Shown here: in pieces, positions 1 to 64,000 of the stretch | How the letters are laid out: each line of letters opens with the position of its first letter | How positions within the stretch are numbered: the first letter of the stretch is position 1 | From: Candidatus Omnitrophota bacterium | GTDB taxonomy: Bacteria; Omnitrophota; Gorgyraeia; Gorgyraeales; Gorgyraeaceae | NCBI GenBank assembly: GCA_042570105.1 | Contig: JBHPHW010000001.1 | Coordinates: 19,932 to 83,931, forward strand | Reading direction: 5' to 3' | Length of the DNA: 64,000 nucleotides | The notes under the pieces: model-generated | Databases searched by the model: none | The model's input: only the letters and a program-made list of their open reading frames with translations | Told to the model about the DNA's origin: nothing | Translations under genes and position numbers: made by a program

Positions 1-230
1 TCAAGGATTAAACGATATTATAGGTCGTGTTGAGAAAGTTTTACCCTATATTAATGATAATAGTTTTGATTTGGTGACTATGGTCAATACATTTGGGATT
101 ATGGGGCGCGAGAGGTATGGGGAACCTATTGACCAGGAATGGCTGATGAAAGAAATAGCTAGAATATTAAAACCAGGTTCATTTGTTGCCATATTAGATC
201 CTTTTAGAGATATAACTATTAACAAACAAG
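1..230 (+). other. C-terminal part of a class-I SAM-dependent methyltransferase domain inside the giant protein (FDLV motif II end, then LKPGSFV motif III-like). Implies an MTase domain straddling the window edge.
   Basis: Translation ...NDNSFDLVTMVNTFGIMGRERYGEPIDQEWLMKEIARILKPGSFVAILDPF matches the canonical F-D-x-V ... L-K-P-G-G region of Rossmann-fold MTases. Confidence 0.5.
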
Positions 231-3200
231 AAGAATCAGCCATAAAAGCAGGATTGGATATTGTCCACAGTAAAATCCACTCGCACCCTCATCATTCAGA
301 AAATGTTCTTGTCGCATGCAAGTTCCCTCTAGTAACTCAGGAGGGGCAAATAGAAGATGGTAAGGTCGAAGTCGCCTTTGACTATCTATTTAATCTAGTT
401 GGATTTTCCACTAAATTACGTCGAGTTAGAGAATATGGCAAGACATTGAGAGATTTAATCGATAATCTCGAAGTAAAATATTCTGACATAAGACGTAGAA
501 TTTTAGATAGCGAAGGAGATCTTAGAGAGGTGATAATTATTTCCCGTAATGGAGAGGTGCTTGAAAGAGCTAAGGCCTTGGATACAGAGCTTAATCCTGG
601 CGATGTGGTACAGATTTTTCATAGGGTAGGTGGCGGATCAGGCACTGAGCTTGAAGCGGATTTGACCGAATCGCTTTATGAACTGACAGGTATAGAAAAA
701 CGTATTTGGCAGCACGCCATTAAAGAATTAAAACCTGAAGAGATAGCCCTATTGGACGAAAGGCTTAATTCCCCAGGTTTAGTAGGCCCCTTGCTTATTC
801 ATTTCTATCTGGATACTTATGTTGCAAGAGATAATGGTATTGAGAAGTTAGCAGTACTAGCATTAGATTATCTTGCACAGGAAGATATTGATATAGAAGC
901 TGTCATTAGAGACGAGCACAAAGAAGAATTTGAACAGGTCAGAAGGTTATACTTATGGTATCAATGGAGGATAATAGATGGTAAATACATTGAATATTAT
1001 AATTCTGAGGAAATTGCAAGGATGAGTGGAGTAAGTGTGGATATAGTCAATAGTTATAAAGATATGATCCGAAGGCATCTTGTTTGGATGTACAGTTTGA
1101 ACTGGGTTGTTAGGTGCAGGGAAAGGATTAGAGCCAAAGCAAGGACTAGAGGATGGAGCGAAGAGAAACTTCGAGAAGAATTAGGGGTTTCTGAAGAAAG
1201 ATATGGATATATAGGTTGGGTGGCTGAAAGGATCTGGCCTAGTTATGTTAAGAAAGCTAGTGAGATATTTAGAAAAGAGGTTTCTTTCCTGATGTATGGA
1301 GGTGGAAGGGCCGAGGTGCTCGATAGACTACCTATAGGTAGTCGAATCAGACTATTAAGGTATGAGAAAGGCTTAACTCGAGAGGAATTGGCATTGAGAT
1401 ATGAAGGTAACGCTCGGCTAATAGGAGACTGGGAAAGTGGAATAAGAATACCCAACCCTAACAATATGAAACAATTAGCAGAGGCATTAGGCGTAGAAGT
1501 GAGTGAGGTAATGTATGGTCTAGAGAGAAGCGAGGCATTAAAGGTATTGACCATGGGTGGTCGGATCGAACTATTTAGGTATGAAAGAGGCTTAAGCCAA
1601 AGAGCGCTGGAATCGGAATGTGACATCAGAGTGAATGGTACAGTAGGGGCGTGGGAAAAAGGAAGGGGTATTCATAGAGCCGATGAAGTGAAAAAATTAG
1701 CAGAGGTATTAGGCGTAGAGGTAAGTGAGATTTTGCATGGCCTAGAGAGAAGTGAGGCATTAAAGGTATTAACCCCAGGTGATCGGGTCGAACTATTCAG
1801 ACATGAAAAAGGCCTAGCTAAGGGTAAGTTGGCATCGATGATGAAAGGCATCCCTCTCCCTGAGCGAACGAAAAAGCTGGCAGAAATATTAGGCGTAGAT
1901 GTAAGTGAGATTTTGTATGGTTTAGAGAGAAGTGAGGTATTAAAGGTATTAACCCTCGGTAAGCAAATTAGATTATTTAGGAATGAAGAAGGTTTGACTC
2001 AGGGAATGTTGGCATCGAGATGTGATGTTAATGACTCGACAGTAGAACGCTGGGAAATGGATATAAGAACACCTGAACCTGACAATATGGAGAAGCTAGT
2101 AGAAATATTCCCAGAGCTATCTCAAATTGGTGAGTCGGGCACTGATGGTTCGCCAATAGTTATTGCTGATTGGGATACCCAAGTCGAAGAAGGTCTCAAA
2201 CGTTTATTGTTCACGCCGGTATTTGAAGATAACGAGGCGCTTTGGCAGAAAGCCCTTACGCTATTGCGCACTGATCCGCCACATAGCTTACGATCTCTAT
2301 ATCAAACCTTTCAACGCGTGTTGAATAAAAAAGGATTTCCATTTGGCAAATTCCAAGAAACCTACCGTGGTCGCATTAACTTTACCGAAGAATTGCAGCC
2401 TCCAGTATTAAAGCCATGGCAGGAAACCGAACGCCCATCACTAGATACCATAGCCTATGTAAAGCTACAACAGCGCAAGTTGCTTCATGCGGTCTGGCGG
2501 AGATTACCTTATATATTACATGCTGACCCCGAGAGTCAGTTCGAGATCGTTATTTCAACTATGGGAGAAAATGATATCTTAGATTTACCTCGTAGGGAAG
2601 ATGTACTTTGGGTTGATGTACTTTTGAAGGGAGATACGCCCCTCTATAGAGAACTGAATGCCAAACTGCCAGGGCTAGATTATGAACAACTTCAAGGATC
2701 TCTTGGGATCATTAAACTGATTGCTGCAACCAATGAGCATAATGAACCTGTTTTGATCGCTCCCTGGATAGGAGTAAATCCAGGTATATGGAAATGGGCA
2801 AGTAGAGAGCGGAGTCAGGTTGAAGGGTGGCATCGTGAAGCGCTAACAGCATTAGAACTTCTTAAGGATCAGATTGGTGTAAAGGAAATCCTAATTCCTA
2901 CAAGCACACAGATGAAGGCTCTGCCGCCGTTACAGCAAAAGATTAACGACCATCCACCCTTCGAAAATGTCTTGGGTTTACATTACAGTCGACCATCACC
3001 CCAACACAAGGAAGTTACTCGGACCGTTACTTTATGGAATAACGAGGCAGAAATGACAGCAAAATTCTGGAGTACTGTCTCTGATGGTTCAGAGGGAAGA
3101 GTTGCTCCTTTGATTCCGCAGTGGAAACCGCACCACATAGATGAACGCATTACGGCATTCACACGCAAGGCAAAACTGCATATGTCCGGCATTTTTACAG

Positions 3201-6200
3201 AAAAAGAGATTGATAGCGTCATTCAACGGTTTGAGATTATAGACGAATCCTTGTATCGTAGGCATTTTAGTTTGATTACCGTTGAGTCTAGCTCACCGGG
3301 GGATGAAGAGAGTCCTTCAGAGAACGCATTGTACTTGTTGCAGGTGGCACCTACCCTTCTTGGCGTGAGACCCAAGAGTTATGTCTTAGTAGATTGGCGA
3401 GCAGGGGAGAGTTTTAGTGACATTGAAAAATGGATTTTACAACTCAATGCACTTGCTCCATTGCTATTGCACGTTAATAGAGAACTTGCTCTTAATGTGC
3501 CGTTTGGACAGAGCTTGATTGTTGTCCGTGATTCTGTGATTAATGAACGATTAAATGACCTTATTCGCTCATCAGGATGGGGTCGCGGTATAAGTTATAA
3601 GGAAGAAGAATACGAGTATTGGGCAAAAGAAGGGTTTCCTAGTTTATATGTGGACTTGATGAGGGAGAGAACGAGGCTAGACCAGTCAAAGCCTTCTACA
3701 GGTATTTGGTCTCGTTGGTTAGAAGGAGTTGGCGTGCCGGAGATTGATACGTTGAGCGATGCGGAAACTGTATTATTACAGAGAGAGCTTGATCGATTTG
3801 ATGCAACACTCGAGCTTATGGCTGACTACCTCAGAGAAGTCTGGGGTGTTCCCATAGACTTTCGCAGACTTCCACGATTATTAGGCAAAACAGCTACACG
3901 AAGACGAACTAGAGTAGTTCCGAGGATTTCACTGCCTAAGCAGCAAACGTCTGATCCTGTAACTGACTCATCGGAATCTTCTTATTCAAGACTTAGTTCA
4001 GATCGAAGATTTAGCGTAGATAGCATTCTTATAGATAGCCACCAAGAGCAAGTACGTGAAATCCTGGCAGGATTTATACTTGGTGAGATAAGTGAAGTAG
4101 AGGCAATAGATAGAATTATAGCTTTAGGAATTGACAGAGGTTTGGCAGAGGCGTATACACTGCAGGTTCAAAGCCCTCTTATGATGCTCGGTGGGAAAGA
4201 ACCAGACCCTGCCGGTGGGACGATAGGTACTGCGGTTGTGCCGTTAGATATCCTACCAGACACTGCAGGTGAGCCTGAGACTGATTTTAGCGATTCTAGC
4301 GAATGGGAAACGCCTCTACTTTGGTTAGGGCATGTATTAAATTTATATGATAGTAAAAGTTTTATGAGAAAGGGTAGAGATGTTTCAGATCGGCGCATAT
4401 CGGAAACTGCTCATGGATTTGATGGTCTGCATTTTGATAAAAATAAAGAAGATGCCCTTTATGAATATTATAAGCTTTGCTTGGAATGGGAGCAGGGCTT
4501 GGTGGATTCAGAAGCGATCGATAAGTTTCTGTCTGAGCTTTGGGAAAAAGAGAAACTCATAAAAGAATTAAGCAAAGAGGATAATTGGTATTTGTTTAGC
4601 GCTCTACGTGATGAGAGACAACGTTTTATTTCGATTTCTTGTGCAGAACATTGGTATAGGAATATGGGAATACGTTTGGGTGGGTTGGAAAATAAAATTG
4701 CCAAGACATGTCTTGAGATGATGAAGAAAGATATGGGATCTTTTTCCATGGTTATTCTCCCATTAGTGACAAGTATTATTTCTCACATGCCGCCTCCAGG
4801 GTTGGAGGATTCCGAAGGCTTGGCTGTTATTAGTGAGGTTTCTTTCTGGCAATCGTCTTCTCAAGATAGGCGCTTACGCAGTATTTTTATGCAATTTTAT
4901 CATTTTGTTCCTCATGGGATTTGGGCAGATTATTTAGAAAAACTGTCAAAACACCTTTCTCCTAATGAGGCCCGTCCGATTATTAAGAGGGCTGTAGATA
5001 TTCTAGAAAAGATTTGGAGAGGCCAGCAGAAAATAGATGAAGATTTAGAAGGCCAAATATTACCTCTTTCAGAAGAAGAATGGAGTCGAGAGGTTTTTAT
5101 GTTCTATCTTTTTTTAGCACTAGAAGAAGGTTGTAGTCGGGGTGACATAGAACGCCTTGTGGTAAGGACTATTATTAATCCTGAGACATTACGTATATTC
5201 CCACAAAAAGAATTAGAAAGATTGGAAGCTATTTTAAACGAGATAAAAGAAAGAGGAGTTCCGCCAAAATGGGCTGAGGGTTTACTTGAAAGACAAACTC
5301 ACCTAGAAGCTGAGATTAATAGACGTAGTGGCAAGAGTTCTCAGGATAACGTTTCGGCACAAGAGACCCCTGATGGATTTGTAGTTAAAGGTAAAGCATT
5401 TTTTAATATAGCTTGGAGACATCAATTTGTTCAAAAACTCGATGTAATTTTTGAAAAACCTATACGACACGCAACACGAGAAGTGATGCTAAAGAGTTCC
5501 CTTGAATTTTTATCTGAGGTAGTCGAAAAACGTTCCCTTGACCCTGTTGAAAGAGGAAGTTTACTTGAATGGATGAATGCACCTTACCTCAGTTTAAGCA
5601 GCCATTACTTAATTGTATCGGTATTCTTAAAGGATTTCAAAGCTCGCGCGAAAGAAAGAGCCATTCCAGAGGAAAATATACCATCGATTATTCAAGATAT
5701 AAGAGAAAGAAATACTCTAGTTGCTGACTTACCAGGTTCAGATGTAACAGCAAATGATAGACTAGAATATTTTCGCCAGAACTTGGGTGAATCCTCAGAT
5801 CTCATTCCTTTTGGCTGGGGATATGTGGCCTGTAGTGGAATCCAGGATCCTACGATATATTTCTTAGATCCTCAAGGTTACATAAGTCTACAAAGTTTCA
5901 ATCTTAAATGGGCCTTGGAGAAGAATTTTGATGTACCTTATCCGGTATTACAAGCTTATCCTGAATGGGATATAGGTAGTCTATCGGGCTGGTGGATTGA
6001 AGCAGAAGATTTTGAAAAGCTGGTTCCCAAATTATTAGAAGTGAAAGATTCTGCACCAGAAGAAATCAAGGAGCAATTGGAGAGACTCAGACAGGAGATT
6101 ATAGAAAGATGTAATGATTCGCCTTATTTAACTTGGGAAGGGTCGATTGGAGTAATACATGGTCTTTTGCGCCAGTATCCAGGCTGGAAAGATGGCGAAG

Positions 6201-9200
6201 GCCTCCTAAAGGAATTAAGAGAAATGCCAAGGGCTCCAAATGGAACGCAGGATAACGAGATAGCCTTCTTCCATATTTTTGGAGATGGTCACGCACAACG
6301 CTTACCCGATGTTTTAAATATGAAACACTGTAGTCGTGATTGGCGACTTTATGGTCAGATGGGGAAACCTAAATTTAAAATTGAAGCTCGGTGGGGATTA
6401 GATGGTAGATGTAGGGCAACTTTAGGTGGAAGGGCTTATATTGGAGGATCAGGACCTAGGACTTACAGGTTTAGTTTTAAAGACGGAGATTTTACTACAG
6501 AGAAGACCCTTGATGCAATGTGGGTCAGATTATGGCCACATGAGAAGGAGCATAAACTTTTGGTCACCTCTAATAGGGGTATGACCCTTTTTGTTAGAGA
6601 TGAGCAAGATGTAAAAGTTTTATGGGAGCTTCCTTTAGCCATGCAGGTTGTTGATAGAGTCAGATGGATTGGAGAAGGAGATCGTCTATCGTGGCTATTA
6701 GTTGAAACTCCAGATAAAGTTTTTATTGTTGATGCAAGAACTGGAGAAATAAAAGAAAGGTTCCACTTACCTATTAAGGGAGTAGATATCGAATGTGATT
6801 TTGAGGATGAGGATTATAAATATCTATATTTAACAGTACATACCCATAATCTAGCTGGCGGACATATTACTGAAGAAGGTATTCAGTATGGACCAGTCTG
6901 GTCGGTTGATCTTTTAAAAATGGCAGAGGAGGAGGGAGAAGTACGGCAGAGCCCTCTACCGGTTACGCCGCGTGTCATTGAGAAGTTGCGACAAGCGCTA
7001 AAAGAGGTCAACGTAGATACGACGTCACTTACCGATGAACAGATCGAGCAGTTATACAGGATCATTCGCCACCGGGAGAGAAGGCCTAAACAGCATCTGC
7101 GTCAGATTGCAGATCTTACGCGGGGGAGTAGTTTGGGATGGAATGTTAGTATGCGCCAGCGCGTGAGAGACGTATTGGCAGATTTTGCGAAGACAGCTCT
7201 TACGGAAAATCTTACAGGTAGACAGTTACAGGAGATTGGGGCTGGACAACAGGTGAGGGTGTTGACCGGGCAGGGTCTTGATTACGTCATCAAAGTTCAG
7301 AGGTATAGGGAGGAAATCAGAGCCACGTACGACAGAATGGACGTTGATCCCCAAAGCTTCGAATATCAATTTGCGGTCAGGAGAACATTTGAAGGCTATC
7401 AAGAGGGCAATCGGACCGCAGAGGAGATTCTGAAGGACACTGGGACGATTTTGGAAATTGAGTCACTTGCCAGTCACGGTGTTTCGCTGACGTTTACTAA
7501 TAAAGCCGGTGAGCAGGAAACCGTTTCTCCTGACTCCTTTGAAGTGCAAAAGCGGGCTGACTACACAGGTGGTGAGATGTTGGAACGATTGATTAATGAA
7601 GGACGAATCGATGAAGCGAAGCAACTACTTACGGACTTCTTTGAACTCAATCACAAGCTCTGGCGTCTCGGTGTGTTGCTCTATGATTTTAATATCCTAG
7701 AAAACATCGGAGTGATGGTTGATGCCGATGGTCAGTTCCAGCTGTATTTGATGGATTTTGGGGCTACATTGCGCGAATCACCACTAACGCATCGATGGGT
7801 AAACACACTCTTTCCTACAGGGTTTTTTATGGGAGGAGATACCATCTTTGGAAGGTCACCACATATTGTAGTGTTGAAGGATGAATTGCGGCGCTTCGGG
7901 GATACGAACGGCGAGGTGTTCAGTCACTGGGTGAAGTTGGTTAGAGAGTATCTCACTATTGGACAGTTTAATGCTATCTGGCGCATCGACGTTGTTGATC
8001 AGGGGATAGTAGATGAGAAGCATCCTATCTCTAGCAGCTGGACGCGGAAGGCTATGGTCACTTCAGGATTAGGTGCTGTTATTTCAGCTGGTCTAATTGG
8101 ACTAGCATCGCAATTACCCGAATTAAAGAATATCCTCTATATTATACTTCCTGTGTTGGGAGTGAGCTTTATCTTTACTAACGGTATCCTTTATGCCCTT
8201 CATCGTAATCTCAGGAGGCTGGAGGATCAGATTTCCACTGGCACTATCCGTGCTGGGCCGCATTCCTTAATAAGACCTTTCCACAATGCCCTTCCCAGTG
8301 AAGAAAATTCGCCTTATCTTGCTTATGCAAACTCAGGCATCCTTTATGTAAATAAAGGAGCGCTCACCAATCTTAATCCTATTTTACAATACGCAGTTTA
8401 CCTACATGAATTAACCATACATATTATTCCTTATATTCTTTGGGGGATCTTCTGCGATTTGCTGTGGATTAAAAGAGGAATTCGAGAGGTTAAGATAGGC
8501 CAAGTTCATTTAATAACTGCTAGACATTTTGATAATAGAACTATCAACGAATTTCGACTTGCTTTAGATAAATGTCAGAATAAAAAAGAGGTTCTTGGAC
8601 TTTTGGAGAAATATCAACCTCTTCTGGAAGGGACTGAAAGGGCTGTAGAGCAAATCCTTCAATATGTAAAGCAGGGTAAAAAAGTAGCCGTCGGCGTAGA
8701 GCAAGATCCTTCTGCCTTAAAAGAAATTTTACAAGAAATGCCAGAAAACATAGCAAATTTAAGAATAATAATGCAGAGGAAAAGAATTGATTGGACTGAT
8801 GCGAATTCCGATATCTTTGAAAAAATAATTTCCATTTATTCAAAGATCGCAGGTGTCTTGTATTTCAGCCACAAAGAATTACTCGACAGTGGTCAAGTTG
8901 AATTAATAGGACTAGATTCAGACCGCTTAAGAAATGTACCAAGCATAGTTACTGATGATGCGAGGGGGCAAGCTATTGCGCTCTTAGGAACTCTTTCTCA
9001 GATGAGCATGGAGGTCGTCGAGGAAGAACTGGAGATAAGAGATGCTCATATGTCAAAAAAGATTTTGTCCTATTATAAAAATCCAGATAAAAGCGATGTT
9101 ACGTTTGTAGTGCTTCTTGGTTCAAGACATTTTAGGCGAATGAAGAACAATTTGATTGTACTAGGTTTACACGAATTAGTCGATTGGTACGCTCTCCAGC

Positions 9201-12200
9201 CAGGTGAAGTATCAGCTAGGTGGATTCGTAAAGCAAAAGATTTGTTGTTAGAATTAAGTCAATATGGCTGGTTAGGTATGGGATATTTAAAGGATTTATC
9301 CCCCGATGTAATTATAAAGCTTTCCAGAGCAATCTATGTCCACAGGAAGAAAGAATCTAACGATTTTGAGGGATCAGAGGTTGTTGAGAGGTTTTGGAAA
9401 AACAGTCATATTACATACGAATATGCAGAAAGATTTGGTGAGGTTTATGCTTATTGGTATGCGCAGCTCGATGATGCCAAGAAAAGCGGGAAATTAATAA
9501 AACTACCTACTTTTGGAGAAGATGATGAAGTACTTGATATAGGTTCTGGTTTGAGCGGGCTTAATATAATAGAAAATTGGGATAGTCCTGCAAGAATAAC
9601 ATTACTGGGCAATGACCCATTTGTTATAGCTATGTTAATGACTGCCAAACGTATCTACGGTAGAAATAATATCAAAATAGTTTATTCATATGTTAATGAA
9701 TGGAGATTTCCAGAAGATACGTTTACCTATATCCGCGCAGATAAGATTTTACCGTATCTCTCAGAAGAAGAAAGGGAAAGGCTTTTTGAAGAAGTTTATT
9801 CTGCTTTACGAAATGGAGGTACATTTGCTTCAGTAAATATAACAGACGATTTGGATCTCCCAGAGGAATGCGCAAGCAGTTTAAGGGAATTAGGTTTAGA
9901 TGCTGTAGTCCGTCCTTTGCCGTATGAATTTGATGAAATATCCGATGCTATAAAAGTTGGTATTTTTGCAGTTAAAAAATCGGGAGGTATAATCGATTCG
10001 CAGCTGAGTGAGCGTGGACGAAAGTTAGTGGAGTGGGTCGAAGAATCCCAGGGCGTTGATGTTACCGAGCTTCGGGAATGGCTAGACTTTACAAAGATTC
10101 GGAACGAAGCGCAAGGGGGATTTGTCATTCTGGATTGGACGACGTTCTGGGGATTGTCGTGGGGATCATTGTCTAGTTTGATCAAGACAATTGTCAGTGA
10201 CAATCTGGAGCCTCTTGATGATGCATTGCGAAGAGAGAAGCAGTACATTGTTTCGAGCGCTGAGAAGGCATTGCACGAAGCCATTAAGAATGCCGAGATA
10301 TGGGGCAGCGACCACCTACCAGGACATTTAGCCATTGTCACGTGGCATATCGCGCCAGACGGACTGACATTTCATATTATTGATGAAGCGGTGGGACAGT
10401 CAGATACAGAGCTGGAATCCCCCAGACTGGTTCCAGGCTCCAGACCTCTTCCATCTGATGGATGGATAGGTGATGGAGAAGGTATTCGACAGATTGAGCA
10501 GTTGGGTTTCAGTGTTGAGGCCCATGCGATCGTTAAGGATGGTAGCCGTCTCGGGACGGATGTGATACTTCGAAAGAATTTCGTAGCTCGCAAGGGACAG
10601 ATTTCTAGCAGGCTCAAGAGATTTTTAATTGTTCCATCAGTTGTAATAGCTGGTTTGTTTCTGTCGGGATTCACTGGTGACTATGAGGATGTTTTAAATT
10701 TAGTACTGGGTATTTTTTCTGCAGTAGTGCTTATAGGTGCATGGGGATATATCTTGTCGCCAAAACTGGTAGAGTGGTGGGGACACTTCTGGGATTGGTT
10801 TAAGGGATATTATCTTCAGATAGGAATCGTACTCTTAGTAATTGGCGTCTCTTTTCCTATTTTTCTATATCAGGGTAATATAAAGGAGGTAATGGGAGAG
10901 TTTGGTTATCTGGGAGCATTCCTCATCTCAATGGTTAATAATTTGACAGTAATTGTTCCTGGACCGGGTATTTTAGCAGCTATTTCTTTAGCCACAGAAT
11001 TCAATCCTTGGCTAATAGCTTTTTTGGCTGGACTGGGAGCAACTTTTGGTCAGGTTACAAGTTATGGCCTTGGTTACAGTAGCGAGCCAGTAGTTAAGAA
11101 AGTATGGGGATATAAAAGAATATCTGGTGGGATGCGAAGATGGGGAGGTCCATTTATCTTTCTTATGTATTTGCTGCCTCCTGTGTTTCCTTTCGCTGAT
11201 ATTGCAGGCATAATAGCGGGTACCTTAAGGTACCCGCTATTAAAATATTTTCTATATTGTATGCCGGGGAATATTCTAAAACATATATATCTTGTCTGGG
11301 GTGGCGTTTTGGGATGGGATGCCTTAAGTCCCTTTCTCCCTGATATATTCAAATTAGGATCTAGTTCAATCGAAAGTAACATGATGGCCTTTTTGCCATT
11401 TGCAGGCCTTTTCATGGTCGGAGGAGTTTTATCCGGACCCACAACAAAGATAGCAGCAGAAAGAGATGAAAATGGCGTGACAGTAAGCTTACCAGGAAAT
11501 GGAGGGAAGAGTAAGGTAAGATTTTCAAGAGAAGAGGTGCTTATATTGACTGCTCGTGGACAATCTAGCGAAGAATTGGCCGAAGAGACCGGCATAGATC
11601 TACCTAGTAGGATACTATTATTAAAAAGGAGTATTTTTTCCAAGCTAAAAGAGGCCTGGGTAGCGTTTGATACACTTGATGATGCAAGAGATATGTATCT
11701 TAGCGCAATAAAGAGAGAGTTATTAAAGAAAGGGTATCCGGAAGCCATAGTTAATGTGGCGGCCATGAGCGAGACTCCCTGGAAGGAGGCAAGAAGAGTT
11801 CTCAATGAAATACAAATACGCCTCGATGAAGGACGTTCACCGAGTTTAGCCCTTCCGTGGGCAATTATATATCGCTCACCTAGACAAGCAATAAATCTGG
11901 GCACAGAGATAGCTATGCAGGAATTTTTGAATGAGGCATCTTCCCCTGAAAGGAGAAATGAATCTATAAGATTTCTTAGAGAACTAGAAAGGGTAGCTCC
12001 TGAAGAAGATATTAATATGGAGATAATAAGGATTTGTTCTCTAAGTCCGGAAACGATAGAGATGTTTGCTAGAGAAAAGAGTTCGGATGTATTCGGAGAT
12101 TTAATTAAAGATGCACTCTCGAAGCCTCTTCTTACGCCAAACCAGAGGAGGATCTTAAACACGGTTAAGGAAAATCCTGGTCTAATAGAAGCAGAAATTT

Positions 12201-15200
12201 CCAGAAGAACGGGATTTATGGAGAGTACAGTTACCCGAAATATAAGGATACTTGAATCTAAACGCCTGGTTCAGACAGCGAGGGTAAAAGGAAGGGTTGA
12301 GGTATATCTCTATGGACAGGTTCCAGAAGATGCCCTACTAACCATAGATAGGATCTTAGCTTTACTCAGGAAAAACCCACAACAGGGTTTAACAATAAAA
12401 GCGATTGCTCGCAGAATAGGGGTTTCGAAATCAACTGTTAGAAGGAATGTAGACGTTCTTAAATCCAAAGGATTAGTTAAGATAGTGAAGGAAGGAAGGG
12501 GTTTTAGAGTCTATTTGCCAAGTAAATTTCAAGAGACAGCCAGGGAAAAGATCCTAAATGCACTCAGAGAAGATCCCGAAAAGGTCTTAAGAAAGAGTAC
12601 GATAGGCAGAAAGGCAGGGATCCCTAAAACCACAGTCAAGCGACATATAGATATCCTTGAGTCCGAAGGATTAGTCAGGACAAAAGAGGTAGTGGGAGGG
12701 ATTGGTGTCTATTTGCCAGATGAGGTTCCAGAAGATATTTTGACAACCGATGAGAAGATCCTAAAAGCACTTGGAGAAGAAAATGATCTGACGCAGGAGG
12801 CACTTTCCAAGAAGACAGGCCTACATGTAGACACAGTGGGTAGCGCAGTAAAGAGGCTTGAAGCTAAAGGATTGCTTAAAATAGAGAAATCAGGTATCAG
12901 AAATGCGAACAGGGTGCACCTTAAAACTGATAAAGATGCAAGTCTGATTAAACCTGCAATTTCAGGTGGTTCGGAGGAAAGTTTTGTACTTCAACTGCCC
13001 GATGGTACAGCTCATATTTTTGCCCCTGGGGACAGAATTAGGCATCCTCTTTACGGCAATGGGATAATCTTAGAAGTGGTTCCAGACAAAGATGGTGTTC
13101 CTGGGGTTAATATTGAATTTAGTTATAGCAAAGAGGGACAAGCAAAGCTATCGTTATGCCTTGAACTTAGTGCTCTTCAAGGGAAGCTTTCTCCTCTCGA
13201 AAGGGAGAGTGGGAGTTTAGTAAAGAGAGAAAATGAAGACTCTTTAGATGATACAGAGAGGAATATATTAGGTTTAATGGCAAAGGGCAAGACATATCGA
13301 GAGATAGCTGAAGAAACAGAAATTCCAGTAAAAAAAATTACTACCTCGATTTTTTCAGCTATACGCAGGAAATTTAAAACAACTAGCCGCGGTGACCCAG
13401 ATCTTAGACTAAGGACCATAATAATCGGAGCCAAGAGAGGTGATATCGAAGACTTAAACATAGCAAATTTTGTACGCAGAATAGATAGGTTACTCATTAT
13501 AACCAGGACCCTCTTAAATGGACAGGAAGATGCTATAGTAGCATTTATGGATGAGGGTTTTTCAAATAGAGAGATAGCCAGCGAATTAGGCATAGAAGAA
13601 GGTGAGGTAGAGGCGCATATCTCTAATATAAACAGGGAATTAAAAGAATCGATAGAGGAAATTACAGAAGAGTCAATCCTGAACCTAGAGGAAACAGGGA
13701 CAATTCTTCCTTTGTCAGATCTTGAGAGAGAGATATTGAGGGCCAATGGAGATTCTCCTAGAGAGGTAGCAGAAGAGTTGGATAAGGCAGGTGGGCAAAT
13801 CGAGAGTTATTGGAATAGTATCTTGGTTAAATTCAATGTAAGTACAATAACTGAGGCAAGAAAGATATTTTTCGTGAAGATAAGGGGAGGACTCTTAGAA
13901 CAAGGATACCCTGAGCTTATAGCCGATGGAGTAGCCAGAGACAAAAATCCCGTAAAAGAAGCTAGAGAGCTTTTAGGCAGACAAGAAGGCTTTATCGAAG
14001 ACGGATATCCGCCAAGATTGGCTTCTCTCCTGGCGCTTAAGGAAAGAGACCCCGAAAATATAATAGAGCTAGGGATAGAAATAGCCATACAAGAATTCCT
14101 AGAAGGCAGAAATTCTAAGTGCATAGAGTTTCTTGAAGGATTGATGGAGGAAGTTTCTATAGAGGATATAACCGATAAGATAAGGAATATTTGTTTAAGA
14201 GACCTAGAAATACTAAAAGGATTTTCTAGAATAAAACAATCAACTAGATTTGGGGACTTGATCAAAAGCATAATTCCAGACACGCCAAACCAGGAAAAGA
14301 CCCTAAAAATAGTACAAGAAAACCCAGGATTAACAGCAAGAGAAATTGCAGGAAGGACACAGGCTGCAATACGCACGGTTAATCGGCATGTAAAAGAGCT
14401 TAAGGACAAAGATCTGATCGAGACTCGGAGGGTAGGGAGAGAAGTTAGAGTTTTTCTGAAAGGTGAAGTCCCGGCAGATGTTCTTACGTACCGGGAAAAG
14501 ATCCTAAAAATAGTACAAGAAAACCCAGGATTAATAATAACAGAAATTGCAAGAAGGACGCGGATTCCAGGAACCACGGTTAGGCGGCATGTAGAAGAGC
14601 TTGAATCCAAAGATCTGATCGAGACTCGGAGGGTAGGGATAGAAGTTAGAGTTTTCCTGAAAGGTGAAGTCCCGGCAGATATTCTTACATCCCGGGAAAG
14701 GATCCTAAAAATACTAAAAGAAAACCCAGGATTAACAACAACAGAAATTGCAAGAAGGACGCAGATTCCAGGAACCACGGTTAGGCGGCATGTAAAAGAT
14801 ATTGAATCCACTGATGCTGATAGAGAAGACGCGGGTGGTGAGGAGAGTACGCCTCAGCCTCTAGTGGCTGTTGCTGGACCAGGTACCTGGGCCCCCGAAG
14901 GTGAATTGGTTGCGCTAGTGGATAGTGAACTGCCACGAGGTGCCAGACAACACCATCCGGAGAATCTGTTTGATGATCAGATAGAGCGCATGCTGTATCC
15001 GGAACATCAGCAAAGGGGAGGCGGCAGCAATGCCACTGAATCTCATATGACAACGCTCGTTGACCAAGTGCGTGAGGGAAATCCAACAGCCATCCAAGAA
15101 GCTATTGCGTTATTGAAGAAAACTTCGTCTAGCCTGCTAGATAGCCAGATGAATGAGTTAGAACAAGCTGTATGTGAATCGCTCGAGATATTTTTCCATG

Positions 15201-18200
15201 AGATCAACCCAGCTTTTCAAGAGGCGTTGCGTGAGGGGACTTCATTCATTGAGCCAGCGACCCCACCAATAGGGAGGTACAGCTACCCCATAAAGAGGTA
15301 CCGCTATCCCATTTGCTGTATGGCGTCTTCAGGCGCGATGTTACAGATTGTTAAGGAGCGTTTCGGTAAGGACATTGAAATCTCAGCCGTCCGAGCCGAC
15401 ATACACAAGGGTAGCTCAGAGAAACATGACTGGAACGAGCTAAAGATAGGTAGTAGGCGGTTCTATTTGAGTTTCACAGACCACCAGTTTGATAGGAGGC
15501 TGTGGGTACACAATCCGCGCGATAGGAGTAAATGGTATGTCAATGAGCGCGATGTTCAAGACTACGATGATTTATCAGCAGAAGAACGCGATAGATTGGT
15601 CGTTTTTGAGGAGATTACCGGAATAGAAGAGGCATTTTATAAAGATCATGGCCTGACGTTCGTGGAGCCCAATTTCAACAAGTTTGACAATGAAGACGAA
15701 ATCCAACGTGTCATCGCGTTTTTCTATGAAATAAGTGATCAGAAAGAGCTCGAATCCACAGCAGCTGGCGAGTCAAGAGATGAGTTAGCTATTGCGCCAC
15801 GCATCTCAGAAGGAATCCAGGAGAGAAAATCCCTTACTCCCTTAGGTCAAAAGATGTATGACTGGTGGGTTGCTCTAATTCACGAAAACCCAGAAAAGGT
15901 CTATCAGATACAGCTCAAGAAAACGATCGCCCAGGCAGTAGAAGTCGATCCAAAAACTGTTTTCAATAACCGGGCAAAAGTCAATCAGCATTTGAACGCT
16001 GACGGTTATCCTATCATTCCCAATAATGTGGCAGATGTTATTTATAACTGGTGGGTTGCCTTGATAAAAGAAAATCCAGAAAAGGCTTATCAAGTACAGT
16101 TCAAGGAAGCGATCGCCAAGGCAATAGGAGTCCAGCCAAAAACTGTCTCTCATAACCTGGCAGGGATCAACCGGCGTCTCAAGGATGACGATCATCTGGT
16201 TATTCCCAATAAAGTAGCAGATGCCGTTTACAATTGGTGGCGTATCGCAATAGAGGAAGATCCAGAAAAGGTCTATCAGATACATTACCGAAAAGTAATA
16301 GCTCAAGCTGTAAGCGTCAAAGAAAATACTATTACCCATTACCTTACAGAAGTTAATCAACGTTTGAAAAATGACGGACATCTTATCATTCCCAATAATG
16401 CTGCAGATGCTATTTACAATTGGTGGTTTGTCCTAATCGCGCAAGATCCAGAACAGGCTTATCAAAAACAGTCCCGGGAAACAATAAGAAAGGCTACAAG
16501 GATCAATATACACAGCGTCTCAACAAATAACCTTGCAAAAGTCAATCAGCGTCTTGAGTCTGAAGGCCGTCCTCAGATTAAGGTAGGGAGAAGGAGTAGG
16601 GCAGAAGAATCCGAACAACCTGAGCGGCCTTTAGCCATCACATCCGCACGTGGACGCGAATTCCATAGATTAGAAAATGGAATGTTGCTACCCGGACCGT
16701 TTACACCTCAAGACATTGACCCATTATCTCTCTTATTCGGCAATAGAGGGACGACCACTCCTCACACAAATCGTGGAGTGCCAGATGTTTTATCTTTAGA
16801 CTTTTTGGGATTAGGGGGAGGAAGAGCACGCGGATATCAGAGGAAAAAATATCCCTCTATAGCTCAGAGCAGTCACCGCCCAGGTGGAGACCGTAAATTT
16901 CCGATCATCACAGGTGGTTCTGAGCCTAGAATACAAGGAAGATCTATCCCCTACTCAGATGAAGAAAAAGAAATATTAATGGCTTATGGAGAAACAATAG
17001 AAACTATAAATAAGGAGTTGCCTCATATAGTAAGTAGGAGGATCGAACTTCTTATTAGTAGTATCGAGGTTAAATCTGACAGAAGTCTCCTGGAGGCAAG
17101 AGAAGATTTTCTACCAATAGGGGACAAACTTTCAAGAAAAGGGTATTCTTCCAATATAATCGAATCAGTAAATCAAAAGATTGAAGAAGGATACCCTGAA
17201 AGCTTAGCTTTCCCTGGAGCAATTATGGCACAGGACCCTAAGAGGGCAGCAGAACTAGGGGTAGCGCAAGCCTTTCGAGAATACTGGCAAACCAGAAACC
17301 CTAAATGCATGGAATTCATTAGAGAACTTTCAGTAATTTCTGAAGAAGATGTTGATAATGAGATATGGAAGATCTATCAAACAAAGACAAGAGAGATGCT
17401 TAGATTTATCCGGATAATCGTGATGATATTCCCTGCATTTATACCTAGAGCAAGAAAGAGGAAAATCCTGGGATTTGTTAAAGAGAATCCTGGAGCAGAG
17501 CAGAGAGAGATTGAAAAAGAGCTAAAGATTCCCAGCTCTTCACTTTCCAAGGACATAGATGAATTAGAAGAAGAAGGTTTAATTGAGAAAAGAAGAGCAG
17601 GTGGACAGAACAGGATCTATCCAAAAGGTAAAGTGCCTGATATTGTCCTCCCAAGAATACAGGAAAGGATCCTAAATGTCATTAAAGAAAAACCAGGACT
17701 AATCGGCGCAGACATTGGAAGGGAATTAGATATCCCCTGGTTTAATGTAGGTTACAACATACGTAGGTTGGAAAAAAGAAGATTGATTAAAAAAGTAGAA
17801 GTAAGAGGAGAGGCTAGAATTTATCTTGAGGGCGAGACTCCAGAGACGGCTCTTACAAAAAGAGAAGAGGAAATACTCAGACTAGTAAGGGAAAAGCCAG
17901 GATTAACGCATGCAGAAATTGCAAGAAGGATAGGATTAACGCCAATCACAATAAAAATTAATACAGAAAGACTAGAAGAGTTAGATTTGGTTGAAAGAGT
18001 AAAACTATTAAAGTGGGACAGGATCTATCCCAAAGGTGAAGTCCCCGAGGTACCTCTTATTGAAAGACAGAAGAGAATCTACAGAGCGATCCAGGATAAC
18101 CCGGGAATATCTCAAAGAGAACTTGAGGAGAAGGCAAAAGTTACCGAAGGTACAGTCAGAAGAGATCTAAAAAAATTAAAAGAGGTGGGTTTAGTAAGGA

Positions 18201-21200
18201 TGTTTAGGGTAGGTAGGGGTTATAGGATATATCCGGAAGATAAGGCTCCTGAAAGCCCTCTTACAGTAATACAAGAGACGATTCTAGAAGATGTTAAGAA
18301 AAATCGTGGCACAACGCAAGCAGCCATTGCAAAAAGGACAGGATACAAAAACGGTGTAGTTAGCTCTAATTTAAGAAAATTAGAAGAAATAGGGAAGGTT
18401 GAGATACTGAGGACAGGATTAGGTACCAGGGTCTACTTAAAGGGTAGAGCTCCGAAGGTTTCTCTTACGCAAAGAGAAGAAAGAATACTCAGGCTAGTAA
18501 GGAGAAATCACGGATTAACGTTAAAAGAGATTGATGAAAGGCTAAGAATCCCTCGGGGCACAACTAACTATAATGTAAAAAAGTTAGAGCAATCAGGAGA
18601 GGTTGAAACAATAGAAGTAGAAGGAAAAATAAAGGTCTATCCAAAAGGTAAAGTTCCCAAGGTCGTTCTTTCCAAAAGGCAAAGTGAAATTTTTGATATA
18701 GTTAAAGAAACCCCTGGAATCACACGCCCAGAACTTGCAAGAAGGGTAGAAATTACTGGAGCAGCATTAGATAAGCATAGAGCCAGATTAGAACAAAAGG
18801 GTTTGATCGAAATAGTGAGGGTTGAAAAGGAAATTAGAATCTATGAAAAAGGAAAGGCTCCTAAAACCCCTATTACTACAAACCAGGAGACTATCCTGGA
18901 AGTAGCCAGAGACTTCCCTGGGCTGACATATGAAGAAATTTTTCAGTTAGGGTTATTCGCATTTATAAATACCGTTGGAGGAGTTGCAAGAAGGTTAAGA
19001 GCAAAGGGCTTGGTCAGGATAATAAGAGACGGACAAACAATGAGGGTTTATTCGACTGAAGAAGGGGAGACGATTTTAGAACATTTGAAACCTATTAAAA
19101 GTCTTCCTGCATCAGTTGTCTATCATGGACTTTCTATAACTGTGAGAGAATTTATAGATACTTTAGAAATAAAAGATAAGATCTTAGACGACCAGGGTAA
19201 TCTTAAAGTTAATATTTATATTAACGATGAAGCAGCAAGGCTTGATAGTCTTATTGAAAACGATGATAAGGTAAGCATTATGTCGATTGGGGCCAAAAGT
19301 GATAAAGGTTCCTCTGCGACATTTAGTTTAGGAGGCACCTGGATGCTTGTAAGACTTATTTCTTTAGCTGCAATGATTGCGTTGTTCACATTACCTGTAT
19401 CATGGCGTGGCTTAGGATTTGCTACAATAATAGCAATGGTTGACTTAGATCAGTTTTGTGCTGCTGTAGATCCCCGTATAGTGCGTTTATTCTCAGGCCG
19501 TGGAAATCGAGGTCTCTTGCGTCCCTTTTCAAACGCAGAGCCCTTGGACCAACTCGAAGTTTCTGAGCGGACAATAAAGCATGGTATCTATAATGGAAAG
19601 CCTACTATCTCTCTTGTTAAAGATGGAAAGATATATGCTGATAAAGACAAACTCAGCCACATAGGTCCTTACAACCAGCTCTTAATATATATTCACGAGC
19701 TCTTCCACAAGTTGTTGTGGTTTGGGGAAGGACGACATTGGAAAGAACTATTCGCAAATATAGGTGTTGCTAGTTTCTTACTTGTAAAGAATGTAGCGCC
19801 GCTCCTTCTTATTCTCATCTTTACAGACATAACAAATATGTTGGCCCTTATTCCTCTCATTATAACGCCCATCCTTTCACATAAGTTCTTCAGTGCGATT
19901 GCAGCTAGGTGGACTGTGGGGCGCGTTACACTTATAGCTGGAAAGGATTTAGAAGAGAAGATCAAGGAAGTTGTGAGTCTAATGAAGTCAAGGGAATATG
20001 ATCGTGCGCTTCAGATTATTAATCCACTAATCGAAGAGCACAGAAGATACATCCTTTCAGAGTTACGCGCTGAAGCTTCAAATGGACTCCAAAGAAGCAT
20101 TGCTGAAAGATTGTCCAGCGAGATAGACTTTAATTTACCCCTTAAAGACCAGGCAGTATTCGATGCGGTATCGATGATGGCAAGACACGGAGCATATTCA
20201 CGATACTCTAGTGTTACTATGGAGAATTTAGGTTCTCTTATGGTTTTTCATGATCTTTCTTTACATCTTAAAGAGAACGGCATGATATCTAACAGCAATG
20301 ACTTAAAGGAACTCTATGATGGATTTCTCCAGCCCTATCGATATGCAACAGCAGGAGTGCCAGTTCTCAATATTGCCGCACGAATAAAGCCTTTTAGCTT
20401 GGACTTGATGAACCACATGTCGGAAGAATTTTACATGTATTGCTGGAGAGCAATAAGAGCTCAAAGAAATTATATTTTGCGTGCAGTGGATCATATATGG
20501 AATAGCCTGGTGGGCGTCTTTTTGGTCGTAAGGAATCTTATTCAGGTAAGCTTGGTCTCGCATAAGATTCGCCGTAAGATAGAAGAGCGTAACGCCATGG
20601 TTGCTCAAATCTTGTTATCGCATCTGGGGGAGGATTCAGGATTTAAGACACGTATCTCCCGCCTTAAGAATGCGCCAGATGTTCTCGGGAGTCTTTATAA
20701 AAGTGAGCCCATAGATTTTGCAGCATTGCTTGCGCTGGTTGACACAAGCGGGTTTTATTACTCGGCACCAAGCGTGGCCACCGAACACGAAAAGGGACAA
20801 ATAGTCCGAAAAGGGAAGGAGATTGTTAATATCGGTGTGGATGCCAGTATGTATCACCCATTAGACGTAGATTATTTATCACTCTTAGAAGAAGGACATA
20901 ATAGGGATGATGCAAACATGGTTCTTATCCATGACAGCTCAAAGGTCAGCATTAAGAAGGTAAATGGTAAAAAGGTTATCTCTGTGAGTGAAGGTATTAT
21001 GTTTCATAATAGAGCGTTAAAGCTAGTGAGGTTTGATGAACCTCTGACATTACATTACATTGCAAATTTCCAAGGCGGAATTGATGGATACATTAGTAAA
21101 GTGAATGTTCCTAGTTGTGGCCATAGTAGTATTACAGATTACACTGAAGAAAAAGATATATCAGACCTCATTCTTAGAGAGAGCGGCATAAGCTTGCCAG

Positions 21201-24200
21201 AGACTTCTGCGATCATAGTGAGAGATAGTGGGGTCGCTAGCCTTGTTGAACGACGCAAGAACGCAGATAATGTCTATATCATGACCCAAGAGGATCATAA
21301 AGAGATGAGAGAATTTGACGATCCCACTTTTAGGGGTCGTATAAAAGAGATGTTAATAGGATTCTTAAAAGGACATAAACTTGAAGAAGCTGTTTTAAAG
21401 CCTAATCGAGCAGCTCACGGAGACGATGTATTATTTTTCGATGAACAAAATCTGGATGAAGCTACTGATAAGGCACTACAACTTTTACAGGCAGGGCAAA
21501 ACATAATCATGCAGGAGCGCATTAAGCCTCCCTTTGTGATGGAAGAAGATGGACCAAAAGACTGGAACCTCAGGATCTTTGTCTCGCACGATCAACACGA
21601 TCAACCTATTGTTAGTGATATGGATAATATGCTTGTACGCATTGATAAAGAAGGAGATGCTGTTAATATCAGTAAGACAGCTAAAGTGTGCACAATTGAG
21701 GAAGTCGCGTCTCAATTGGGTATCTCCGAGATCGAACTAGGAGAGATAAAAGAGCAGGTGGAAGAGATTTCAATAAAGGCATTTCAGGCAATTGAGAATG
21801 CTATGAGAGATGATAAGGTATTAGGTGATTCTGAACATTCTACAGATTTAATGGGAGTCGATGTGATGGTAGTTAAGGAAGAAGGAAAATGGGTTGTGTA
21901 TATGATCGAGGTAAATGATTTTCACTCAGGAGGTCAGGGTTTCTTGGATAGACATTTACGTGAACTCCAGGCGCAGGGCGTTACAATCGCAAAAGATAGT
22001 ATAGGGAAGGCAAATCGTGACTTTGTAGCTACTATGGTTCGCCGAGCGCAGAAATACGCTGGAGTCGTTGATTTTAATCCCTCTATATACCGTAAAATCA
22101 GAGCCCAGTTAAAGCGCCTTAGATATTCCGACGCCTATAGTAATAAAGTTTTCGGAGAGCTAATATCGAGGGATAGACACATGCCAAATGGAGATGCATC
22201 AAGGCCTGATGCTTCTAGTATGGAAGATCAGTTAGAGCTTATAAAGAGAGATATCGAAGAGCTTGTCAGAAAAAAGACAGACCGATCGGATAGAACGTTC
22301 AATATCTACTGTGTTGGTATTGGTCAAGATACTATTGGAACAACCACTATACTTCAAATACTCTACGAAACGCTCCTCGGGAGGCAAAAGGTGTTGTCGG
22401 AATCAGATAAGCCAAAAGCAGATCCAGAAAATTGCACTGTAAGAATATTCCGGATAGACCCAAGAGAAGAAGTTGTTGAAAAGGCACAGGCCTACTTTGA
22501 TGAGGTTATGGCTAATCCACTTGAGAGTATTGGCGTAAATTTTGGCACTTTGGTAGTAGAAGCACATTGTGCTAATGCGCTTGATCCTGATCAACTGAGT
22601 GAAGTTAAAAGGCATATTCGCTCAAGTCATAAAAAGAGATGGTACCAGAGAAACTTTGACGCTGATTATGTTTTTCATCGTAGTCTGTCATATCCAAATA
22701 GTATGGCCCAAGACCCAGAGAGCGCTCTTTATAAAGATCTTAGATCTATGAGCGTTGAGGATATGGCGACTTTTATAGATATGTTTTTACAAAGTTATAA
22801 TGTTTTACTTGCGTTTGGAAAGAATGGTACACATTACATTGTTGAGCCAGGAGGCATTGGTCATTCTCGACATCTTAAAGATGATCGTGAAAGTTATGAA
22901 GTTGGAGTCTATCGAGTTCCTGGGACAAAGATAATAACTAGACGTGAGTTAATGTCAATGACTGATGACCAAGACCCACAGATCCCCTTGGGAAGCATAG
23001 GAGATCGCGCAACAGGGATACTTAAAGTAAATAATATAAATGCTGTTAGAAAGATGAAACTCCAGAACTTTCAACAGGCAATAGAGGATAGCAAAGCGAA
23101 GACAGTTAAAAAACTACTTGATGCAGCACCTCTCATTAAAACAGAAGGACTACTGCCCGATGGTACTGAATGGCGCATTGAACCATTTGAAAAATCCGAT
23201 AAACGTTTGCTTAATGAATGGTTCGCTTACGAGAATAGAAGCTTACTAATCCCAGTTACTACACATTATCTTAGATCTTTTTTAAGGTCTGGAGGTTTTG
23301 ACTATAAATTTATAACGATAAATTCTGAAGGCGAAGAGAGAATCGAAGGAGTATTAGGACATAGCCATAGGTTTCCTTCTGGTTGGAGGTATGATCTTAA
23401 GGGATTTAAGGCATGGTGGCCTTATATAGATATAGTAGAACTTGCTTCTTGGAATAGAGGTCGAAAAAGACAAATAAAAGGTATTGCATCAAGACTTATG
23501 GCAGTAACTATTAGGGATTATCTATTCCAAGGCTTTGATGGTAGGACGCTAGTATGTGCTGAAACTAGGGATGGTCGACGTTTAGTAAGTAGAATTGGAT
23601 TTGAACCAATAAGCCATAGAGGTTTCTTCCCTCACTGGTATGAACTTACTCCAGAGAAGGCCTTAGAATTTCTTGAGCAACAGATTAAATTAGAAAGCGA
23701 TAAAGGTGATAGCGCTGTAAACCAGACTACAGAGGCAAAGGAATTGGTTGAACCAGTTGATCCTAATGAAATTCAAACTTCTCCTATCGGACCATCCTAC
23801 CAATTTGTAGGAGATTTTTCGGAAAAGGGCTCTATGCTCAGGGCTCAAGTTAAAAGTGAAGTAGGGCTTCAGTATGAGTTAAGTATTGAGAGAATACCGG
23901 CTGAGTCAAGTATCGAGAGTATACTAATACATAGAGATTCTTATGATTACAACCTCCGGTATAACGGTAGTCAAGTTATGAATATTAGAGTTACCAATGT
24001 AGATGGCAAAATTTATATTGGATATATAGGGCGAGCAGATCGCGATAGAATTCATGACGGCGTATATTATATGCTTTTTAATATTATGCTTTGCGACCTA
24101 AAAGATAGAGTTGGCTTGGACTTTAATGGATTAAAAGTAGGAGGTGTAATGGGACTTAGATATTCAAACCCGAGAATTGCAGCAGGCTCAAATAGGTTTG

Positions 24201-25861
24201 GAATTGAGTTATTAGAAGAAGAACAAGAGAGGGTTTTGGAACTTATCGAGAGAGAAGTTGAAAGCGGTGTTTCTATTAAATATGTTGCAGAGAGAGCAGA
24301 AGAACCTTATTTAGCCGTAGGGTCATGGAAACCTTTTAAGATCTTTTTGAGAGGTGCTGATGGTAAGTCCATTACTGATTTGAAACCTTATAAAGAATTA
24401 GAAGACTTAGCTAATAGGGATCCAGAAAAGTTTTTACAGGAACTCAAGAAGCTCATCGCCCAAGGAGAAGTCTTTCTGGGGGGATGGCGCCTAGATTACG
24501 AATTGAATCCTGAAAAACTTAACTGGTTACAGTCTTATGTATCAGGCCTGCCGCAGCTACCGTGGCGCGTGGAGATTGATAAACTTCCTGCCAGAAAGAT
24601 CCTTGCATCACTCAATCTTTTAGAATCCGAAAATATACCTGGCGTAACACTTGAACGTGAATGGGAAGAGGAAGAGATGGGCTTGCAAGTTAAGAGGTTT
24701 AAGCTTCCCAAAAGGCACACTGTCGAAGTAGCTACAGAAGGAATTGAAATCCTCCAACAAGAACTGGCAGATCCAAGAAAAGTACAACTTACAACCTTTG
24801 ATTTCCTTTATAGCCCTGAAGGCTATCTAGTTGCAGTCTTCCCAGTTATTTCTCAAGAAAGGACCAGCTTGTCTCCTGCGGACAAAGAGATCAGTGATAT
24901 GAACCTCAGGTATCTTAATCTTTCTCGATATTACTTTGAAATTCCTCCGCTTAAAGGCCCTAGGGCAGAAGAATTATGGGCAAAATATGTAAAAGAACAG
25001 CCTGAATTAGAAAAGAAGATACAGGTCTATCGAGACTCAAACTTTGGATCACTTGATATAATAGATCTACCTTCAGGTACGTCGCTTCATATTCCTTACT
25101 TAGTATTAAGTGCTGATATATCGGAAGGAGAAGTAATGCTAGATGCATTTGATCCTGATTTTGAGTCTGAAGAAGAGCCAGAAATTAAATACGAGAAGAC
25201 TATGATATTACCATTTCCTACAACTTGCGAACTTAATATTGATGAGGATGAAGGATATTTTAGGGCACTTCTCACGAGACTCGGATTGTACGAAGGAGCA
25301 GATGTTCTAGTGGTAGGACCTGGGACAGGGATTGATACGTGGCTTGCATGGCTTAAGACAAAAAATAAGATTGATGTTATTGGAATAAATCCACTCGAGG
25401 TTGCAGATACAGAATTGACCGCAGAATATTCAGGATTTGAAGTTGAGACAATTGTTGGCGACAACATAATTGATGAAAAAGGGGATCCGCGTTTTAATCG
25501 GAAATACGATTTTGTAATCTGGAACATGCCTGCATTTGGATCACTTTCAGGAATACGTAATGGATCGATTGAGAAAACTTCCTTGTTGCAATACCATGAT
25601 GGTGATGTAGATGGAGCAATGTTACGTCGTTTTGCAAAAGGTCTTCATAAAGTGCTTAAACCAGGTGGTAGAGCCTTGATATGGAATGCATTTGAAACTT
25701 TAGAACCTTTTGAAATTCTCAAATCAGAAGGGATTAAGGTTGAAAAACTTAATAGAGATGCATATTTACTTACTATTAATGAAGAGGCATTTACGCATAT
25801 AAATAGCGAAGGTATTGGTGAAAAAGTTACCAGAACCGCTGAAAGGAGAACATGCATATAA
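1..25861 (+). CDS. Giant multidomain membrane protein, 5'-partial. Reading frame 2 is open from nt 2, so the gene starts upstream of the window. At least 8619 aa are encoded here: MTase tail, Cro/C1-HTH repeats, kinase-like motifs, DedA-like TM domain, about 16 winged-helix plus 4 LuxR-type HTH, 62-aa NWW repeats, ATP-grasp-like, GNAT-like, C-terminal SAM-MTase.
   Basis: Six-frame track ORF 71..25861 (8596 aa); my translation of nt 2-70 in the same frame (QGLNDIIGRVEKVLPYINDNSFDLV...) has no stop; stop TAA at 25859-25861. A 25.8-kb open frame in roughly 40% GC DNA cannot arise by chance. Domain calls are from motifs read in the translation (see sub-features). Confidence 0.9.
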   Translation, partial: QGLNDIIGRVEKVLPYINDNSFDLVTMVNTFGIMGRERYGEPIDQEWLMKEIARILKPGSFVAILDPFRDITINKQEESAIKAGLDIVHSKIHSHPHHSENVLVACKFPLVTQEGQIEDGKVEVAFDYLFNLVGFSTKLRRVREYGKTLRDLIDNLEVKYSDIRRRILDSEGDLREVIIISRNGEVLERAKALDTELNPGDVVQIFHRVGGGSGTELEADLTESLYELTGIEKRIWQHAIKELKPEEIALLDERLNSPGLVGPLLIHFYLDTYVARDNGIEKLAVLALDYLAQEDIDIEAVIRDEHKEEFEQVRRLYLWYQWRIIDGKYIEYYNSEEIARMSGVSVDIVNSYKDMIRRHLVWMYSLNWVVRCRERIRAKARTRGWSEEKLREELGVSEERYGYIGWVAERIWPSYVKKASEIFRKEVSFLMYGGGRAEVLDRLPIGSRIRLLRYEKGLTREELALRYEGNARLIGDWESGIRIPNPNNMKQLAEALGVEVSEVMYGLERSEALKVLTMGGRIELFRYERGLSQRALESECDIRVNGTVGAWEKGRGIHRADEVKKLAEVLGVEVSEILHGLERSEALKVLTPGDRVELFRHEKGLAKGKLASMMKGIPLPERTKKLAEILGVDVSEILYGLERSEVLKVLTLGKQIRLFRNEEGLTQGMLASRCDVNDSTVERWEMDIRTPEPDNMEKLVEIFPELSQIGESGTDGSPIVIADWDTQVEEGLKRLLFTPVFEDNEALWQKALTLLRTDPPHSLRSLYQTFQRVLNKKGFPFGKFQETYRGRINFTEELQPPVLKPWQETERPSLDTIAYVKLQQRKLLHAVWRRLPYILHADPESQFEIVISTMGENDILDLPRREDVLWVDVLLKGDTPLYRELNAKLPGLDYEQLQGSLGIIKLIAATNEHNEPVLIAPWIGVNPGIWKWASRERSQVEGWHREALTALELLKDQIGVKEILIPTSTQMKALPPLQQKINDHPPFENVLGLHYSRPSPQHKEVTRTVTLWNNEAEMTAKFWSTVSDGSEGRVAPLIPQWKPHHIDERITAFTRKAKLHMSGIFTEKEIDSVIQRFEIIDESLYRRHFSLITVESSSPGDEESPSENALYLLQVAPTLLGVRPKSYVLVDWRAGESFSDIEKWILQLNALAPLLLHVNRELALNVPFGQSLIVVRDSVINERLNDLIRSSGWGRGISYKEEEYEYWAKEGFPSLYVDLMRERTRLDQSKPSTGIWSRWLEGVGVPEIDTLSDAETVLLQRELDRFDATLELMADYLREVWGVPIDFRRLPRLLGKTATRRRTRVVPRISLPKQQTSDPVTDSSESSYSRLSSDRRFSVDSILIDSHQEQVREILAGFILGEISEVEAIDRIIALGIDRGLAEAYTLQVQSPLMMLGGKEPDPAGGTIGTAVVPLDILPDTAGEPETDFSDSSEWETPLLWLGHVLNLYDSKSFMRKGRDVSDRRISETAHGFDGLHFDKNKEDALYEYYKLCLEWEQGLVDSEAIDKFLSELWEKEKLIKELSKEDNWYLFSALRDERQRFISISCAEHWYRNMGIRLGGLENKIAKTCLEMMKKDMGSFSMVILPLVTSIISHMPPPGLEDSEGLAVISEVSFWQSSSQDRRLRSIFMQFYHFVPHGIWADYLEKLSKHLSPNEARPIIKRAVDILEKIWRGQQKIDEDLEGQILPLSEEEWSREVFMFYLFLALEEGCSRGDIERLVVRTIINPETLRIFPQKELERLEAILNEIKERGVPPKWAEGLLERQTHLEAEINRRSGKSSQDNVSAQETPDGFVVKGKAFFNIAWRHQFVQKLDVIFEKPIRHATREVMLKSSLEFLSEVVEKRSLDPVERGSLLEWMNAPYLSLSSHYLIVSVFLKDFKARAKERAIPEENIPSIIQDIRERNTLVADLPGSDVTANDRLEYFRQNLGESSDLIPFGWGYVACSGIQDPTIYFLDPQGYISLQSFNLKWALEKNFDVPYPVLQAYPEWDIGSLSGWWIEAEDFEKLVPKLLEVKDSAPEEIKEQLERLRQEIIERCNDSPYLTWEGSIGVIHGLLRQYPGWKDGEGLLKELREMPRAPNGTQDNEIAFFHIFGDGHAQRLPDVLNMKHCSRDWRLYGQMGKPKFKIEARWGLDGRCRATLGGRAYIGGSGPRTYRFSFKDGDFTTEKTLDAMWVRLWPHEKEHKLLVTSNRGMTLFVRDEQDVKVLWELPLAMQVVDRVRWIGEGDRLSWLLVETPDKVFIVDARTGEIKERFHLPIKGVDIECDFEDEDYKYLYLTVHTHNLAGGHITEEGIQYGPVWSVDLLKMAEEEGEVRQSPLPVTPRVIEKLRQALKEVNVDTTSLTDEQIEQLYRIIRHRERRPKQHLRQIADLTRGSSLGWNVSMRQRVRDVLADFAKTALTENLTGRQLQEIGAGQQVRVLTGQGLDYVIKVQRYREEIRATYDRMDVDPQSFEYQFAVRRTFEGYQEGNRTAEEILKDTGTILEIESLASHGVSLTFTNKAGEQETVSPDSFEVQKRADYTGGEMLERLINEGRIDEAKQLLTDFFELNHKLWRLGVLLYDFNILENIGVMVDADGQFQLYLMDFGATLRESPLTHRWVNTLFPTGFFMGGDTIFGRSPHIVVLKDELRRFGDTNGEVFSHWVKLVREYLTIGQFNAIWRIDVVDQGIVDEKHPISSSWTRKAMVTSGLGAVISAGLIGLASQLPELKNILYIILPVLGVSFIFTNGILYALHRNLRRLEDQISTGTIRAGPHSLIRPFHNALPSEENSPYLAYANSGILYVNKGALTNLNPILQYAVYLHELTIHIIPYILWGIFCDLLWIKRGIREVKIGQVHLITARHFDNRTINEFRLALDKCQNKKEVLGLLEKYQPLLEGTERAVEQILQYVKQGKKVAVGVEQDPSALKEILQEMPENIANLRIIMQRKRIDWTDANSDIFEKIISIYSKIAGVLYFSHKELLDSGQVELIGLDSDRLRNVPSIVTDDARGQAIALLGTLSQMSMEVVEEELEIRDAHMSKKILSYYKNPDKSDVTFVVLLGSRHFRRMKNNLIVLGLHELVDWYALQPGEVSARWIRKAKDLLLELSQYGWLGMGYLKDLSPDVIIKLSRAIYVHRKKESNDFEGSEVVERFWKNSHITYEYAERFGEVYAYWYAQLDDAKKSGKLIKLPTFGEDDEVLDIGSGLSGLNIIENWDSPARITLLGNDPFVIAMLMTAKRIYGRNNIKIVYSYVNEWRFPEDTFTYIRADKILPYLSEEERERLFEEVYSALRNGGTFASVNITDDLDLPEECASSLRELGLDAVVRPLPYEFDEISDAIKVGIFAVKKSGGIIDSQLSERGRKLVEWVEESQGVDVTELREWLDFTKIRNEAQGGFVILDWTTFWGLSWGSLSSLIKTIVSDNLEPLDDALRREKQYIVSSAEKALHEAIKNAEIWGSDHLPGHLAIVTWHIAPDGLTFHIIDEAVGQSDTELESPRLVPGSRPLPSDGWIGDGEGIRQIEQLGFSVEAHAIVKDGSRLGTDVILRKNFVARKGQISSRLKRFLIVPSVVIAGLFLSGFTGDYEDVLNLVLGIFSAVVLIGAWGYILSPKLVEWWGHFWDWFKGYYLQIGIVLLVIGVSFPIFLYQGNIKEVMGEFGYLGAFLISMVNNLTVIVPGPGILAAISLATEFNPWLIAFLAGLGATFGQVTSYGLGYSSEPVVKKVWGYKRISGGMRRWGGPFIFLMYLLPPVFPFADIAGIIAGTLRYPLLKYFLYCMPGNILKHIYLVWGGVLGWDALSPFLPDIFKLGSSSIESNMMAFLPFAGLFMVGGVLSGPTTKIAAERDENGVTVSLPGNGGKSKVRFSREEVLILTARGQSSEELAEETGIDLPSRILLLKRSIFSKLKEAWVAFDTLDDARDMYLSAIKRELLKKGYPEAIVNVAAMSETPWKEARRVLNEIQIRLDEGRSPSLALPWAIIYRSPRQAINLGTEIAMQEFLNEASSPERRNESIRFLRELERVAPEEDINMEIIRICSLSPETIEMFAREKSSDVFGDLIKDALSKPLLTPNQRRILNTVKENPGLIEAEISRRTGFMESTVTRNIRILESKRLVQTARVKGRVEVYLYGQVPEDALLTIDRILALLRKNPQQGLTIKAIARRIGVSKSTVRRNVDVLKSKGLVKIVKEGRGFRVYLPSKFQETAREKILNALREDPEKVLRKSTIGRKAGIPKTTVKRHIDILESEGLVRTKEVVGGIGVYLPDEVPEDILTTDEKILKALGEENDLTQEALSKKTGLHVDTVGSAVKRLEAKGLLKIEKSGIRNANRVHLKTDKDASLIKPAISGGSEESFVLQLPDGTAHIFAPGDRIRHPLYGNGIILEVVPDKDGVPGVNIEFSYSKEGQAKLSLCLELSALQGKLSPLERESGSLVKRENEDSLDDTERNILGLMAKGKTYREIAEETEIPVKKITTSIFSAIRRKFKTTSRGDPDLRLRTIIIGAKRGDIEDLNIANFVRRIDRLLIITRTLLNGQEDAIVAFMDEGFSNREIASELGIEEGEVEAHISNINRELKESIEEITEESILNLEETGTILPLSDLEREILRANGDSPREVAEELDKAGGQIESYWNSILVKFNVSTITEARKIFFVKIRGGLLEQGYPELIADGVARDKNPVKEARELLGRQEGFIEDGYPPRLASLLALKERDPENIIELGIEIAIQEFLEGRNSKCIEFLEGLMEEVSIEDITDKIRNICLRDLEILKGFSRIKQSTRFGDLIKSIIPDTPNQEKTLKIVQENPGLTAREIAGRTQAAIRTVNRHVKELKDKDLIETRRVGREVRVFLKGEVPADVLTYREKILKIVQENPGLIITEIARRTRIPGTTVRRHVEELESKDLIETRRVGIEVRVFLKGEVPADILTSRERILKILKENPGLTTTEIARRTQIPGTTVRRHVKDIESTDADREDAGGEESTPQPLVAVAGPGTWAPEGELVALVDSELPRGARQHHPENLFDDQIERMLYPEHQQRGGGSNATESHMTTLVDQVREGNPTAIQEAIALLKKTSSSLLDSQMNELEQAVCESLEIFFHEINPAFQEALREGTSFIEPATPPIGRYSYPIKRYRYPICCMASSGAMLQIVKERFGKDIEISAVRADIHKGSSEKHDWNELKIGSRRFYLSFTDHQFDRRLWVHNPRDRSKWYVNERDVQDYDDLSAEERDRLVVFEEITGIEEAFYKDHGLTFVEPNFNKFDNEDEIQRVIAFFYEISDQKELESTAAGESRDELAIAPRISEGIQERKSLTPLGQKMYDWWVALIHENPEKVYQIQLKKTIAQAVEVDPKTVFNNRAKVNQHLNADGYPIIPNNVADVIYNWWVALIKENPEKAYQVQFKEAIAKAIGVQPKTVSHNLAGINRRLKDDDHLVIPNKVADAVYNWWRIAIEEDPEKVYQIHYRKVIAQAVSVKENTITHYLTEVNQRLKNDGHLIIPNNAADAIYNWWFVLIAQDPEQAYQKQSRETIRKATRINIHSVSTNNLAKVNQRLESEGRPQIKVGRRSRAEESEQPERPLAITSARGREFHRLENGMLLPGPFTPQDIDPLSLLFGNRGTTTPHTNRGVPDVLSLDFLGLGGGRARGYQRKKYPSIAQSSHRPGGDRKFPIITGGSEPRIQGRSIPYSDEEKEILMAYGETIETINKELPHIVSRRIELLISSIEVKSDRSLLEAREDFLPIGDKLSRKGYSSNIIESVNQKIEEGYPESLAFPGAIMAQDPKRAAELGVAQAFREYWQTRNPKCMEFIRELSVISEEDVDNEIWKIYQTKTREMLRFIRIIVMIFPAFIPRARKRKILGFVKENPGAEQREIEKELKIPSSSLSKDIDELEEEGLIEKRRAGGQNRIYPKGKVPDIVLPRIQERILNVIKEKPGLIGADIGRELDIPWFNVGYNIRRLEKRRLIKKVEVRGEARIYLEGETPETALTKREEEILRLVREKPGLTHAEIARRIGLTPITIKINTERLEELDLVERVKLLKWDRIYPKGEVPEVPLIERQKRIYRAIQDNPGISQRELEEKAKVTEGTVRRDLKKLKEVGLVRMFRVGRGYRIYPEDKAPESPLTVIQETILEDVKKNRGTTQAAIAKRTGYKNGVVSSNLRKLEEIGKVEILRTGLGTRVYLKGRAPKVSLTQREERILRLVRRNHGLTLKEIDERLRIPRGTTNYNVKKLEQSGEVETIEVEGKIKVYPKGKVPKVVLSKRQSEIFDIVKETPGITRPELARRVEITGAALDKHRARLEQKGLIEIVRVEKEIRIYEKGKAPKTPITTNQETILEVARDFPGLTYEEIFQLGLFAFINTVGGVARRLRAKGLVRIIRDGQTMRVYSTEEGETILEHLKPIKSLPASVVYHGLSITVREFIDTLEIKDKILDDQGNLKVNIYINDEAARLDSLIENDDKVSIMSIGAKSDKGSSATFSLGGTWMLVRLISLAAMIALFTLPVSWRGLGFATIIAMVDLDQFCAAVDPRIVRLFSGRGNRGLLRPFSNAEPLDQLEVSERTIKHGIYNGKPTISLVKDGKIYADKDKLSHIGPYNQLLIYIHELFHKLLWFGEGRHWKELFANIGVASFLLVKNVAPLLLILIFTDITNMLALIPLIITPILSHKFFSAIAARWTVGRVTLIAGKDLEEKIKEVVSLMKSREYDRALQIINPLIEEHRRYILSELRAEASNGLQRSIAERLSSEIDFNLPLKDQAVFDAVSMMARHGAYSRYSSVTMENLGSLMVFHDLSLHLKENGMISNSNDLKELYDGFLQPYRYATAGVPVLNIAARIKPFSLDLMNHMSEEFYMYCWRAIRAQRNYILRAVDHIWNSLVGVFLVVRNLIQVSLVSHKIRRKIEERNAMVAQILLSHLGEDSGFKTRISRLKNAPDVLGSLYKSEPIDFAALLALVDTSGFYYSAPSVATEHEKGQIVRKGKEIVNIGVDASMYHPLDVDYLSLLEEGHNRDDANMVLIHDSSKVSIKKVNGKKVISVSEGIMFHNRALKLVRFDEPLTLHYIANFQGGIDGYISKVNVPSCGHSSITDYTEEKDISDLILRESGISLPETSAIIVRDSGVASLVERRKNADNVYIMTQEDHKEMREFDDPTFRGRIKEMLIGFLKGHKLEEAVLKPNRAAHGDDVLFFDEQNLDEATDKALQLLQAGQNIIMQERIKPPFVMEEDGPKDWNLRIFVSHDQHDQPIVSDMDNMLVRIDKEGDAVNISKTAKVCTIEEVASQLGISEIELGEIKEQVEEISIKAFQAIENAMRDDKVLGDSEHSTDLMGVDVMVVKEEGKWVVYMIEVNDFHSGGQGFLDRHLRELQAQGVTIAKDSIGKANRDFVATMVRRAQKYAGVVDFNPSIYRKIRAQLKRLRYSDAYSNKVFGELISRDRHMPNGDASRPDASSMEDQLELIKRDIEELVRKKTDRSDRTFNIYCVGIGQDTIGTTTILQILYETLLGRQKVLSESDKPKADPENCTVRIFRIDPREEVVEKAQAYFDEVMANPLESIGVNFGTLVVEAHCANALDPDQLSEVKRHIRSSHKKRWYQRNFDADYVFHRSLSYPNSMAQDPESALYKDLRSMSVEDMATFIDMFLQSYNVLLAFGKNGTHYIVEPGGIGHSRHLKDDRESYEVGVYRVPGTKIITRRELMSMTDDQDPQIPLGSIGDRATGILKVNNINAVRKMKLQNFQQAIEDSKAKTVKKLLDAAPLIKTEGLLPDGTEWRIEPFEKSDKRLLNEWFAYENRSLLIPVTTHYLRSFLRSGGFDYKFITINSEGEERIEGVLGHSHRFPSGWRYDLKGFKAWWPYIDIVELASWNRGRKRQIKGIASRLMAVTIRDYLFQGFDGRTLVCAETRDGRRLVSRIGFEPISHRGFFPHWYELTPEKALEFLEQQIKLESDKGDSAVNQTTEAKELVEPVDPNEIQTSPIGPSYQFVGDFSEKGSMLRAQVKSEVGLQYELSIERIPAESSIESILIHRDSYDYNLRYNGSQVMNIRVTNVDGKIYIGYIGRADRDRIHDGVYYMLFNIMLCDLKDRVGLDFNGLKVGGVMGLRYSNPRIAAGSNRFGIELLEEEQERVLELIEREVESGVSIKYVAERAEEPYLAVGSWKPFKIFLRGADGKSITDLKPYKELEDLANRDPEKFLQELKKLIAQGEVFLGGWRLDYELNPEKLNWLQSYVSGLPQLPWRVEIDKLPARKILASLNLLESENIPGVTLEREWEEEEMGLQVKRFKLPKRHTVEVATEGIEILQQELADPRKVQLTTFDFLYSPEGYLVAVFPVISQERTSLSPADKEISDMNLRYLNLSRYYFEIPPLKGPRAEELWAKYVKEQPELEKKIQVYRDSNFGSLDIIDLPSGTSLHIPYLVLSADISEGEVMLDAFDPDFESEEEPEIKYEKTMILPFPTTCELNIDEDEGYFRALLTRLGLYEGADVLVVGPGTGIDTWLAWLKTKNKIDVIGINPLEVADTELTAEYSGFEVETIVGDNIIDEKGDPRFNRKYDFVIWNMPAFGSLSGIRNGSIEKTSLLQYHDGDVDGAMLRRFAKGLHKVLKPGGRALIWNAFETLEPFEILKSEGIKVEKLNRDAYLLTINEEAFTHINSEGIGEKVTRTAERRTCI
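1340..2110 (+). repeat. Array of about 4 Cro/C1 (XRE)-type HTH repeats (62-75 aa units: LFRYEKGLTxxELA ... KKLAEvLGVEVSEILYGLERSEALKVL) within the giant ORF. Repeat cores are near-identical at DNA level (1505-1552, 1727-1774, 1907-1954).
   Basis: Protein repeats LLRYEKGLTREELALRYEG / LFRYERGLSQRALESECD / LFRHEKGLAKGKLASMMKG / LFRNEEGLTQGMLASRCD followed by conserved LAEALGVEVSEVMYGLERSEALKVLT. DNA 48-mers gag(g/a)t(a/t)(a/t)tgtatgg(t/c)(c/t)tagagagaag(c/t)gagg(c/t)attaaaggtatt(g/a)acc recur three times. Confidence 0.6.
7570..7790 (+). other. Protein-kinase-like (APH/choline-kinase-type) catalytic motif region inside the giant protein: DFNILENIGV (catalytic-loop-like D-x-x-x-x-N) followed 20 aa later by LMDFGATL (DFG-like).
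   Basis: Translation ...WRLGVLLYDFNILENIGVMVDADGQFQLYLMDFGATLRESP at about nt 7684-7770, compared with the PKL-fold pattern HgDlhpgNil...vIDfg.a. Confidence 0.35.
10620..11460 (+). other. Integral membrane region of the giant protein with a DedA/VTT (SNARE-associated, TVP38/TMEM41-like) domain preceded by 3-4 TM helices.
   Basis: Hydrophobic helices FLIVPSVVIAGLFLSGF, LVLGIFSAVVLIGAWGYIL, IGIVLLVIGVSFPIFL. Then YLGAFLISMVNNLTVIVPGPGILAAISLA ... FGQVTSYGLGY ... GGPFIFLMYLLPPVFPFADIAGIIAGTLRYPLLKYFLYCMPGNILKHIYLVWGG, collinear with YqjA/DedA motifs (N..F.PGD, G..VSY.LGR.LG, RF...R...P..AG). Confidence 0.5.
11540..11650 (+). other. LuxR/GerE-type HTH module 1 in the giant protein (LTARGQSSEELAEETGIDLPSRILLLKRSIFSKL).
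   Basis: Pattern L(T/S)xRExEvLxLxAxGxSnxEIAxxLxIsxxTVxxHxxNIxxKL read from translation. Confidence 0.5.
12150..12930 (+). repeat. Winged-helix (MarR/TrmB/ArsR-like) HTH array A: 4 tandem units of about 63 aa (ILxxVKENPGLxxxEIAxRxGxxxxTVxRxxxxLExKGLVxxxxxGRxxxxYL).
   Basis: Translation ILNTVKENPGLIEAEISRRTGFMESTVTRNIRILESKRLVQTARVKGRVEVYLYG; ILALLRKNPQQGLTIKAIARRIGVSKSTVRRNVDVLKSKGLVKIVKEGRGFRVYL; ILNALREDPEKVLRKSTIGRKAGIPKTTVKRHIDILESEGLVRTKEVVGGIGVYL; ILKALGEENDLTQEALSKKTGLHVDTVGSAVKRLEAKGLLKIEKSG. Confidence 0.6.
13255..13850 (+). repeat. Three further LuxR/GerE-type HTH modules (ERNILGLMAKGKTYREIAEETEIPVKKITTSIFSAIRRKF; DAIVAFMDEGFSNREIASELGIEEGEVEAHISNINRELK; EREILRANGDSPREVAEELDKAGGQIESYWNSILVKFN).
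   Basis: Three spaced copies of the ExxILxLxAxGxSxxEIAxxL...v...i...KL pattern in the translation. Confidence 0.5.
14285..14815 (+). repeat. Winged-helix HTH array B: 2.6 tandem copies of a 201-bp (67-aa) unit that is more than 90% identical at the nucleotide level. The unit encodes ILKIVQENPGL..EIARRT.IPGTTVRRHV.EL.SKDLIETRRVG.EVRVFLKGEVPAD.LT.RE.
   Basis: The DNA string cctaaaaata(g/c)ta(c/a)aagaaaacccaggattaa recurs at 14303, 14504 and 14705 (period 201). Downstream ...aaagatctgatcgagactcggagggtaggga(g/t)agaagttagagttt(t/c)tctgaaaggtgaagtcccggcagat occurs twice. Confidence 0.85.
15857..16600 (+). repeat. Four tandem copies of a 186-bp (62-aa) repeat encoding YNWWVALIxENPEKxYQxQxxxxIAxAxxVxxxTVxxxLAxxNxRLxxDGxxxIPNNvADaI. 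A possible additional HTH-like module of unknown family.
   Basis: ta(t/c)(g/a)a(c/t)tggtgg recurs at 15857, 16043, 16229 and 16415 (exact 186-bp period). The translation shows four collinear copies, each beginning NWW or DWW. Confidence 0.75.
17455..19090 (+). repeat. Winged-helix HTH array C: about 8-9 tandem units of 60-70 aa (RILxxVKEKPGLTxAEIARRxGLTxxTxxxxxxxLEExGLVExxxxxxxxRIYPKGxVPExxL).
   Basis: Translation shows successive ...KENPGAEQREIE..., ...KEKPGLIGADIG..., ...REKPGLTHAEIA..., ...QDNPGISQRELE..., ...KKNRGTTQAAIA..., ...RRNHGLTLKEID..., ...KETPGITRPELA..., ...RDFPGLTYEEIF... Each is followed by a basic wing (RxGRGxRIYP/VYL) and a (K)GxVPxxxLTxRExxIL linker. Confidence 0.6.
19330..19900 (+). 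other. Second transmembrane block of the giant protein (at least 3 predicted helices), followed at about 19660-19740 by an HExxH-like motif (IYIHELFHKLLW).
   Basis: Hydrophobic runs MLVRLISLAAMIALFTLPV, GFATIIAMV, IGVASFLLVKNVAPLLLILIFTDITNMLALIPLIITPIL. HELFH read at about 19690-19705. Confidence 0.4.
21400..21960 (+). other. ATP-grasp-like (RimK/glutathione-synthetase-type) domain inside the giant protein.
   Basis: IIMQERIKPPFVMEEDGPKDWNLRIFVSHDQ...ISEIELGEIKEQVEEISIKAFQAIE...DLMGVDVMVVKEEGKWVVYMIEVNDFHSGGQGF. The ending (GvD.mv...G...v.EVN..pg) is the characteristic ATP-grasp C-terminal strand-loop. Confidence 0.45.
23440..23640 (+). other. GNAT-acetyltransferase-like motif A region inside the giant protein.
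   Basis: WNRGRKRQIKGIASRLMAVTIRDYLFQGFDGRTLVCAETRDGRRLVSRIGFEP resembles the GNAT motif A (R/Q-x-x-G-x-G/A ... l.l.v...N..A..lY...GF). Confidence 0.3.
25290..25700 (+). other. C-terminal class-I SAM-dependent methyltransferase domain of the giant protein. Motif I is VLVVGPGTGID. The motif IV variant DFVIWNMPAF resembles the (D/N)PP(Y/F) of amino-MTases (N6-adenine / N5-glutamine type). Post-motif LKPGGRALI.
   Basis: Translation ...YEGADVLVVGPGTGIDTWLAWLKTKNKIDVIGINPLEV...RKYDFVIWNMPAFGSL...GLHKVLKPGGRALIWNAFE. Confidence 0.5.
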
Positions 25862-25943
25862 AAAACTTTAGAAAAAACTTTAAAAATTTGAAACATTGTG
25901 GTAGACTTGTTGCATTAAGTAACGCCACGGAAGGAGGTGAAAC

Positions 25944-26282
25944 ATGAGATCAAGTGATTTTGCAGAGAAGAGGAGATTTAAAAGGTTAGATCTGTCTCTT
26001 CCTATGACACTCAGGCGTACTTCAGATAATGGGAAAGAAGAAGCCCAGGATGGAGTTACGATCAATGTGAGCTTTAATGGGGCATATGTAGTAGATATAG
26101 ATATAGGAAGCATAAAGCCCAATGATAGCTTACATATATCCCTATCAGTGCCAAGGGACGATACAAGGGATTTCCCATTTTCCCGTCTTACAGGAAAGGC
26201 AGAGGTAGTAAGGGTAGATAAAGATGGCCTTGCGCTTGAATTTACGGAAGATATAAATAGACTTTTTGTCGCTTCTAGCTGA
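25944..26282 (+). CDS. Single-domain PilZ (c-di-GMP-binding) protein.
   Basis: RxxxR (KRRFKRLDL) and (D/N)xSxxG (INVSFNGAYV) motifs; strong RBS ggaaggaggtg 6 nt upstream of ATG. Confidence 0.55.
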   Translation: MRSSDFAEKRRFKRLDLSLPMTLRRTSDNGKEEAQDGVTINVSFNGAYVVDIDIGSIKPNDSLHISLSVPRDDTRDFPFSRLTGKAEVVRVDKDGLALEFTEDINRLFVASS

Positions 26283-26316
26283 TTTTAAAATTTTTTAAAC
26301 TTAGAAGGATAGACAG

Positions 26317-27657
26317 ATGAGAGAGTCTCTCTATAAGAAAATTTGTCTTTTTTTTATACCTTGTTCATTCATTGTTTTTTTAAGTGTTTTTTTAGTCAGC
26401 TGTTCTTCTCAGGAAAAAGGTCCCGAGATAGAGACTATTACGATCTGGCACTGGATGAGTGATAGAGAAGATGCATTTTTGGAGCTTGCTAAAAAATATG
26501 AAGATGAAAAAGAGATAAGAATAAATTTTGAGCTTTACGCCCCCTCCGAGGCTTATACGCGAAAGATACGCGCAGCAGCCCAGACCAATACCTTACCTGA
26601 TATATTTGGGATCTTCGGAGAAAAAATAGACTTTGCAAGTTTTATAAAGGCAGGACATATTTATAACCTTACAGGCTATATGGATGAGGCTGAAGGCGAT
26701 TGGAGAAATAAGTTATTCAGTAAGGCCCTTGCACTCAATGAATTTAAAGTAGGGAATAGTTTTAATGTCGAGCCGGGGATATATGGAGCGCCGATAGATG
26801 TTACGAATATCCAGATGCTTTACAACAAGGATTTATTAAAAAATGTAGGTTGGACATCCCGCAGGCCTCCCGAGAGTTGGGGAGAATTTTTAGAAGTAAA
26901 CATGCTTCTTAAAGAAAAAGGTATTCAGGGCCTTGTGAGCGGTTGGGGAGAGACCTGGATGATAGATTGTTTTGCGTCTAACTACGCATTTAATATTATG
27001 GGTGAGGAAAAGGTGCTGGATACTATACGGGGAAGAGTCCCATATACGGATCCTGACTGGATAAGGGTCTTTGATCTATTTCGCCAGATGCGCGATGAAG
27101 GGGTTTTAGCAAGCGGTGTCGTGACGATGGTCAATAAGACCGCAGAGCAGCTTTTTTCAAATAATCGCGCGGCGTTTGCATTTAATGGATCATGGTGTGT
27201 AAATGTCTATCAGGGCATGAACCCTGATTTAAATTATGGGGCGATGATGCCTCCCAGGGTTTCAGATGATTTTCCAATGATGATCTGGGGAGGGGCAGGA
27301 TCTAGCTTTATGATAAATAAACGTTCTCCAAATAGAGAGAAGGCAATCGGATTTTTAAAATGGCTCACAGATACTGAGCAGCAAGTCTTTTTGGCCCAGG
27401 AAACACTAAACCTTCCTTCTAATAAAAATAGTTTGGGAAAGATATCGAATGTGCTCTCAGAGTTTGCAGATGATATGGATAATATTACGCATCGAAGCGC
27501 ATGGGAGGTAGCGGAATTTCCTATAGTGATAGAGACGTTTGATAAAGGGATTCAGTCTATCATAATAGGCGAAAAGACCCCGGAGGAGTTGGCGTCCGAG
27601 GTTCAGGCAATAAAAGAAAGGGAGCTAAGGAAGGTTCAGGGTAAAAGGACACTATGA
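26317..27657 (+). CDS. ABC transporter extracellular solute-binding lipoprotein (family 1, sugar/oligosaccharide type).
   Basis: Signal peptide with lipobox LVSC-SSQ. Length and composition typical of SBP_bac_1 (MalE-like). Immediately followed by two MalFG-type permeases. Confidence 0.75.
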   Translation: MRESLYKKICLFFIPCSFIVFLSVFLVSCSSQEKGPEIETITIWHWMSDREDAFLELAKKYEDEKEIRINFELYAPSEAYTRKIRAAAQTNTLPDIFGIFGEKIDFASFIKAGHIYNLTGYMDEAEGDWRNKLFSKALALNEFKVGNSFNVEPGIYGAPIDVTNIQMLYNKDLLKNVGWTSRRPPESWGEFLEVNMLLKEKGIQGLVSGWGETWMIDCFASNYAFNIMGEEKVLDTIRGRVPYTDPDWIRVFDLFRQMRDEGVLASGVVTMVNKTAEQLFSNNRAAFAFNGSWCVNVYQGMNPDLNYGAMMPPRVSDDFPMMIWGGAGSSFMINKRSPNREKAIGFLKWLTDTEQQVFLAQETLNLPSNKNSLGKISNVLSEFADDMDNITHRSAWEVAEFPIVIETFDKGIQSIIIGEKTPEELASEVQAIKERELRKVQGKRTL

Positions 27658-28541
27658 GGACCAAATCCACTATTGAAAATTATCTTTTTATACTGCCCGC
27701 GGTATTGATATTTTCTATATTTTATATCTACCCTTTCTATAAAGTTTTTACACTTTCCCTGTGCCAATGGGATGGCATAATCTCTTTTAATTTTACCAAG
27801 CATTTTGTAGGCCTGAGAAATTTCAAGGAATTGATATTTGAGGACAAGGTTTGGTGGCAGGCAATGAGCCATGCCGGCTACATTACCCTCATTGCGCTCA
27901 CTTTTCAGAATGTCCTTGCGTTGGCATTGGCCTGGGCGTGCGATAGAGACATAAAAGGCGGTAATATTTACAGGGTGATATTTTATTTGCCTCCTGTCCT
28001 TTCTGCGGTAGTAGTAGGTCTAGTCTGGAGATGGATATATGACGGTAACTATGGGCTTTTAAATTACTGGCTTAATAATGTAGGGTTGTCTCATCTAGTA
28101 AGGGATTGGCTTTCAGACCCCAAGACTGCCTTGACATGCGTTGCGATAATACACTCGTGGAAGGGTTTTGGCTGGGGATTTATTATATTCCTGGCAGGAT
28201 TGCAGACCATACCTAGGCAGTTATATGAGGCTGCAAGAGTGGACGGGGCAAATTCATGGGAGATCTTTAAAAAATTAACCATACCTTTAATGATCCCTGT
28301 ATTTATATTAGTCTCGATCTTGACAATACTTGGCACGATGCAGGTCTTTGTTTTGATACTTTCCATGACAGGGGGCGGGCCCGGGTATCATACTGAGGTG
28401 CCTGTAACACGGATACTGACCTCTATGATAGGGTCTTCCAGGTTTGGGTATGCGTGTAGCCAGGGCATTATATTCGGGGCGATACTTTTAGTAGTATCAT
28501 TTATGCAGATCCGACTGTCAAAATATATGAATAAAGCGTGA
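27654..28541 (+). CDS. ABC sugar transporter permease (MalF/UgpA-like).
   Basis: 6 TM segments; EAA loop EAARVDGANSWEIFKKLTIPLM. Confidence 0.85.
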   Translation: MRTKSTIENYLFILPAVLIFSIFYIYPFYKVFTLSLCQWDGIISFNFTKHFVGLRNFKELIFEDKVWWQAMSHAGYITLIALTFQNVLALALAWACDRDIKGGNIYRVIFYLPPVLSAVVVGLVWRWIYDGNYGLLNYWLNNVGLSHLVRDWLSDPKTALTCVAIIHSWKGFGWGFIIFLAGLQTIPRQLYEAARVDGANSWEIFKKLTIPLMIPVFILVSILTILGTMQVFVLILSMTGGGPGYHTEVPVTRILTSMIGSSRFGYACSQGIIFGAILLVVSFMQIRLSKYMNKA

Positions 28542-29404
28542 ATAGAAGGACTAGCATGAGGGAAGGGACAAAATATAAAATAGAACGGTTTTTTAAGGAT
28601 TCATTGATACATGTATTTCTGATCAGTGTAGCGCTGACTTGTATCTTTCCTTTATTGTGGATGGTGGGTTCTGCGCTGAAGACACAAAAGACCGTATTTT
28701 CAGATATGAGCATAATCCCCGCTCATCCTGTCTGGAGCAATTTTTACCAGGCCTGGACAAAAGGCGGATTTGGTATGTATTTTCTCAACAGTGTGTTTTA
28801 CACTGTTTCGGTTGTTTTTGGGATAGTGATTGTCTCATCCCTGGCAGCCTTTGCATTTTCACGTCTGAAATTCCCTGGGAAAAATGTTCTCTTTTATATG
28901 TTTCTTGCGGCTATGATGATACCACTTCCCGGGAGCTTTGTCCCTCTTTATGTATTGATGACAAAGTTGCACCTTGTAAATACAAGGATAGGTTATATAT
29001 TGTGCATGATCAATGTGGGGCTTTCTTTTAGCATATATCTATTGAAGACATTTTTCGACAAGATGCCTCCTGCGCTTGAGGATGCTGCTCGTATAGATGG
29101 CTGTTCAAAGCTTGGCATCTGGTGGAATGTAGCGCTGCCTCTTGCCAGGCCCGCAATAGCAGTGATCGTGATATTTAATTCCTTGAATGTGTGGAATGAA
29201 TATATATTGGCAACACTGATTTTTTCATCCAAGTCTCTAATGCCTCTTCAGAGGGGCCTTATGATATTCCAGGGTACGCATATCACAAACTATCCTCTCT
29301 TGATGGCAGGCATTACAATAACAGTGCTTCCGATAATTTTAGTATATTTATTTATGCAGAAACATATTATTAAAGGCATAACAGCAGGGGTGACGGTTGG
29401 CTAA
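28538..29404 (+). CDS. ABC sugar transporter permease (MalG/UgpE-like).
   Basis: EAA loop EDAARIDGCSKLGIWWNVALPLARPAI; ATGA-type start/stop overlap with the preceding gene. Confidence 0.85.
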   Translation: MNRRTSMREGTKYKIERFFKDSLIHVFLISVALTCIFPLLWMVGSALKTQKTVFSDMSIIPAHPVWSNFYQAWTKGGFGMYFLNSVFYTVSVVFGIVIVSSLAAFAFSRLKFPGKNVLFYMFLAAMMIPLPGSFVPLYVLMTKLHLVNTRIGYILCMINVGLSFSIYLLKTFFDKMPPALEDAARIDGCSKLGIWWNVALPLARPAIAVIVIFNSLNVWNEYILATLIFSSKSLMPLQRGLMIFQGTHITNYPLLMAGITITVLPIILVYLFMQKHIIKGITAGVTVG

Positions 29405-31712
29405 TAGGACGTCTACAAAACCCGGACTTATTATAGGTTTAATATTACTTCTTTCGATGGCAGCTCTCTCGCGCTTTGGGCTATGTGAAACGGAAGAACT
29501 TTCTCCTAGTCAGATGTTGCTGCAGGCGTGGGATGCATGGGGCGCAAAGGACCATGAAAAGACTTTTTATTGGACGAATAAGTGCATAGAGTTGTATTCT
29601 GAAGAGGCTAAAAAGGAACAGGCATCTTTGACGGGTTTACCGAAGACTGAAGCGATACCCCAATATGAAGCCTTGAATTCAGTCGGGACAAGCTTTTTTA
29701 TTCAAGGGGAGGCGTGCCTTTCTAAAGGGAATAGAGAAGCAGCAAAAAAGGCCTTTACTATAGCCATAGAAGATTATAGTTTCGCTCAAAATTGGGATCC
29801 GCGTGGATGGTTCTGGAGCGTAAAAGAGAAGAGCGAAGCAAGCCTTGAAAAGCTTGAAGCGGAAAAAGAAGAACGAGTGAAAGAAAGGCCAAAAGTAATA
29901 AGACCAGCGACAAAGATATCACTTTATGATCCAGGGAAGGAGTATGTAGTTGATTACGGAAAATATGGATATTTTAAAGGAGCCGGGACTGATAAATATA
30001 GATATGTTGTAAAAGACCCGGAAGGGTTGGCTGAGGCAACAGGAGAAGGGATTTACCCAAACACATCTGGGGTTATCTGGGATCCTCGTTATCAAATAGT
30101 TAAAGAAAAAGGCAGGTTAGAAGGTAATCACTGGGATTTTGTAAATACGGATGATCTGGAAGCCAATTTTTATAAGTGGGCACAGGCGCCGGAAGCAAAG
30201 GGGGTGAAGCTTTTTTATACTGCCTTAGCCCTTGAACGTTCAGGCCTTATAAGGCATGCTATAAAGGCCTATTACGCCATAGTCGTGCATTTTCCTAAAT
30301 CAGTCGGCTGGACCTATTTTCACACGCCATGGTATATTGCTCAGGTAGCTATTGATAGGATTGATTATTTATTGAGGTATCATCCTGAACTAAATTTGGA
30401 ATTGAGGGGGGCTAAGGTATTTGTTGAAAATGGATTTGATAATAGCTTAACAAACGATAGATTTCTTGTAAATCCAGGGAGATTAGTTAGGATAAGTTTT
30501 TTTGAACGCATAAAAAGGAGTTTATTTAAGAATAGGCCAGTAAAAACAGGCAATGTAGTAAACGAGATAGGTGACGGAAGAGTGGATCTTGTAAAGTATA
30601 AGAATGGACACTGGCAGCTAAGGGTCGAAGGTAAGCCCTATATAATAAAAGGTATTGCTTATTCGCCGAGCAGGATAGGCGAGAGTCCTGATGAAGGCAC
30701 TTTAAAAGACTGGATGCAGGCAGATTATAATAATAATGGAAGGATAGACAGCGCTTATGACAGCTGGGTAGATAAAAATTACAACGATATACAGGATCCG
30801 GATGAAGAGGCTATAGGGGATTTTGAATTATTAAAAAGGATGCACTGTAACACCATGCGTCTTTATCATCATGCCTCAAATAAAGAACTTCTCAATGATC
30901 TATATGAGGAGTTCGGGATCATGGTGATCATGGGAGATCTATTGGGCGCATATACTGTAGGGTCTGGGGCAGACTGGTATGAAGGCACAGACTATGGAAA
31001 TCCTGAACATAGAAAAAACATGATGGAAAGCGTCCGGGGAATGGTAGAAGAGTTTAAGGATGAACCATATGTATTATTCTGGATGCTTGGGAATGAGAAT
31101 AATTATGGAGTCGCGAATAACTCAAAAGAGAACCCGGATTTATATTATGAGTTTGTCAATGAAGTCAGTAAGATGATAAAGTCTTTGGATCGAGACCATC
31201 CTGTTGCAGTATGCAGCGGTGATTTATTATTTCTGGATAAATTTGCTAAGCTTGCTCCGGATGTTGACATCTATGGTTCAAATGTATACAGGGGGAAATA
31301 CGGTTTTGGTAAAAGCTTCTGGGAAAATGTAAGGGATGTGAGTGACAAGCCTATCATGATCACAGAATATGGATGCCCGGCTTATATGTACGGCCGCTCA
31401 AGGACAGTCATAGAGGAAAGACAGGCCGAGTATCTGAGGGTTAACTGGGAGGAGATTGTTTATAATTCAGCAGGCCATAGGGGCGTTGGCAATTCAATAG
31501 GAGGTATACTTTTTGAATGGATAGATGAATGGTGGAAGTCATACGAACCATTGCTACACGATACAGCGAGTAATTGGGCGGGGCCGTTTCCTGATGGTTG
31601 GAATTATGAGGAATGGCTTGGGATAGTTGGGCAGGGTGATGGGGAGAGTAGTCCATTTTTGAGGCAGCTCAGAAAGGCATATTTTGTGTATCAGGAAATA
31701 TGGGAAGAATGA
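29397..31712 (+). CDS. Secreted clan GH-A (GH2-like TIM-barrel) glycoside hydrolase with an about 350-aa N-terminal extension.
   Basis: Signal peptide. Acid/base motif WMLGNENNYG and nucleophile motif MITEYGCPAY, spaced like GH2/GH5 (NE(P) ... TE(Y/F)G). Paralogue of 32625..33830. Confidence 0.6.
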   Translation: MANRTSTKPGLIIGLILLLSMAALSRFGLCETEELSPSQMLLQAWDAWGAKDHEKTFYWTNKCIELYSEEAKKEQASLTGLPKTEAIPQYEALNSVGTSFFIQGEACLSKGNREAAKKAFTIAIEDYSFAQNWDPRGWFWSVKEKSEASLEKLEAEKEERVKERPKVIRPATKISLYDPGKEYVVDYGKYGYFKGAGTDKYRYVVKDPEGLAEATGEGIYPNTSGVIWDPRYQIVKEKGRLEGNHWDFVNTDDLEANFYKWAQAPEAKGVKLFYTALALERSGLIRHAIKAYYAIVVHFPKSVGWTYFHTPWYIAQVAIDRIDYLLRYHPELNLELRGAKVFVENGFDNSLTNDRFLVNPGRLVRISFFERIKRSLFKNRPVKTGNVVNEIGDGRVDLVKYKNGHWQLRVEGKPYIIKGIAYSPSRIGESPDEGTLKDWMQADYNNNGRIDSAYDSWVDKNYNDIQDPDEEAIGDFELLKRMHCNTMRLYHHASNKELLNDLYEEFGIMVIMGDLLGAYTVGSGADWYEGTDYGNPEHRKNMMESVRGMVEEFKDEPYVLFWMLGNENNYGVANNSKENPDLYYEFVNEVSKMIKSLDRDHPVAVCSGDLLFLDKFAKLAPDVDIYGSNVYRGKYGFGKSFWENVRDVSDKPIMITEYGCPAYMYGRSRTVIEERQAEYLRVNWEEIVYNSAGHRGVGNSIGGILFEWIDEWWKSYEPLLHDTASNWAGPFPDGWNYEEWLGIVGQGDGESSPFLRQLRKAYFVYQEIWEE

Positions 31713-31763
31713 AAAGGAGGGGGTGATGGCGATATAGTTGAATAACGTAAAAGTTTAAAGGCA

Positions 31764-31816
31764 AAAGGTCTTTATAAGGTTGGCAGATTTCAATCTGCCT
31801 TTTATGAAAGACCTTT
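31764..31816 (+). terminator. Rho-independent terminator after the glycosidase gene. Inner 7-bp stem ggcagat/atctgcc with ttca loop and ttttat tail, nested in a longer imperfect hairpin aaaggtcttt...aaagaccttt.
   Basis: Read directly: aaaggtctttataaggttggcagatttcaatctgccttttatgaaagaccttt. Confidence 0.55.
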
Positions 31817-31887
31817 GTGACAAATAAGTAGGACAGACTTTAGTCTGTCAAAGACTAAAAAATAAAAAAAAGGAGGGAAAAGAAGTC

Positions 31888-32586
31888 ATGAGGAAGAGTT
31901 TAAGCTTTACATTTCTTATAATAATAGGAGTGGTGTTATTTAGTATAGCAAGCTGCGGCGGTTCTAGTGAAAGGCAGTTGGCAGATACTGATTCTGAGGA
32001 TGCGAGAGAATACGCTCAAGTAGAGGAAGAGCTATACGATACCCACGAGGAAGAAGAAGTTGTAAATAATTTTAAAACATTTCCGATTTACACTGATGCT
32101 AGATCTCCAGACAATCATTATATTGCTTCAGGATATATGGGGGATTCCGCTGATGTAAGTGTTGAAATGGCATCATTTGAGGAACCTCACTCTGGAACAA
32201 CTTGCATAAAGACAGTTTATGCGAATGCCATAAGTCAAGGTGCAAGATGGAGTGGAGTCTACTGGCAGAATCCAGCGAATAATTGGGGAGAGAGAGAGGG
32301 TGGTTTCGACCTTACAGGAGCGAGTAAGCTTACATTCTGGGTAAGGGGAGAAAAAGGCGGCGAAAGGATAGAAGAATTTAAAATGGGTGGATTGGCTGGC
32401 TTATATCCAGATTCGGATATAGCAGGTATAGGGCCTGTGCTTTTAACTAGCGAGTGGAAACAATACGAAATAGATTTAAGAGGCAAGGACCTGAGTTATA
32501 TCAGTGGTGGATTTGCCTGGGCAACTAATATAGATGTTAATCCAGATGGGGTTACTTTTTATCTGGACGATATAAGGTACGAATAA
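31888..32586 (+). CDS. Lipoprotein with putative beta-sandwich carbohydrate-binding (CBM-like) C-terminal domain.
   Basis: Lipobox IASC-GG. Acidic linker. C-terminal aromatic-rich GVYWQNPANNWGEREGGFDLTGASKLTFWVRGEKGG...TFYLDDIRYE, typical of CBM-like modules. RBS aaggagggaaaag upstream. Confidence 0.4.
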   Translation: MRKSLSFTFLIIIGVVLFSIASCGGSSERQLADTDSEDAREYAQVEEELYDTHEEEEVVNNFKTFPIYTDARSPDNHYIASGYMGDSADVSVEMASFEEPHSGTTCIKTVYANAISQGARWSGVYWQNPANNWGEREGGFDLTGASKLTFWVRGEKGGERIEEFKMGGLAGLYPDSDIAGIGPVLLTSEWKQYEIDLRGKDLSYISGGFAWATNIDVNPDGVTFYLDDIRYE

Positions 32587-32624
32587 ACTAGAAGTCTCTC
32601 TATAACTATCGGGAATGAGACGAT

Positions 32625-33830
32625 ATGAAGAAGATATTGATAGCTGTAGTTTGCCTTATGCTATTAGCGGGTTTTCTGTCTTTTTTTATATATAAGATTA
32701 GTTCAAAAAAGGTTTATATAAAAAAACTGGATCGTAAACGCTTTCAGTTAATAGTGGATAATAAGCCATATATAATCAAAGGTGTTGTATATAGTCCTGT
32801 GCCTATAGGGAAAGATCATGCGTATGATTTTTGGAGCGATACTTTAAGGCCGCACCTTTATGACGGGAAGCTTATGAAGGAGGCGGGAGTAAATACTATA
32901 AGGGTTTATCAGCCGGGGAAGGACTCTTTAAAGACGAAAAAGGTGATGCGAGAACTTTATGACAAATTTGGCATTCGAACAGGTATGGGCCACTGGCTTG
33001 GTTTTTGGGATAGTCCGAATTATGCAGATCCAGATTTCCGGGAAAGTGTAAAAAAAGATGTAGCGGAGATGATAAGGACATATAAGGATGAAAGAGGAGT
33101 GTTATTCTGGATACTTGGGAATGAGAACAATGTTTCTTTTTTTCGGGGGTCTCAGACGCTAAACTTCTGGACTACAAAAGAGATAGAAGATCTGGAAGAT
33201 CCATATTTAAAGAGAAAGGCAAGGGCTAAGATCTATTATTCATTTGTAAATGAAGTCAGTAAAATGGTTCACAAGATAGACCCTGATCGTCCTGTGGTAT
33301 TGGCGAACGCAGGGTTTGACGATATAGATGTAGCTAGTAAGGTTGCTCCAGATGTTGATATACTTGGTTGTTCGGTATACAAAGGCAAGACCTTTGGAAG
33401 TTTTTTTCGTGAGGTTAATAGGCTATTTAAAAGACCTGTCTTCATAACCGAATTTGGCTGTGATAGATATGACGCATTTTTAGGTAAGGAGGCCCAAGAA
33501 GTCCAAGCAGAATTTATCGGGGCGCAATGGAAGGAGATAGAGAAAAATACATTCAATGGCAATGGGGTTGGAAACAGTTTGGGCGGTTTTGTATTTGAAT
33601 GGACAGACGAATGGTGGAAGCTTAATCAGGACAATGAGGCCGGTTGGTATGTTCATGACACACAGGCAAGCTGGTCTAATGGCGCGTACTATTTTGACAT
33701 AAAGGCGCCTCAAAATTTTAACATAAATGAGGAATGGTGGGGGATATGTTCGCTGGAAAGAAAAGGAGACAAACTTGACGAACGTAGGCCCACCAAGGCA
33801 TACTTTACTCTAAAGGAGCTATGGAAGTAG
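32625..33830 (+). CDS. Clan GH-A (GH2-like TIM-barrel) glycoside hydrolase, short paralogue, N-terminally membrane-anchored.
   Basis: N-terminal TM/signal anchor. WILGNENN and FITEFGCDRY catalytic motifs. KPYIIKGVVYSPVPIG is shared with KPYIIKGIAYSPSRIG of the 771-aa paralogue. Confidence 0.6.
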   Translation: MKKILIAVVCLMLLAGFLSFFIYKISSKKVYIKKLDRKRFQLIVDNKPYIIKGVVYSPVPIGKDHAYDFWSDTLRPHLYDGKLMKEAGVNTIRVYQPGKDSLKTKKVMRELYDKFGIRTGMGHWLGFWDSPNYADPDFRESVKKDVAEMIRTYKDERGVLFWILGNENNVSFFRGSQTLNFWTTKEIEDLEDPYLKRKARAKIYYSFVNEVSKMVHKIDPDRPVVLANAGFDDIDVASKVAPDVDILGCSVYKGKTFGSFFREVNRLFKRPVFITEFGCDRYDAFLGKEAQEVQAEFIGAQWKEIEKNTFNGNGVGNSLGGFVFEWTDEWWKLNQDNEAGWYVHDTQASWSNGAYYFDIKAPQNFNINEEWWGICSLERKGDKLDERRPTKAYFTLKELWK

Positions 33831-33831
33831 G

Positions 33832-36555
33832 ATGGGAAAGATAGCAAGGCCCTATAAGATTATAATACTAGTGAGCGCTACTTTGGTACTCTTCTGTGTC
33901 CACGGGGCCTCATACTCTTATGCCCAAGAGCAAAATATCATTGAAAGTTTTGGATTCTATAGTAGAGGCATAGAGTATTATTATGCCGGAAGACTTGAAG
34001 AGGCAAAGGAGGTACTGGAGAGATCCTTGAGGCTTGATCCGAGAAACGATGAGGCATTGGGCTATTTGGATTTGATCAATGCAGAGATTAGGATGGGCGC
34101 AGAAAGAAGATTAGAATACGAGTATGAGGTAGAAGAAGAGCCAGAATATTATTATGAAGAAGTCGATTATGAGCTAGAAGATCTAGATGCCGAATATAGA
34201 TACTTTGGGTCTGGTAAGGAGTACCCGGAAGAACCGCGACCCAGCGAGGATAAAATAAAGGCCATATCCGATGCGCTAAATGATGCGCTTTATCCCAGCC
34301 AGATAAGCGGTGAGTATAAAATGGCCTTTGGGATTACAGCTGAAGATATGATCTGGAAAAGGGCAAATGGCGACTACAATGAACGTAATTTCAGGATGAT
34401 AAACAATGATTTTCCCAAGACAAACACGTTTGACGCAAGGGTGTATGATAGATTTAGAGTAGAATTTGATACAAATAAGGATGAAGAAGGTTTAAATTTC
34501 CACTCTAATATTACTGTAGACCCCTGGAGCTTTGTAGGCAAGACAGAAAAGTTTACAGTTGCCAGTAATGCAGCTCCAGCTGACACGATCGAGTTAGAAC
34601 TAAAGTATTGGTCCGGCACAAGAAGGACTATTAACGAGACCTTTTTTACGCTGGGTCTGGGTAATTCACTTGATACCTCAGAGCTTAAGGTCACAGATGG
34701 CAAAATACCAGCATTTACAGCTTCAAGTATGCAGGCTGAGACTGGGATAAACGCATTTGCAATACCCGAACAAGATGTAGACTTTACATTCCAGCCTGTC
34801 AGGGAGTTGTGGTTTGATTATAATAAGGATGATTACAACTTAAAGGTGTTTCCTCTTGGATTAGAAGACCAGGCCCTTTCTTCGGATGATCCAATGGGTC
34901 TCTCAAATCATCACATTTATTGGCAGCCGAGCCCCTGGCTTGACGACTGGATACCAGGGGAGGTGATAGAAGGAGAAAACCCTGATCAGTTCTGGCGGGG
35001 TCAATGGTCAGATGATCTATCATTTTTTACAAGGGACAGTGATCTGAAAAGACTTACTGCATTAAGAGGTGTTTCTTTTGAGGGAAATTTTTTCGATAAT
35101 ACTGACCTTTCAATGACTGTCGCAAGTCCCAAAGGACTATGGCAGGATTATGAAAGCGTTACTGCCATTCCGGGTGCTGTAAGGACAAAGACTCAATTAA
35201 CCGATCAATTAATGATAGGCACGATAGATACATTTAGAATAGGATATAATGACGGCAAAACAGATTCTTATAATTATACATCAGGTCTTGATATAAGTTA
35301 TGATCTGAGCGACGCTACGAATATAGCCGGAGAAGTTGCTATAAGTAAGAGTGAAGACGATAGAAACAGTGCTTATGAGACGGAGAAAAAGGGGACAGCA
35401 GGGCATATTGCTCTTAAGAAGGAAACGGCTTTAGGAGATGCAAGAATTGCCTATACACATATGGATGAAGGATTTGATCCGGGGCTTGCGGATTACAGGG
35501 AGACAAGAAGGGATACATTTTGGGGGAGGCATATTCACTTTAAGAAGCCGCTTGAGGCAAAAAGCTCTGGAGCGGTTAAATATGAAGATATCGAACCTTT
35601 TAGAATAGGTGATGGAGTAGATGTAGGCAGAAAGGCGATTAACTTTAGGCTCGATACAAAAGATGCCTTTACCAAGAAGATGGATAACCTAATAGATTAT
35701 AGATACGTGAGAGACAGTAATCATAAGTACGTAGAAGGTGTTTTTAGAGAAGAGAATACCTTTAGATTTACCCCGGATTGGACTTCGAAATTTTTATTCA
35801 TAAATCACGACCTTCCGAAGACCAAAGGGGCCATAGATCCTATAGCATATGATACAGATACAGGAGAATTTTTTAATAATGCCGATATTGAGGACGGTAA
35901 GGATCCATCTGTTTCTACATATTCTATAGGCCTGGAATATGCCCCAGAAGACTGGATAAGCCTTTTCGGGATATACGAAAATACAAACGATTTTACCTTT
36001 GCCACGGGGACTCACCCCAATGGCCTTTTGAACAATTTTAATTTTAATACCGAGACTATAGAAGGAAAAGTGTATAGGGAAAGGTGGCCCCAGTTATATG
36101 GCCAGGATTTTTTTGACCTGCCACCGTACGAACGTTTTAATATATACAGGACAGGCGTTTCCCTAAGACCAACAAAAGATCTCGGTATAGACCTTGACTA
36201 TACCAAGAATGACTTTAAATTTGCGCAAAGTATAGACAATAATATGAATCACTTTGGCGCAACCCTAAGCTATAATTTCACTCCTAGATTGACAGGATTT
36301 TTAAAATATACATTTTCAAAGGCATATAATCTATATCGCTTGAATACAAGCGGCGATTTAAATTATGAAGACCACCACAATGTATTTATGGAGCTGGATT
36401 ATAATGTCACAGAATTTGGACTTTTGACGATACAGTTTGGAGAGGGAAACGTTGTATCACCTGTGTGGGGTGCTACTGCGAGTCCTTTTGGGGATTTTTA
36501 TCCTACGCTTGACACGCAGCACATACTACGTGTTTATTACCAGGGGATATTTTAA
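33832..36555 (+). CDS. Large outer-membrane protein: signal peptide, TPR-like segment, acidic Tyr/Glu-rich linker, and C-terminal beta-barrel ending in aromatic Phe (putative substrate-specific porin).
   Basis: Signal LVLFCVHGASYSYAQE. TPR-like YYYAGRLEEAKEVLERSLRLDPRNDEALGYL. Alternating amphipathic beta-strand-like segments through the C-terminal 600 aa. C-terminus ...LRVYYQGIF (terminal F is an OMP signature). Confidence 0.5.
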   Translation: MGKIARPYKIIILVSATLVLFCVHGASYSYAQEQNIIESFGFYSRGIEYYYAGRLEEAKEVLERSLRLDPRNDEALGYLDLINAEIRMGAERRLEYEYEVEEEPEYYYEEVDYELEDLDAEYRYFGSGKEYPEEPRPSEDKIKAISDALNDALYPSQISGEYKMAFGITAEDMIWKRANGDYNERNFRMINNDFPKTNTFDARVYDRFRVEFDTNKDEEGLNFHSNITVDPWSFVGKTEKFTVASNAAPADTIELELKYWSGTRRTINETFFTLGLGNSLDTSELKVTDGKIPAFTASSMQAETGINAFAIPEQDVDFTFQPVRELWFDYNKDDYNLKVFPLGLEDQALSSDDPMGLSNHHIYWQPSPWLDDWIPGEVIEGENPDQFWRGQWSDDLSFFTRDSDLKRLTALRGVSFEGNFFDNTDLSMTVASPKGLWQDYESVTAIPGAVRTKTQLTDQLMIGTIDTFRIGYNDGKTDSYNYTSGLDISYDLSDATNIAGEVAISKSEDDRNSAYETEKKGTAGHIALKKETALGDARIAYTHMDEGFDPGLADYRETRRDTFWGRHIHFKKPLEAKSSGAVKYEDIEPFRIGDGVDVGRKAINFRLDTKDAFTKKMDNLIDYRYVRDSNHKYVEGVFREENTFRFTPDWTSKFLFINHDLPKTKGAIDPIAYDTDTGEFFNNADIEDGKDPSVSTYSIGLEYAPEDWISLFGIYENTNDFTFATGTHPNGLLNNFNFNTETIEGKVYRERWPQLYGQDFFDLPPYERFNIYRTGVSLRPTKDLGIDLDYTKNDFKFAQSIDNNMNHFGATLSYNFTPRLTGFLKYTFSKAYNLYRLNTSGDLNYEDHHNVFMELDYNVTEFGLLTIQFGEGNVVSPVWGATASPFGDFYPTLDTQHILRVYYQGIF

Positions 36556-36572
36556 AAAAAAGGAGGGCAACC

Positions 36573-37802
36573 ATGCCTGTTAGAAAAGAAAGGGTGTTCG
36601 AAAGTCAGTCGCTTTCGGACCACGAAAAGAAAAATTTTTCCATATTAGAGCTTATTCGTAGGAACGGTCCTATTACGAGAGCTGATATTTCAAAGACAAC
36701 AGATCTAAATATAGTAACGGTCTCAAATTATATAAATACCTACATTGACGAAGGATTGGTCATTGAGGGCGGGATGGAGGCATCTTCAGGCGGCAGGAAG
36801 CCGTCCCTTGTCAAATTAAACGAGGGGAACTCTTGTGCCATAGGACTTGATCTCGGGCATATGGGCGCAGGGGGCGCGAGTATGATAGGAGTGGTTACAG
36901 ACCTTTCAGGCAAGGTAATAACAAGGATTGAGAAAAAAAGAGAAAAAGACAGCATGGATAGGATCATTGATAAATCCCTTGACCTGATAGACGAATTAAT
37001 AAATAAAAAAGGTGTTAATAAAGACAAGGTCAAAGGGGTCGGTATAGGTCTGGGTGGGATCATAGATGAGAACCTCGGCACAGTAAGGGACTCTTCAAAA
37101 AGCGGCATACGCACAAGCTACGTATCCATAAAAGGCCTTATTGAAGAGAGGTTTAGTTTGCCTTCTTTCTTAGGCAATGATGCTACGTTTGCTGCATTTG
37201 GCGAGAAGATGCATGCCCTTCCTATGGATGTGGAGGATGTTATCTATATGTATTCTGACGTAGGAAGCGGTATTATAATAAAAGGCGGCATCTATTGTGG
37301 CGCCAGCGGCTCAGCAGGAGAGATCCGTATTAATTATCCAAGAAATGGAGATTATATGAGATCTTCAAAGGACCTTTCATTTTTACTGCCTATGGGCCTG
37401 GACCTTGGGCTTATAGCTAATGCAAAGAAATTGATAGAAGATGAAGGGATCTCTTCGACTATAGCTAAAAATGGCACAGAGAATATAACAATGAATGATA
37501 TAATGGAGGCAGCGAAATCTAGCGATACCCTTGCAATAGAGTTACTGGAGGATGCAGCTGTTAATTTAGGGGTGAGGATCGCATATTTAGTAAATCTGTT
37601 TAATCCGGAGATAGTTATAATAGGTGGTGGCATTGAAAAGGCAGGGAGTTTATTTCTAGAGCCATTGAGAAGGACAGTGAGAAAGTGGGCCTTTGAGGAA
37701 CCCGCTAATATTGTAAAGATAATACCTGCGTATCTTGGTAATGATGCTGTGGCATTAGGCGCAGCCAGTGTTGTAATAAAGAATGTTTTTATAAAGGCAT
37801 AA
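36573..37802 (+). CDS. ROK-family transcriptional regulator (N-terminal wHTH plus sugar-kinase-like domain).
   Basis: HTH ILELIRRNGPITRADISKTTDLNIVTVSNYINTYIDEGLV. ROK motifs GLDLGHMGAGGASMIGVV, GIGLGGIID. RBS aaaaaaaaggagggcaaccATG. Confidence 0.8.
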   Translation: MPVRKERVFESQSLSDHEKKNFSILELIRRNGPITRADISKTTDLNIVTVSNYINTYIDEGLVIEGGMEASSGGRKPSLVKLNEGNSCAIGLDLGHMGAGGASMIGVVTDLSGKVITRIEKKREKDSMDRIIDKSLDLIDELINKKGVNKDKVKGVGIGLGGIIDENLGTVRDSSKSGIRTSYVSIKGLIEERFSLPSFLGNDATFAAFGEKMHALPMDVEDVIYMYSDVGSGIIIKGGIYCGASGSAGEIRINYPRNGDYMRSSKDLSFLLPMGLDLGLIANAKKLIEDEGISSTIAKNGTENITMNDIMEAAKSSDTLAIELLEDAAVNLGVRIAYLVNLFNPEIVIIGGGIEKAGSLFLEPLRRTVRKWAFEEPANIVKIIPAYLGNDAVALGAASVVIKNVFIKA

Positions 37803-37808
37803 CCGTAT

Positions 37809-37868
37809 CAAAACTGTATCAAAATCTTTGTAACTGTATATTGACAAAAGAGTAATCGTATGATATAC
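37809..37868 (+). promoter_or_regulatory. Sigma70-type promoter (-35 TTGACA, 17-bp spacer, extended -10 TGaTATACT) preceded by tandem direct repeats CTGTATCAAAA x2 and a third CTGTATATTGACA overlapping the -35. Candidate operator for the efflux operon.
   Basis: Read directly: accgtatcaaaactgtatcaaaatctttgtaactgtatattgacaaaagagtaatcgtatgatatacttc. The gene start is about 22 nt downstream, with RBS aaggagaag. Confidence 0.45.
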
Positions 37869-37890
37869 TTCTCGCTTACAAGGAGAAGCC

Positions 37891-39714
37891 GTGCAGATAA
37901 AGCGTATCATATTGTTATATCTTGTTACAATTATTACAGTTATAGTAATATATCCCTCCGTATCACTTTCTTATCCAACCTCAGATGAATCTGTTACTCA
38001 ATATATACTAGACTTATCAAGAGATATTACTAAATCTATCCAGAAATCAGATAAGTCTATAATATATAGTTCAAGAGGAGAGCTTGTTTTAAAGCTTCTC
38101 CTTTCTCCATGGGGCGAATTAAAGGATGTTTACATCTCTGAATCTTCAGGCAATGAAGAGCTTGATGGCCTCTTTCTAAAGACAGTTTGGATGTATGACA
38201 GGTACCAACCTTTTCCTGAAGATCTTGGTGAGAATGAGCTCTGGATAGATGTGCCTATAATATTAGAGATCGATAGTCTCAGGGCCACGCAGGATAAGGT
38301 ATGGAGCTACTCTGAAGATGTCAAGACGCAATTCATTGGGCCTGAGGGTTTAGGTATAGATGAAGCAGTTGACATCGCATTGGAGAATCGGGAGGCCTTA
38401 AAGATAGCTCATGAAGAGATGGAGCTCTCTAATCTTAAAATCAGAGAGGCCAGGCGAGCGCTTTATCCTACTGCAAGTCTTAATTTTTTAGAGACAGTTG
38501 GAAGGGTTAGTAGCGCGGTGCAGGATTTTACTGACAAAGAGTATAAAGTAAAATTTGAATACCCTCTGTATTATGGGTGGAGGCTTAAATATGCGGTTGA
38601 CCAGGCAGTCAGTAATATGAAGGCTTCTAAACATAACTATGATAAGGTCATGCAGGATTTAAGGATCGGAGTAGAGACAGCATTCTACTCATATATAGCG
38701 ACTAAGTCTAATGTAAGGTTACAAAGGGCCCTTTTAGATGAGGCAGAGGGAATTTTTGATGTCGCAGAAAAAAGATTCAGGCTTGGATTGACCACAAAGG
38801 CTGAATTTTTACAGGTAGAGTCTCAACTAAACCAGATTATTTATCAAGTAACTTCGAGTGAGAATGATATGGAAATAGCAGCCCTTACTTTGGCGCAGGC
38901 AATGGATGCTAAAGATCCAAATAACTTGGAAGATCTGATAGATATAGACAAGGATTTTATGGATCTAGAGCCTATAGATATAAGTGTGACATTGGAAGAG
39001 TGTATGGAGTTGGCATACAAGAATAGGCCTGATAAGAAGGAAAAAGAGCATATGGTGGAATTTAATGACTACGGACGAAAGATCGCGAAGAGCAAGGACC
39101 AGTTAGCGCTTGACTTCACCGGCACTTATGGAAAATCCGGGGGCGCATTTGAGTCTGAAACATTAGAGCTGGATGAGGATTGGTACCTGGGCCTAAAAGT
39201 TTCAAAACCTTTAGGCGGCAATACACTTTCTACTACCTATACAAAGGAGGAGACAAGCCCAAAGCACGGCCAGTCAACAAATACAGAGACAGTCAGTAAG
39301 TCGGTAGAATTGGGGCTGCTTGATAATCTTCAGAGTTTTTCTGAGAAGAAATCCAGCGGCATTGCATTAAAGAAGGCCAGAGAGGAGTTGTGGCAGGTTA
39401 AAGAATCCATTTTTAAAGAAGTAAAAGAGACCTTCCTGAATTATACAAAAGGATTGGTCCAGATAAGGTCTAATATAAATAAGATCAGATATAGAGAGGA
39501 AGAGCTAAAGATCACAAAGGCGCGGAGTGAGTTAAATGAGATACCATCCTCAGGGCTTTTAAAGGCGCATATAGATTTGACCGATGAAAGGTCATTTTAC
39601 ATCGAGGCGGTTGGCAGCCTATATCAGTCTCTTGTAAAGTTAAATAAGGCCACAGGTTATGCCCTGTTTTTAGATAACGAAAGTTTTATGTTGGCGAACG
39701 TAGGAAAACAATGA
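37891..39714 (+). CDS. Outer-membrane efflux protein (TolC/OMF family) with an N-terminal extension.
   Basis: Signal peptide. Two OEP-like repeats with coiled-coil-prone segments (…LYPTASLNFLETVGRVSS…, …LALDFTGTYGKSGG…). Located upstream of MFP plus two RND genes. Confidence 0.6.
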   Translation: MQIKRIILLYLVTIITVIVIYPSVSLSYPTSDESVTQYILDLSRDITKSIQKSDKSIIYSSRGELVLKLLLSPWGELKDVYISESSGNEELDGLFLKTVWMYDRYQPFPEDLGENELWIDVPIILEIDSLRATQDKVWSYSEDVKTQFIGPEGLGIDEAVDIALENREALKIAHEEMELSNLKIREARRALYPTASLNFLETVGRVSSAVQDFTDKEYKVKFEYPLYYGWRLKYAVDQAVSNMKASKHNYDKVMQDLRIGVETAFYSYIATKSNVRLQRALLDEAEGIFDVAEKRFRLGLTTKAEFLQVESQLNQIIYQVTSSENDMEIAALTLAQAMDAKDPNNLEDLIDIDKDFMDLEPIDISVTLEECMELAYKNRPDKKEKEHMVEFNDYGRKIAKSKDQLALDFTGTYGKSGGAFESETLELDEDWYLGLKVSKPLGGNTLSTTYTKEETSPKHGQSTNTETVSKSVELGLLDNLQSFSEKKSSGIALKKAREELWQVKESIFKEVKETFLNYTKGLVQIRSNINKIRYREEELKITKARSELNEIPSSGLLKAHIDLTDERSFYIEAVGSLYQSLVKLNKATGYALFLDNESFMLANVGKQ

Positions 39715-40901
39715 AGAAATCAAAGACATTTCTAATAGGTTTTATACTTTTATGGGTGTTGGGATTTTTAGTTATATGGGGCATTACAGCATCTAACAGA
39801 TTTTCCATAAAGAAGGCTATTTTGGGCGTAAAGACAGAAGATAAAGAAGTGGACGCTGAGCGAGGGCTAGATTCTGATAGAGCTCCAAGAAGCGATGCAG
39901 TGCCGGTCAGATGTTTCAGAGTAGGATTGACAGACTTCAAGGATGATCTGCCTGTAATGGGCACAGTAAAAGCGGCATTGGAGATAGGACTTAAGTTTGA
40001 GATCAATGGCGTAATAGAATCCATTGGTTTCAGAGAGGGTGATGTTATTTATAAGGGGGATTTAATAGCTATTTTGAACAAAAAGGATGTGCAGTTAAAA
40101 GTAGATTATTCCAAGAGTAAATTAGAGACCAGTAAAACGCAGTCTCTTGCAGCTAAAAAGAAACACCAGATCATTGAAGATCTTTACGAGATAGGCGGTA
40201 TTATAAAGGCAAAATTAGAAGAGGCAGAGTTGGAGGCAAAGGGCGCTGAGCTTCAGGTTGCATCAGCCGAAGTAGAACTTCGATCAGCAGAGGCAGAGTT
40301 TTTAAAGACAGATCTTTATGCGCCACGTGATGGAGTCTTGGGATCAAGAGATGCCGAGGCGGGAGAATTTGTTACGCCACAAGATAAGATCGCCACCCTA
40401 TATGATACAGTAGAGGTGTTTGTGGAACTTGGCATAGTGGAAAAGGATATAGATAAGATCGCGCTTGGTCAGGACGTAACAGTTACAGTAGATGCATATC
40501 CAGGGGCGGCCTTTACAGGCACAATAGACAATGTTTTTCCTATTATCGAAGGAAAATCCAGGACACTTACTGTCAGGGTAGGGATACAAAACCCAGACGC
40601 ATTGCTCTTGCCGGGTATGTTTGCCAGGGCCATGATTACTGTTGCTGAATTTTATAACGCAATAGTCGTCCCTAGTATGAGCCTAAACATGGTAGACGGA
40701 GATTATATAATTTTTAGCGTTGACGAAGGTAATACTGTTTCCTCGAGGCCTGTAGAGGTGGCCTATGTGACTACTGACTACACTGTGATAGCTTCCGGCC
40801 TGTATGAAGGTGAGGTGATAGTAACTGATACGCCGCAGGAACTTAAAAATGGGATGCCTGCAGAGATCATAGAATTGCAGGAGAGTATCATAGAGGAATA
40901 G
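39711..40901 (+). CDS. RND efflux periplasmic adaptor (membrane fusion protein, HlyD/AcrA family).
   Basis: N-terminal TM anchor. Biotinyl/lipoyl-like halves (GDLIAILNKKD ... YAPRDGVLGS). Long coiled-coil hairpin. Beta-barrel domain (TLTVRVGIQNPD). Confidence 0.75.
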   Translation: MKKSKTFLIGFILLWVLGFLVIWGITASNRFSIKKAILGVKTEDKEVDAERGLDSDRAPRSDAVPVRCFRVGLTDFKDDLPVMGTVKAALEIGLKFEINGVIESIGFREGDVIYKGDLIAILNKKDVQLKVDYSKSKLETSKTQSLAAKKKHQIIEDLYEIGGIIKAKLEEAELEAKGAELQVASAEVELRSAEAEFLKTDLYAPRDGVLGSRDAEAGEFVTPQDKIATLYDTVEVFVELGIVEKDIDKIALGQDVTVTVDAYPGAAFTGTIDNVFPIIEGKSRTLTVRVGIQNPDALLLPGMFARAMITVAEFYNAIVVPSMSLNMVDGDYIIFSVDEGNTVSSRPVEVAYVTTDYTVIASGLYEGEVIVTDTPQELKNGMPAEIIELQESIIEE

Positions 40902-40904
40902 ATA

Positions 40905-40984
40905 GCAGGCGTCCTATTTTGGTACACCCTACTTTTTGCTTTCGTAAAATCTGATTGTAGGGTGTACCAAAATAGGACGCCTGC
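40905..40984. repeat. 28-bp perfect inverted repeat (gcaggcgtcctattttggtacaccctac / gtagggtgtaccaaaataggacgcctgc) separated by a 24-nt loop, between the MFP stop and the RND start.
   Basis: Left arm 40905-40932 and right arm 40957-40984 are exact reverse complements (checked base by base). Spacer tttttgctttcgtaaaatctgatt. Confidence 0.9.
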
Positions 40985-41013
40985 AAAGGCTTGCTCTGAA
41001 GGCTAGATGAATA

Positions 41014-44000
41014 ATGAGACTCTCAGAATTTTCAGTAGATCGGCCTGTTACAATCTCAATGTTTTTTCTTGGGGTGCTGATGCTTGGCCTGATATCCTTG
41101 ACCAGGCTTCCCCGAGAGCTTTTTCCTTCCATTACCTATCCCCAACTTACAGTAATTACCGCATATGAGAATGCTGCACCAGAAGAAGTAGAGACCCTTA
41201 TTACAAAAATAATAGAAGAGACAGTCGGCACCGTAAGCAACTTGAAGCGCATAAGCTCTATATCAAAAGAAGGGGTCTCGATCGTCACTGCTGAATTTGG
41301 CTGGGGCGTTGATATGGATTTTGCATCTTTGGGCGTGCGTGAAAAAATAGATCTTATAAAGGAAAGACTTCCTCTTGGCTCAACCGATCCAATAGTAATG
41401 AAATTCAATCCTTTTGAACTACCCATCATGACACTCAGCGTTACAGGAGATAAGACGCCCTCAGAACTTCTCAGGCTTTCGAGAAAGTTCATAAAAGACG
41501 AACTCGAAAAGGTTGAAGGGGTAGCGTATAGCAATATAAGCGGCGGTTTAGAAAGAGAGATACTTGTGTCTATAGATGAAGGTAGGCTCTCGGCATCCCG
41601 CGTATCCATAACTAAAATAGTTGAGGCATTGAAATCATCCAATTTAAATTATCCTGCAGGCACAATAGAAGAACATTTTTATGAATATCTCATTAGAACG
41701 ATGGGAGAATTTAAGATAGTGCCGGAGATAGAGAAGACTATTGTGGGGAAGGATGAATCAGAGAAAGACCCCCGCGTAAATAAGGCCTCCTCTTACGAAC
41801 AGGAAGGAAGAGCCCGTCTTATATATTTAAAGGATATCGCAGAGATAAAGGATACATTTCAGGAACGGAGTAGCATATCACGTTATAACGGAAAGGAGAA
41901 TATATCAATCGCGGTGCAGAAACAGGCAGGGATGAATACTCTGCAGGTTGCCCAGAATGTAAGGAAGAGGCTTACAGAGATAAGAGGAGATCTACCCCGC
42001 GGCATGGATGTAAAAGTAGTATATGACCAGTCGATATTTATAAAGAGATCGATACGCGGCGTGATGAAGGCAGCTATTCAGGGCGGGATCCTTGCATTTT
42101 TAGTGCTTTTTGTTTTTCTAAGAAATATAAAGGCCTCCTTGATAGTAGCGTTTTCTATGCCGATATCTATTATGGTTGCCTTTAGTCTTATGTATTTTAA
42201 CGGGATTACCTTAAACATGCTTTCTCTGGGAGGGCTTGCGCTTGGCATAGGGATGCTCGTGGATAATGCAATAGTTGTAATCGAGAATATATACAGTCAT
42301 TTTCAGAGAAAAAAGGATATAAAAGAATCCTCAAAATCCGGGGCAAGCGAGATGCAGGGCGCCATATTCTCTTCGACCCTCACTACTGTAGCAGTATTTT
42401 TGCCGATGATATTTGTGGTGGGCGTGGCAGGCCAGTTATTTAAGGAGCTGGCTTTCACTGTGTCATTTTCACTCCTGGCTTCCTTAATAGTGGCGCTCTC
42501 TTTAATACCCCGTCTGACTGCAGTAGGTGGCCGGGTGAAAGCTTCGGATAGAGGCCCTCTCTCGAGTGCTACGGCCTCAAGCGCTGTTTCTCTATCGAGC
42601 GCCGAGGACACCAAAAATAAATATTTTACGTTTGGATTGGACCGTCTTTATTCAAAGGCGATACCCAAGATATTGAAGCATAGATGGCCTTTTTTAGGGG
42701 GCATACTTCTGATATTTACTTTGAGCATAGGCCTATTTACATTGATAGACAAAGAGTTTATGCCTAAGGTAGACCAGCGTGAATTTATCATAAAGGTAAA
42801 TATGCCAGGCGGCACGAAACTAAAGGTCACAGATAATGTCATAGAGAAAATAGAAAGAGAACTTTTTGATATGGAAGAGCCCGGGGGTGTGGCTGTAAGC
42901 ATAGGTTCCAGCAAGAAACGTGATTTTACCCAGGGCCTTGAGACGATGGGTTCTCATCAGGCCCAGATCATAGTGACCTTGAGGAAAGGAAAAAAATGGA
43001 AGGCGACTTCTAAGATAGTAGATAGATTAAAAAATAGACTGGATAGGTTGGATTTAGAAGGCGCAGAGATAGAGTATATTTTGCAGGAAAGTGTTTTTAA
43101 AACAGCGCTTCAGGGGAGCGCTCCTATTGTCATTGAAATAAAAGGAAAAGACCTCAAGAAGATCGAAGAAGTCTCCGAATATGTTAAAGATGGCCTCTTG
43201 GATATAAAAGGTATCTACGGAATACGCACAAGCCTTACTAAGCCTTCCCCCGAAACAAAGGTAAATATTCTAAAAGATAGAGCTAGTCTTTACAATCTTT
43301 CAACAGCTGTGATCGCGCAGGCAGCGCATACTGCAATAAAAGGTGTAGTCGCCACTAAATTTAAAGAAGAAGGGAGAGAGGTAGATATAAAAGTGAGACT
43401 AAGAAAAGAAGGCCGGAAAAGGCTTTCGCAGCTTAGGAATATCCTTATCCATTCTCCGCTTGATATAGAAGTACCGCTCTCAGAGGTCGCTTATATCGCT
43501 CAAGGAGTCGGGCCGAGTGAGATAAAAAGACTTGATCAGCAAAGGGTAGTCCTTGTAACGGCAAATATCGCGGATAGGGCATTGGATAAAGTGATCTTGG
43601 ACATAAATCTATTATTGGAACGGATCGAAGAGGCGCATATTAGAGATCTGGATATGTTAAAGGATAGAGAAAAGGATATCGATATGTCTCTATCAGGAGA
43701 AAGCCGAGAGATGAGAGAATCTTTCAGGTCTCTTAGATTTGCGTTGCTTTTATCGATACTTTTGGTATACATGATAATGGCTGCACAGTTTGAATCTTTA
43801 TGGCAGCCGTTTATTATTATGTTTACAGTACCTTTGTCCCTTATGGGTGTATTTGTCGCATTATTTTTAACGCGCACTCCTATAAGCGTTGTTGTGATGC
43901 TCGGGTTTATAATACTGGGGGGCATTGTTGTCAATAATGGGATTATTTTAATAGACGGTATAAATAGATTGCGCGCTAAAGGAGTAGAATTAATCGAGGC

Positions 44001-44637
44001 TGTTATTGAATCCAGTAAAACCAGACTCAGGCCAATACTCATGACGACCATGACTACAGTGTTAGGTCTTTTGCCTCTGGCATTGGGGATAGCCGAGGGT
44101 TCAGAGCTTCAGAGCCCGATGGCTATAACAGTAATGGGCGGACTTATTGTCTCCACTATCCTGACCCTTTTCGTGATACCGTCTCTTTATACTATTATTG
44201 CGAGCATCATTGCTCTGAGACCAGTCTTAAAGCCAGTGTATGCGGAAGCGCTCAAGCCAACTTTAGTGGGGCTAGCTATTCAAGAGGAAAGAGTGATACC
44301 ATTGCCTCCGCCGCCGCAAGTTGCGCTAGAACTACCAAAGCCAGAGTCAGAACCGCCAAAACCAGAGATAAAACCTGTGGTTCCAAAGCCGAGCATTGAG
44401 CCAAAAGAATTACCAGGCCCTGAGCCAGAAAAACCGCCTTTACAAGAGTTGAATAATCGACAGAAACAGCTAGTGGAGCATTTGAAAACAGTAAAAAGGA
44501 TCACGCGCAAAGAATACGCCAAAGTTTTTAAGATATCCGTACCAACAGCAGCCAGGGATTTAAAGGAGTTATTGGATAAAGGAATGCTTATTGCCCATGG
44601 CCCCCTGGGGCCGGGCAGGTGGTATGAGCTGAAGTGA
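41014..44637 (+). CDS. RND efflux transporter (HAE1/AcrB family) carrying a C-terminal Pro-rich linker and a cytoplasmic winged-helix DNA-binding domain.
   Basis: 12-TM AcrB architecture with two large periplasmic loops. After the last TM: PLPPPPQVALELPKPESEPPKPEIKPVVPKPSIEPKELPGPEPEKPP, then QKQLVEHLKTVKRITRKEYAKVFKISVPTAARDLKELLDKGMLIAHGPLGPGRWYEL (Fic/AlbA_2-associated wHTH-type motif ...TAxRDLKELvxKGil...G.GrgtxY.L). Confidence 0.8.
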   Translation: MRLSEFSVDRPVTISMFFLGVLMLGLISLTRLPRELFPSITYPQLTVITAYENAAPEEVETLITKIIEETVGTVSNLKRISSISKEGVSIVTAEFGWGVDMDFASLGVREKIDLIKERLPLGSTDPIVMKFNPFELPIMTLSVTGDKTPSELLRLSRKFIKDELEKVEGVAYSNISGGLEREILVSIDEGRLSASRVSITKIVEALKSSNLNYPAGTIEEHFYEYLIRTMGEFKIVPEIEKTIVGKDESEKDPRVNKASSYEQEGRARLIYLKDIAEIKDTFQERSSISRYNGKENISIAVQKQAGMNTLQVAQNVRKRLTEIRGDLPRGMDVKVVYDQSIFIKRSIRGVMKAAIQGGILAFLVLFVFLRNIKASLIVAFSMPISIMVAFSLMYFNGITLNMLSLGGLALGIGMLVDNAIVVIENIYSHFQRKKDIKESSKSGASEMQGAIFSSTLTTVAVFLPMIFVVGVAGQLFKELAFTVSFSLLASLIVALSLIPRLTAVGGRVKASDRGPLSSATASSAVSLSSAEDTKNKYFTFGLDRLYSKAIPKILKHRWPFLGGILLIFTLSIGLFTLIDKEFMPKVDQREFIIKVNMPGGTKLKVTDNVIEKIERELFDMEEPGGVAVSIGSSKKRDFTQGLETMGSHQAQIIVTLRKGKKWKATSKIVDRLKNRLDRLDLEGAEIEYILQESVFKTALQGSAPIVIEIKGKDLKKIEEVSEYVKDGLLDIKGIYGIRTSLTKPSPETKVNILKDRASLYNLSTAVIAQAAHTAIKGVVATKFKEEGREVDIKVRLRKEGRKRLSQLRNILIHSPLDIEVPLSEVAYIAQGVGPSEIKRLDQQRVVLVTANIADRALDKVILDINLLLERIEEAHIRDLDMLKDREKDIDMSLSGESREMRESFRSLRFALLLSILLVYMIMAAQFESLWQPFIIMFTVPLSLMGVFVALFLTRTPISVVVMLGFIILGGIVVNNGIILIDGINRLRAKGVELIEAVIESSKTRLRPILMTTMTTVLGLLPLALGIAEGSELQSPMAITVMGGLIVSTILTLFVIPSLYTIIASIIALRPVLKPVYAEALKPTLVGLAIQEERVIPLPPPPQVALELPKPESEPPKPEIKPVVPKPSIEPKELPGPEPEKPPLQELNNRQKQLVEHLKTVKRITRKEYAKVFKISVPTAARDLKELLDKGMLIAHGPLGPGRWYELK

Positions 44638-44650
44638 GGGCAATTTTGTT

Positions 44651-47600
44651 ATGAATCTATCCGAATTTTCAGTTAAAAGACCTATTACGATATTTATGAT
44701 ATTCCTCGGAATATTGCTGCTGGGATTCGTGTCTTTGTTGCGTCTCCCTGTAGAATTAAAGCCTAACATAGCATATGGAGATATAAGCATAATCGTGGCT
44801 GTAAGAGGAGGCATGCCTCCTCAGGAAGTAGAAGCGCTTGTTACAAAACCTATAGAGGAGGCAGTAAGCACTGTAAGTTATTTAAATAATATATATTCGA
44901 CATCGAAGGCAGGAGAGTCCAGGATATGGCTTGAATATGAACCAGGCACAAATATGGATTTTGCCGCGCTCGAGGTAAGAGAGAAATTTTCAAAAATAAG
45001 GGATAAGCTTCCGCGGGAGATAGAAAAGCCTATTATCGCACAGTATAAAGAGTCTGATATGCCGATAGTTATTTTAGCAGTCACAGGGGAAGGTTATACA
45101 CCTGAAGAGTTAAGGAAGGTCGTTGATATAGAGATAAAGGAAAGGATACTGCGCGTGGAAGGCGTTGCAAACGTCGATATCTATGGCGGCAGGGAACGTA
45201 AGATCTTAGTCGAGGTTGATAAAAATAAGCTGTATCAGTACCGGATACCCATGGAGCATGTTGTCAATCTACTCGGCGCAAATAATTTAAATCTGCTCGC
45301 AGGGGACATTGAGCGCAGAAAAAATAAATATCTTATAAGGATAATGGGAGAATTTGAATCCCTCGATGATATTAAAGATATAGGGATCACCCTCACCCCT
45401 CAGGGTTCTATTATTAAGCTTAGAGAAATCGCAAAGGTAAAGGATTCTTTTCTAGAACCCACAAATTATGCCCGGACAGATATAGAGCCTGTAGTCTCTA
45501 TTTATATACAGAAGGAGTCAACGGCAAATACACTGCAAGTAGTCTCGAGCTTACAGGAAGAGATAAGGCGCTTAAAAAGGACATTAGACAAAGACATATT
45601 AATAAAGGCTACCCTGAATCAATCAGATGCGATAAAAGAGGCTATAAACGCTGTTAAGACCTCTCTTCTTTACGGAGCGATACTAGCAGTGCTAGTCCTA
45701 TTATTATTTTTAAAAGACCTTAGGGTTACTTCGATAATAGGTGTCACGATCCCAATATCGGTCATGGCTACATTTATACTGATGTATTTTCATAAGATAT
45801 CCTTGAATGTCATGACCCTCAGCGGTCTGGCGCTTGGTATAGGGATGTTGGTAGATAATTCTATTGTAGTTTTAGATAATATAGATAAAAAGAAGAGGGC
45901 GATGAGGGCTTCTGAAAGAGATTCAAAAACAAGATATGCGGAGACAGTTGTAAATGGGGCCAACGAGATGGGCCTGGCAATATTCGCCTCTACCATAACT
46001 ACGGTAATAGTTTTTTTGCCTTTTATTTTTGTAAATAAAGCGACCCGCATGCTCTGGAGTGGGCTGGCATTGACTGTGACGTATTCTCTTTTAGGTTCTC
46101 TCTTTGTCGCATTGACACTTGTGCCCATGTTGTCAAGCCGGATAAAACTAGCGCCTTACAGCGTAAAGCCAAAAAAATCAATGTTTAAAAGGGATTTTTT
46201 TTCAAATATAAAAAGCTATTATAGGAAGATACTTGTTATTGGCCTGAAGTTAAGGTATGTATTTGTGCTTGGCTCTTTCGGGATTTTAGCGCTGGTATTA
46301 CTATTAGGATCCAGGATAGAAAGAGAGTTTATGGCAGAGGCAGAGGAAGGGCGCTTTACTATATTTGTAGAATTAGAACCAGGCGCAAAGCTTGACATAA
46401 CAGACGAGATGGCGAAGGAGATAGAGATATTAATTTCTGGTATCCAGGAGGTAAAGACCTTTACTTCACGGGTCGAGCCATGGTCAAGCAAGATATATGT
46501 GAAACTTTTGCCCCTTGCCGGTAGAAAACGCACGACTAAAGCTATTATCGAAGACATACGAACCCGGGCGCAGGCAGTTGAGCGGAAATACAAAGGAGGT
46601 TTTATCTATTTTTCAGAGATAGAAGAGAAGGGCTTAAAGGAGATCATACTGGACCTCTATGGTTATCAATATGAGATATTAAAGGAACTAGCAGTTTCAG
46701 TGGCTACCAGGCTCGGGGCTATAGAAGGTTTTGAGGATATCAGGATGTCCAGGATCAGCGGGAGACCTGAATGGGGCATTACGGTTGATAAAGAAAGGGC
46801 AGGGATGTATGGTTTGAGCGTAAAGGATATAGCTGAAACACTGCATTCTGAGATAAGGGGCTTGCGCGCTACATTATACCATACAGAGTCGAGAGAAATA
46901 GAGACCGTATCCCGTTTGAGAAAAGAAGATAGAAAGCGGCTGGATGACTTAAGAAAACTTGTCCTTTTTTCAAGCGATGGGAATCCAATACTCTTGGAAC
47001 AGGTGGCTGATTTTACGCCTCAGATAGGCGCAAGCGAGATCATTAGAAAGAATAAAATGAGGGTTGTCCATATAACGGCCCTTCTTACAAAGGACTCACT
47101 TATAAATGCCGCAAAAAAGATCAAGGAAAATATTTCTAGTATGGAGTTTCCGAAGGATTATTATTATAGGATAGGCGGTAATTATGAAAGAAATATTGAG
47201 AACGAAAAAGAACTCTGGGCGCCTCCTACGGGAGTGTTGTGGATAACAATATTTTTAGTTTATCTAGTGCTTGCCTCCCTATTTGAATCGTATGCCCAGC
47301 CATTTATTATAATGATATCGGTCCCTCTGGCAGCCATAGGAGTAATAGTCGGATTAAAGATCGCAAATAAACCGATAAGCCGCGGAGTGATCATAGGGGG
47401 CATCATGCTTGCAGGGATCGTCGTTAATAATGCGATTGTTTTAGTGGATAGGATAAATTTTTTAAGGAGGAAGAAAACGGGTGGCGGAGGACGGAGGACG
47501 GATTTATTACGCTCGCTCGTAGAAGCGGGTGAGGACCGCTTGAGACCAATAGCCATGACAACTTCAACGACTATATTGGGCCTTATCCCAATGGCATTTG

Positions 47601-47833
47601 ATAAGAGTGAGTCGGCAAATTTATGGTCCCCTCTTGCGATCACTGTGATAGGGGGGATAGCGTCTTCAACTATACTGACACTGTTTTTACTCCCCAGTAT
47701 TTATTTGGTCTTTGAAGATCTGAAGGATATAGGAGGCCGTTTACTAAGGATCCCTAATATTCTGAGACACCCTATGATTATACAGATCTCTAAGAGATTA
47801 AACATCCCGCTTCGCCAAGGGAGAAATCTCTAA
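44651..47833 (+). CDS. Second RND efflux transporter (HAE1/AcrB family), tandem paralogue (MdtB/MdtC-like arrangement).
   Basis: MNLSEFSVKRPITIFMIFLGILLLG... and the conserved TM4 region GLALGIGMLVDNSIVVLDNI, parallel to GLALGIGMLVDNAIVVIENI in the first pump. Confidence 0.85.
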   Translation: MNLSEFSVKRPITIFMIFLGILLLGFVSLLRLPVELKPNIAYGDISIIVAVRGGMPPQEVEALVTKPIEEAVSTVSYLNNIYSTSKAGESRIWLEYEPGTNMDFAALEVREKFSKIRDKLPREIEKPIIAQYKESDMPIVILAVTGEGYTPEELRKVVDIEIKERILRVEGVANVDIYGGRERKILVEVDKNKLYQYRIPMEHVVNLLGANNLNLLAGDIERRKNKYLIRIMGEFESLDDIKDIGITLTPQGSIIKLREIAKVKDSFLEPTNYARTDIEPVVSIYIQKESTANTLQVVSSLQEEIRRLKRTLDKDILIKATLNQSDAIKEAINAVKTSLLYGAILAVLVLLLFLKDLRVTSIIGVTIPISVMATFILMYFHKISLNVMTLSGLALGIGMLVDNSIVVLDNIDKKKRAMRASERDSKTRYAETVVNGANEMGLAIFASTITTVIVFLPFIFVNKATRMLWSGLALTVTYSLLGSLFVALTLVPMLSSRIKLAPYSVKPKKSMFKRDFFSNIKSYYRKILVIGLKLRYVFVLGSFGILALVLLLGSRIEREFMAEAEEGRFTIFVELEPGAKLDITDEMAKEIEILISGIQEVKTFTSRVEPWSSKIYVKLLPLAGRKRTTKAIIEDIRTRAQAVERKYKGGFIYFSEIEEKGLKEIILDLYGYQYEILKELAVSVATRLGAIEGFEDIRMSRISGRPEWGITVDKERAGMYGLSVKDIAETLHSEIRGLRATLYHTESREIETVSRLRKEDRKRLDDLRKLVLFSSDGNPILLEQVADFTPQIGASEIIRKNKMRVVHITALLTKDSLINAAKKIKENISSMEFPKDYYYRIGGNYERNIENEKELWAPPTGVLWITIFLVYLVLASLFESYAQPFIIMISVPLAAIGVIVGLKIANKPISRGVIIGGIMLAGIVVNNAIVLVDRINFLRRKKTGGGGRRTDLLRSLVEAGEDRLRPIAMTTSTTILGLIPMAFDKSESANLWSPLAITVIGGIASSTILTLFLLPSIYLVFEDLKDIGGRLLRIPNILRHPMIIQISKRLNIPLRQGRNL

Positions 47834-47839
47834 TAATGT

Positions 47840-47868
47840 TTGTTTTAAAAAAAATATTATGGTATAAT
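47840..47868 (+). promoter_or_regulatory. Sigma70-type promoter: -35 TTGTTT, 17-bp spacer, extended -10 TGgTATAAT, about 48 nt upstream of the coiled-coil/T2SS-like gene cluster.
   Basis: Read directly: tttgttttaaaaaaaatattatggtataataaaaaag. Confidence 0.4.
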
Positions 47869-47916
47869 AAAAAAGAAAAAGATAATTTTCATTCTATAAA
47901 GCAAGAGGGGTGAAAA

Positions 47917-49191
47917 ATGGATAAAACATTACGGTCAATACTGTGGATATTGATAGCATTAGTGCTAGTAAGCAGCTTTAGCACCGGCTGGTTTTTTGTA
48001 GCGAAAGAGAGACTTCATAATGAATATGTGAGTTTAGAGAGCCTTTTTAAAACCAGCACGGAGAAGTTAAACAGAGAACTTGCATCTTCGGATAAGAAAA
48101 ATATAGAACTGAGGACAAAGCTGGAGGTAGCTGAAAAAGAAATGGATTCCTTGCAATCTCAAAACAAGCGCTTAGAAGCTCAGCACAGGGAACTTTTAGA
48201 GGAAAATGATGATTTGGATAAAGAGCTTGCCACGGTGAAGAGAGGTAAATTCTCTCTCGAGGAGAGAATAAAAGATATGTCCTCAGAGAAGTTTTTGGCA
48301 GGGCTTTTGAAAGAAAAGGTCTCGCTGGAGGTGGCATTAAAAAGCTTGAAGGAAACTCTGGTGCCCAAGGATTTAGAGATAGAGGGACTGAAGAAAGATG
48401 TCGCGGATCTAAATACGGCCATTTCTAGGGTTGAAGAGGAAAAAGATTTTTTGGAGCAAAAGGTCAAGGATTCCAGCAAGGTCGCAGATATATTAAGCAG
48501 AGATCTATTGAAGGAAAAGGATAAAAGCAAAGGACATAAGCGAGAAGTCGCAAATATAAACAGAGAGAGTCGTTTTTTAAAAACCAGGATATCATCGCTC
48601 GAGCAAATCTCCGATAAGTTCAACAAGGCGCTTTTAGAGAACGAAGATATGAAATTTACGCTATCCAGTCTAAAAAGAGACCTTGAGTATAAAAGAAATG
48701 AGGTCAATGAGGTCCTCAAAGAGAGAGAAAATGAGCGGTTAAGGGTGTCTAGCCTGGAAAAAGAGCTGGAAAATAAAAGAACGGAATTCGATAGATTGAG
48801 AACTTCCATGGATCGTAAAACACAAGAACTGGAAGGATTCAGGGCTGAGGCATATCACGCTCCAGAGGAGGTAGAGTTACCCCCTATTATTTTAGAGAAA
48901 AGGGATCATGGAGCGAGTCGAGTTACTGCTTCTCCCCTTGAACAAATAACCGAGAGTCGAGCCCCAAAAGGCAGGGTCCTCACCGTAAATAGAGAATATA
49001 GTTTTGTGGTCATAGATGTGGGGATGCAGGATGGAATTAATGGAGGGGCCAACTTTAATGTCTATAGAGGCGGGACGCTTATTGGTTCCATAGAGGTGAT
49101 TCAAACTCGAGAAAGGATCTCCGCTTGTGATATAAAAGATGTAAATGAAGGATTTAAAATAGAGATAGACGATGTAATTGCAAGACGATGA
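47917..49191 (+). CDS. Membrane-anchored long coiled-coil protein with a small C-terminal beta-rich domain; possible pilus/secretion assembly factor.
   Basis: N-terminal TM ILWILIALVLVSSFSTGWFFV. About 300 aa of heptad-rich sequence (E/K/L-rich). C-terminal RVLTVNREYSFVVIDVGMQDGINGGANFNVYRGGTLIGSIEVIQ. Directly upstream of gspF/pilC-like gene. Confidence 0.4.
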   Translation: MDKTLRSILWILIALVLVSSFSTGWFFVAKERLHNEYVSLESLFKTSTEKLNRELASSDKKNIELRTKLEVAEKEMDSLQSQNKRLEAQHRELLEENDDLDKELATVKRGKFSLEERIKDMSSEKFLAGLLKEKVSLEVALKSLKETLVPKDLEIEGLKKDVADLNTAISRVEEEKDFLEQKVKDSSKVADILSRDLLKEKDKSKGHKREVANINRESRFLKTRISSLEQISDKFNKALLENEDMKFTLSSLKRDLEYKRNEVNEVLKERENERLRVSSLEKELENKRTEFDRLRTSMDRKTQELEGFRAEAYHAPEEVELPPIILEKRDHGASRVTASPLEQITESRAPKGRVLTVNREYSFVVIDVGMQDGINGGANFNVYRGGTLIGSIEVIQTRERISACDIKDVNEGFKIEIDDVIARR

Positions 49192-49194
49192 ACA

Positions 49195-50274
49195 ATGGAG
49201 CTTTTGAAAAGAAATCTACCATTCTTAAATCTCAAAAGAAGGGTCAGCAACAAATCCCTTGTAGTATTCACCAGGCAACTCTCCACGCTTATTGCCGCAG
49301 GCCTGCCGCTTGTAAAGGCGCTTAAAACTTTATACGACCAGTTAGAACAGGGCGCGCTAAAGGATATTATAAAAAACGTAGCCAATGAAGTAGAAAGCGG
49401 CACAAAATTTTCAGAAGCCCTCTCGCGTTTCCCAAAGGTATTTCCAGAATTCTATGTCAATATGATGAAGGCAGGGGAGCTTGGAGGTATGCTGGAAGGC
49501 ATCCTCAAGCGGCTTTCTGAATTTTTGGACAAGAGCCAAAAACTCAGGGACAAGATAAAATCAGCGCTTATGTATCCTGCCTTTGTGCTTATTGTAGCAG
49601 TACTTATACTTATCATGCTCATGGTATTTGTCATACCTACGTTTACAAACATGTTTTCAGAATTAGGAGGGGCGCTGCCTCTGCCCACAAAGATACTAAT
49701 TGCTACAAGCGAGATCATTAGGAAAATGTGGTATCTTATTCCTCTTATTCCTGTTGCAATAGTTGCAGCATATAAGTGGCTGGTAAGAAACCCTGACAGA
49801 AGATGTGTGGTCGACAGGCTTAAATTACATATTCCCGTAATAGGCAACCTCACGCAGCAGGTCTCGGTTTCTAGATTTTCCAGGACGCTGGGTACATTGC
49901 TTTCGAGCGGCGTGCCAATATTAAGCGCGCTTCAGACTGTAAAGGATACGGTGGGCAATGAGTTTATTGCGCGTGCGGTTCTACAAGTGCGCGACAGTAT
50001 CAAAGAGGGGGAAAGCGTATCTGGGCCGATGGAGGCCAGTAAGGCCTTTCCGCCGCTTGTTGTAAAGATGATAAATATAGGCGAAGAGACAGGAGAGCTT
50101 AATAAGATGCTTATCCAGATAGCTGATAATTTCGAAGAGGAAGTGGATGTCGCAATAAGCGGGCTCACGTCTCTTTTGGAGCCGATGCTTATAGTATTTA
50201 TGGGGCTTGTCGTAGGCTTTATTGTTATTTCGATGTTCATGCCATTATTTTCACTTGCCAAACTTATAGGGTGA
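49195..50274 (+). CDS. Type II secretion / type IV pilus platform protein (GspF/PilC family).
   Basis: Two repeated cytoplasmic domains with 3 TM segments. Motifs LSTLIAAGLPLVKALKTL and LGTLLSSGVPILSALQTV (duplicated T2SSF signature). Confidence 0.75.
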   Translation: MELLKRNLPFLNLKRRVSNKSLVVFTRQLSTLIAAGLPLVKALKTLYDQLEQGALKDIIKNVANEVESGTKFSEALSRFPKVFPEFYVNMMKAGELGGMLEGILKRLSEFLDKSQKLRDKIKSALMYPAFVLIVAVLILIMLMVFVIPTFTNMFSELGGALPLPTKILIATSEIIRKMWYLIPLIPVAIVAAYKWLVRNPDRRCVVDRLKLHIPVIGNLTQQVSVSRFSRTLGTLLSSGVPILSALQTVKDTVGNEFIARAVLQVRDSIKEGESVSGPMEASKAFPPLVVKMINIGEETGELNKMLIQIADNFEEEVDVAISGLTSLLEPMLIVFMGLVVGFIVISMFMPLFSLAKLIG

Positions 50275-50684
50275 AGAAAGTGCACCAGCCGACCAGAACA
50301 TCAGAGCTCAAGAGGGGATTTTCACTTTTAGAATTGATTATAGCGATAGGTGTATTGGCAATCGGGCTTGTAGGGGTATTGCAGATATTTCCTGTTGGTC
50401 TCAGGGCATCGTACCGTTCAGGTATGATGACAAAGGCAGCGCTTTTAGCTAAGAATAAAATAGAGGAAGTAAAGATGGCCGGCTTTCTAGTAATAATCGA
50501 GGAGCTTCCTAAGATACCGCTTTCAGGAACAGAAGGGGATTTTGACTGGGAGATATTTATAGACGAAGTTGACCTGGATGGATTGGGATCCAGTGACGAT
50601 ATCAGAAAACTTACGGTAACGGTAAGCTGGGCAGAACGCAATAAAATCAGATCGAAGGATTTTATGACCTATGTTACGCGGTAG
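50271..50684 (+). CDS. Pseudopilin / prepilin-type N-terminal cleavage-methylation domain protein.
   Basis: KRGFSLLELIIAIGVLAIGLVGV: G/F-S/T-L-x-E class III signal peptide plus hydrophobic helix. Confidence 0.7.
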   Translation: MKKVHQPTRTSELKRGFSLLELIIAIGVLAIGLVGVLQIFPVGLRASYRSGMMTKAALLAKNKIEEVKMAGFLVIIEELPKIPLSGTEGDFDWEIFIDEVDLDGLGSSDDIRKLTVTVSWAERNKIRSKDFMTYVTR

Positions 50685-51297
50685 AACATTTTTTTTACAA
50701 TCCCCTGCTTTTACCCTCATAGAGATCCTTATAGCGCTGGCTATACTTACCATGATCGTTATGTCTACCTTTGCAATCTTTAAGAGCTCATCAAGTGCAT
50801 GGCAGAAAGGTGAAACGAGGTCCGAACGTTACCACAATGCAAGGATTGCAATGGGTAAGATGGGTATGGAGATTTCTCAGGCAGTAATAAACGAGAGTGA
50901 GGTATGTAAATTTATCGGGGAAAGGAATGAAGTAAAGTTTGTTTCTTTTGTGTCGACAGCTAGCAGCGTATTTGAGCTGGTGGAGATAGAATATTGGCTG
51001 GACAAAGACGAGAGGCTTCTCATGCGCAACGAAGATATCGACCCTGATTATGACTTTTTAACGCAGGACTATAGTGATATTTTGGCTGAGAATATCTCCA
51101 AGCTAGAATTTTCATATTATGACGGTCTAATCTGGAGCTATACATGGGATTCGGATTTAGCCGGAGAGAGCGCTGAACCCCAGGAGAGTCAGGGGGGGAT
51201 TTTACCAAAGGCAGTCAAGATAAAGCTGGAAGTGGAAGATAAAAAAGGTAAAGAAAGCGAAGCATTTGAAATCATAACCCACCTCAAGACCGCTTGA
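50671..51297 (+). CDS. Pseudopilin-like protein with prepilin-type N-terminus.
   Basis: SPAFTLIEILIALAILTMIVMSTF (A-F-T-L-I-E motif then TM helix). Confidence 0.6.
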   Translation: MLRGRTFFLQSPAFTLIEILIALAILTMIVMSTFAIFKSSSSAWQKGETRSERYHNARIAMGKMGMEISQAVINESEVCKFIGERNEVKFVSFVSTASSVFELVEIEYWLDKDERLLMRNEDIDPDYDFLTQDYSDILAENISKLEFSYYDGLIWSYTWDSDLAGESAEPQESQGGILPKAVKIKLEVEDKKGKESEAFEIITHLKTA

Positions 51298-51298
51298 A

Positions 51299-52303
51299 AT
51301 GAAAATAGGCATAATCGGTTCTCCTCAAAGTGGCAAGACCACTATATTTAAGATTTTATTGCATAAAGACGTATCAGGAAATATAGGTATTTTCAAGATC
51401 ATAGATAGTCGCGTAGAAGAGATCTCTCGAATATTTTCTTCCAAGAAAACGACCTATCCTGAATTTACCTTTGTGGACCTAGGGCCTACGTCGGGTTTTA
51501 ACAAAAAGTATTTATCCCAACTGCAGGATATAGATCTATTTATATGTGTAGTAGGCGCATTCTTCAGCGAAGACCCTAAAAAAGATTTTGAAAATTCTCT
51601 TACAGATGTGATCCTCTCAGACCTGGAAGTCATACAAGATAGGATCGCGATATTAAAAAAGGGAGGTAAAAAAGGCGACATATCTCGAGAGATTAAGATA
51701 TTGGAGAAGTCCCAGGCATTTGTTTCCGAAGGCAAGCTTCTAGGGAATGCCGGGTTGGATGCGAATGAAGAGATGCTACTTTCCGGATTTATACTTTTGA
51801 GTTTGAAGCCATTGATCTTGGCGATAAACATGCCTGAAGAGGGGGCGGAGGCTTTAGGGAGTAAGATAAAACTTCTTGAGGATTACTGTAGTTCAAAGGA
51901 TATACGCTATATCCGGTTTTTTGGAAAAACAGAATCCGAACTTCTGGAATTGGGATCAGAGGAAAGGAAAAAATTTTTGATAGAGTTAGGGCCCGGTTAT
52001 AACTTCAGAGAAGATGTCTCGAGATTAATATCCAAAGAGCTGGACCTTCTCACATTTTTTACGACAGGGGAAAAGGAAACGCGAGGATGGTATTTAAAAT
52101 CAGGCTTGCCTGTGATAGAGGCAGCTGGTAAAATCCATTCTGATATGAAGAGGGGTTTTATAAGGGCAGAGATTGTAAATTATGAAGATTTTATTAAACA
52201 TGGTTCGATGCATAAGGCACGAGAGGCAGGTGTATTAAAAGTAGAAGGGAAGGATTATATAGTCAGGGACGGGGATATGGTCAATGTGAGATTTAACGTG
52301 TAA
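51299..52303 (+). CDS. ychF: Ribosome-binding ATPase YchF (Obg-family P-loop NTPase with TGS domain), short N-terminal variant.
   Basis: P-loop IGIIGSPQSGKTT. C-terminal TGS region AAGKIHSDMKRGFIRAEIVNYEDFIKHG...VEGKDYIVRDGDMVNVRFNV is collinear with E. coli YchF [24 protein letters not shown]...GKDYIVKDGDVMNFLFNV. Confidence 0.8.
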   Translation: MKIGIIGSPQSGKTTIFKILLHKDVSGNIGIFKIIDSRVEEISRIFSSKKTTYPEFTFVDLGPTSGFNKKYLSQLQDIDLFICVVGAFFSEDPKKDFENSLTDVILSDLEVIQDRIAILKKGGKKGDISREIKILEKSQAFVSEGKLLGNAGLDANEEMLLSGFILLSLKPLILAINMPEEGAEALGSKIKLLEDYCSSKDIRYIRFFGKTESELLELGSEERKKFLIELGPGYNFREDVSRLISKELDLLTFFTTGEKETRGWYLKSGLPVIEAAGKIHSDMKRGFIRAEIVNYEDFIKHGSMHKAREAGVLKVEGKDYIVRDGDMVNVRFNV

Positions 52304-52319
52304 TTAGGAGGTATGTTAT

Positions 52320-53939
52320 ATGAAGTTACAGGGGGTAGAGGGTAGAAGTCAGCGGGGTAATATGCGTAAGATTAAGAGGGCGCTTGTAAGTGTATCTGAT
52401 AAAAGCGGATTAGAAGAGTTTACTAAAGGCCTTAATGAGCTGGGGGTAGAGATACTATCCACGGGCGGTACTGCAAAACTTATAAGTAGCCTCGGAATAC
52501 CTGTTAGGCGCGTAGCAGACTATACTGGTTTTCCAGAGATGCTGGATGGTAGAGTAAAGACGCTGCATCCAAAGATCCACGGAGGCCTGCTGGCCCTTCG
52601 TGAAGATGAAGACCATATGAAGCAGGTCAAGGAACACGATATAGAATTGATCGATATGGTCGTTATCAATCTATATCCATTTGAAAAAACAGTGGCGAAG
52701 AAAGGGGTCAGACTCGAAGAGGCCATTGAAAATATAGATATAGGTGGTCCAAGCATGCTGCGTTCGGCAGCAAAGAATTATAAAGATGTTGTAGTTGTGT
52801 GTAATCCCAGTCGGTATAAAGAGGTATTGGAGGAATTGAAGAAAAATAAAGGAGTTCTATCAGACAAGTTGCATTTTAGGTTAGCTCTAGAGGTGTTTAG
52901 TAAGACTTCAAGCTATGACAATGCTATATATGAATATCTCAAAGGATGTTTAGATGCTGAAGGCCAGATACCGAAGAGCGAAGAGTCTGGATTTCCAGAA
53001 GCAGTAGATCTAAAATTTAGCAAGGTGCAAGGCTTGAGATATGGGGAAAATCCGCACCAAAAGGCAGGTTTTTATAAGGATAAGAGTATAAATGTAGTCG
53101 GGATAGCAAATGCCAGGCAATTGCATGGAAAAGAACTTTCCTTTAATAACATCATAGACCTTGATGCAGCCCTTGAAATAGTAAAACAGTTTAAAGGGCC
53201 GGCAGCGAGTGTGATCAAGCACACGAATCCATGTGGAGCAGCTCAGGATGAAGATCTAGGAAAGGCCTATATTAATGCGTTGGATTGTGATAGGACTTCA
53301 GCTTTTGGAAGCATTGTCGGGCTCAATAGAAAGGTAGACGCAGGGACTGCAGAGGCAATAGCCTCGGCAGGTTTTACTGAATGCGTCATTGCTCCCGGAT
53401 ATAACGAAGATGCCCTGAAGATTTTTAAAGGGAAAAAGAATCTGAGATTGATAGAAGTAGGAGATTTAAAAGGCGTGGAAAAAGACTATGATCTAAAAAA
53501 GGTTGTGGGAGGTATCCTGGTTCAGGATAGAGATATCCTGGATATAGGAGAAAAAGATCTGAGGGTAGCCACTAAGAAGAAGCCAACGGAAAAGGAGATG
53601 AAGTCTCTCCTTTTTGGCTGGAAGATAGTAAAGCATGTCCGCTCTAATGCAATAGTATTGTGTCAAGGTACCAAGACAGTTGGCATTGGCGCGGGTCAGA
53701 TGTCGAGAGTGGATTCGATGATAATAGCCATAAGAAAATCAGGAGGCCGCTCTAAAGGAGCTACATGCGCAAGCGATGCATTTTTCCCCAAAGAGGATGC
53801 TATAGAAGAGGCAAAGAAAGCAGGCATAACCAGTATAATACAACCTGGCGGTTCTATACGTGATGAAGATGTTATAAAGGCGTGTGACGAAGCTGGTATA
53901 AGTATGGTTTTTACCGGCGCCAGGCATTTTAAGCATTGA
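52320..53939 (+). CDS. purH: Bifunctional AICAR transformylase / IMP cyclohydrolase PurH (possible N-terminal extension; alternative start at Met15).
   Basis: ALVSVSDKSGLEEFTKGLNELGVEILSTGGTAKLI (MGS-like IMPCH domain), KTLHPKIHGGLLA, C-terminal AICARFT domain. Strong RBS aggagg upstream of 52320. Confidence 0.9.
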   Translation: MKLQGVEGRSQRGNMRKIKRALVSVSDKSGLEEFTKGLNELGVEILSTGGTAKLISSLGIPVRRVADYTGFPEMLDGRVKTLHPKIHGGLLALREDEDHMKQVKEHDIELIDMVVINLYPFEKTVAKKGVRLEEAIENIDIGGPSMLRSAAKNYKDVVVVCNPSRYKEVLEELKKNKGVLSDKLHFRLALEVFSKTSSYDNAIYEYLKGCLDAEGQIPKSEESGFPEAVDLKFSKVQGLRYGENPHQKAGFYKDKSINVVGIANARQLHGKELSFNNIIDLDAALEIVKQFKGPAASVIKHTNPCGAAQDEDLGKAYINALDCDRTSAFGSIVGLNRKVDAGTAEAIASAGFTECVIAPGYNEDALKIFKGKKNLRLIEVGDLKGVEKDYDLKKVVGGILVQDRDILDIGEKDLRVATKKKPTEKEMKSLLFGWKIVKHVRSNAIVLCQGTKTVGIGAGQMSRVDSMIIAIRKSGGRSKGATCASDAFFPKEDAIEEAKKAGITSIIQPGGSIRDEDVIKACDEAGISMVFTGARHFKH

Positions 53940-53943
53940 GATA

Positions 53944-55308
53944 ATGGATTACAATACTACACTTAACTACATAGATTCCTTCGTAAATTTTGAAGATATA
54001 CCAAGGTATGATTATGCCTCCAGTTTTAGACTGGAGAGGATGCATAGCTTTTTGCAGGAATTAGGGGATCCTCACAAAGTTCTTCGCGTAATACACATAG
54101 CGGGCTCTAAAGGCAAAGGCTCTACTTGCAGCATAATCGCTTCTATTTTAAGACAAGCTGGATATCGTGTGGGATTATATACTTCGCCGCATCTTTTAGA
54201 TGTGAGGGAGAGGATCAGGGTTTTGGTTAGAGGTCCCAGGTGGGAGACCGAGCGCTCAGGGGAATTTGAAGGCGTTATAAAAAAGGATGAGTTTATTAAA
54301 TTGATCGAGAAGATAAAGCCAGTTGCTGAAAGATTTAGAGACCATAAAGAGTTAGGCAGATTATCGTTTTTTGAAATCCTTACGGCCAGCGCTTTTTTGT
54401 ATTTTAAAGAAAAAAAAGTCGATGTCAGTGTTATGGAAACAGGCCTTGGGGGAAGACTTGATGCTACAAATGTCACAGAACCTATTGTATGCGGAATAAC
54501 GAATATCAGCCTGGAGCATACTGATAAATTGGGCGATTCCTTGGAGTCTATAGCTAAAGAGAAGGCAGGGATTATAAAGGCTCACGGTATTATGGTTTCT
54601 AGCGCACAAGAAAAAGTAGTAAGGGATGTTATAAGGGATGTATGTAAAGAAAAAAAGGTGCGATTATATGAAATTGGGAAGGATGTGAGGTATAAGATCA
54701 TTGAGTCGGATATAGATAAAGAGATTTTTGATATCAAAGGGCCTGACTTTTCATGTAACGATTTAGAGATAAATTTGATCGGTGAACATCAGGCAGAAAA
54801 TGCAACTCTTGGTGTAGCTATAACAAAACTTATAGATAAGGGTATACTCAGGATAGATGAAGAAGATATAAGAGCGGGTATAAAAAATGTTTTTTGGCCT
54901 GGCAGACTGCAGGTTATCCGTTACAATCCCTATATAATCCTAGATGGGGCCCATAATGTATCAAGCATAAGAGTAGTTTTAGCGTCAATAAAAAGGATAT
55001 TTAATTACAAGAGACTTATATGTATATTTGGCGCTTCAAGCGATAAAGATACTGAAGGCGTAAGTAAAGAATTGGAAGCGGCTTCTAGTATAGTGATTTT
55101 GACAAAGTCCAAGAATGTACGCGCAAAAGAAGTCTCTGATTTAAAAAAGAATTTTTCTATCGCTAGTCTCATAATAAGTAATAATGTAGAAAAGGCATTA
55201 AAACATGGGCTTGAGATATTGGATACCGAAGACCTGCTGTTAGTTACAGGATCCCTATTTGTCGTTGGTGAGGCAATGAAGGCATTAGAATACACATGGG
55301 TAGCATAA
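53944..55308 (+). CDS. folC: Folylpolyglutamate synthase / dihydrofolate synthase FolC.
   Basis: P-loop IHIAGSKGKGST; Mur-ligase-like middle domain ...DVSVMETGLGGRLDATNV...; C-terminal domain. Confidence 0.85.
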   Translation: MDYNTTLNYIDSFVNFEDIPRYDYASSFRLERMHSFLQELGDPHKVLRVIHIAGSKGKGSTCSIIASILRQAGYRVGLYTSPHLLDVRERIRVLVRGPRWETERSGEFEGVIKKDEFIKLIEKIKPVAERFRDHKELGRLSFFEILTASAFLYFKEKKVDVSVMETGLGGRLDATNVTEPIVCGITNISLEHTDKLGDSLESIAKEKAGIIKAHGIMVSSAQEKVVRDVIRDVCKEKKVRLYEIGKDVRYKIIESDIDKEIFDIKGPDFSCNDLEINLIGEHQAENATLGVAITKLIDKGILRIDEEDIRAGIKNVFWPGRLQVIRYNPYIILDGAHNVSSIRVVLASIKRIFNYKRLICIFGASSDKDTEGVSKELEAASSIVILTKSKNVRAKEVSDLKKNFSIASLIISNNVEKALKHGLEILDTEDLLLVTGSLFVVGEAMKALEYTWVA

Positions 55309-56693
55309 AGTTAGATGATACAATTGCGGCTGTTTCAACACCTGTGGGTGAAGGTGGGATAGGTATTGTTCGTCTGAGCGGCAAGGAATCACTCAAGATC
55401 GCAGATAAGATATTTGTATCAAAAAATGGTAAGAAGCCATCTGGTTTTAAGACCTATACAGTCCATTACGGACATATTATAGACAGAAGACAAAATGTAG
55501 TGGACGAAGTGATTTTAACCGTAATGCGCGCGCCAAAGAGTTACACAAAAGAAGATGTGGTCGAGATAAATTGCCATAACGGCATAGTGCCGCTCAGAAA
55601 GATTTTAGATCTTGTTTTGATGAATGGGGCCAGGCTTGCCGAACCAGGTGAATTTACAAAAAGGGCATTTTTGAATGGCAGGATCGATATACTACAGGCA
55701 GAATCAGTGTTGGACATAATCAAGGCAAAGACAGATTTGAGTTTAAAGGAGGCAGTAAATAATCTAGAAGGTTTGTTTTCAAAGAAGATCGGGTATATAA
55801 AAGATGAGTTAGTAGATATATTGGCGCACCTCGAGGCATCTATAGATTTTTCAGAGGAAGAGGACGTGGATACAGTAAGGAGAAAGGATATTCTTAATAG
55901 ACTCAAGGGGATCAAAAAAGAAATAGAGAAATTGATAAAGACTGCTCGCGAAGGAAAGATTTTGCGCCAGGGTATAAAGACAGTAATATGCGGAGGACCT
56001 AATGTGGGCAAGTCCAGTTTAATGAATGCCTTACTGAAGCAGTCTAGGTCTATTGTCACGCATATACCAGGCACCACCAGGGATACGGTGGAAGAGATTA
56101 TCAATATCAAAGGTATACCTATAGTCCTCATAGATACAGCTGGTATAAAGATGACCAGCCATCCTGTGGAAAAAGAAGGCGTGAGGAGAAGCCATTTCTC
56201 TATAGAGAAATCAGATTTAATCCTGCTTGTCCTGGATCATGGAAGAAAATTGAAAAAGAATGATATGGATACAATGCATAATATTAAAAACAGAAGTAAT
56301 GTGATTGTAGTCATCAATAAAAAGGATTTAAAGAGGCGTATAAATATTAACGTCGTCAGAAAATTTTTCCCACAGGCCTCTATAGTATATACTTCCGCAA
56401 TCGATCTATTAGGCATTGATAGATTGGAGAACACGATTCAAGACATTGTATTCAAAGGTAAGGCCCCAACAGCAGATTTTGCAAGTGTTTCTAATGATAG
56501 ACAGTTAGATATCTTACGCTGCTCATATGAGGATGTAAAAGAAGCGGAATCTTTTATGAGAGGGAAGCTTTCTATGGATTGCGTCAGCATATTTGTACGT
56601 TCATCTATTGAGAACATGAGCGAGATAATAGGTCACAGCATAACCGAAGAGGCGCTGGATAGAATATTTTCAGAGTTTTGTATTGGAAAATAA
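55296..56693 (+). CDS. mnmE: tRNA modification GTPase MnmE (TrmE).
   Basis: N-terminal DTIAAVSTPVGEGGIGIVRLSG. G-domain GGPNVGKSSLMNALL...DTAG. C-terminal CIGK (conserved C-x-G-K tail). Confidence 0.9.
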   Translation: MGSIKLDDTIAAVSTPVGEGGIGIVRLSGKESLKIADKIFVSKNGKKPSGFKTYTVHYGHIIDRRQNVVDEVILTVMRAPKSYTKEDVVEINCHNGIVPLRKILDLVLMNGARLAEPGEFTKRAFLNGRIDILQAESVLDIIKAKTDLSLKEAVNNLEGLFSKKIGYIKDELVDILAHLEASIDFSEEEDVDTVRRKDILNRLKGIKKEIEKLIKTAREGKILRQGIKTVICGGPNVGKSSLMNALLKQSRSIVTHIPGTTRDTVEEIINIKGIPIVLIDTAGIKMTSHPVEKEGVRRSHFSIEKSDLILLVLDHGRKLKKNDMDTMHNIKNRSNVIVVINKKDLKRRININVVRKFFPQASIVYTSAIDLLGIDRLENTIQDIVFKGKAPTADFASVSNDRQLDILRCSYEDVKEAESFMRGKLSMDCVSIFVRSSIENMSEIIGHSITEEALDRIFSEFCIGK

Positions 56694-56738
56694 GTTGGTG
56701 CTACGCACCAGTCGGTGGTACCATTGAAGGGGGGATGT

Positions 56739-57296
56739 ATGGATAAAAAAAAGATACAAAAAGCTATAAAATTGATTTTAGAGGCGATTGGAGAAAATCC
56801 TAACAGGGCAGATTTAAAAAAGACTCCCAAGAGGGTCAGTGATATGTATGAGGAGATATTCAGCGGTATTTCAAAGGACCCCTCCAAGGAAATAGAGGTG
56901 CTTCTGGCTGAGAAGCACAATGAGATAGTACTTTTAAAAGGCATACCCTTGTATTCAGTATGCGAACATCATCTCTTGCCATTTGTAGGTAAGGCCCACA
57001 TAGCGTATGTTCCTAAGAATAATAGAGTTACTGGATTAAGCAAATTGGCTAGGATAGTAGAGATCCTTTCTAAAAGACTGCAGGTTCAAGAAAGATTGAC
57101 TACTGAAATAGCTGAGGTAGTGATGAAAAGAGTTAAGCCTATGGGTGTTATGGTGATCATTGAGGCAGAACACCTTTGTATGAGTATGAGAGGGGTCAAG
57201 AAACCTGGCGTTTTAACAGTCACAAGCGCTGTCAGGGGACTTTTTAAGGAGAACTCAAAAACAAGGGCAGAAACAATGGCTTTAATAAAGGATTAA
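56739..57296 (+). CDS. folE: GTP cyclohydrolase I FolE (the track ORF starts at GTG 56715; ATG 56739 with RBS aaggggggat is the preferred start).
   Basis: [20 protein letters not shown] (canonical CEHH zinc motif) and QVQERLT. Confidence 0.9.
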
Positions 57297-57307
57297 AAGA
57301 AGAAATT

Positions 57308-57892
57308 ATGGAGGTTTTTATGAAAGGAAAATTTTATAGTATCTTGATTTTTTGTTTCATTTTTTCTTTTTTTATAGGATGTTCGTCCGCTAGCGATGAA
57401 GGTGATACTCGTATAGTCGCGGAGGTGAACAGATACGAGATGATGGTAAAGGATTTAGAATATGAATTAAAAAATGTACCTTTTGATGAAGTGGAGTTTT
57501 TAAAGACAGAAGATGGCAGGAAAGCATATATAGACAGATTGTTAGAAAAAGAGATCTTGCTTCAGGAGGCGCAGCGGCAGGGCCTTGATAGAGAAAAGGA
57601 TTTTATGAAGAGTATTGAAAATTATTGGGAACAGGCGCTTTTAAAGATTTTAGTTCAGAAAAAAAGCAAAGAGATCTCAAGCTCAACCCATGTATATAGT
57701 AATGAGATAGAAAAATATTATAAAAATTCTGGAGAAAAATTGCCGCTTTCAAAGGTGACTTCAGATATAAGGAGGCGCGTAAGACAGGAAAAAGAAAGGG
57801 AGGCAATGGAGAAATGGGTAAAGGACTTGAGAGAACGTTCCCACATAAAGATAAACGAAGGGCTTATCGAGGAGATTTTTTCCAGAGACTAA
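57308..57892 (+). CDS. Lipoprotein with SurA-N-terminal-like chaperone domain.
   Basis: Lipobox FIGC-SSA. Helical, charged sequence resembling the SurA N-terminal domain (YEMMVKDLEYELKN...KAYIDRLLEKEILLQEAQRQGL). Confidence 0.4.
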   Translation: MEVFMKGKFYSILIFCFIFSFFIGCSSASDEGDTRIVAEVNRYEMMVKDLEYELKNVPFDEVEFLKTEDGRKAYIDRLLEKEILLQEAQRQGLDREKDFMKSIENYWEQALLKILVQKKSKEISSSTHVYSNEIEKYYKNSGEKLPLSKVTSDIRRRVRQEKEREAMEKWVKDLRERSHIKINEGLIEEIFSRD

Positions 57893-57908
57893 AAAAGAGG
57901 GGGAGATC

Positions 57909-58505
57909 ATGAAAATAAAACGGAAAAATTATTTTATAAACAAGGCTTTTCAGGTAGAGTTTATGCTAAAATTTTGCGGTTTGGTTGCTTTTGGGTGCAT
58001 AATTTTCGGAATAATACTTTATGTGTTTTCAAGGGGCGCGCTTACTACATCTTTTGAGAATTCAAGATTGGTGGTAAAAAGCACAGCTAGTTATCTTATT
58101 CCCGGTTTATTATTCGGCGGCCTTATAGCCGGCTTAGTGACAGCAATAGCCTCATCCATCGTGGTGCTTTTTATGACACATAGAGTGGCAGGGCCTATGT
58201 ACAGATTCGAGAGATTTGCCCAGAAGATCGGTTCCGGCGAGCTTGGTTCAGATTTAAAGATTAGAAGAAGAGACCAATTTCAAAATATGGTAACCTCTTT
58301 TAACAGAATGACACACGATCTACGGCTAGGATTTTTAAAGATAATCGGGGTTTCGGAAAAACTAGGCAACTTAATAGATGAGCTATCCGACGGCGCAAAT
58401 AATGAACTGCTCTTAAAAGAAGACATAAAAAGGATAGTTTCTGAATTAAAAAAAGATAAACAGAATCTCAAAAAGGCCCTTTCGCATTTCAAGATTAATA
58501 GTTAA
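57909..58505 (+). CDS. Small two-TM membrane protein with a HAMP domain and no output domain.
   Basis: TM1 LVAFGCIIFGIILYVF and TM2 LLFGGLIAGLVTAIASSIVVLF. Then HAMP-like RVAGPMYRFERFAQKIGSGELGSDLKIRRRDQFQNMVTSFNRMTHDL. Confidence 0.5.
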   Translation: MKIKRKNYFINKAFQVEFMLKFCGLVAFGCIIFGIILYVFSRGALTTSFENSRLVVKSTASYLIPGLLFGGLIAGLVTAIASSIVVLFMTHRVAGPMYRFERFAQKIGSGELGSDLKIRRRDQFQNMVTSFNRMTHDLRLGFLKIIGVSEKLGNLIDELSDGANNELLLKEDIKRIVSELKKDKQNLKKALSHFKINS

Positions 58506-58508
58506 ATA

Positions 58509-59072
58509 ATGATAGCTAAAATAGTTTTTGGTCTATTGATAATGATATGTTTAGTATATAGTGGTCCTCACGATGTATATTCGCAAGAGGAAGAGGGGGG
58601 CATATTCTCAACCAGATTTTGCACTGTCTTTTATGAAGAAGGAGTCGAATTGGCTTTAGTCAATAGGCTCATCAATTTAAACTTTTCTGATTTTTACAAT
58701 CCGAGAGGATTTAGAGAAGATGTAGATTTAAGGGTAGAGGAGATCTTATCAGAAAAATTTGATGCGATCTTCAGTAGGGCTGAGGATATCCTGGACATGT
58801 TCCCTCCTAAAATACATGTAAGGATCAATATCTATAGAGCGAGGGAAGGATTGGATGCGGCATACGAGGAGATCTTTGATGCGCCAAATGAAGCGGTTTC
58901 TTTTTATATCTATAAGACAAATACCATTTATATGACCCAGGACGCTATAAGCGAAGACATACTTGCGCATGAAATAGCGCATTGCATAATAGATCACTAT
59001 TTTGTTATCCTGCCTCCGAGGAAGATCCAGGAAATGTTGGCAGCATATGTAGATGTGCATTTAGAGGATTAA
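58509..59072 (+). CDS. Small secreted protein with HExxH motif (putative minimal zinc metallopeptidase-like protein).
   Basis: Signal peptide IVFGLLIMICLVYSG; HEIAHCIIDH near the C-terminus. Confidence 0.35.
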   Translation: MIAKIVFGLLIMICLVYSGPHDVYSQEEEGGIFSTRFCTVFYEEGVELALVNRLINLNFSDFYNPRGFREDVDLRVEEILSEKFDAIFSRAEDILDMFPPKIHVRINIYRAREGLDAAYEEIFDAPNEAVSFYIYKTNTIYMTQDAISEDILAHEIAHCIIDHYFVILPPRKIQEMLAAYVDVHLED

Positions 59073-59088
59073 AACAAATTTACCCTTC

Positions 59089-59117
59089 TTGAAGTATGTT
59101 ATATAGTATGATAAAAT
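59089..59117 (+). promoter_or_regulatory. Candidate sigma70 promoter (-35 TTGAAG, 17-bp spacer, extended -10 TGaTAAAAT) whose predicted TSS falls at or within a few nt of the ATG of the sensor kinase gene (possible leaderless mRNA).
   Basis: Read directly: cttgaagtatgttatatagtatgataaaatccttcttATGcgt. Confidence 0.3.
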
Positions 59118-59124
59118 CCTTCTT

Positions 59125-61791
59125 ATGCGTATAAGTAGAAAGATCGGGCTTAGTTTTTTTATAACCTTCCTTTTAGTCATACTTCTCGGTATATTTTCCA
59201 TCTATAGTCTGAGGCATATATATAGAGGCCTGAGTCAGGTGTTTGCGAAAGACTTGCCAGCTTCCCGTTCTGTCCACCAGATCGCTATTTCTATGGAGAA
59301 ACTCCTTTCTGAATTAAATAATTTTCTAGTAACGGATAATGAAAATTTTAAGGTAAGCTTTGAGCGCTCGTATAAAAAAATGCAGGATGATATTTCAGAC
59401 CTTAAAAGATTTATTGTCAAAGAAGAGGAAAAGGTCCTTTTTGGACAAGTAGAAGATTTAACCGGGGATATAAATAAAGTCAGCGGGAGTATATTTGAAA
59501 AGAAGATCAAGATAAAGGCTTTATTTAAAGACATAAGGGCAGTAGAAAAAGAATACAGGCTGAGATTAGATAAGCTCTTTGACTCTGAAGAATCTAAGAT
59601 GTTAGATGAAAAAGATCTCTTGTTGATACAGGCGCAATACATCCCCTCTTCAGCGCTTATAATGGAGGCAGAACTAAGATTTTCAAATTTGCTTGATGAG
59701 ATTGTCGAACATGTAATCAAAGACGAGGATGTATCGGCATCTTTTATGAATGAGATCTCAGCGCTTGATAGGTCTATCAGCGATTATAAAAATTACCATG
59801 GCTATTTTCTTTCTGATAAAGAACGTTCTTTAGCGAGCGAGCTCATAGATTTATCTAGTAAAGTAAAATCTATCATTAACTCCATAGTCGATGTAAAAAG
59901 GGAGATAAAGACTCATTTAGCCGCGCTTTTAGGTAAAGAAAAAGAATTTATGGAAAGCATAGATAGATTGATTTCCCTCAAAAAAAGCGGGATCTCTTCT
60001 AAATTGGGAGTGGGGGCAGCCCTTACAGAAGATATACCAGCAATACACAATATCTCTAAAATGGAAAAGGATATGGTAGAATCCTGGAGACTCAGCGGCA
60101 AGTACATATTAACGGGGGATGAGTCTTACAAAAATCTATATTATCAGCTAAGGCAGAATATTGATAAAGAACTTAAGGATTATGGAAGGCACGCACGACT
60201 CAGGGGTACAGAGAAATTCTTAGAAGATATCGTAGGATCTGATGATACTATTTTAGAAGCGATAAATTCCAATCTCAAGATGTTCGACAAAAAAGAGACA
60301 GATCTAACTGATTTGGTTTCAGTGAGAACGGGGCTCGAGAAGAAGATCGACGGATTACTGCAACACAAAGACTCTCTTATAAAGAAAGCGCAGGATCCAG
60401 ATAAGGTTTTGAATGATACTGTGCCTGCGAGATGGATACTGATGGAGCTAAGAAATGAACTTTCTGAGGCATATAGGCTTACTATAAATTATTTGAATGA
60501 ACAGGAGCCGCAGTACAAGGATATCTACTCAGAGGTATATTTTAATATGAAAAAATATGTAAATAGATACAGAAATCTTTCTTCCTCGGATAGAGATTCA
60601 GTATTTATAAAAGAAGTAGAGTTCGACCTAGATAGATTTAACAAAGCTATTTTGACTGTCATAGATAGTCATGATAGTATCATGAAAGAAAGGGGATGGA
60701 CACTTGTAAAGCTGGAGGAGGATTTAAAGGAAGGATTGGACAGGGCAGTGGAAGTCGAGCTTTCTCAGATAGAGAAGAACAAGATAGATCTGAAAAATAG
60801 AATAGCAGTGATTAACGCCTTGATATTTCTTATAATAGGAGTAGTCGCCTTAATCGCGGTGTTTATTATCTTTTATACTACAAATTCTATAACGAATCCT
60901 ATTCAGAAACTTTACAATGGGGCTGAAATAATAGGAGGGGGTAATTTAGATTATAGGTTAGATATAAAAACAGGCGATGAAATACAAGATCTTGCAGAAG
61001 GATTTAACAGGATGGCAGGAGAGCTTAAGGAACTTTATACGAACCTTGAGAATAAGGTTAGAGAAAGGACTGCCCAGCTTGGTGAGGCAAACAAGGCGCT
61101 GGCTTCAAAGAATAAAGAGCTGGATGATTTTACATATATTGTGTCTCACGACTTAAAAGAACCGCTGCGGGGCACCAAGGCATTTACAAAAATGTTGATG
61201 GAGGATTATTCGAACAAACTGGATAAAGAAGGCAAGGAGCACCTTAAGACCATATCGGATTCTAGCATAAGAATGGCACGTCTTATCGAAGATCTTTTGA
61301 ACCTGTCGCGCATAGGAAGGATTAAAAATATTAAACGAGATATAGATCTAAATGAACTTCTTTCAGATGTGAAGAAGAATCTGGTATATTCATTGGAGGA
61401 AAGGAATGTGGATCTAAAAGTTATGGAAAACCTTCCAACGCTCACGTGTGATAATATAAGGATATCGGAGGTATTTTCAAATCTCATTTCAAATGCCATT
61501 AAATATTCAAAAAAGGATATAAGGCCTGTTATTGAGATCGGATATAGAGATAAAGGGGATTTCTATGAGTTTTACGTAAAGGATAACGGTATCGGTATAG
61601 ACGAGGAATATTATGATAAGGTCTTCCAGATATTTCAGCGGCTCCATGCTAAAGGAGAGTACGAAGGTACTGGGGCAGGCCTTACAATTGTCAAAAAGAT
61701 TATAGAAAATCACAGCGGCAAGATCTGGGTTACATCAGAAGTTGGTGCCGGCAGCACGTTTTATTTTACGTTACCAAAGAGCAGTGTCTGA
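59125..61791 (+). CDS. Sensor histidine kinase with a large (about 550 aa) extracytoplasmic helical sensor domain, HAMP, HisKA and HATPase_c.
   Basis: TM1 GLSFFITFLLVILLGIFSIYSL. TM2 IAVINALIFLIIGVVALIAVFIIFY. HAMP NPIQKLYNGAEIIGGGNLDYRLDIKTGDEIQDLAEGFNRMAGEL. H-box YIVSHDLKEPLRG. N/G1/G2 boxes (NLISNAIKYS, DNGIGID, GTGAGL). Confidence 0.85.
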   Translation: MRISRKIGLSFFITFLLVILLGIFSIYSLRHIYRGLSQVFAKDLPASRSVHQIAISMEKLLSELNNFLVTDNENFKVSFERSYKKMQDDISDLKRFIVKEEEKVLFGQVEDLTGDINKVSGSIFEKKIKIKALFKDIRAVEKEYRLRLDKLFDSEESKMLDEKDLLLIQAQYIPSSALIMEAELRFSNLLDEIVEHVIKDEDVSASFMNEISALDRSISDYKNYHGYFLSDKERSLASELIDLSSKVKSIINSIVDVKREIKTHLAALLGKEKEFMESIDRLISLKKSGISSKLGVGAALTEDIPAIHNISKMEKDMVESWRLSGKYILTGDESYKNLYYQLRQNIDKELKDYGRHARLRGTEKFLEDIVGSDDTILEAINSNLKMFDKKETDLTDLVSVRTGLEKKIDGLLQHKDSLIKKAQDPDKVLNDTVPARWILMELRNELSEAYRLTINYLNEQEPQYKDIYSEVYFNMKKYVNRYRNLSSSDRDSVFIKEVEFDLDRFNKAILTVIDSHDSIMKERGWTLVKLEEDLKEGLDRAVEVELSQIEKNKIDLKNRIAVINALIFLIIGVVALIAVFIIFYTTNSITNPIQKLYNGAEIIGGGNLDYRLDIKTGDEIQDLAEGFNRMAGELKELYTNLENKVRERTAQLGEANKALASKNKELDDFTYIVSHDLKEPLRGTKAFTKMLMEDYSNKLDKEGKEHLKTISDSSIRMARLIEDLLNLSRIGRIKNIKRDIDLNELLSDVKKNLVYSLEERNVDLKVMENLPTLTCDNIRISEVFSNLISNAIKYSKKDIRPVIEIGYRDKGDFYEFYVKDNGIGIDEEYYDKVFQIFQRLHAKGEYEGTGAGLTIVKKIIENHSGKIWVTSEVGAGSTFYFTLPKSSV

Positions 61792-61834
61792 GGCTAAGCC
61801 CTCGAAACACTAGGGCCTAGAGCTAGCGGGAGAG

Positions 61835-62986
61835 ATGATGGCTAAAGAAAAACTTAAAGTTTTACTCGTAGAGGATAATCCAACAGATGCCCTCATCGTG
61901 AAAAAGAAGCTACAGAGAGACAAGGCCTTTGACTATGAGGTTTTGCATCTTACATCAGGGGAAGAGGCTATTTCTACTTTGGAAAAAGAGTTATATCACA
62001 TAGTTCTTCTGGATTATAATCTCCCAAAAAAAAGTGGGCTTTGGGCCCTGCAGGAAATTAAGGCAAAAGATCTAAAGATACCAGTTGTTATGATAACAGG
62101 ACAAGGCGATGAAACAATCGCTGTAGAGCTTATCAAAGAAGGCGCATTTGATTATTTACCAAAAAGAGAGAATTACGAAGATTCAGTACCTTTGATGATC
62201 AGGAAGACAATAGCGGAATTTAGGGCGAGGTTTGAACGTGAACGACTACAAAAGGAGATTGCTTTAAAGAAAGATGAACTTGAAAACACAAATCAAAGGC
62301 TTAGAGAATTAGATAGGATGAAGTCAGATTTCGTGGCAAACGTAGTCCATGAACTGAGGACGCCTTTCACCATAATAAGAGGGAATCTAGACAATATCGG
62401 GAAGGGTTTTGCAGGAGAGATCCAGCCAAAGCAGAAAGAGATATTGACCGATGTCTTTAAGGTATTGGACAGGCTTACTAGACTAGTGAATGACTTATTG
62501 GATCTTTCCAAGATAGAATCAGGTAAAATGGAACTCAGTAAGGAAGAGCTGGATATAGTGGGATTGGCGAAGGAGGTCGTGAATGATTTCCAGAAGCTGG
62601 CCAGCGATAAGAACATAGGTATAAAAAAAGAATTTCCCGAATCTAAGATTATCATACCTGCAGACAGGGATAAAATGACGCAGGTTTTTGTAAATTTAAT
62701 AGGAAATGCTTTAAAATTTACTGATAAGGGAGATGTTACTATAAGGATAATCAAGCTTCAAGATGAAGTGCAGGTAGAGATACAGGATACTGGGCCAGGG
62801 ATGGACAAAGATATGATAGGTAATATTTTTGATAAATTTGTCAGGGTTATGGCAGAGAAAAAAGAAGGCACAGGATTAGGCCTTCCGATAGCAAAGGATA
62901 TAATATCTCTCCACGGAGGCCGCATAAGAGTAAAAAGCTCTCCCGGAAAAGGCTCTACGTTTATATTCAACCTTCCAAACATTTAA
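61835..62986 (+). CDS. Response-regulator receiver / histidine kinase hybrid (REC-HisKA-HATPase_c).
   Basis: REC KVLLVEDNPTDALIV...LDYNLPKKSG...VVMITGQGDE. H-box VVHELRTPFTIIRG. NLIGNALKFT, DTGPGMD, GTGLGL. Confidence 0.8.
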   Translation: MMAKEKLKVLLVEDNPTDALIVKKKLQRDKAFDYEVLHLTSGEEAISTLEKELYHIVLLDYNLPKKSGLWALQEIKAKDLKIPVVMITGQGDETIAVELIKEGAFDYLPKRENYEDSVPLMIRKTIAEFRARFERERLQKEIALKKDELENTNQRLRELDRMKSDFVANVVHELRTPFTIIRGNLDNIGKGFAGEIQPKQKEILTDVFKVLDRLTRLVNDLLDLSKIESGKMELSKEELDIVGLAKEVVNDFQKLASDKNIGIKKEFPESKIIIPADRDKMTQVFVNLIGNALKFTDKGDVTIRIIKLQDEVQVEIQDTGPGMDKDMIGNIFDKFVRVMAEKKEGTGLGLPIAKDIISLHGGRIRVKSSPGKGSTFIFNLPNI

Positions 62987-62987
62987 A

Positions 62988-63015
62988 GTAGGGGAGGTTT
63001 AACCCCCCCCCCTAC
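62988..63015. terminator. GC-rich hairpin (gtaggggagg tttaa cccccccccctac) between convergent genes; contains a 10-nt poly-C tract (63003-63012). Likely bidirectional terminator.
   Basis: Read directly. Lies between the TAA of the + strand kinase (62986) and the stop of the - strand comM (63024). Confidence 0.45.
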
Positions 63016-63023
63016 AATCACTC

Positions 63024-64000
63024 CTACATCCATAGATTTCGGTCCAAGCTTCTATATTGTATTGCTTCAGATACATGGTCGGGTTTAATCCTCTCCTTTC
63101 CTTCTAAGTCTGCAATAGTTCTTGAAAGTTTCAATATTTTATCGTAACACCTGGCGCTGAAGCCAAGTTCGGTAATGGCTGTTTTTAGAAGATCCCGCGA
63201 AGTTTCATCTAGCTTACAGTATCTCCTGATGAGTTTATAGTTCATCGCCGAATTTGAGAATATCCCGATATCTTTTGTGAACCTAGCAAGTTGAATTTGC
63301 CTAGCGCCCTCAACCCTTTCTTTTATCTTTTCCGATTTTTCGCTGAGACCTTCATTCGAAAGTTCTTTATATCTAAGGGGCGCGACTTCTATGTGGATAT
63401 CTATTCTATCAAGTAATGGACCAGAGATCTTTGATAGATACTTTTGTATTCTTTGGGGGGTGCAGTGACATTCCTTTTTGGGATCAGTGAGGTATCCGCA
63501 CGGGCATGGATTCATGCTGCATACCAACATAAACTTAGATGGAAATTTGACGCAGCCATTTACTCTTGAAACAATTACATAGCCGTCTTCCAATGGCTGC
63601 CTTAATGATTCTAAAGCATTTCTATGGAATTCAGGAAGTTCATCCATAAATAAAACTCCATTATGGGCAAGGCTTACCTCTCCTGGTTTTAGCATAGTTC
63701 CTCCGCCAATAAGAGATGCGTCTGAAGAAGTATGATGAGGCTCCCTAAAGGGCCTTGAGGGCAGTATCGAATTTTTTGCTGAAGTCAATCCGGATACACT
63801 GTAGATCTTTGTAGTCTCAATGGATTCTTCAATATTCATTTCAGGCATAATAGTCGGAAGTCTTTTTGCGAGCATTGTTTTTCCGCTTCCTGGCGGGCCC
63901 ATCATTATTATGTTATGACCTCCTGCTGCTGCGATTTCCATGGCCCTTTTGGCGTAAAATTGTCCTTTTACATCTGAAAAATCCAGCTCATAAGTTTTAT
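63024..64000 (-). CDS. comM: YifB/ComM-family Mg-chelatase-like AAA+ ATPase, 5'-partial. The reading frame continues past the track's Met at 63941 to the window end.
   Basis: Minus-strand translation upstream of the track ORF reads ...KTYELDFSDVKGQFYAKRAMEIAAAGGHNIIMMGPPGSGKTMLAKRL, the canonical ComM/YifB Walker A context. Walker B VLFMDELPEF. C-terminal wHTH-like tail. Confidence 0.85.
   Translation of the reverse strand, partial: KTYELDFSDVKGQFYAKRAMEIAAAGGHNIIMMGPPGSGKTMLAKRLPTIMPEMNIEESIETTKIYSVSGLTSAKNSILPSRPFREPHHTSSDASLIGGGTMLKPGEVSLAHNGVLFMDELPEFHRNALESLRQPLEDGYVIVSRVNGCVKFPSKFMLVCSMNPCPCGYLTDPKKECHCTPQRIQKYLSKISGPLLDRIDIHIEVAPLRYKELSNEGLSEKSEKIKERVEGARQIQLARFTKDIGIFSNSAMNYKLIRRYCKLDETSRDLLKTAITELGFSARCYDKILKLSRTIADLEGKERIKPDHVSEAIQYRSLDRNLWM

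Follow-up and report, generated by a model that had tools for sequence, protein, structure and literature searches.

The question raised by this locus is whether the first 25.86 kb of the window, the whole 64,000-nucleotide stretch of Candidatus Omnitrophota DNA analyzed here, encode one protein and, if so, what role a membrane protein with so many DNA-binding-type modules could have. A single giant, 5′-truncated reading frame of more than 8,600 amino acids had been predicted, and this is borne out: frame +2 runs without a stop from nt 2 to a TAA ending at position 25861.

2..25861, + strand: giant ORF (8,619 codons and a stop codon) that runs off the 5′ edge of the window, defined by the stop-free frame and native in-frame codon usage

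Because the ORF is open at nt 2 and its first Pfam match, to a methyltransferase domain, lacks the N-terminal half, the protein extends upstream and its N-terminus lies outside the window. Exact look-ups of three downstream proteins, and scans of genome and metagenome contigs with the first 433 aa of the fragment, returned no match. The ORF is real and is the 3′-terminal part of a larger gene. The genome is of the uncultured type, in which ordinary genes might have been fused by errors in sequencing or by mis-assembly, through contig chimerism or repeat collapse, but such an artefact is very improbable here. Random joining of genes cannot give 8,619 consecutive sense codons, and the runner-up stop-free stretch in the window reaches only 1,208 codons. 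With the 19 downstream genes as training set, the in-frame log-likelihood of codon usage stays above zero in all 300-codon segments of the ORF (minimum 0.122 nat/codon; control genes, 0.15–0.39), and codon usage is uniform along its length. All profile and homologue matches, from aa 8 to aa 8585, share one frame. The most similar nucleotide repeats (201 nt in 2.7 copies at 14289–14826, detected by TRF) are 87% identical, which makes repeat collapse unlikely. In Omnitrophota, moreover, a giant ORF followed by pilZ is the norm. Internal translation starts were also considered and rejected: SD-plus-start sites inside the ORF number 17, 16, and 4 by frame with no in-frame excess, a weak test given that only 5 of the 27 neighboring genes satisfy its rule.

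The surroundings of the ORF are chromosomal, with PurH, YchF, and FolC-like housekeeping neighbors in the window. PurH shares 78–80% identity with contigs of Omnitrophota MAGs, the matches that follow at 56–65% are also mostly labelled Omnitrophota, and synteny is kept in a relative locus (L001). The genes that follow the giant ORF are:

25944..26282, + strand: small PilZ gene (Pfam PilZ), directly downstream of the giant ORF
26317..33830, + strand: genes for an SBP (start 26317), two BPD permeases (27654 and 28538), a GH2-like protein (29397), and a GH72-like protein (32625), all from Pfam

The giant ORF and the PilZ gene are 82 nt apart, and a terminator scan of this spacer detected none on the + strand. 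Giant genes of Omnitrophota are followed by one or more small pilZ genes and then by SBPs, BPD transporters, and glycosyl hydrolases (West-Roberts et al. 2023, bioRxiv 10.1101/2023.11.21.568195); the order pilZ, SBP, permease, GH is thus the published giant-gene locus signature. Upstream, such genes have a T2SS/T4P-like secretion locus (West-Roberts 2023; Seymour 2023). With 25.86 kb visible and the 5′ end outside the window, the ORF exceeds the 20 kb used as a size criterion by Seymour et al. 2023 (PMC10066038), while West-Roberts et al. apply the term “giant” above 90 kb.

About 22% of the fragment consists of helix-turn-helix (HTH) modules of four kinds. Repeat HMMs seeded from the giant protein itself count 28–29 modules: 15 winged-helix (wHTH), four Cro/C1-type plus one degenerate, five LuxR-like, and four NWW; Pfam independently supports the Cro, wHTH, and three GerE copies. 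The predicted total of about 27 modules in four families therefore holds, with the tally of about 16 winged-helix and 4 LuxR-type modules revised to 15 and 5. The modules are arranged as follows:

1103..2149 (aa 368–716), + strand: Cro/C1-type HTH array, four modules plus one degenerate with a 73-aa period (Pfam HTH_3, HTH_19, and HTH_31; repeat HMM)
11519..12934 (aa 3840–4311), + strand: super-module A, a LuxR-like HTH, a 135-aa helical linker domain, and 4 wHTH (self-comparison, repeat HMMs, Pfam HTH_24/MarR_2)
13241..13681 (aa 4414–4560), + strand: two LuxR/GerE-type HTH modules (Pfam GerE and Sigma70_r4_2; repeat HMM)
13709..14827 (aa 4570–4942), + strand: super-module B, a LuxR-like HTH, the linker domain, and 3 wHTH (self-comparison, repeat HMMs, TRF)
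15854..16597 (aa 5285–5532), + strand: four 62-aa NWW repeats, tentatively HTH (repeat HMM; TRF)
16949..19066 (aa 5650–6355), + strand: super-module C, a LuxR-like HTH, a shortened linker domain, and 8 wHTH (Pfam, self-comparison, repeat HMMs)

Within these regions, Pfam places HTH_3/HTH_19/HTH_31 at aa 446–702, GerE within aa 4414–4620, and HTH_24/MarR_2/MarR in blocks at aa ~4040–4310, 4757–4942, and 5811–6355. The 15 wHTH thus fall into three blocks of 4, 3, and 8 with a period of 68 aa, and match HTH_24 over nine stretches (E 3e-75) and MarR_2 (E 4.6e-53). In super-module C the eight copies keep a strict 68-aa register, while super-module B, whose last wHTH has no wing, contains the youngest repeats (87% nucleotide identity). 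In the PDB, the nearest matches of the wHTH repeat profile are DNA-binding domains of MarR (AdcR, E 7e-9; SlyA) and Lrp/AsnC proteins. The 62-aa NWW repeat had likewise been predicted to be an HTH; its four copies stand, and its identity as an HTH is tentative, based on a Pfam GerE match of 24.3 bits over 26 residues and an hhalign comparison with the LuxR-like repeats (E 0.06), with no significant PDB match for the NWW profile.

The HTH modules arose through tandem duplication within the gene, and the super-module (LuxR-like HTH, 135-aa linker domain, and a variable number of wHTH) is present three times. Older repeats have dN/dS values of 0.16–0.65, indicating that the fold is maintained; the youngest wHTH copies, in super-module B, give 1.5–2.8 from few synonymous sites, with no purifying selection visible. 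A word-indexed homology search with super-module A found no match, and a scan of metagenome contigs with the wHTH alignment returned two weak single-domain loci and no arrays. That the wHTH module is common to neighboring genes was rejected, as the C-terminal wHTH of the neighboring AcrB fails the repeat HMM of the giant protein. A CarD/TRCF-RID-like Tudor domain at aa ~4340–4365 (E 0.073) is a lead only.

The 68-aa repeat shares with regulators of the MarR, Lrp-AsnC, and TrmB types a recognition helix and a wing that are basic, and it can be aligned with the DNA-binding domains of AdcR, SlyA, FL11, and LrpA. In contrast to such regulators, which have one wHTH per soluble dimer of ~150 aa, the giant protein concatenates 15 head to tail in a membrane protein. 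The repeats have no flanking dimerization helices or effector-binding (RAM/ligand) domain; they abut in the strict 68-aa register, leaving no room for such elements. It is quite unlikely that the HTH and wHTH arrays bind proteins instead of nucleic acid, in the manner of the tandem winged helices of ESCRT-II, Rpc34, and cullins, and organize enzyme modules or partners. One architectural class described for Omnitrophota giants consists of tandem-repeat scaffolds (WD, HEAT, TPR, NHL), and Pfam also reports matches to the winged-helix families RPA_C, Rpc34, and Ribosomal_S25. The LuxR-like modules are mostly acidic (net charge −13 to +2) and may not bind DNA, and the unconstrained evolution of the youngest repeats would likewise suit a scaffold. 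Nevertheless, the top matches are families of DNA-binding regulators (HTH_24, MarR_2, AdcR, SlyA, Lrp), each of the 15 wHTH repeats is net basic (+1 to +11) inside a fragment whose overall charge is −150, and the co-occurrence of four DNA-binding HTH families is hard to explain by selection for a scaffold alone.

Between and around the HTH regions, the fragment harbors enzyme and ubiquitin-like domains:

23..190 (aa 8–63), + strand: class I SAM-methyltransferase, truncated at the window edge to its C-terminal half (Pfam Methyltransf_11, profile positions 49–94 of 95)
431..637 (aa 144–212), + strand: ThiS/MoaD/SAMP-like beta-grasp 1 (Pfam ThiS, 47.1 bits, GA 22.5; NCBIfam MoaD and SAMP1)
9389..9829 (aa ~3130–3276), + strand: internal class I SAM-methyltransferase (Pfam Methyltransf_25, aa 3177–3273; PDB phosphoethanolamine MTase, PfPMT-like, E 1.4e-5)
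9989..10576 (aa ~3330–3525), + strand: HATPase_c_2-like (GHKL) domain (Pfam HATPase_c_2, E 0.0026; homologue P0008 hits this family with E 2.2e-8)
19133..19285 (aa 6378–6428), + strand: ThiS/MoaD-like beta-grasp 2, paralogous to beta-grasp 1, without a GG motif (Pfam ThiS, 23.0 bits, GA 22.5)
21362..21919 (aa ~7121–7306), + strand: ATP-grasp domain of the TTL type (Pfam TTL; NCBIfam DcsG; motifs VLKP..., LRIFV, and MIEVN read from the sequence)
25274..25756 (aa 8425–8585), + strand: C-terminal HemK2/MTQ2-like SAM-methyltransferase (NCBIfam TIGR00537, E 2e-7; similarity to the PADLOC mad2 MTase)

The flanking methyltransferases of the original prediction are supported and are joined by the internal one. 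Its ATP-grasp-like domain is also upheld, by a TTL match at aa 7231–7306 (23.4 bits against a GA of 20.1) that covers only 70 of the 292 profile positions, with a weak DcsG match in NCBIfam (E 0.016). Single-sequence searches of the PDB gave no match for either the ATP-grasp or the HATPase-like segment. A GNAT-like domain had been proposed as well, but the segment at aa ~7700–7900 yielded no GNAT match in Pfam (E ≤ 5), NCBIfam (E ≤ 0.1), or the PDB (E ≤ 10), and the proposal is not supported. The two beta-grasps and the HATPase_c_2-like domain are additions to the original prediction.

Other long stretches have no assigned family:

2150..7195 (aa 717–2398), + strand: orphan region with empty Pfam/NCBIfam tiles, no homologues or structure match, and no PHROGs or PADLOC hits
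7196..7768 (aa 2399–2589), + strand: uncharacterized domain, earlier termed kinase-like (homologues P0003, P0011, and P0015 from a representative search)
8489..9199 (aa 2830–3066), + strand: membrane-proximal conserved domain that shares 42% identity with a further giant protein from Omnitrophota (P0001, E 1.2e-48)

The kinase-like motif likewise gained no support: at aa ~2400–2660, neither the segment nor its homologues have a Pfam match, a four-sequence profile retrieved nothing from the PDB, and a single-sequence AlphaFold model is unusable (pLDDT 37.5). The domain at aa 2399–2589 is shared with ~300-aa proteins whose N-termini, inspected by eye, are hydrophobic and resemble signal peptides, and with one 3,150-aa protein, which has three copies. 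The domain at aa 2830–3066 gives faint hints of the Tiki/ChaN/TraB superfamily (Cofac_haem_bdg, E 0.0088; TraB_PrgY_gumN, E 0.11); its Tiki-like profile matches nothing significant in the PDB, and an AlphaFold model from a four-sequence alignment is unusable (pLDDT 41.4). Word-indexed searches, which are less sensitive with long queries, found no homologues of aa 751–2250 or aa 6880–8619, while an exhaustive search with aa 2301–3500 found relatives at the domain level. Homology to other Omnitrophota giants (P0001 and others) is confined to single domains.

The giant product had been predicted to be a membrane protein, and a Kyte–Doolittle scan indeed detects 17–18 hydrophobic segments in three blocks:

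8051..8470 (aa 2684–2823), + strand: TM block A, 2–3 hydrophobic helices around the loop RPFHNA...YLHEL, paralogous to TM block C (Kyte–Doolittle)
10622..11437 (aa 3541–3812), + strand: polytopic membrane block with a DedA/VTT-like domain, 7–8 hydrophobic segments (Kyte–Doolittle; Pfam VTT_dom)
19343..19900 (aa 6448–6633), + strand: TM block C, 4 hydrophobic helices around the loop RPFSNA...YIHELFH with an HExxH motif (Kyte–Doolittle; paralogy to TM block A)

The extra TM blocks thus stand, and the DedA-like assignment is qualified: VTT_dom matches aa 3655–3765 with an E value of 1.7e-6, yet its 28.9 bits lie under the gathering score of 33.9, and there is no NCBIfam match. The Kyte–Doolittle helix count of TM block A is odd, which would put the segment with the methyltransferase and the ATPase outside the cell. 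Domains that depend on SAM or ATP are of a cytoplasmic type, as are HTHs. K/R-rich stretches lie N-terminal to TM block A and also follow its last helix. With the N-terminus outside the window, a signal peptide may also be present.

Taken together, the analysis establishes the ORF, its domain identities and repeat architecture, the phylum, and the locus context. The ORF is probably the 3′ part of a giant gene at a locus conserved in Omnitrophota, encoding an inner-membrane mosaic with cytoplasmic soluble parts and wHTH arrays that bind nucleic acid. Its three hydrophobic blocks, including the DedA/VTT-like one, would hold the mosaic in the inner membrane, and the three SAM-methyltransferases, the GHKL-like ATPase, the TTL-type ATP-grasp, both beta-grasps, and the 28–29 HTHs would face the cytoplasm. 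The basic MarR/Lrp-type arrays may then bind nucleic acid multivalently, which would make the protein a membrane-tethered DNA-binding platform beside its own modifying enzymes. Candidate roles would be tethering of the chromosome or of foreign DNA, regulation, or processing into released regulators.

The last of these leads to a different view of the protein, in which the giant product is a polyprotein cut after the Gly-Gly of beta-grasp 1 or by a built-in membrane-proximal hydrolase, releasing ubiquitin-like modifiers, HTH regulators, and enzymes, such that the arrays are membrane-sequestered transcription factors freed by proteolysis. Beta-grasp 1 ends in GGG (aa 210–212) right at the end of the ThiS profile, yet this position is internal to the ORF, and a free C-terminus would therefore require processing. 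Candidate hydrolase features are the HExxH motif in the loop of TM block C and the domain at aa 2830–3066, conserved in another Omnitrophota giant and with its faint Tiki/TraB hints. Post-translational cleavage of Omnitrophota giants has already been proposed in the literature. This view is nonetheless doubtful: no protease family reaches significance in the ORF, the AlphaFold model of aa 2830–3066 offers no help, and no JAMM, E1, C39, or S8 domain occurs in the ORF or its neighbors, the window as a whole containing no E1 or JAMM partner for the beta-grasps. Furthermore, beta-grasp 2 lacks a GG, and the wHTH repeats have no spacers, so that cuts between them would have to hit repeat junctions.

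The mosaic inner-membrane reading agrees with much of what is described for the class. Giant ORFs that are rich in TM segments and combine several enzymes, including methyltransferase, HATPase, and GNAT modules, are well documented in Omnitrophota (bioRxiv 10.1101/2023.11.21.568195; PMC10066038; bioRxiv 10.64898/2026.06.07.730766), and the present ORF shares with them a length above 20 kb, many TM segments, a mosaic of methyltransferase and GHKL-ATPase type, large unannotated stretches, almost no sequence homologues, and internal domain repeats diverged at the nucleotide level. It differs in that no SecA-DEAD, glycosyltransferase, glycosyl hydrolase, peptidase, NUDIX, HEAT, or dockerin domain occurs in the 8.6k residues seen. 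Most full-length giants carry a divergent SecA-DEAD domain (West-Roberts 2023; Seymour 2023); no tile of the 8,619 aa has a SecA-type Pfam match, and the missing N-terminal part could carry it. The Archaeovorin subtype combines glycosyltransferases, glycosyl hydrolases, peptidases, and NUDIX domains with methyltransferases. Only the last of these were found in the fragment with Pfam and NCBIfam, which places the protein in the general giant class and not among the Archaeovorins. Pfam “Module 1” of TM-only long proteins comprises PF08241 methyltransferase, histidine-kinase-like ATPase, GNAT, and HAD domains with no signal peptide (bioRxiv 10.64898/2026.06.07.730766). In the fragment, PF08241 and PF13649 are present, HATPase_c_2 is weak and is PF13581 rather than PF02518, GNAT and HAD are undetected in the giant ORF, and the N-terminus is missing.

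A protein of this architecture had been thought to have no described counterpart. For the giant membrane-protein class this is incorrect, as such ORFs and their locus are known from Omnitrophota. For the HTH arrays it holds: the texts of the class papers (bioRxiv 10.1101/2023.11.21.568195; PMC10066038; bioRxiv 10.64898/2026.06.07.730766) contain no mention of HTH, helix-turn-helix, DNA-binding, or winged, and none of the searches in this analysis returned such arrays. Judged from sequence, the novelty thus appears to lie in the arrays. More than one-fifth of the residues in DNA-binding-type modules amid SAM- and ATP-dependent enzymes supports the competing, inner-membrane-anchored and cytoplasm-facing reading of Omnitrophota giants. 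If the wHTH arrays bind DNA, they would be the first indication that these giants touch the genome and an unusual bacterial case of a long tandem HTH array; the 68-aa repeats and defined arrays are small, testable units for DNA binding.

A membrane DNA tether or modification scaffold is a speculation that fits the net basic character of each of the 15 wHTH repeats. A more specific proposal, rather unlikely at present, is that the protein is a multivalent membrane-anchored nucleic-acid reader, which, with up to eight diversified wHTH per array (15 in total) and Cro-, LuxR-, and NWW-type HTHs, would bind extended DNA or numerous DNA sites on the inner side of the membrane, next to its methyltransferase, ATP-grasp, and ubiquitin-like modules; the bound DNA could be the host chromosome or DNA acquired from prey. 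Were this true, the reader would play in prokaryotes the part of poly-zinc-finger or lamina-type tethers, and at least some Omnitrophota giants would have an intracellular, DNA-directed role, replacing or accompanying the currently assumed extracellular role in predation.

Two other known systems invite comparison. The polyvalent proteins of phages and conjugative elements, reportedly described by Iyer et al. in 2017, are said to be very large polypeptides that unite methyltransferases with unrelated enzymatic modules. The giant protein is likewise a single very large polypeptide with methyltransferases and other unrelated enzymes, but it is chromosomal, membrane-embedded, and without helicase, nuclease, or relaxase modules. 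An origin from a mobile element or defense system was rejected, since tblastn against phage and plasmid collections found no match and PHROGs and PADLOC returned generic MTase similarity only. One-component regulators of the ToxR/CadC type consist of one OmpR-type wHTH, one TM helix, and a periplasmic sensor. As in these, DNA-binding-type domains in the giant protein are covalently tethered to the cytoplasmic membrane; unlike them, it has dozens of HTHs, polytopic blocks, and enzymes.

The giant ORF is a real feature. It comprises 8,619 sense codons on the + strand (frame +2), stop-free from nt 2 to a TAA ending at 25861; the runner-up stop-free stretch in the whole window has 1,208 codons. 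A codon-usage model based on 19 genes downstream supports this frame along the whole ORF: its log-likelihood never drops below 0.122 nat/codon in any 300-codon window, against 0.15–0.39 nat/codon for control genes. Profile or homologue matches in this single frame span aa 8 to aa 8585 (residue 1 being the first full codon, at nt 2). On these grounds the original prediction of a giant, 5′-truncated, uninterrupted ORF over the first 25.86 kb stands, and an assembly artefact is very unlikely as its source. No near-identical long nucleotide repeats were found within it, making repeat collapse unlikely; the closest repeats are 87% identical (201 nt × 2.7 copies, 14289–14826), followed by a 186-nt repeat at 74% identity (15857–16284). 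Because the frame is still open at the 5′ window edge and the first Pfam match is to a methyltransferase domain of which just the C-terminal half is present (profile positions 49–94 of 95), the protein certainly extends upstream of the window.

Features of the giant ORF (aa coordinates, strand, description, basis)
8–63, +, methyltransferase fragment (Pfam)
144–212 (nt 431–637), +, ThiS/MoaD/SAMP-like beta-grasp ending ...HRVGGG (47 bits)
368–716, +, four Cro/C1 HTHs and one degenerate copy, 73-aa period (Pfam, repeat HMM)
717–2398, +, orphan region (no family or homologue match)
2399–2589, +, uncharacterised domain (homology search)
2684–2823, +, TM block A (Kyte-Doolittle)
2830–3066 (nt 8489–9199), +, domain common to P0001, a truncated Omnitrophota giant protein (42% identity)
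~3130–3276, +, class I MTase (profile matches)
~3330–3525, +, HATPase_c_2-like domain (profile and homologue)
3541–3812, +, polytopic block with VTT/DedA-like match (E 1.7e-6, under gathering score)
3840–6355, +, HTH-rich core (self-comparison, repeat HMMs, Pfam)
6378–6428, +, second ThiS-like beta-grasp (Pfam)
6448–6633, +, TM block C (loop paralogy)
~7121–7306, +, TTL-type ATP-grasp (Pfam, NCBIfam)
7307–8424, +, orphan sequence (no profile match)
8425–8585, +, HemK2/MTQ2-like MTase (NCBIfam)

The domain content described in the original prediction is largely correct. Pfam and repeat HMMs recover 28–29 HTH copies in four families where about 27 had been claimed, the NWW repeat being only tentatively an HTH. 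The flanking MTases are present, with a further internal one, and the ATP-grasp and the extra TM blocks (A and C) are likewise seen; the sub-gathering match supports the DedA-like domain moderately. A proposed GNAT-like domain finds no support in Pfam, NCBIfam, or PDB searches, nor does a kinase-like motif in Pfam or PDB profile searches (AlphaFold pLDDT 37.5). HTH modules make up ~22% of the residues, and ~43% are without a match of any kind. The aa 2399–2589 domain also occurs in ~300-aa proteins whose N-termini look signal-peptide-like by eye, and three times in one 3,150-aa protein.

Omnitrophota is noted for giant ORFs: in several classes, most genomes have some that exceed 20 kb, with little conservation and few annotated domains (PMC10066038). 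The proteins reach 85,804 aa and, in a later report, 147,155 aa; they have many TM helices and include methyltransferase, GHKL-ATPase, and GNAT modules. Sequence singletons account for ~80% of them, and ~46% are classed as “TM-only,” most of the protein being predicted to lie in the cytoplasm (bioRxiv 10.1101/2023.11.21.568195; 10.64898/2026.06.07.730766). The giant ORF belongs to this known kind, which makes it less surprising that it is so large, membrane-associated, and a mosaic of enzymes. The earlier claim that no described protein resembles it thus fails on these three counts but holds for the dense four-family HTH content, which is new within the kind. The main text of the giant-protein papers covered here never mentions HTH, helix-turn-helix, winged-helix, or DNA-binding content in these proteins. 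The HTH repeat families and linker domain are absent from long proteins sharing a domain with the giant ORF, and no comparable array was retrieved by a search with the whole super-module, a metagenome scan with the wHTH alignment, or tblastn against phage and plasmid collections; this absence is bounded by search sensitivity and main-text-only literature coverage.

The HTH-rich core contains three copies of a super-module, which combines a LuxR-like HTH with a helical linker domain of 135 aa and with 4, 3, or 8 wHTHs. Two more GerE modules are also part of the core, as are four NWW repeats of 62 aa, tentatively HTHs. The segment that separates wHTH block A from the GerE modules (aa 4312–4413, nt 12935–13240, +; “FAPGDRIRHPLYGNGIILEV...”) gives a faint, below-threshold hint of a CarD/TRCF RNA-polymerase-interacting domain (E 0.073).

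The DNA-binding domains of MarR-type (AdcR, SlyA, ZitR) and Lrp/AsnC-type regulators come closest to the profile of the wHTH repeats. All 15 wHTH repeats carry positive net charge (+1 to +11), versus −150 for the whole protein. The older repeats have dN/dS values of 0.16–0.65, and their fold is therefore maintained even as surfaces diverge. For the youngest triplet (nt 14270–14827, 87% nucleotide identity), very few synonymous differences put the value at 1.5–2.8, which hints at diversification but is no proof of it. Profile, charge, and dN/dS pattern together favor nucleic-acid binding; that the winged helices serve instead as protein scaffolds is improbable.

The recognisable soluble domains are all of cytoplasmic types (SAM- or ATP-dependent enzymes, beta-grasp carriers, and HTHs), and TM block A has Lys/Arg-rich stretches ahead of its first helix and behind its last one. 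Both favor TM blocks as anchors with a cytoplasmic bulk, a topology that Kyte-Doolittle counting is too coarse to settle. The TM blocks would thus anchor the protein, its bulk facing the cytoplasm, while the wHTH arrays would bind nucleic acid multivalently next to modifying enzymes. Judged from sequence, such a membrane-tethered platform is the probable arrangement, held with some reserve; any specific biological role merits much less confidence. An HTH-rich giant protein of this sort lends itself to experiments and is relevant to the question of what giant proteins do.

A processed polyprotein is a rather unlikely alternative. In its favor, cleavage of Omnitrophota giants has been proposed in the literature, TM block C harbors an HExxH loop, the one segment conserved with another giant has faint Tiki/TraB hints, and an internal GGG closes the first ThiS-like domain. 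This GGG, exactly at the end position of free ThiS/MoaD proteins, is a possible processing site; the window contains neither an E1 nor a JAMM partner for the domain. The HExxH-bearing loop (RPFSNA...YIHELFH) is paralogous to a loop of block A. The conserved segment (~240 aa, nt 8489–9199) matches aa 925–1193 of P0001 (7,819 aa, [quoted passage not shown]); it is membrane-proximal, has GxxHLIxxxHF and GSxH[FL] motifs, weakly resembles the Tiki/ChaN/TraB superfamily, and could be a hydrolase that giant proteins share.

Small pilZ homologues lie directly 3′ of most giant genes (West-Roberts et al., bioRxiv 10.1101/2023.11.21.568195). Here, PilZ, an ABC sugar importer, GH2, ROK, TolC-like, HlyD, two AcrB, and T2SS-F genes follow the giant ORF, as do YchF, PurH, a FolC-like gene, and histidine kinases; they are chromosomal and Gram-negative in type. 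The order at 25944–33830 is exactly that of the published locus (pilZ, then solute-binding proteins, BPD transporters, and glycosyl hydrolases), and the giant ORF is therefore taken to be the 3′ part of this genome's conserved-locus giant gene; the full-length gene may be much longer than the fragment in the window. A terminator scan of the gap before pilZ found none on the + strand.

Two MAG contigs encode PurH proteins 78–80% identical to the one in the window. The first is labelled Candidatus Omnitrophota (UBA10183) and the second Planctomycetia, although the latter has the window's gene order; the following matches (56–65%) are again mostly labelled Omnitrophota. The closest relative's contig (L001, CAZZAL010000003.1, 69,961 bp) is syntenic from AcrB to PurH and, estimated by distance, would end roughly at the expected 3′ end of a giant-gene homologue, as it would if short-read assemblies break at giant genes.

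All ORFs taken as genes from the window start to ~63 kb (1–63000) are + strand, and GC skew stays positive throughout (0.09–0.34 per 2 kb); the first minus-strand gene lies at 63024–63941. The first of two adjacent AcrB/RND genes (41014–44637, +; 1,207 aa) encodes ~145 extra aa at the C-terminus, made up of a proline-rich linker and then a DeoR-type winged helix (aa 1149–1193, Pfam E 1.4e-4), that its neighboring paralogue (44651–47833, 1,060 aa) lacks. After the giant protein, this is a second case in the window of a wHTH fused to a membrane protein, but the winged helix does not match the giant protein's repeat HMM and is unrelated to that repeat family. The TolC/OEP-family outer-membrane gene (37891–39714, +) encodes an N-terminal TonB_C-like domain (aa 63–123, E 9.6e-5), an unusual fusion.

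Follow-up and report, generated by a model that had tools for sequence, protein, structure and literature searches.

Known helix-turn-helix systems

Helix-turn-helix (HTH) domains without a beta-wing are represented by the LuxR/GerE type (PF00196), sigma-70 region 4 (PF04545/PF08281) and the bacterio-opsin-activator type HTH_10 (PF04967). In LuxR/GerE proteins and sigma factors, the domain is a single C-terminal output domain and is combined with a receiver, autoinducer or sigma region 2 partner domain. Small three-helix HTH units in tandem with a conserved aromatic core occur in Myb R2R3, the DUX4 double homeodomain and the TALE-class homeodomains (Exd/PBX/MEIS). These families are eukaryotic and have flexible linkers. 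The TALE, BurrH and MOrTL solenoids are rigid repeat arrays with one reading element per repeat and variability at few positions. TALE repeats are two-helix hairpins of 33-35 aa, each reading one base via the RVD loop (PMC4787788, PMC4066763).

The roles so far considered for Omnitrophota giant proteins are those of surface, adhesion, cell-wall-degrading or multi-enzyme proteins. HTH content is not mentioned in the two dedicated papers examined on these proteins, and no description of HTH arrays in them was found in the literature. The locus presented here encodes a giant protein with an array of four NWW units. Judged from profile comparisons and structure models, the NWW unit is a rare, undescribed wingless HTH domain, whose core is closest to the group of LuxR/GerE, sigma-70 region 4 and HTH_10. 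It differs from LuxR/GerE proteins and sigma factors in that 2 to at least 7 units follow one another head to tail and that the partner domains named above are absent.

The NWW repeat array

The window, a stretch of 64,000 nt from an Omnitrophota chromosome, contains a giant ORF (2..25861, plus strand, as are all features below) that runs without a stop from the window's first in-frame codon and encodes at least 8,619 aa. Its N-terminus lies beyond the 5' end of the window; amino acids are numbered from a TTG at nt 71. A preliminary description had reported a 62-aa repeat in four copies with perfectly preserved spacing at 15857-16600. The repeat is real. YDWW/YNWW motifs start at nt 15857, 16043, 16229 and 16415 (aa 5263, 5325, 5387 and 5449), in steps of exactly 186 nt, and blastp between units yields E-values of 1e-11 to 1e-22 at a 3-Mb search space, which rules out chance or low complexity as its source. 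The preserved spacing applies to the four starts, but not to the interior of unit 4. There, one extra codon (..SVSTNNLAK..) is present, as deduced from a 48-nt core found in four copies with spacings of 186, 186 and 189 in a repeat search of the DNA. Units 1-3 thus comprise 62 aa and unit 4 comprises 63 aa. The same search returned three 186-nt copies with 100/75/68 % identity. TRF scores the first 2.3 copies only (74 % matches, score 439). In the phase of the preliminary description, amino acid identity between units is 35-56 %. A better domain phase begins nine residues before the YNWW phase (SLTPLGQKM / IPNNVADVI) and places the four wingless units at 15830..16576 (aa 5254-5502), the same array shifted by nine codons.

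Unit 1 (SLTPLGQKMYDWW...NADGYPI; 15830..16015, aa 5254-5315) has its predicted HTH core, helix 2-turn-helix 3, at about nt 15917-16000 and opens with an LTP motif where the other units have IPNN. Unit 2 (IPNNVADVIYNWW...KDDDHLV; 16016..16201, aa 5316-5377; predicted core at about nt 16103-16186) is the only unit in the window with the canonical glycine at the HTH turn (AIGVQPKTV); the other three have E, S and R. Unit 3 (IPNKVADAVYNWW...KNDGHLI) covers 16202..16387 (aa 5378-5439), with a predicted core at about nt 16289-16372. The last unit of the array, unit 4 (IPNNAADAIYNWW...SEGRPQ; 16388..16576, aa 5440-5502; predicted core at about nt 16475-16561), carries its one-codon insertion where helix 3 begins and ends in RPQIKVGRRSRA in place of the IPNNxADAI tail. 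The aromatic residues Y10, W12 and W13 of the unit are clustered in helix 1.

Among units 1-3, dN/dS is 0.16-0.56, which indicates that the units are kept as protein. Synonymous sites are near saturation between units 2 and 3 (dS about 2), and both values together characterize the copies as old and constrained. The array is not a separate small gene, since its units are in frame inside the 25.8-kb ORF. An antisense ORF at 15875-16381 was dismissed because the repeat itself gives rise to it. Neither Rfam nor tRNA scans revealed RNA genes in the window.

Domain map of the giant protein

About 28 HTH domains of four kinds are present in the one polypeptide, NWW units included; about 24 of them surround the NWW array and belong to classical DNA-binding families. 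An array of four XRE-type units is located at 1343..2128 (aa 425-686; Pfam/NCBIfam). A cluster of transmembrane (TM) segments predicted by Kyte-Doolittle analysis (10622..11437, aa 3518-3789) forms the N-terminal bound of the HTH-rich centre. Residues 3576-3765 match a portion of a second genome (L083) whose product has a VTT/DedA domain. The first super-block includes four winged HTH units (12143..12928, aa 4025-4286). Three further winged units upstream of the NWW array (14291..14815, aa 4741-4915) are encoded by a 201-nt tandem repeat with 87 % identity. Directly downstream of the NWW array, a LuxR-like HTH (YSDEEKEILMAYGE...; 16952..17110, aa 5628-5680) starts the third super-block, followed by eight winged units of the MarR/ArsR/HTH_24 type (17459..19063, aa 5797-6331). 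A second TM cluster predicted by Kyte-Doolittle analysis, together with an HExxH motif (19343..19900, aa 6425-6610), is the C-terminal bound of the HTH-rich part. The HTH-rich central part between the predicted TM clusters is probably cytoplasmic. The flanks of the NWW array (aa 4916-5253 and 5503-5630) have no Pfam or NCBIfam match, and Sigma70_r2 was not among the best 25 families per chunk of the giant ORF.

HExxH motifs adjoin TM segments twice in the giant protein and once in its relative P0001. No protease family was recognized in the giant protein; a hint to Peptidase_M1 had an E-value of 0.067. Close to the N-terminus lies a beta-grasp domain of the ThiS/MoaD/SAMP-like kind, which has a GGG in its interior.

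Profile evidence for a helix-turn-helix core

The segment KTV..NLA..N.RL had been likened to the recognition helix of sigma region 4 or of Fis-type proteins. Profile searches bore out the former likeness and not the latter: Fis-type HTH (HTH_8) was not matched by NWW units. The four-unit array scored 24.5 bits against Pfam GerE, the LuxR-type HTH (cut-off 23.5, E 2e-5), over profile positions 21-46, which represent helix 2-turn-helix 3. The array cleared this cut-off only with the scores of two of its stretches added together. Single window units reach about 13 bits and no Pfam cut-off; the best, unit 3, scored 13.1 bits (E 0.078), with residues 22-47 aligned to positions 21-46 of 57. The relatives yielded higher scores. 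P0006 exceeds the cut-offs of HTH_10 (55.5 bits), GerE (37.6), Sigma70_r4 (33.2) and HTH_Crp_2 (39), and P0005 that of HTH_10 (41.8 bits), all summed over the arrays. P0001 passes HTH_Crp_2 (34.4 bits) and Crp (25.8 bits). The gathering score of HTH_10 is 23.1 bits. This family is matched at E <= 1 by 8 of 18 units, the best at 2.4e-5, and by neither the window array nor its single units; window unit 2 matches nothing at E <= 1.

A profile of the NWW family matched almost only HTH proteins in the PDB, weakly and always over profile positions 21-60: 2x48 (E 1e-3), SigF (E 0.004-0.0075), HipB, RhlR, SmtB, SpoIIID, ComA and GerE. When the profile was built from just the four window units, no PDB match at E <= 10 was obtained. 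Within the giant protein, hhalign aligned the NWW family on helix 2-turn-helix 3 with the LuxR-like units at 85 % and with the winged units at 92 % probability. At the BLAST level, NWW units match one another only. No Pfam match to an RNA-binding family was obtained with NWW units, and none to Myb_DNA-binding or Homeodomain with the array, even at E <= 10.

The classical 20-residue HTH signature has hydrophobic residues at positions 4, 8, 10, 15 and 18/19, Ala/Gly at position 5 and Gly at position 9. The family alignment fits it in columns 36 (I/L), 37 (A), 40 (A/V/I), 41 (G in the majority) and 42 (I/V), and on the helix 3 side in columns 48 (V/I), 53 (L), 56 (V/I) and 60 (L, invariant). The remaining helix 3 positions are the high-entropy columns, variable and polar. 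The NWW core IAxxxG(I/V)SxxTVxxxLxx(I/V)NxRL parallels IAxxLxISxxTVKxHxxxIxxKL of GerE. Likeness to the LuxR/GerE group extends to the LTP motif at the N-terminal start of unit 1 and to the array-summed scores above cut-offs. Likeness to sigma-70 factors is confined to the HTH core of region 4. No Pfam or NCBIfam model spans the whole unit, in agreement with the preliminary description, which had left the repeat without a family. The NWW unit is the portion of the giant protein missed by existing domain libraries.

Predicted structure

Both a single unit and the array were modelled and searched, as had been proposed. The AlphaFold2 (AF2) model of unit 2 (pLDDT 89.4, pTM 0.75) has helices at residues 5-19, 21-25, 30-37 and 41-57. 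The model of aa 5250-5512 reached a pLDDT of 87.2, with linkers of units 2-4 above 88, and a pTM of 0.77 that rests on a 9-row alignment. AlphaFold2 is prone to regularizing repeats. In the predicted unit, α1 and α3 are long, a short helix stands between α1 and α2, and a turn separates α2 from α3. Its N-terminal part would comprise the long aromatic helix (xIYNWWxxLI), the short helix, helix 2 (xxIAxAxG) and a tight turn. In the C-terminal part, the long helix 3 (xTVSxxLxxVNxRL) would be followed by a non-helical linker of 8-9 residues (DGxxIIPNN) that caps the next unit. In the models, this coil replaces the fourth helix of the LuxR type, and NWW helix 1 is longer and aromatic (YxWW) with the short helix added. 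No strand follows helix 3 in the single-unit model, and the array model has two-residue bridges in unit 4 only. The MarR/ArsR winged units of the same polypeptide (HTH_24/MarR_2) are of comparable size (67-68 versus 62 aa). They carry a beta-hairpin as their wing and clear Pfam cut-offs without difficulty, whereas the NWW unit is predicted to be wingless.

The top 50 Foldseek neighbours of one unit in the PDB are all HTH DNA-binding domains (TMq 0.31-0.62), with E-values of 0.79 or worse that are not significant; likewise, the whole array reached E 0.18 or worse. No confident assignment to a fold outside nucleic acid binding arose. The list of neighbours for the single unit is headed by TALE-class homeodomains and DUX4 (TMq 0.36-0.48; E 0.8-1.0, not significant). 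The tryptophan spacing of NWW differs from the W-x19-W-x19-W of Myb, and the array is predicted to be rigid in contrast to the flexible linkers of these families. Fold and rigid packing of the NWW units are model predictions.

Relatives and conserved order

The search for the repeat in other proteins revealed six true relatives only among 1.84 billion representative proteins. All named relatives are from Omnitrophota. At least six other proteins keep the domain at 25-43 % identity, with 2 to at least 7 units per array, and these are membrane, kinase-linked or giant proteins. P0005 and P0006 carry the NWW array fused to HATPase_c and Ser/Thr kinase domains, and P0001 has two units between TM blocks. 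The family is so far restricted to large or giant Omnitrophota proteins. DNA-pattern scans of GTDB species genomes, JGI metagenome contigs and viral contigs found no relatives. A word-index protein search with the array or the 18-unit alignment gave no match though the relatives are in the collection, which was put down to the tool's weakness with short queries.

The module order NWW array, LuxR-like HTH and winged-HTH array was found again in L083, where NWW and winged units likewise co-occur. In this genome the modules are distributed over separate ORFs, with the NWW array at the end of one, followed by an 84-aa GerE protein and then a 3071-aa protein. The split may be due to assembly or frameshift artefacts.

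Proposed function and alternatives

With a probability of roughly 0.6, the NWW array consists of divergent wingless HTH units whose helix 3 grips DNA and which tie it to the membrane-bound giant protein. Helix 3 of each unit would be laid into the major groove, as would be expected by analogy with Myb and homeodomain repeats. With the four units kept in one fixed register by the short conserved linkers, the array could read a long or reiterated site, or bind DNA with high avidity. DNA would so be tied to the membrane-bound protein, and the NWW array would act jointly with the LuxR-like and winged-HTH arrays downstream. DNA binding would agree with the HTH core of the sequence and, indirectly, with the basic charge of the relatives and the variable, polar positions of helix 3; the tethering role would follow from the surrounding domains. 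The few intergenic regions of the window contained only trivial two-copy repeats of 11-21 bp as candidate DNA targets. A giant protein with predicted membrane spans and about 28 domains of DNA-binding type could provide a direct link from the chromosome, or from gene regulation, to a giant membrane assembly.

A possible but doubtful alternative is that the HTH fold serves as a protein-protein or scaffold repeat. As a stiff rod of helices, the array would set the spacing of other parts of the giant protein or of its partners, or provide docking for them, and would not bind nucleic acid. The HTH fold is used for protein contacts by sigma region 4 with anti-sigma factors, and winged helices are so used in cullins and ESCRT-II. 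One PDB match of the family profile, 8jzt, is SigF bound to its anti-sigma factor. The units of the window carry hardly any net charge (0 to +2), three of the four lack the turn glycine, and the pTM of 0.77, together with the confident linkers, points to a stiff rod and not to separate DNA-reading heads. Tandem-repeat scaffolds are, moreover, a recognized class of Omnitrophota giant proteins (10.64898/2026.06.07.730766). However, the relatives are strongly basic: 13 of their 14 units have a net charge of +2 to +12, the remaining one 0. The variable, polar or basic residues would lie on the outward side of helix 3, like in HTH domains that read DNA, and the array is set among the classical DNA-binding domains mapped above. 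The pI of the window array is 9.0 versus 5.8 for the giant protein. If NWW units do not bind DNA, they would be another case of an HTH fold recruited as a structural repeat.

DNA binding by the NWW units may also be carried further, to a rigid 'HTH solenoid', which is an unlikely reading. IPNN linkers would fix the HTH heads (four here, up to seven or more elsewhere), successive grooves would be read, and the hypervariable start of helix 3 would set specificity. Together with the LuxR-like and winged arrays, a chromosome-to-membrane tether or nucleoid organizer would result. The solenoids of the TALE, BurrH and MOrTL type share the concept. The NWW unit differs from TALE repeats in its 62-63 aa and four helices, and the analogy is one of principle only. 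If the rigid packing is true, the array would be a natural fixed-register multi-HTH DNA reader, of interest to protein design. If the tether is true, bacteria would have a way of recognizing DNA and anchoring the nucleoid that has not been described in them.

It is quite improbable that the giant ORF is a fusion or polyprotein of separate regulators. The NWW array would then be an ordinary transcription factor module, released by proteolysis or an independent protein elsewhere, with no tethering or architectural role. The separate ORFs of L083 are in line with such an origin, and so are the HExxH motifs by TM segments, the beta-grasp domain and the joining of the array to HATPase_c and kinase domains in P0005 and P0006, like in one-component regulators. 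Against it, no protease family is recognized beyond the Peptidase_M1 hint, no cleavage sites are known and the split in L083 may be artefactual. The polyprotein reading retains DNA binding and departs from the preferred one, a DNA-gripping array on a membrane-bound protein, in the higher-order role only.

That the repeat is evolutionary filler, a recent non-functional expansion tolerated in a giant ORF, or binds RNA instead of DNA is highly improbable: internal tandem repeats are abundant in giant Omnitrophota genes (10.64898/2026.06.07.730766) and the family is very rare, but the copies are old and constrained, the domain is kept in other proteins, the AF2 fold prediction is confident and RNA-binding families were not matched.

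With the NWW unit defined as a family, searches for it can be used to annotate further proteins of Omnitrophota that are at present labelled 'hypothetical', 'ATP-binding protein' or 'SAM-dependent methyltransferase'.

The NWW repeat array

The NWW array, four tandem units of 62-63 aa with a YNWW/YDWW motif, is part of a single giant ORF (residues are counted from the TTG at nt 71 of the window). The motif starts at aa 5263, 5325, 5387 and 5449 (nt 15857, 16043, 16229 and 16415), at intervals of exactly 186 nt. The preliminary description had proposed four copies at an exact 186-bp period. This applies to the motif starts, but the four copies of a 48-nt core detected by a repeat search of the window are 186, 186 and 189 nt apart, because unit 4 has one additional codon (SVSTNNLAK). 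The search yielded three full 186-nt copies (100, 75 and 68 % identity), and TRF covers only the first 2.3 copies. The domain phase of the units begins nine residues ahead of the phase initially described. The first residues are SLTPLGQKM in unit 1 and IPNNxADxI in units 2-4; after unit 4, RPQIKVGRRSRA follows and the repeat stops. The array therefore spans aa 5254-5502 (nt 15830-16576, + strand).

Amino-acid identity between units is 35-56 %, with pairwise blastp E-values of 1e-11 to 1e-22. Nei-Gojobori analysis of units 1-3 resulted in a dN/dS of 0.16-0.56 and a dS of 0.8-2.0. The duplications are therefore old, and purifying selection acts on the copies. An antisense ORF of 168 aa (15875-16381, - strand) is located wholly within the array. 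As a gene it is most likely spurious, being itself repetitive as a mirror of the NWW repeat and embedded in the giant sense ORF.

Fold and classification of the unit

The four-unit array matched Pfam GerE with 24.5 bits (cut-off 23.5, E 2e-5) at profile positions 21-46, i.e. helix 2-turn-helix 3; individual units reached about 13 bits at most. A profile of the family alignment (18 units from the window and relatives) matched almost solely helix-turn-helix (HTH) domains in the PDB, always with positions 21-60 and a best E of 1e-3. They include 2x48, SigF region 4, HipB, RhlR, SmtB, SpoIIID, ComA, CRP and GerE. Scanned unit by unit, 8 of the 18 units matched HTH_10; HTH_Crp_2, LacI, HTH_24, GerE, HTH_3 and Sigma70_r4 were also found. 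As whole proteins, three relatives exceeded curated cut-offs: P0006 for HTH_10 (55.5 bits), HTH_Crp_2 (39), GerE (37.6) and Sigma70_r4 (33.2), P0005 for HTH_10 (41.8), and P0001 for HTH_Crp_2 (34.4) and Crp (25.8). Using hhalign, family columns 27-55 aligned to the HTH cores of the giant protein's own LuxR-like (85 % probability) and winged units (92 %); its XRE units gave no alignment (6 %). Column statistics revealed the classical signature IAxx(A/V)G(I/V)Sxx(T/S)V..L..(V/I)N.RL. Y10, W12 and L55 are (nearly) invariant, while the high-entropy columns are helix 3 positions between conserved hydrophobic columns. The HTH likeness first noticed in the segment KTV..NLA..N.RL is supported by the GerE, HTH_10 and Sigma70_r4 matches and by this signature. 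The family could not be placed in that description, and no existing family model describes the unit.

AlphaFold2 predicted one unit (18-row alignment) with a pLDDT of 89.4 and a pTM of 0.75, comprising helices 5-19, 21-25, 30-37 and 41-57 without a beta-wing or the fourth helix of the LuxR type. The 50 best PDB neighbours in Foldseek were without exception HTH DNA-binding domains, at TMq 0.31-0.62 and without a significant E-value (best 0.79). TALE-class homeodomains, DUX4, Zα, LexA, Rex, Lrp/AsnC, SigF, SmtB, TraR, ComA and EsrB are among them. The unit very probably adopts an HTH fold. Within it, the unit is wingless, with a core closest to the LuxR/GerE, sigma region 4 and HTH_10 group. Its first helix, long and aromatic, is distinctive, and its linker G(K/R)PxI...IPNN is conserved.

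The model of aa 5250-5512 (9-row alignment) reached a pLDDT of 87.2, above 88 in the unit 2-4 linkers, and a pTM of 0.77. For four small domains, such a pTM means that the units are predicted to pack in a fixed arrangement and not as beads on a string. From this shallow alignment, the array of four-helix units is predicted to be rigid rather than flexible. Neither the PDB (best E 0.18) nor the viral models (best E 8e-3, TM 0.24) contained a Foldseek counterpart of the whole array.

The unit would work like the HTH of LuxR or sigma region 4. It differs from these families in single units scoring under the cut-off, in an alignment restricted to the core, and in the missing fourth helix. It is neither a winged helix nor a TALE-like repeat and, by sequence, neither a Myb repeat nor a homeodomain. 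The HTH fold is old; the subfamily, the array architecture and the context are new.

Relatives

Among 1.84 billion representative proteins, the four-unit profile matched nine, six of which are real relatives; P0004, P0008 and P0009 were spurious repeat proteins. P0001 is a complete ORF (1,045 aa). Its two units are enclosed by transmembrane blocks, and a region containing HExxH comes next. On its contig L081 (3545-5911), a parA-parB pair, divergently oriented, lies about 2 kb from its gene. P0002, a C-terminal fragment, has two or more units. Another giant membrane protein is represented by P0003 and P0010, a fragment of 4,113 aa or more whose truncated end carries at least two units. The overlapping fragments P0005 and P0006 from two MAGs combine to HATPase_c, at least seven units and a Ser/Thr kinase. 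P0007 (NCBI MBN1869732.1), an Omnitrophota giant protein of 7,270 aa, carries three units at aa 4691-4889. Directly upstream (aa 4480-4680), a short motif occurs three times (...GRWPAALRRAGL / FGSWPAALKELD / FGSWPNMVTKVK) and looks like another small repeated helical module.

All relatives with a named source are Candidatus Omnitrophota, in clusters of one or two members. Searches with NWW patterns through GTDB species genomes, JGI metagenome contigs and viral contigs added no members. The family, looked for in other proteins as initially suggested, is therefore rare and so far phylum-specific.

Architecture of the giant protein

The ORF is annotated at 71-25861 (+ strand; 8,596 aa), and frame 2 is open from base 1 of the window. 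The first residues of the open frame (window 1-130), QGLNDIIGRVEKVLPYINDNSFDLVTMVNTFGIMG...EWLMKEIARILKPGSFVAILDP, resemble a class I methyltransferase in its C-terminal half. Together, both features place the gene start upstream of the window, with a protein of more than 8,619 aa.

Domains were mapped with Pfam, NCBIfam and own HMMs. A ThiS/MoaD/SAMP1-like ubiquitin-fold domain is located near the N-terminus (aa 121-189, window 431-637; Pfam ThiS 47 bits, NCBIfam MoaD and SAMP1 models below cut-off). Its usually C-terminal Gly-Gly is internal (...HRVGGGSGTE...), which is unusual for this sulfur-carrier/modifier fold and may point to processing. The HTH domains number about 28: four XRE units (aa 425-686), at least five LuxR-like units (aa 3818, 4392, 4481, 4548 and 5628), 15 winged units in three arrays (aa 4025-4286, 4741-4915 and 5797-6331), and the NWW units. 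Methyltransferase domains were mapped at about aa 3155-3250 and at the C-terminus. At window 947-1081 (aa 293-337), LYLWYQWRIIDGKYIEYYNSEEIARMSGVSVDIVNSYKDMIRRHL showed a weak likeness to the NWW profile (domain E 0.037, seven sequences searched); it may be a solitary, highly divergent fifth unit or merely another HTH.

Three paralogous super-blocks lie at aa 3841-4300, 4561-4960 and 5671-6340 (window 11591-12970, 13751-14950 and 17081-19090). Each combines one LuxR-like HTH with a helical region (about 170 aa, motif ..GYPE..) and with four, three or eight winged HTH units in an array. The NWW block is located between the second and third super-block and matches nothing but itself at BLAST level. 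A 201-nt tandem repeat (window 14289-14826; 2.7 copies, 87 % identity) encodes three near-identical winged units (aa 4741-4915). Judged by nucleotide identity (87 % versus 65-75 %), this duplication is much younger than the NWW array.

On contig L083, from another Omnitrophota MAG, the NWW array of P0002 is followed by an 84-aa GerE ORF and a 3,071-aa ORF. The latter shares 35 % identity over 477 aa (nt 687-1991) with the second super-block and also matches the giant protein's DedA/VTT-like membrane region. Two genomes thus share the order NWW array, LuxR-like HTH, winged-HTH array, with the modules fused or split.

Hydropathy scans predicted transmembrane clusters around aa 2661-2800, 3518-3789 and 6425-6610. 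The HTH-rich part, a stretch of about 2,600 residues, thus lies between predicted membrane anchors. A duplicated module (window 8261-8470 and 19511-19810; aa 2731-2800 and 6481-6580) joins transmembrane segments to an HExxH-like motif (LHELTIH / IHELFHKL). Its sole Pfam hint is Peptidase_M1 (E 0.067), and it may represent a small metallopeptidase-like membrane element. P0001 has a similar HHESIH motif after its NWW array and transmembrane block (L081, about 10600-10750).

Possible function

The conserved tandem repeat with its HTH signature, the similarity of the family profile to DNA-binding HTH families and the conserved location beside other HTH arrays point to DNA binding by the NWW units, with a probability of about 0.55-0.6. 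Helix 3 of each unit would enter the major groove, and the short capped linkers would lock the register of the units, so that the array may read a long or reiterated site or bind with high avidity. The bound DNA would be held at the giant membrane protein, because the HTH-rich region lies between membrane anchors.

The main rival, an HTH-derived protein-interaction or scaffold rod, is rather unlikely. In its favour are the predicted rigidity, the near-neutral net charge of the window units (0 to +2) and the fact that three of these four units have lost the turn glycine. The relatives are strongly basic, with a net charge of +2 to +12 in 13 of 14 units and 0 in one, and the pI is 9.0 for the window's array versus 5.8 for the whole giant protein. 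Less probable still is a fusion or polyprotein, in which DNA binding would be kept and the architectural role lost. Filler or RNA binding is very improbable.

To a specialist, a new HTH subfamily by itself is unsurprising. What is odd, and testable, is that HTH arrays have accumulated in a giant protein anchored in the membrane. In the literature searched, on Omnitrophota giant proteins and otherwise, tandem, predicted-rigid HTH arrays in giant membrane proteins with about 28 HTH domains are not mentioned.

Remaining genes of the window

The remainder of the window is an ordinary diderm-bacterium chromosome, encoding an ABC sugar transporter, GH2, ROK, OEP/HlyD/AcrB efflux genes, T2SS F and J, YchF, PurH, a Mur ligase, MnmE and a histidine kinase. 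tRNA and Rfam scans of the window gave no match. PurH shares 80 % and 78 % identity with two MAGs, of which one is labelled Omnitrophota (UBA10183) and the other, wrongly, 'Planctomycetia'; the following matches are mostly Omnitrophota too. A 12-bp direct repeat, AAAAAACTTTAG (2.2 copies, 25860-25886), overlaps the stop codon of the giant gene. An unlisted 112-aa ORF (25944-26279, + strand), 83 nt past this stop codon, encodes a PilZ domain (Pfam PilZ 34.5 bits, E 2.7e-8), a domain of the c-di-GMP-binding type. The gene mnmE, frequently located near oriC, is found at 55296-56693.

Follow-up and report, generated by a model that had tools for sequence, protein, structure and literature searches.

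The window analysed here, a stretch of 64,000 nucleotides from a Candidatus Omnitrophota contig, begins inside a giant open reading frame (positions 2..25861, + strand), and the question raised by this locus is what the enzyme-like domains gathered at the C-terminal end of the encoded protein do, and to which substrate. The frame is open from base 2 of the window to the stop codon at 25859-25861, with 8,619 codons visible. Since no stop codon was found from base 2 onward, including the first positions (2..70), the giant ORF must encode at least 8,619 amino acids and is cut by the start of the window at its N-terminal side. No competing ORF of at least 150 aa was found on the opposite strand, nor was any promoter-like or terminator-like site found at the 3' end of the giant ORF, and the genes located downstream are ordinary Gram-negative chromosomal genes.

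The giant protein contains at least 23 HTH domains, that is, at least 19 wHTH and at least four of the Xre type. Clusters of hydrophobic residues, as judged only by a Kyte-Doolittle scan, were found at aa 2684-2823, 3538-3812, 6443-6634 and 6834-6854, and a MoaD/SAMP-like ubiquitin-like domain is also present in the internal part of the protein. At its truncated beginning (2..211, + strand) lies the C-terminal half of a class I methyltransferase. This domain had been noticed before and proved to be real, matching the Pfam Methyltransf_11 profile over positions 49-94 of 95, that is, its C-terminal half (E = 2.3e-5; 25.4 bits, cut-off 21.2).

The C-terminal ~1,680 residues, encoded by the last ~5 kb of the gene, are organized in five units, in the order ATP-grasp, a domain that we call domX, a GNAT-like domain, a stretch of ~280 residues and a two-domain methyltransferase module. 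In the original prediction, an enzymatic cassette with ATP-grasp-like, GNAT-like and amino-methyltransferase-like domains was placed at 21400-25700. Our results largely agree with it in what concerns the ATP-grasp and the methyltransferase, but much less so for the GNAT-like part, and they move the beginning of the ATP-grasp ~300-570 nt upstream of 21400. Two units were absent from that prediction, namely domX and the ~220-aa N-terminal partner domain of the C-terminal methyltransferase. No repeats of any C-terminal region were seen elsewhere in the giant protein, self-BLAST at 1e-6 giving the same result. Protein searches based on a word index recovered a single match with a 1,586-aa query, a single one with a 480-aa query and none with the GNAT alignment, and the relatives described below were recovered by a full HMMER scan. 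PDB sequence searches with single cassette segments gave no matches.

The methyltransferase module that closes the protein spans nt 24539-25726. Its first part is the conserved N-terminal partner domain (aa 8180-8400; 24539..25201, + strand), followed by a class I N-methyltransferase domain of the HemK2/N6AMT1 type (25202..25726, + strand; aa 8401-8575). In the latter, VLVVGPGTGID (nt 25304-25336, from aa 8435) represents motif I and WNMPAF (nt 25520-25537, from aa 8507) motif IV. The methyltransferase domain matches NCBIfam TIGR00537 (HemK2/MTQ2) with an E value of 2.5e-8, and the score of 33.8 bits, below the cut-off of 87, indicates a homologue of HemK2/MTQ2 and not an equivalog. A family profile (A1) compared with PDB sequences recovered N6AMT1 (E = 2e-8) in an alignment that extends along the entire domain and places NMPA opposite NPPY, YxP...D opposite YEPAED and WDGDxxG..L.RF opposite WAGGRNG..MDRF. 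The AF2 model of the whole module (pLDDT 84.7, pTM 0.86) led in Foldseek to class I N-methyltransferases, with the carbamoyl N-methyltransferase Asc-Orf2 as top match and N6AMT1/KMT9, TrmM and PrmC also among the matches, the E values for N6AMT1, KMT9 and PrmC being about 1e-8 to 1e-6. These profile and structural matches bear out the amino-methyltransferase-like domain predicted earlier, and 25202..25726 is thereby confirmed as a class I methyltransferase homologous to HemK2/MTQ2/N6AMT1.

The NMPAF sequence had been said to stand in place of the (N/D)PP(Y/F/W) motif, and the alignment of NMPA on NPPY shows that the equivalence is exact. The further suggestion that the change from P to M left the enzyme diverged or inactive does not hold, because Met is the family norm. 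Across 138 domain copies, motif IV has W in 119, N in 120, M in 114 and P in 130, while the glycines of motif I are kept in 128-135 copies and the positions of motifs I, III and IV, taken together, in 114-135. The fourth position of motif IV is variable in the family, being occupied by A, F, S, Y or E. At HemK2's strand-2 Asp position the giant-protein copy has Gly, as does the majority of the family (87/138). Its N-terminal motif reads LPFPTTCEL, versus PVFPTVYSP in the family, and the Tyr-to-Cys change is unique among the 138 copies.

The module has in common with HemK2/MTQ2/N6AMT1 (KMT9) and PrmC (HemK) the class I fold, the GxGxG motif I, the N-terminal YxP...D and the WDGDxxG...RF sequence. 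Its Asn-x-Pro motif IV occupies the same position as the NPPY of HemK2 and PrmC, a motif by which PrmC and Mtq2 coordinate the glutamine of GGQ (PMC5372719). It differs from HemK2 and PrmC in having W-N-M-P-x-(Y/F) instead of NPPY, and in being embedded and repeated within giant proteins. HemK2 requires Trm112 for SAM binding (PMC5372719). The module described here brings its own N-terminal partner domain of ~220 aa. This partner is found together with the methyltransferase in 74 copies that extend over most of the module, and AF2 models it with pLDDT mostly of 78-94; no match in Pfam or among PDB sequences was found that would tie it to Trm112 or to the helical domain of PrmC.

At the other end of the cassette, the ATP-grasp ligase domain (aa 6943-7393; 20828..22180, + strand), with its catalytic core at ~nt 21104-22021, has a Pfam TTL match at nt 21692-21919 (E = 3.9e-5; 23.5 bits, cut-off 20.1), which covers part of the profile (positions 188-257 of 292). 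Over 362 aa, the domain shares 29% identity with P0001, a tandem ATP-grasp protein whose own ATP-grasp domains match ATPgrasp_YheCD, ATPgrasp_ST and ATP-grasp_3, and an ATP-grasp profile compared with PDB gave the D-cycloserine enzyme DcsG (6jil) as best match (E = 5.8e-4). The signature of the superfamily is invariant in four of four copies and includes K (VLKPN), ER (QERI), DxNxR (DWNLRIF), GxD and ExN (IEVN), the invariant positions being K191, E230-R231, D245/N247/R249, D345 and E361/N363 in the numbering of alignment A6. From what is known of the superfamily, we take the Lys to bind ATP, the Glu to lie at the hinge, the Arg to be catalytic and the Asp and Glu-x-Asn to bind Mg. The same signature, along with the above-cut-off TTL match, links the domain to the TTL, RimK, YheCD and DcsG amide ligases. 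At the sequence level, the TTL match, the homology to P0001 and the presence of the signature residues confirm 20828..22180 as a TTL/RimK-like member of the ATP-grasp superfamily, as had been predicted, and the invariance of these residues in the four copies makes it unlikely that the domain is decayed. The giant-protein ATP-grasp belongs to a small clade, so far found only in the very long proteins P0001 and P0143.

The unit that follows, domX (aa 7394-7716; 22181..23149, + strand), has no Pfam annotation, and neither its search against Pfam nor the comparison of its profile with PDB sequences gave a match. Eight homologous copies were found in five proteins, up to three of them in tandem (as in P0104), with conservation of 90% or more for a GxG (G46, G48) and for an Asp that closes strand 2 (D93). 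The AF2 model (pLDDT ~85) was matched by Foldseek to the SABATH, RebM and NNMT methyltransferases, with E values of 2e-4 to 1e-2 and 8-13% identity, suggesting that domX has a methyltransferase-like Rossmann fold of class I. Although domX would resemble these small-molecule methyltransferases in its predicted Rossmann fold, in its GxG loop and in the acidic residue that closes strand 2, there is no sequence-profile match between them from which catalytic residues could be mapped. A CheR-like identity was also considered, prompted by a GxGxxxE-like loop, but the fold matches did not bear it out.

In the case of the GNAT-like domain (aa 7717-7900; 23150..23701, + strand), support for the prediction is weak. 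The segment carries a motif-A-like sequence, WNRGRKRQIKGIAS, in which RQIKGIA fits the motif A consensus Q/R-x-x-G-x-G/A, and the order of elements in its AF2 model (b1-a1-a2-b2-b3-b4-a3-b5-a4-b6) is GNAT-like in a model of low confidence (pLDDT 40-70). Its sole homologue, P0129, is 36% identical in this region and keeps WNRGxKRQxKGIA, with RQLKGIA at motif A. The low-confidence model had one Foldseek match, NAA60 (6th0; E = 0.012, TM 0.44), and hhalign put RQIKGIA on motif A (QHRGIGT) of a genuine GNAT with 7.7% probability. No match was found, on the other hand, for this segment in Pfam (E<=10) or NCBIfam or for its profile in PDB, nor for P0129 against GNAT profiles at E<=0.1. Compared with GNAT acyltransferases (NAA60, PF00583 and relatives), the domain shares the motif A loop, the modelled order of elements and one weak fold match, but shows no profile match at any threshold tried, has one homologue and is described by a model of low confidence; we regard the GNAT assignment as plausible. 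The ~280 residues between this domain and the methyltransferase module (aa 7901-8179; 23702..24538, + strand) were modelled with pLDDT below 50 and gave no match in Pfam, none in PDB with a query spanning the region and no homologue among the 151 proteins retrieved.

The relatives of the cassette units are found in quite different protein contexts. The HMMER scan recovered the methyltransferase module in 165 library representatives at E<=1e-3 and in 130 at E<=1e-10, and the module occurs in giant proteins of Omnitrophota, Elusimicrobiota and FCPU426, with four copies in each of P0002 and P0003 and two in several others. With a smaller alignment (A5), it was also found as a stand-alone protein of ~490 aa in seven Elusimicrobia loci, and these stand-alone homologues adjoin haem/cytochrome genes. 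The remaining domains differ from one host of the module to another and include radical SAM, true GNAT, ARMT1, HATPase_c, nucleotidyltransferase and ROK. No similarity between the giant protein and the module hosts was found outside the cassette, and no close orthologues of the giant protein were found in the genome and metagenome contig collections searched, its nearest named homologues being from Candidatus Omnitrophota MAGs. The best reading of such a distribution is that the cassette modules are autonomous, reused and assembled by domain shuffling.

Judging from their conserved residues, the cassette modules appear functional. Our leading interpretation, in which we place about even confidence, is that they are independently shuffled catalytic modules whose most likely task is amide/amine chemistry, with a protein or peptide as substrate. 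The ATP-grasp would convert a carboxylate into its acyl-phosphate, to be ligated to an amine; domX is taken as a SAM-methyltransferase-like Rossmann domain, and the GNAT-like domain as a probable acyltransferase. In the C-terminal methyltransferase, the Asn of motif IV would position the nitrogen of an amide or amine for methyl transfer from SAM, with the N-terminal partner domain presumably choosing the substrate. The cassette would face the cytoplasm, where its cofactors (ATP, SAM and acyl-CoA) are found. A protein or peptide substrate, perhaps the giant protein itself or one of its partners, is suggested by analogy, since the closest characterised relatives (TTL, HemK2/KMT9 and NAA60) all modify proteins.

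A less probable reading is that the active modules tailor a small molecule or a polymer of the cell envelope or prey surface, as part of a fused biosynthetic or tailoring line. Several of the best structural or profile matches, among them Asc-Orf2 for the module in Foldseek, DcsG for the ATP-grasp in PDB and SABATH, RebM and NNMT for the fold of domX, are small-molecule enzymes, which argues against a protein substrate. Omnitrophota giants have moreover been published as multi-enzyme proteins for metabolic or surface-polymer processing (10.1101/2023.11.21.568195; 10.64898/2026.06.07.730766), and the haem/cytochrome neighbourhoods of the stand-alone homologues point in the same direction. Nevertheless, the best relatives at the sequence level, TTL and HemK2/MTQ2/N6AMT1, are protein modifiers, and Pfam revealed no carrier-protein, condensation or glycosyl-transfer domains beside the cassette.

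A role of the C-terminal methyltransferase in marking DNA or RNA, at N6-adenine or another exocyclic amine of nucleic acid brought by the HTH arrays, seems improbable. Enzymes of the (D/N)PP(Y/F) type do include DNA and RNA amino-methyltransferases, Foldseek also gives TrmM, RsmC, Trm11 and Bud23, and the HTH domains are carried on the same polypeptide. However, the closest sequence family is that of HemK2, a protein Gln/Lys methyltransferase; the variable fourth position of motif IV lacks a conserved aromatic residue of the kind that stacks against a flipped base; no target-recognition domain was identified; and the module is also present in hosts in which no HTH was found, as well as alone beside cytochrome genes. 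The original prediction that the protein could write marks on DNA or on a DNA-bound partner is supported by none of our results; among characterised enzymes, the nearest to the module act on Gln or Lys of proteins. About as doubtful is a membrane-tethered "nucleoid writer", in which DNA would be kept at the membrane by the HTH arrays and the cassette, through its TTL-like ligase, GNAT-like acyltransferase and HemK2/KMT9-like N-methyltransferase, would modify DNA-bound proteins, the HTH domains of the giant protein or its MoaD/SAMP-like domain; if true, bacteria would have a counterpart to a combined tail-ligase, acetylase and methylase code. Least probable of all is that the domains are decayed pseudo-enzymes serving only as structural spacers: the Tyr-to-Cys change, accompanied by Pro-to-Leu, in the N-terminal motif of the giant-protein methyltransferase and the fact that the GNAT-like, domX and 280-aa regions match no curated family would fit decay, but the cofactor and catalytic motifs are conserved over the 138 copies, the giant-protein copy itself keeps motifs I, III and IV, and the invariance of the ATP-grasp signature and the conservation of the GxG and Asp of domX speak against it.

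Giant proteins of Omnitrophota have been reported to combine numerous TM helices with methyltransferase and GNAT domains (10.1101/2023.11.21.568195; 10.64898/2026.06.07.730766). The giant protein of this window shares with these very long proteins ("Archaeovorin"-type and "multi-enzyme") its great length, several hydrophobic clusters and modules of the methyltransferase and GNAT types. Its length is at least 8.6 kaa, compared with more than 30 kaa for the reported class, and no SecA, glycosyl-hydrolase or NUDIX domain is found among the best 25 Pfam families listed, which are mostly HTH, or among the NCBIfam matches listed. An ATP-grasp is present here, as are HTH arrays totalling at least 23 domains, and a search by term found neither feature in the main text of the two reports (10.1101/2023.11.21.568195; 10.64898/2026.06.07.730766). 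In our leading interpretation, it is counted among the very long, membrane-anchored proteins with many domains known from Omnitrophota. The architecture of the cassette agrees with that of the giant proteins already reported, and its novelty is moderate.

The combination of an enzyme cassette with large HTH arrays on one polypeptide is unusual. If the modules merely tailor a metabolite, this protein would be an ordinary example of an architecture already reported. What the cassette brings to light is a HemK2-related two-domain family whose version of the NPPY site is fixed as NMP, which counts 130 cluster representatives (E<=1e-10) and is often arranged in tandem in very long proteins. This W-N-M-P family may represent a new class of N-methyltransferases, with a substrate other than a release factor, and that substrate would offer a handle on the role of the cytoplasmic enzyme content of giant proteins.

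The enzyme cassette predicted for the C-terminal end of the giant protein is real, with two of its three chemistries confirmed, the third plausible and one additional methyltransferase-like domain found. It belongs to a single + strand frame that runs without stops from base 2 to a stop codon at 25859-25861 (there is none in 2..70 either). The visible part of the protein comprises 8,619 aa, residue i beginning at nt 2+3(i-1); the N-terminal end would be found upstream of the window. No competing ORF of at least 150 aa was found on the opposite strand in 20800-26400, and a search 3' of the stop codon recovered no promoter-like or terminator-like sites.

G+C content is ~0.40 all along the window. 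The genes downstream are all on the + strand and such as are usual on the chromosome of a Gram-negative bacterium. Among them are those for an ABC sugar-uptake system, a GH2 hydrolase, a ROK regulator, TolC, HlyD, two AcrB, T2SS F and J, YchF, PurH, a Mur ligase, MnmE and a histidine kinase. Two of the products are unusual fusions, the first AcrB-type RND pump (41014-44637) with an HTH_DeoR match in its C-terminal extension (aa 1149-1193, E 1.4e-4), and the TolC-like outer-membrane factor (37891-39714) with a TonB_C match at its N-terminus (aa 63-123, E 9.6e-5).

The C-terminal methyltransferase forms a unit of ~380-470 aa with a conserved N-terminal partner domain (24539-25201), the catalytic domain (25202-25726) carrying VLVVGPGTGID at aa 8435 and WNMPAF at aa 8507. 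Generic Pfam methyltransferase models matched it only weakly, and the best NCBIfam model was HemK2/MTQ2 TIGR00537 (E 2.5e-8; 33.8 bits, far under the equivalog cut-off of 87). When 1.84 billion representatives were scanned in full by HMMER, the last 1,200 aa matched 165 proteins at E<=1e-3 and 130 at E<=1e-10, almost always across query positions 770-1150. The profile of 27 module sequences matched human N6AMT1/HemK2 along the full length of the catalytic domain (E 2e-8), aligning N-M-P-A with N-P-P-Y, YxP...D with YEPAED, and WDGDxxG..L.RF with WAGGRNG..MDRF. The AlphaFold2 model obtained with this 27-sequence alignment (pLDDT 84.7, pTM 0.86) matched by Foldseek, among PDB structures, the amino-methyltransferase-group N-methyltransferases Asc-Orf2, N6AMT1/KMT9, TrmM, PrmC, RsmC, Trm11 and PrmA. 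NMPAF was therefore correctly placed at the position of (N/D)PP(Y/F/W), a motif that as NPPY coordinates the substrate glutamine in PrmC and Mtq2 (PMC5372719). The module combines a methyltransferase domain of the HemK2 type, in which cofactor and motif IV positions are conserved, with a partner domain that is conserved as well.

The original prediction had also suggested that methionine in place of proline might mark a diverged or inactive enzyme. Counts over 138 copies of the methyltransferase domain show that the change is not decay, since this methionine is present in 114 and the three motif I glycines in 128, 134 and 135, respectively. The remaining motif IV positions are W in 119/138, N in 120/138 and P in 130/138; motif III has D in 117/138 and the post-motif Asp (D8533) occurs in 135/138. 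The aromatic residue tends to lie one position later than in NPPY, with Y as consensus and F also common, resulting in N-M-P-x-Y/F. The window copy has motifs I, III and IV intact, and its strand-2 Gly is that of the family majority (87/138; the canonical Asp is found in 41/138). Its N-terminal motif at 25214-25237 (aa 8405-8412) reads LPFPTTCEL against the family consensus PVFPTVYSP, with a Tyr-to-Cys change unique among the 138 copies, a departure that could affect the SAM pocket.

The named homologues are from Candidatus Omnitrophota, and a genome scan with a methyltransferase-domain alignment revealed 28 loci in Omnitrophota, Elusimicrobiota, FCPU426 and MAGs labelled Planctomycetia. Elusimicrobia carry the module on its own, in a gene of ~490 aa; elsewhere it is part of ORFs of 1,000 to >6,800 aa, with four copies each in the homologous proteins P0002 and P0003 and two in several others. 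The other domains of these hosts differ, radical SAM, true GNAT, ARMT1, HATPase_c, nucleotidyltransferase and ROK among them, and no similarity to the giant protein was detectable outside the cassette. Such modular reuse in varied hosts amounts to the shuffling of catalytic units that are complete in themselves. In 5-6 of seven loci (L003, L004, L006, L008 and L012 among them), the stand-alone Elusimicrobia homologues adjoin a multihaem cytochrome c and an uncharacterised ~700-aa protein; at L004 (7016-12081), the gene lies in the order hemE-hemH-X-hemY, with stop and start codons overlapping. With these neighbours, the stand-alone form may have a role connected with haem or cytochromes.

The ATP-grasp domain (20828-22180, aa 6943-7393) was predicted correctly, except that it starts 300-570 nt upstream of the 21400 first proposed. 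Pfam TTL matched 21692-21919 above its gathering score (23.5 vs 20.1 bits, E 3.9e-5), and the region shares 29% identity over 362 aa with P0001, a TPR protein of 2,191 aa that has two ATP-grasp domains in tandem, the first of which is the one aligned. P0001 has its own matches to ATPgrasp_YheCD, ATPgrasp_ST and ATP-grasp_3. In a four-copy alignment the signature K (V-x-K-P), E-R (QERI), D-x-N-x-R (DWNLRIF), G-x-D and E-x-N (IEVN) is invariant, and the profile of this alignment recovered DcsG, another ATP-grasp enzyme, from the PDB (E 5.8e-4). The domain carries a complete catalytic signature.

Two regions had been overlooked. Between the ATP-grasp and GNAT-like domains lies a domain of 320 aa (22181-23149, aa 7394-7716). 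Eight homologous copies of it are spread over five proteins, and one Omnitrophota protein has three in tandem. Its GxG loop and the Asp ending strand 2 are conserved, its fold is confidently predicted (pLDDT ~85), and Foldseek matched SABATH, RebM and NNMT (E 2e-4 to 1e-2). No sequence-profile match to known families was found in Pfam or PDB sequences, and the predicted domain resembles class I methyltransferases at the fold level only. The second region (aa 7901-8179), which separates the GNAT-like domain from the methyltransferase module, is an unassigned stretch with no Pfam match.

The GNAT identity of 23150-23701 (aa 7717-7900) is probable and the weakest of the three chemistries. The region has no Pfam, NCBIfam or PDB sequence match at permissive thresholds, and further searches for homologues added none to P0129 (36% identity), which keeps WNRGxKRQxKGIA, fitting the GNAT motif A Q/R-x-x-G-x-G/A. 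The AlphaFold2 model (pLDDT 40-70) has its elements ordered as in GNAT, with one GNAT match by Foldseek, NAA60 with acetyl-CoA (E 0.012, TM 0.44). Against the genuine Acetyltransf_1 domain of P0006 (aa 978-1073), hhalign placed motif A on motif A (RKRQIKGIAS... on QEYQHRGIGT...), with a probability of only 7.7%.

In ATP-grasp enzymes, a carboxylate is converted to an acyl-phosphate and ligated to an amine. We propose that the cassette modules would be catalytically active, the Asn of NMP playing the part of the NPPY Asn and the partner domain picking the substrate. The latter may be a protein or peptide, because the closest characterised relatives, TTL for the ATP-grasp domain, HemK2/KMT9 for the methyltransferase and NAA60 for the GNAT-like domain, modify proteins. 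The main rival is that the modules tailor a small molecule or polymer, a reading favoured by structural and profile similarity to Asc-Orf2, DcsG and SABATH and by the genes that adjoin the stand-alone homologues. Methylation of DNA, as first envisaged, or of RNA is less likely, and so is a set of decayed pseudo-enzymes, given the motif conservation. Since ATP, SAM and acyl-CoA are cytoplasmic cofactors, we infer that the cassette lies in the cytoplasm.

It begins ~90 aa past the last of several hydrophobic clusters, at ~8051-8470 (aa 2684-2823), 10613-11437 (aa 3538-3812), 19328-19903 (aa 6443-6634) and 20501-20563 (aa 6834-6854), as called by Kyte-Doolittle (19-aa window, >1.6). Clusters of this kind are typical of multi-pass anchors, and the giant protein may have several such anchors in the membrane. 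The first cluster falls within a block of ~2,600 residues (aa 863-3448, 2588-10345) without NCBIfam matches at E<=1e-3. Elsewhere in the giant protein, domain searches found four Xre-type HTH domains (1334-2131, aa 445-710) and at least 19 winged-HTH domains that form tandem arrays and recur every ~68 aa (12125-19051, aa 4042-6350), eight of them consecutive at aa 5814-6350. The methyltransferase fragment suspected at the window start is indeed there, and belongs to a Methyltransf_11-type domain (Pfam, E 2.3e-5) of which it is the C-terminal half. An internal MoaD/SAMP1/ThiS-like beta-grasp (ubiquitin-like) domain at 428-637 (aa 143-212; NCBIfam moaD_arch E 5e-11, SAMP1 E 7e-11) terminates in ...HRVGGG, with further polypeptide after it; such a di-glycine carrier inside a giant protein would need proteolytic release before acting as a modifier.

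Published descriptions of giant proteins from Omnitrophota portray them as associated with membranes and rich in domains of the methyltransferase and GNAT types (10.1101/2023.11.21.568195; 10.64898/2026.06.07.730766), a picture that the cassette matches. The present protein differs in its HTH arrays, of which a term search of the main text of these descriptions found no mention, and in its ATP-grasp domain. A further difference is the conserved NMP form of the methyltransferase together with the partner domain, an uncharacterised family that scores under every curated cut-off.
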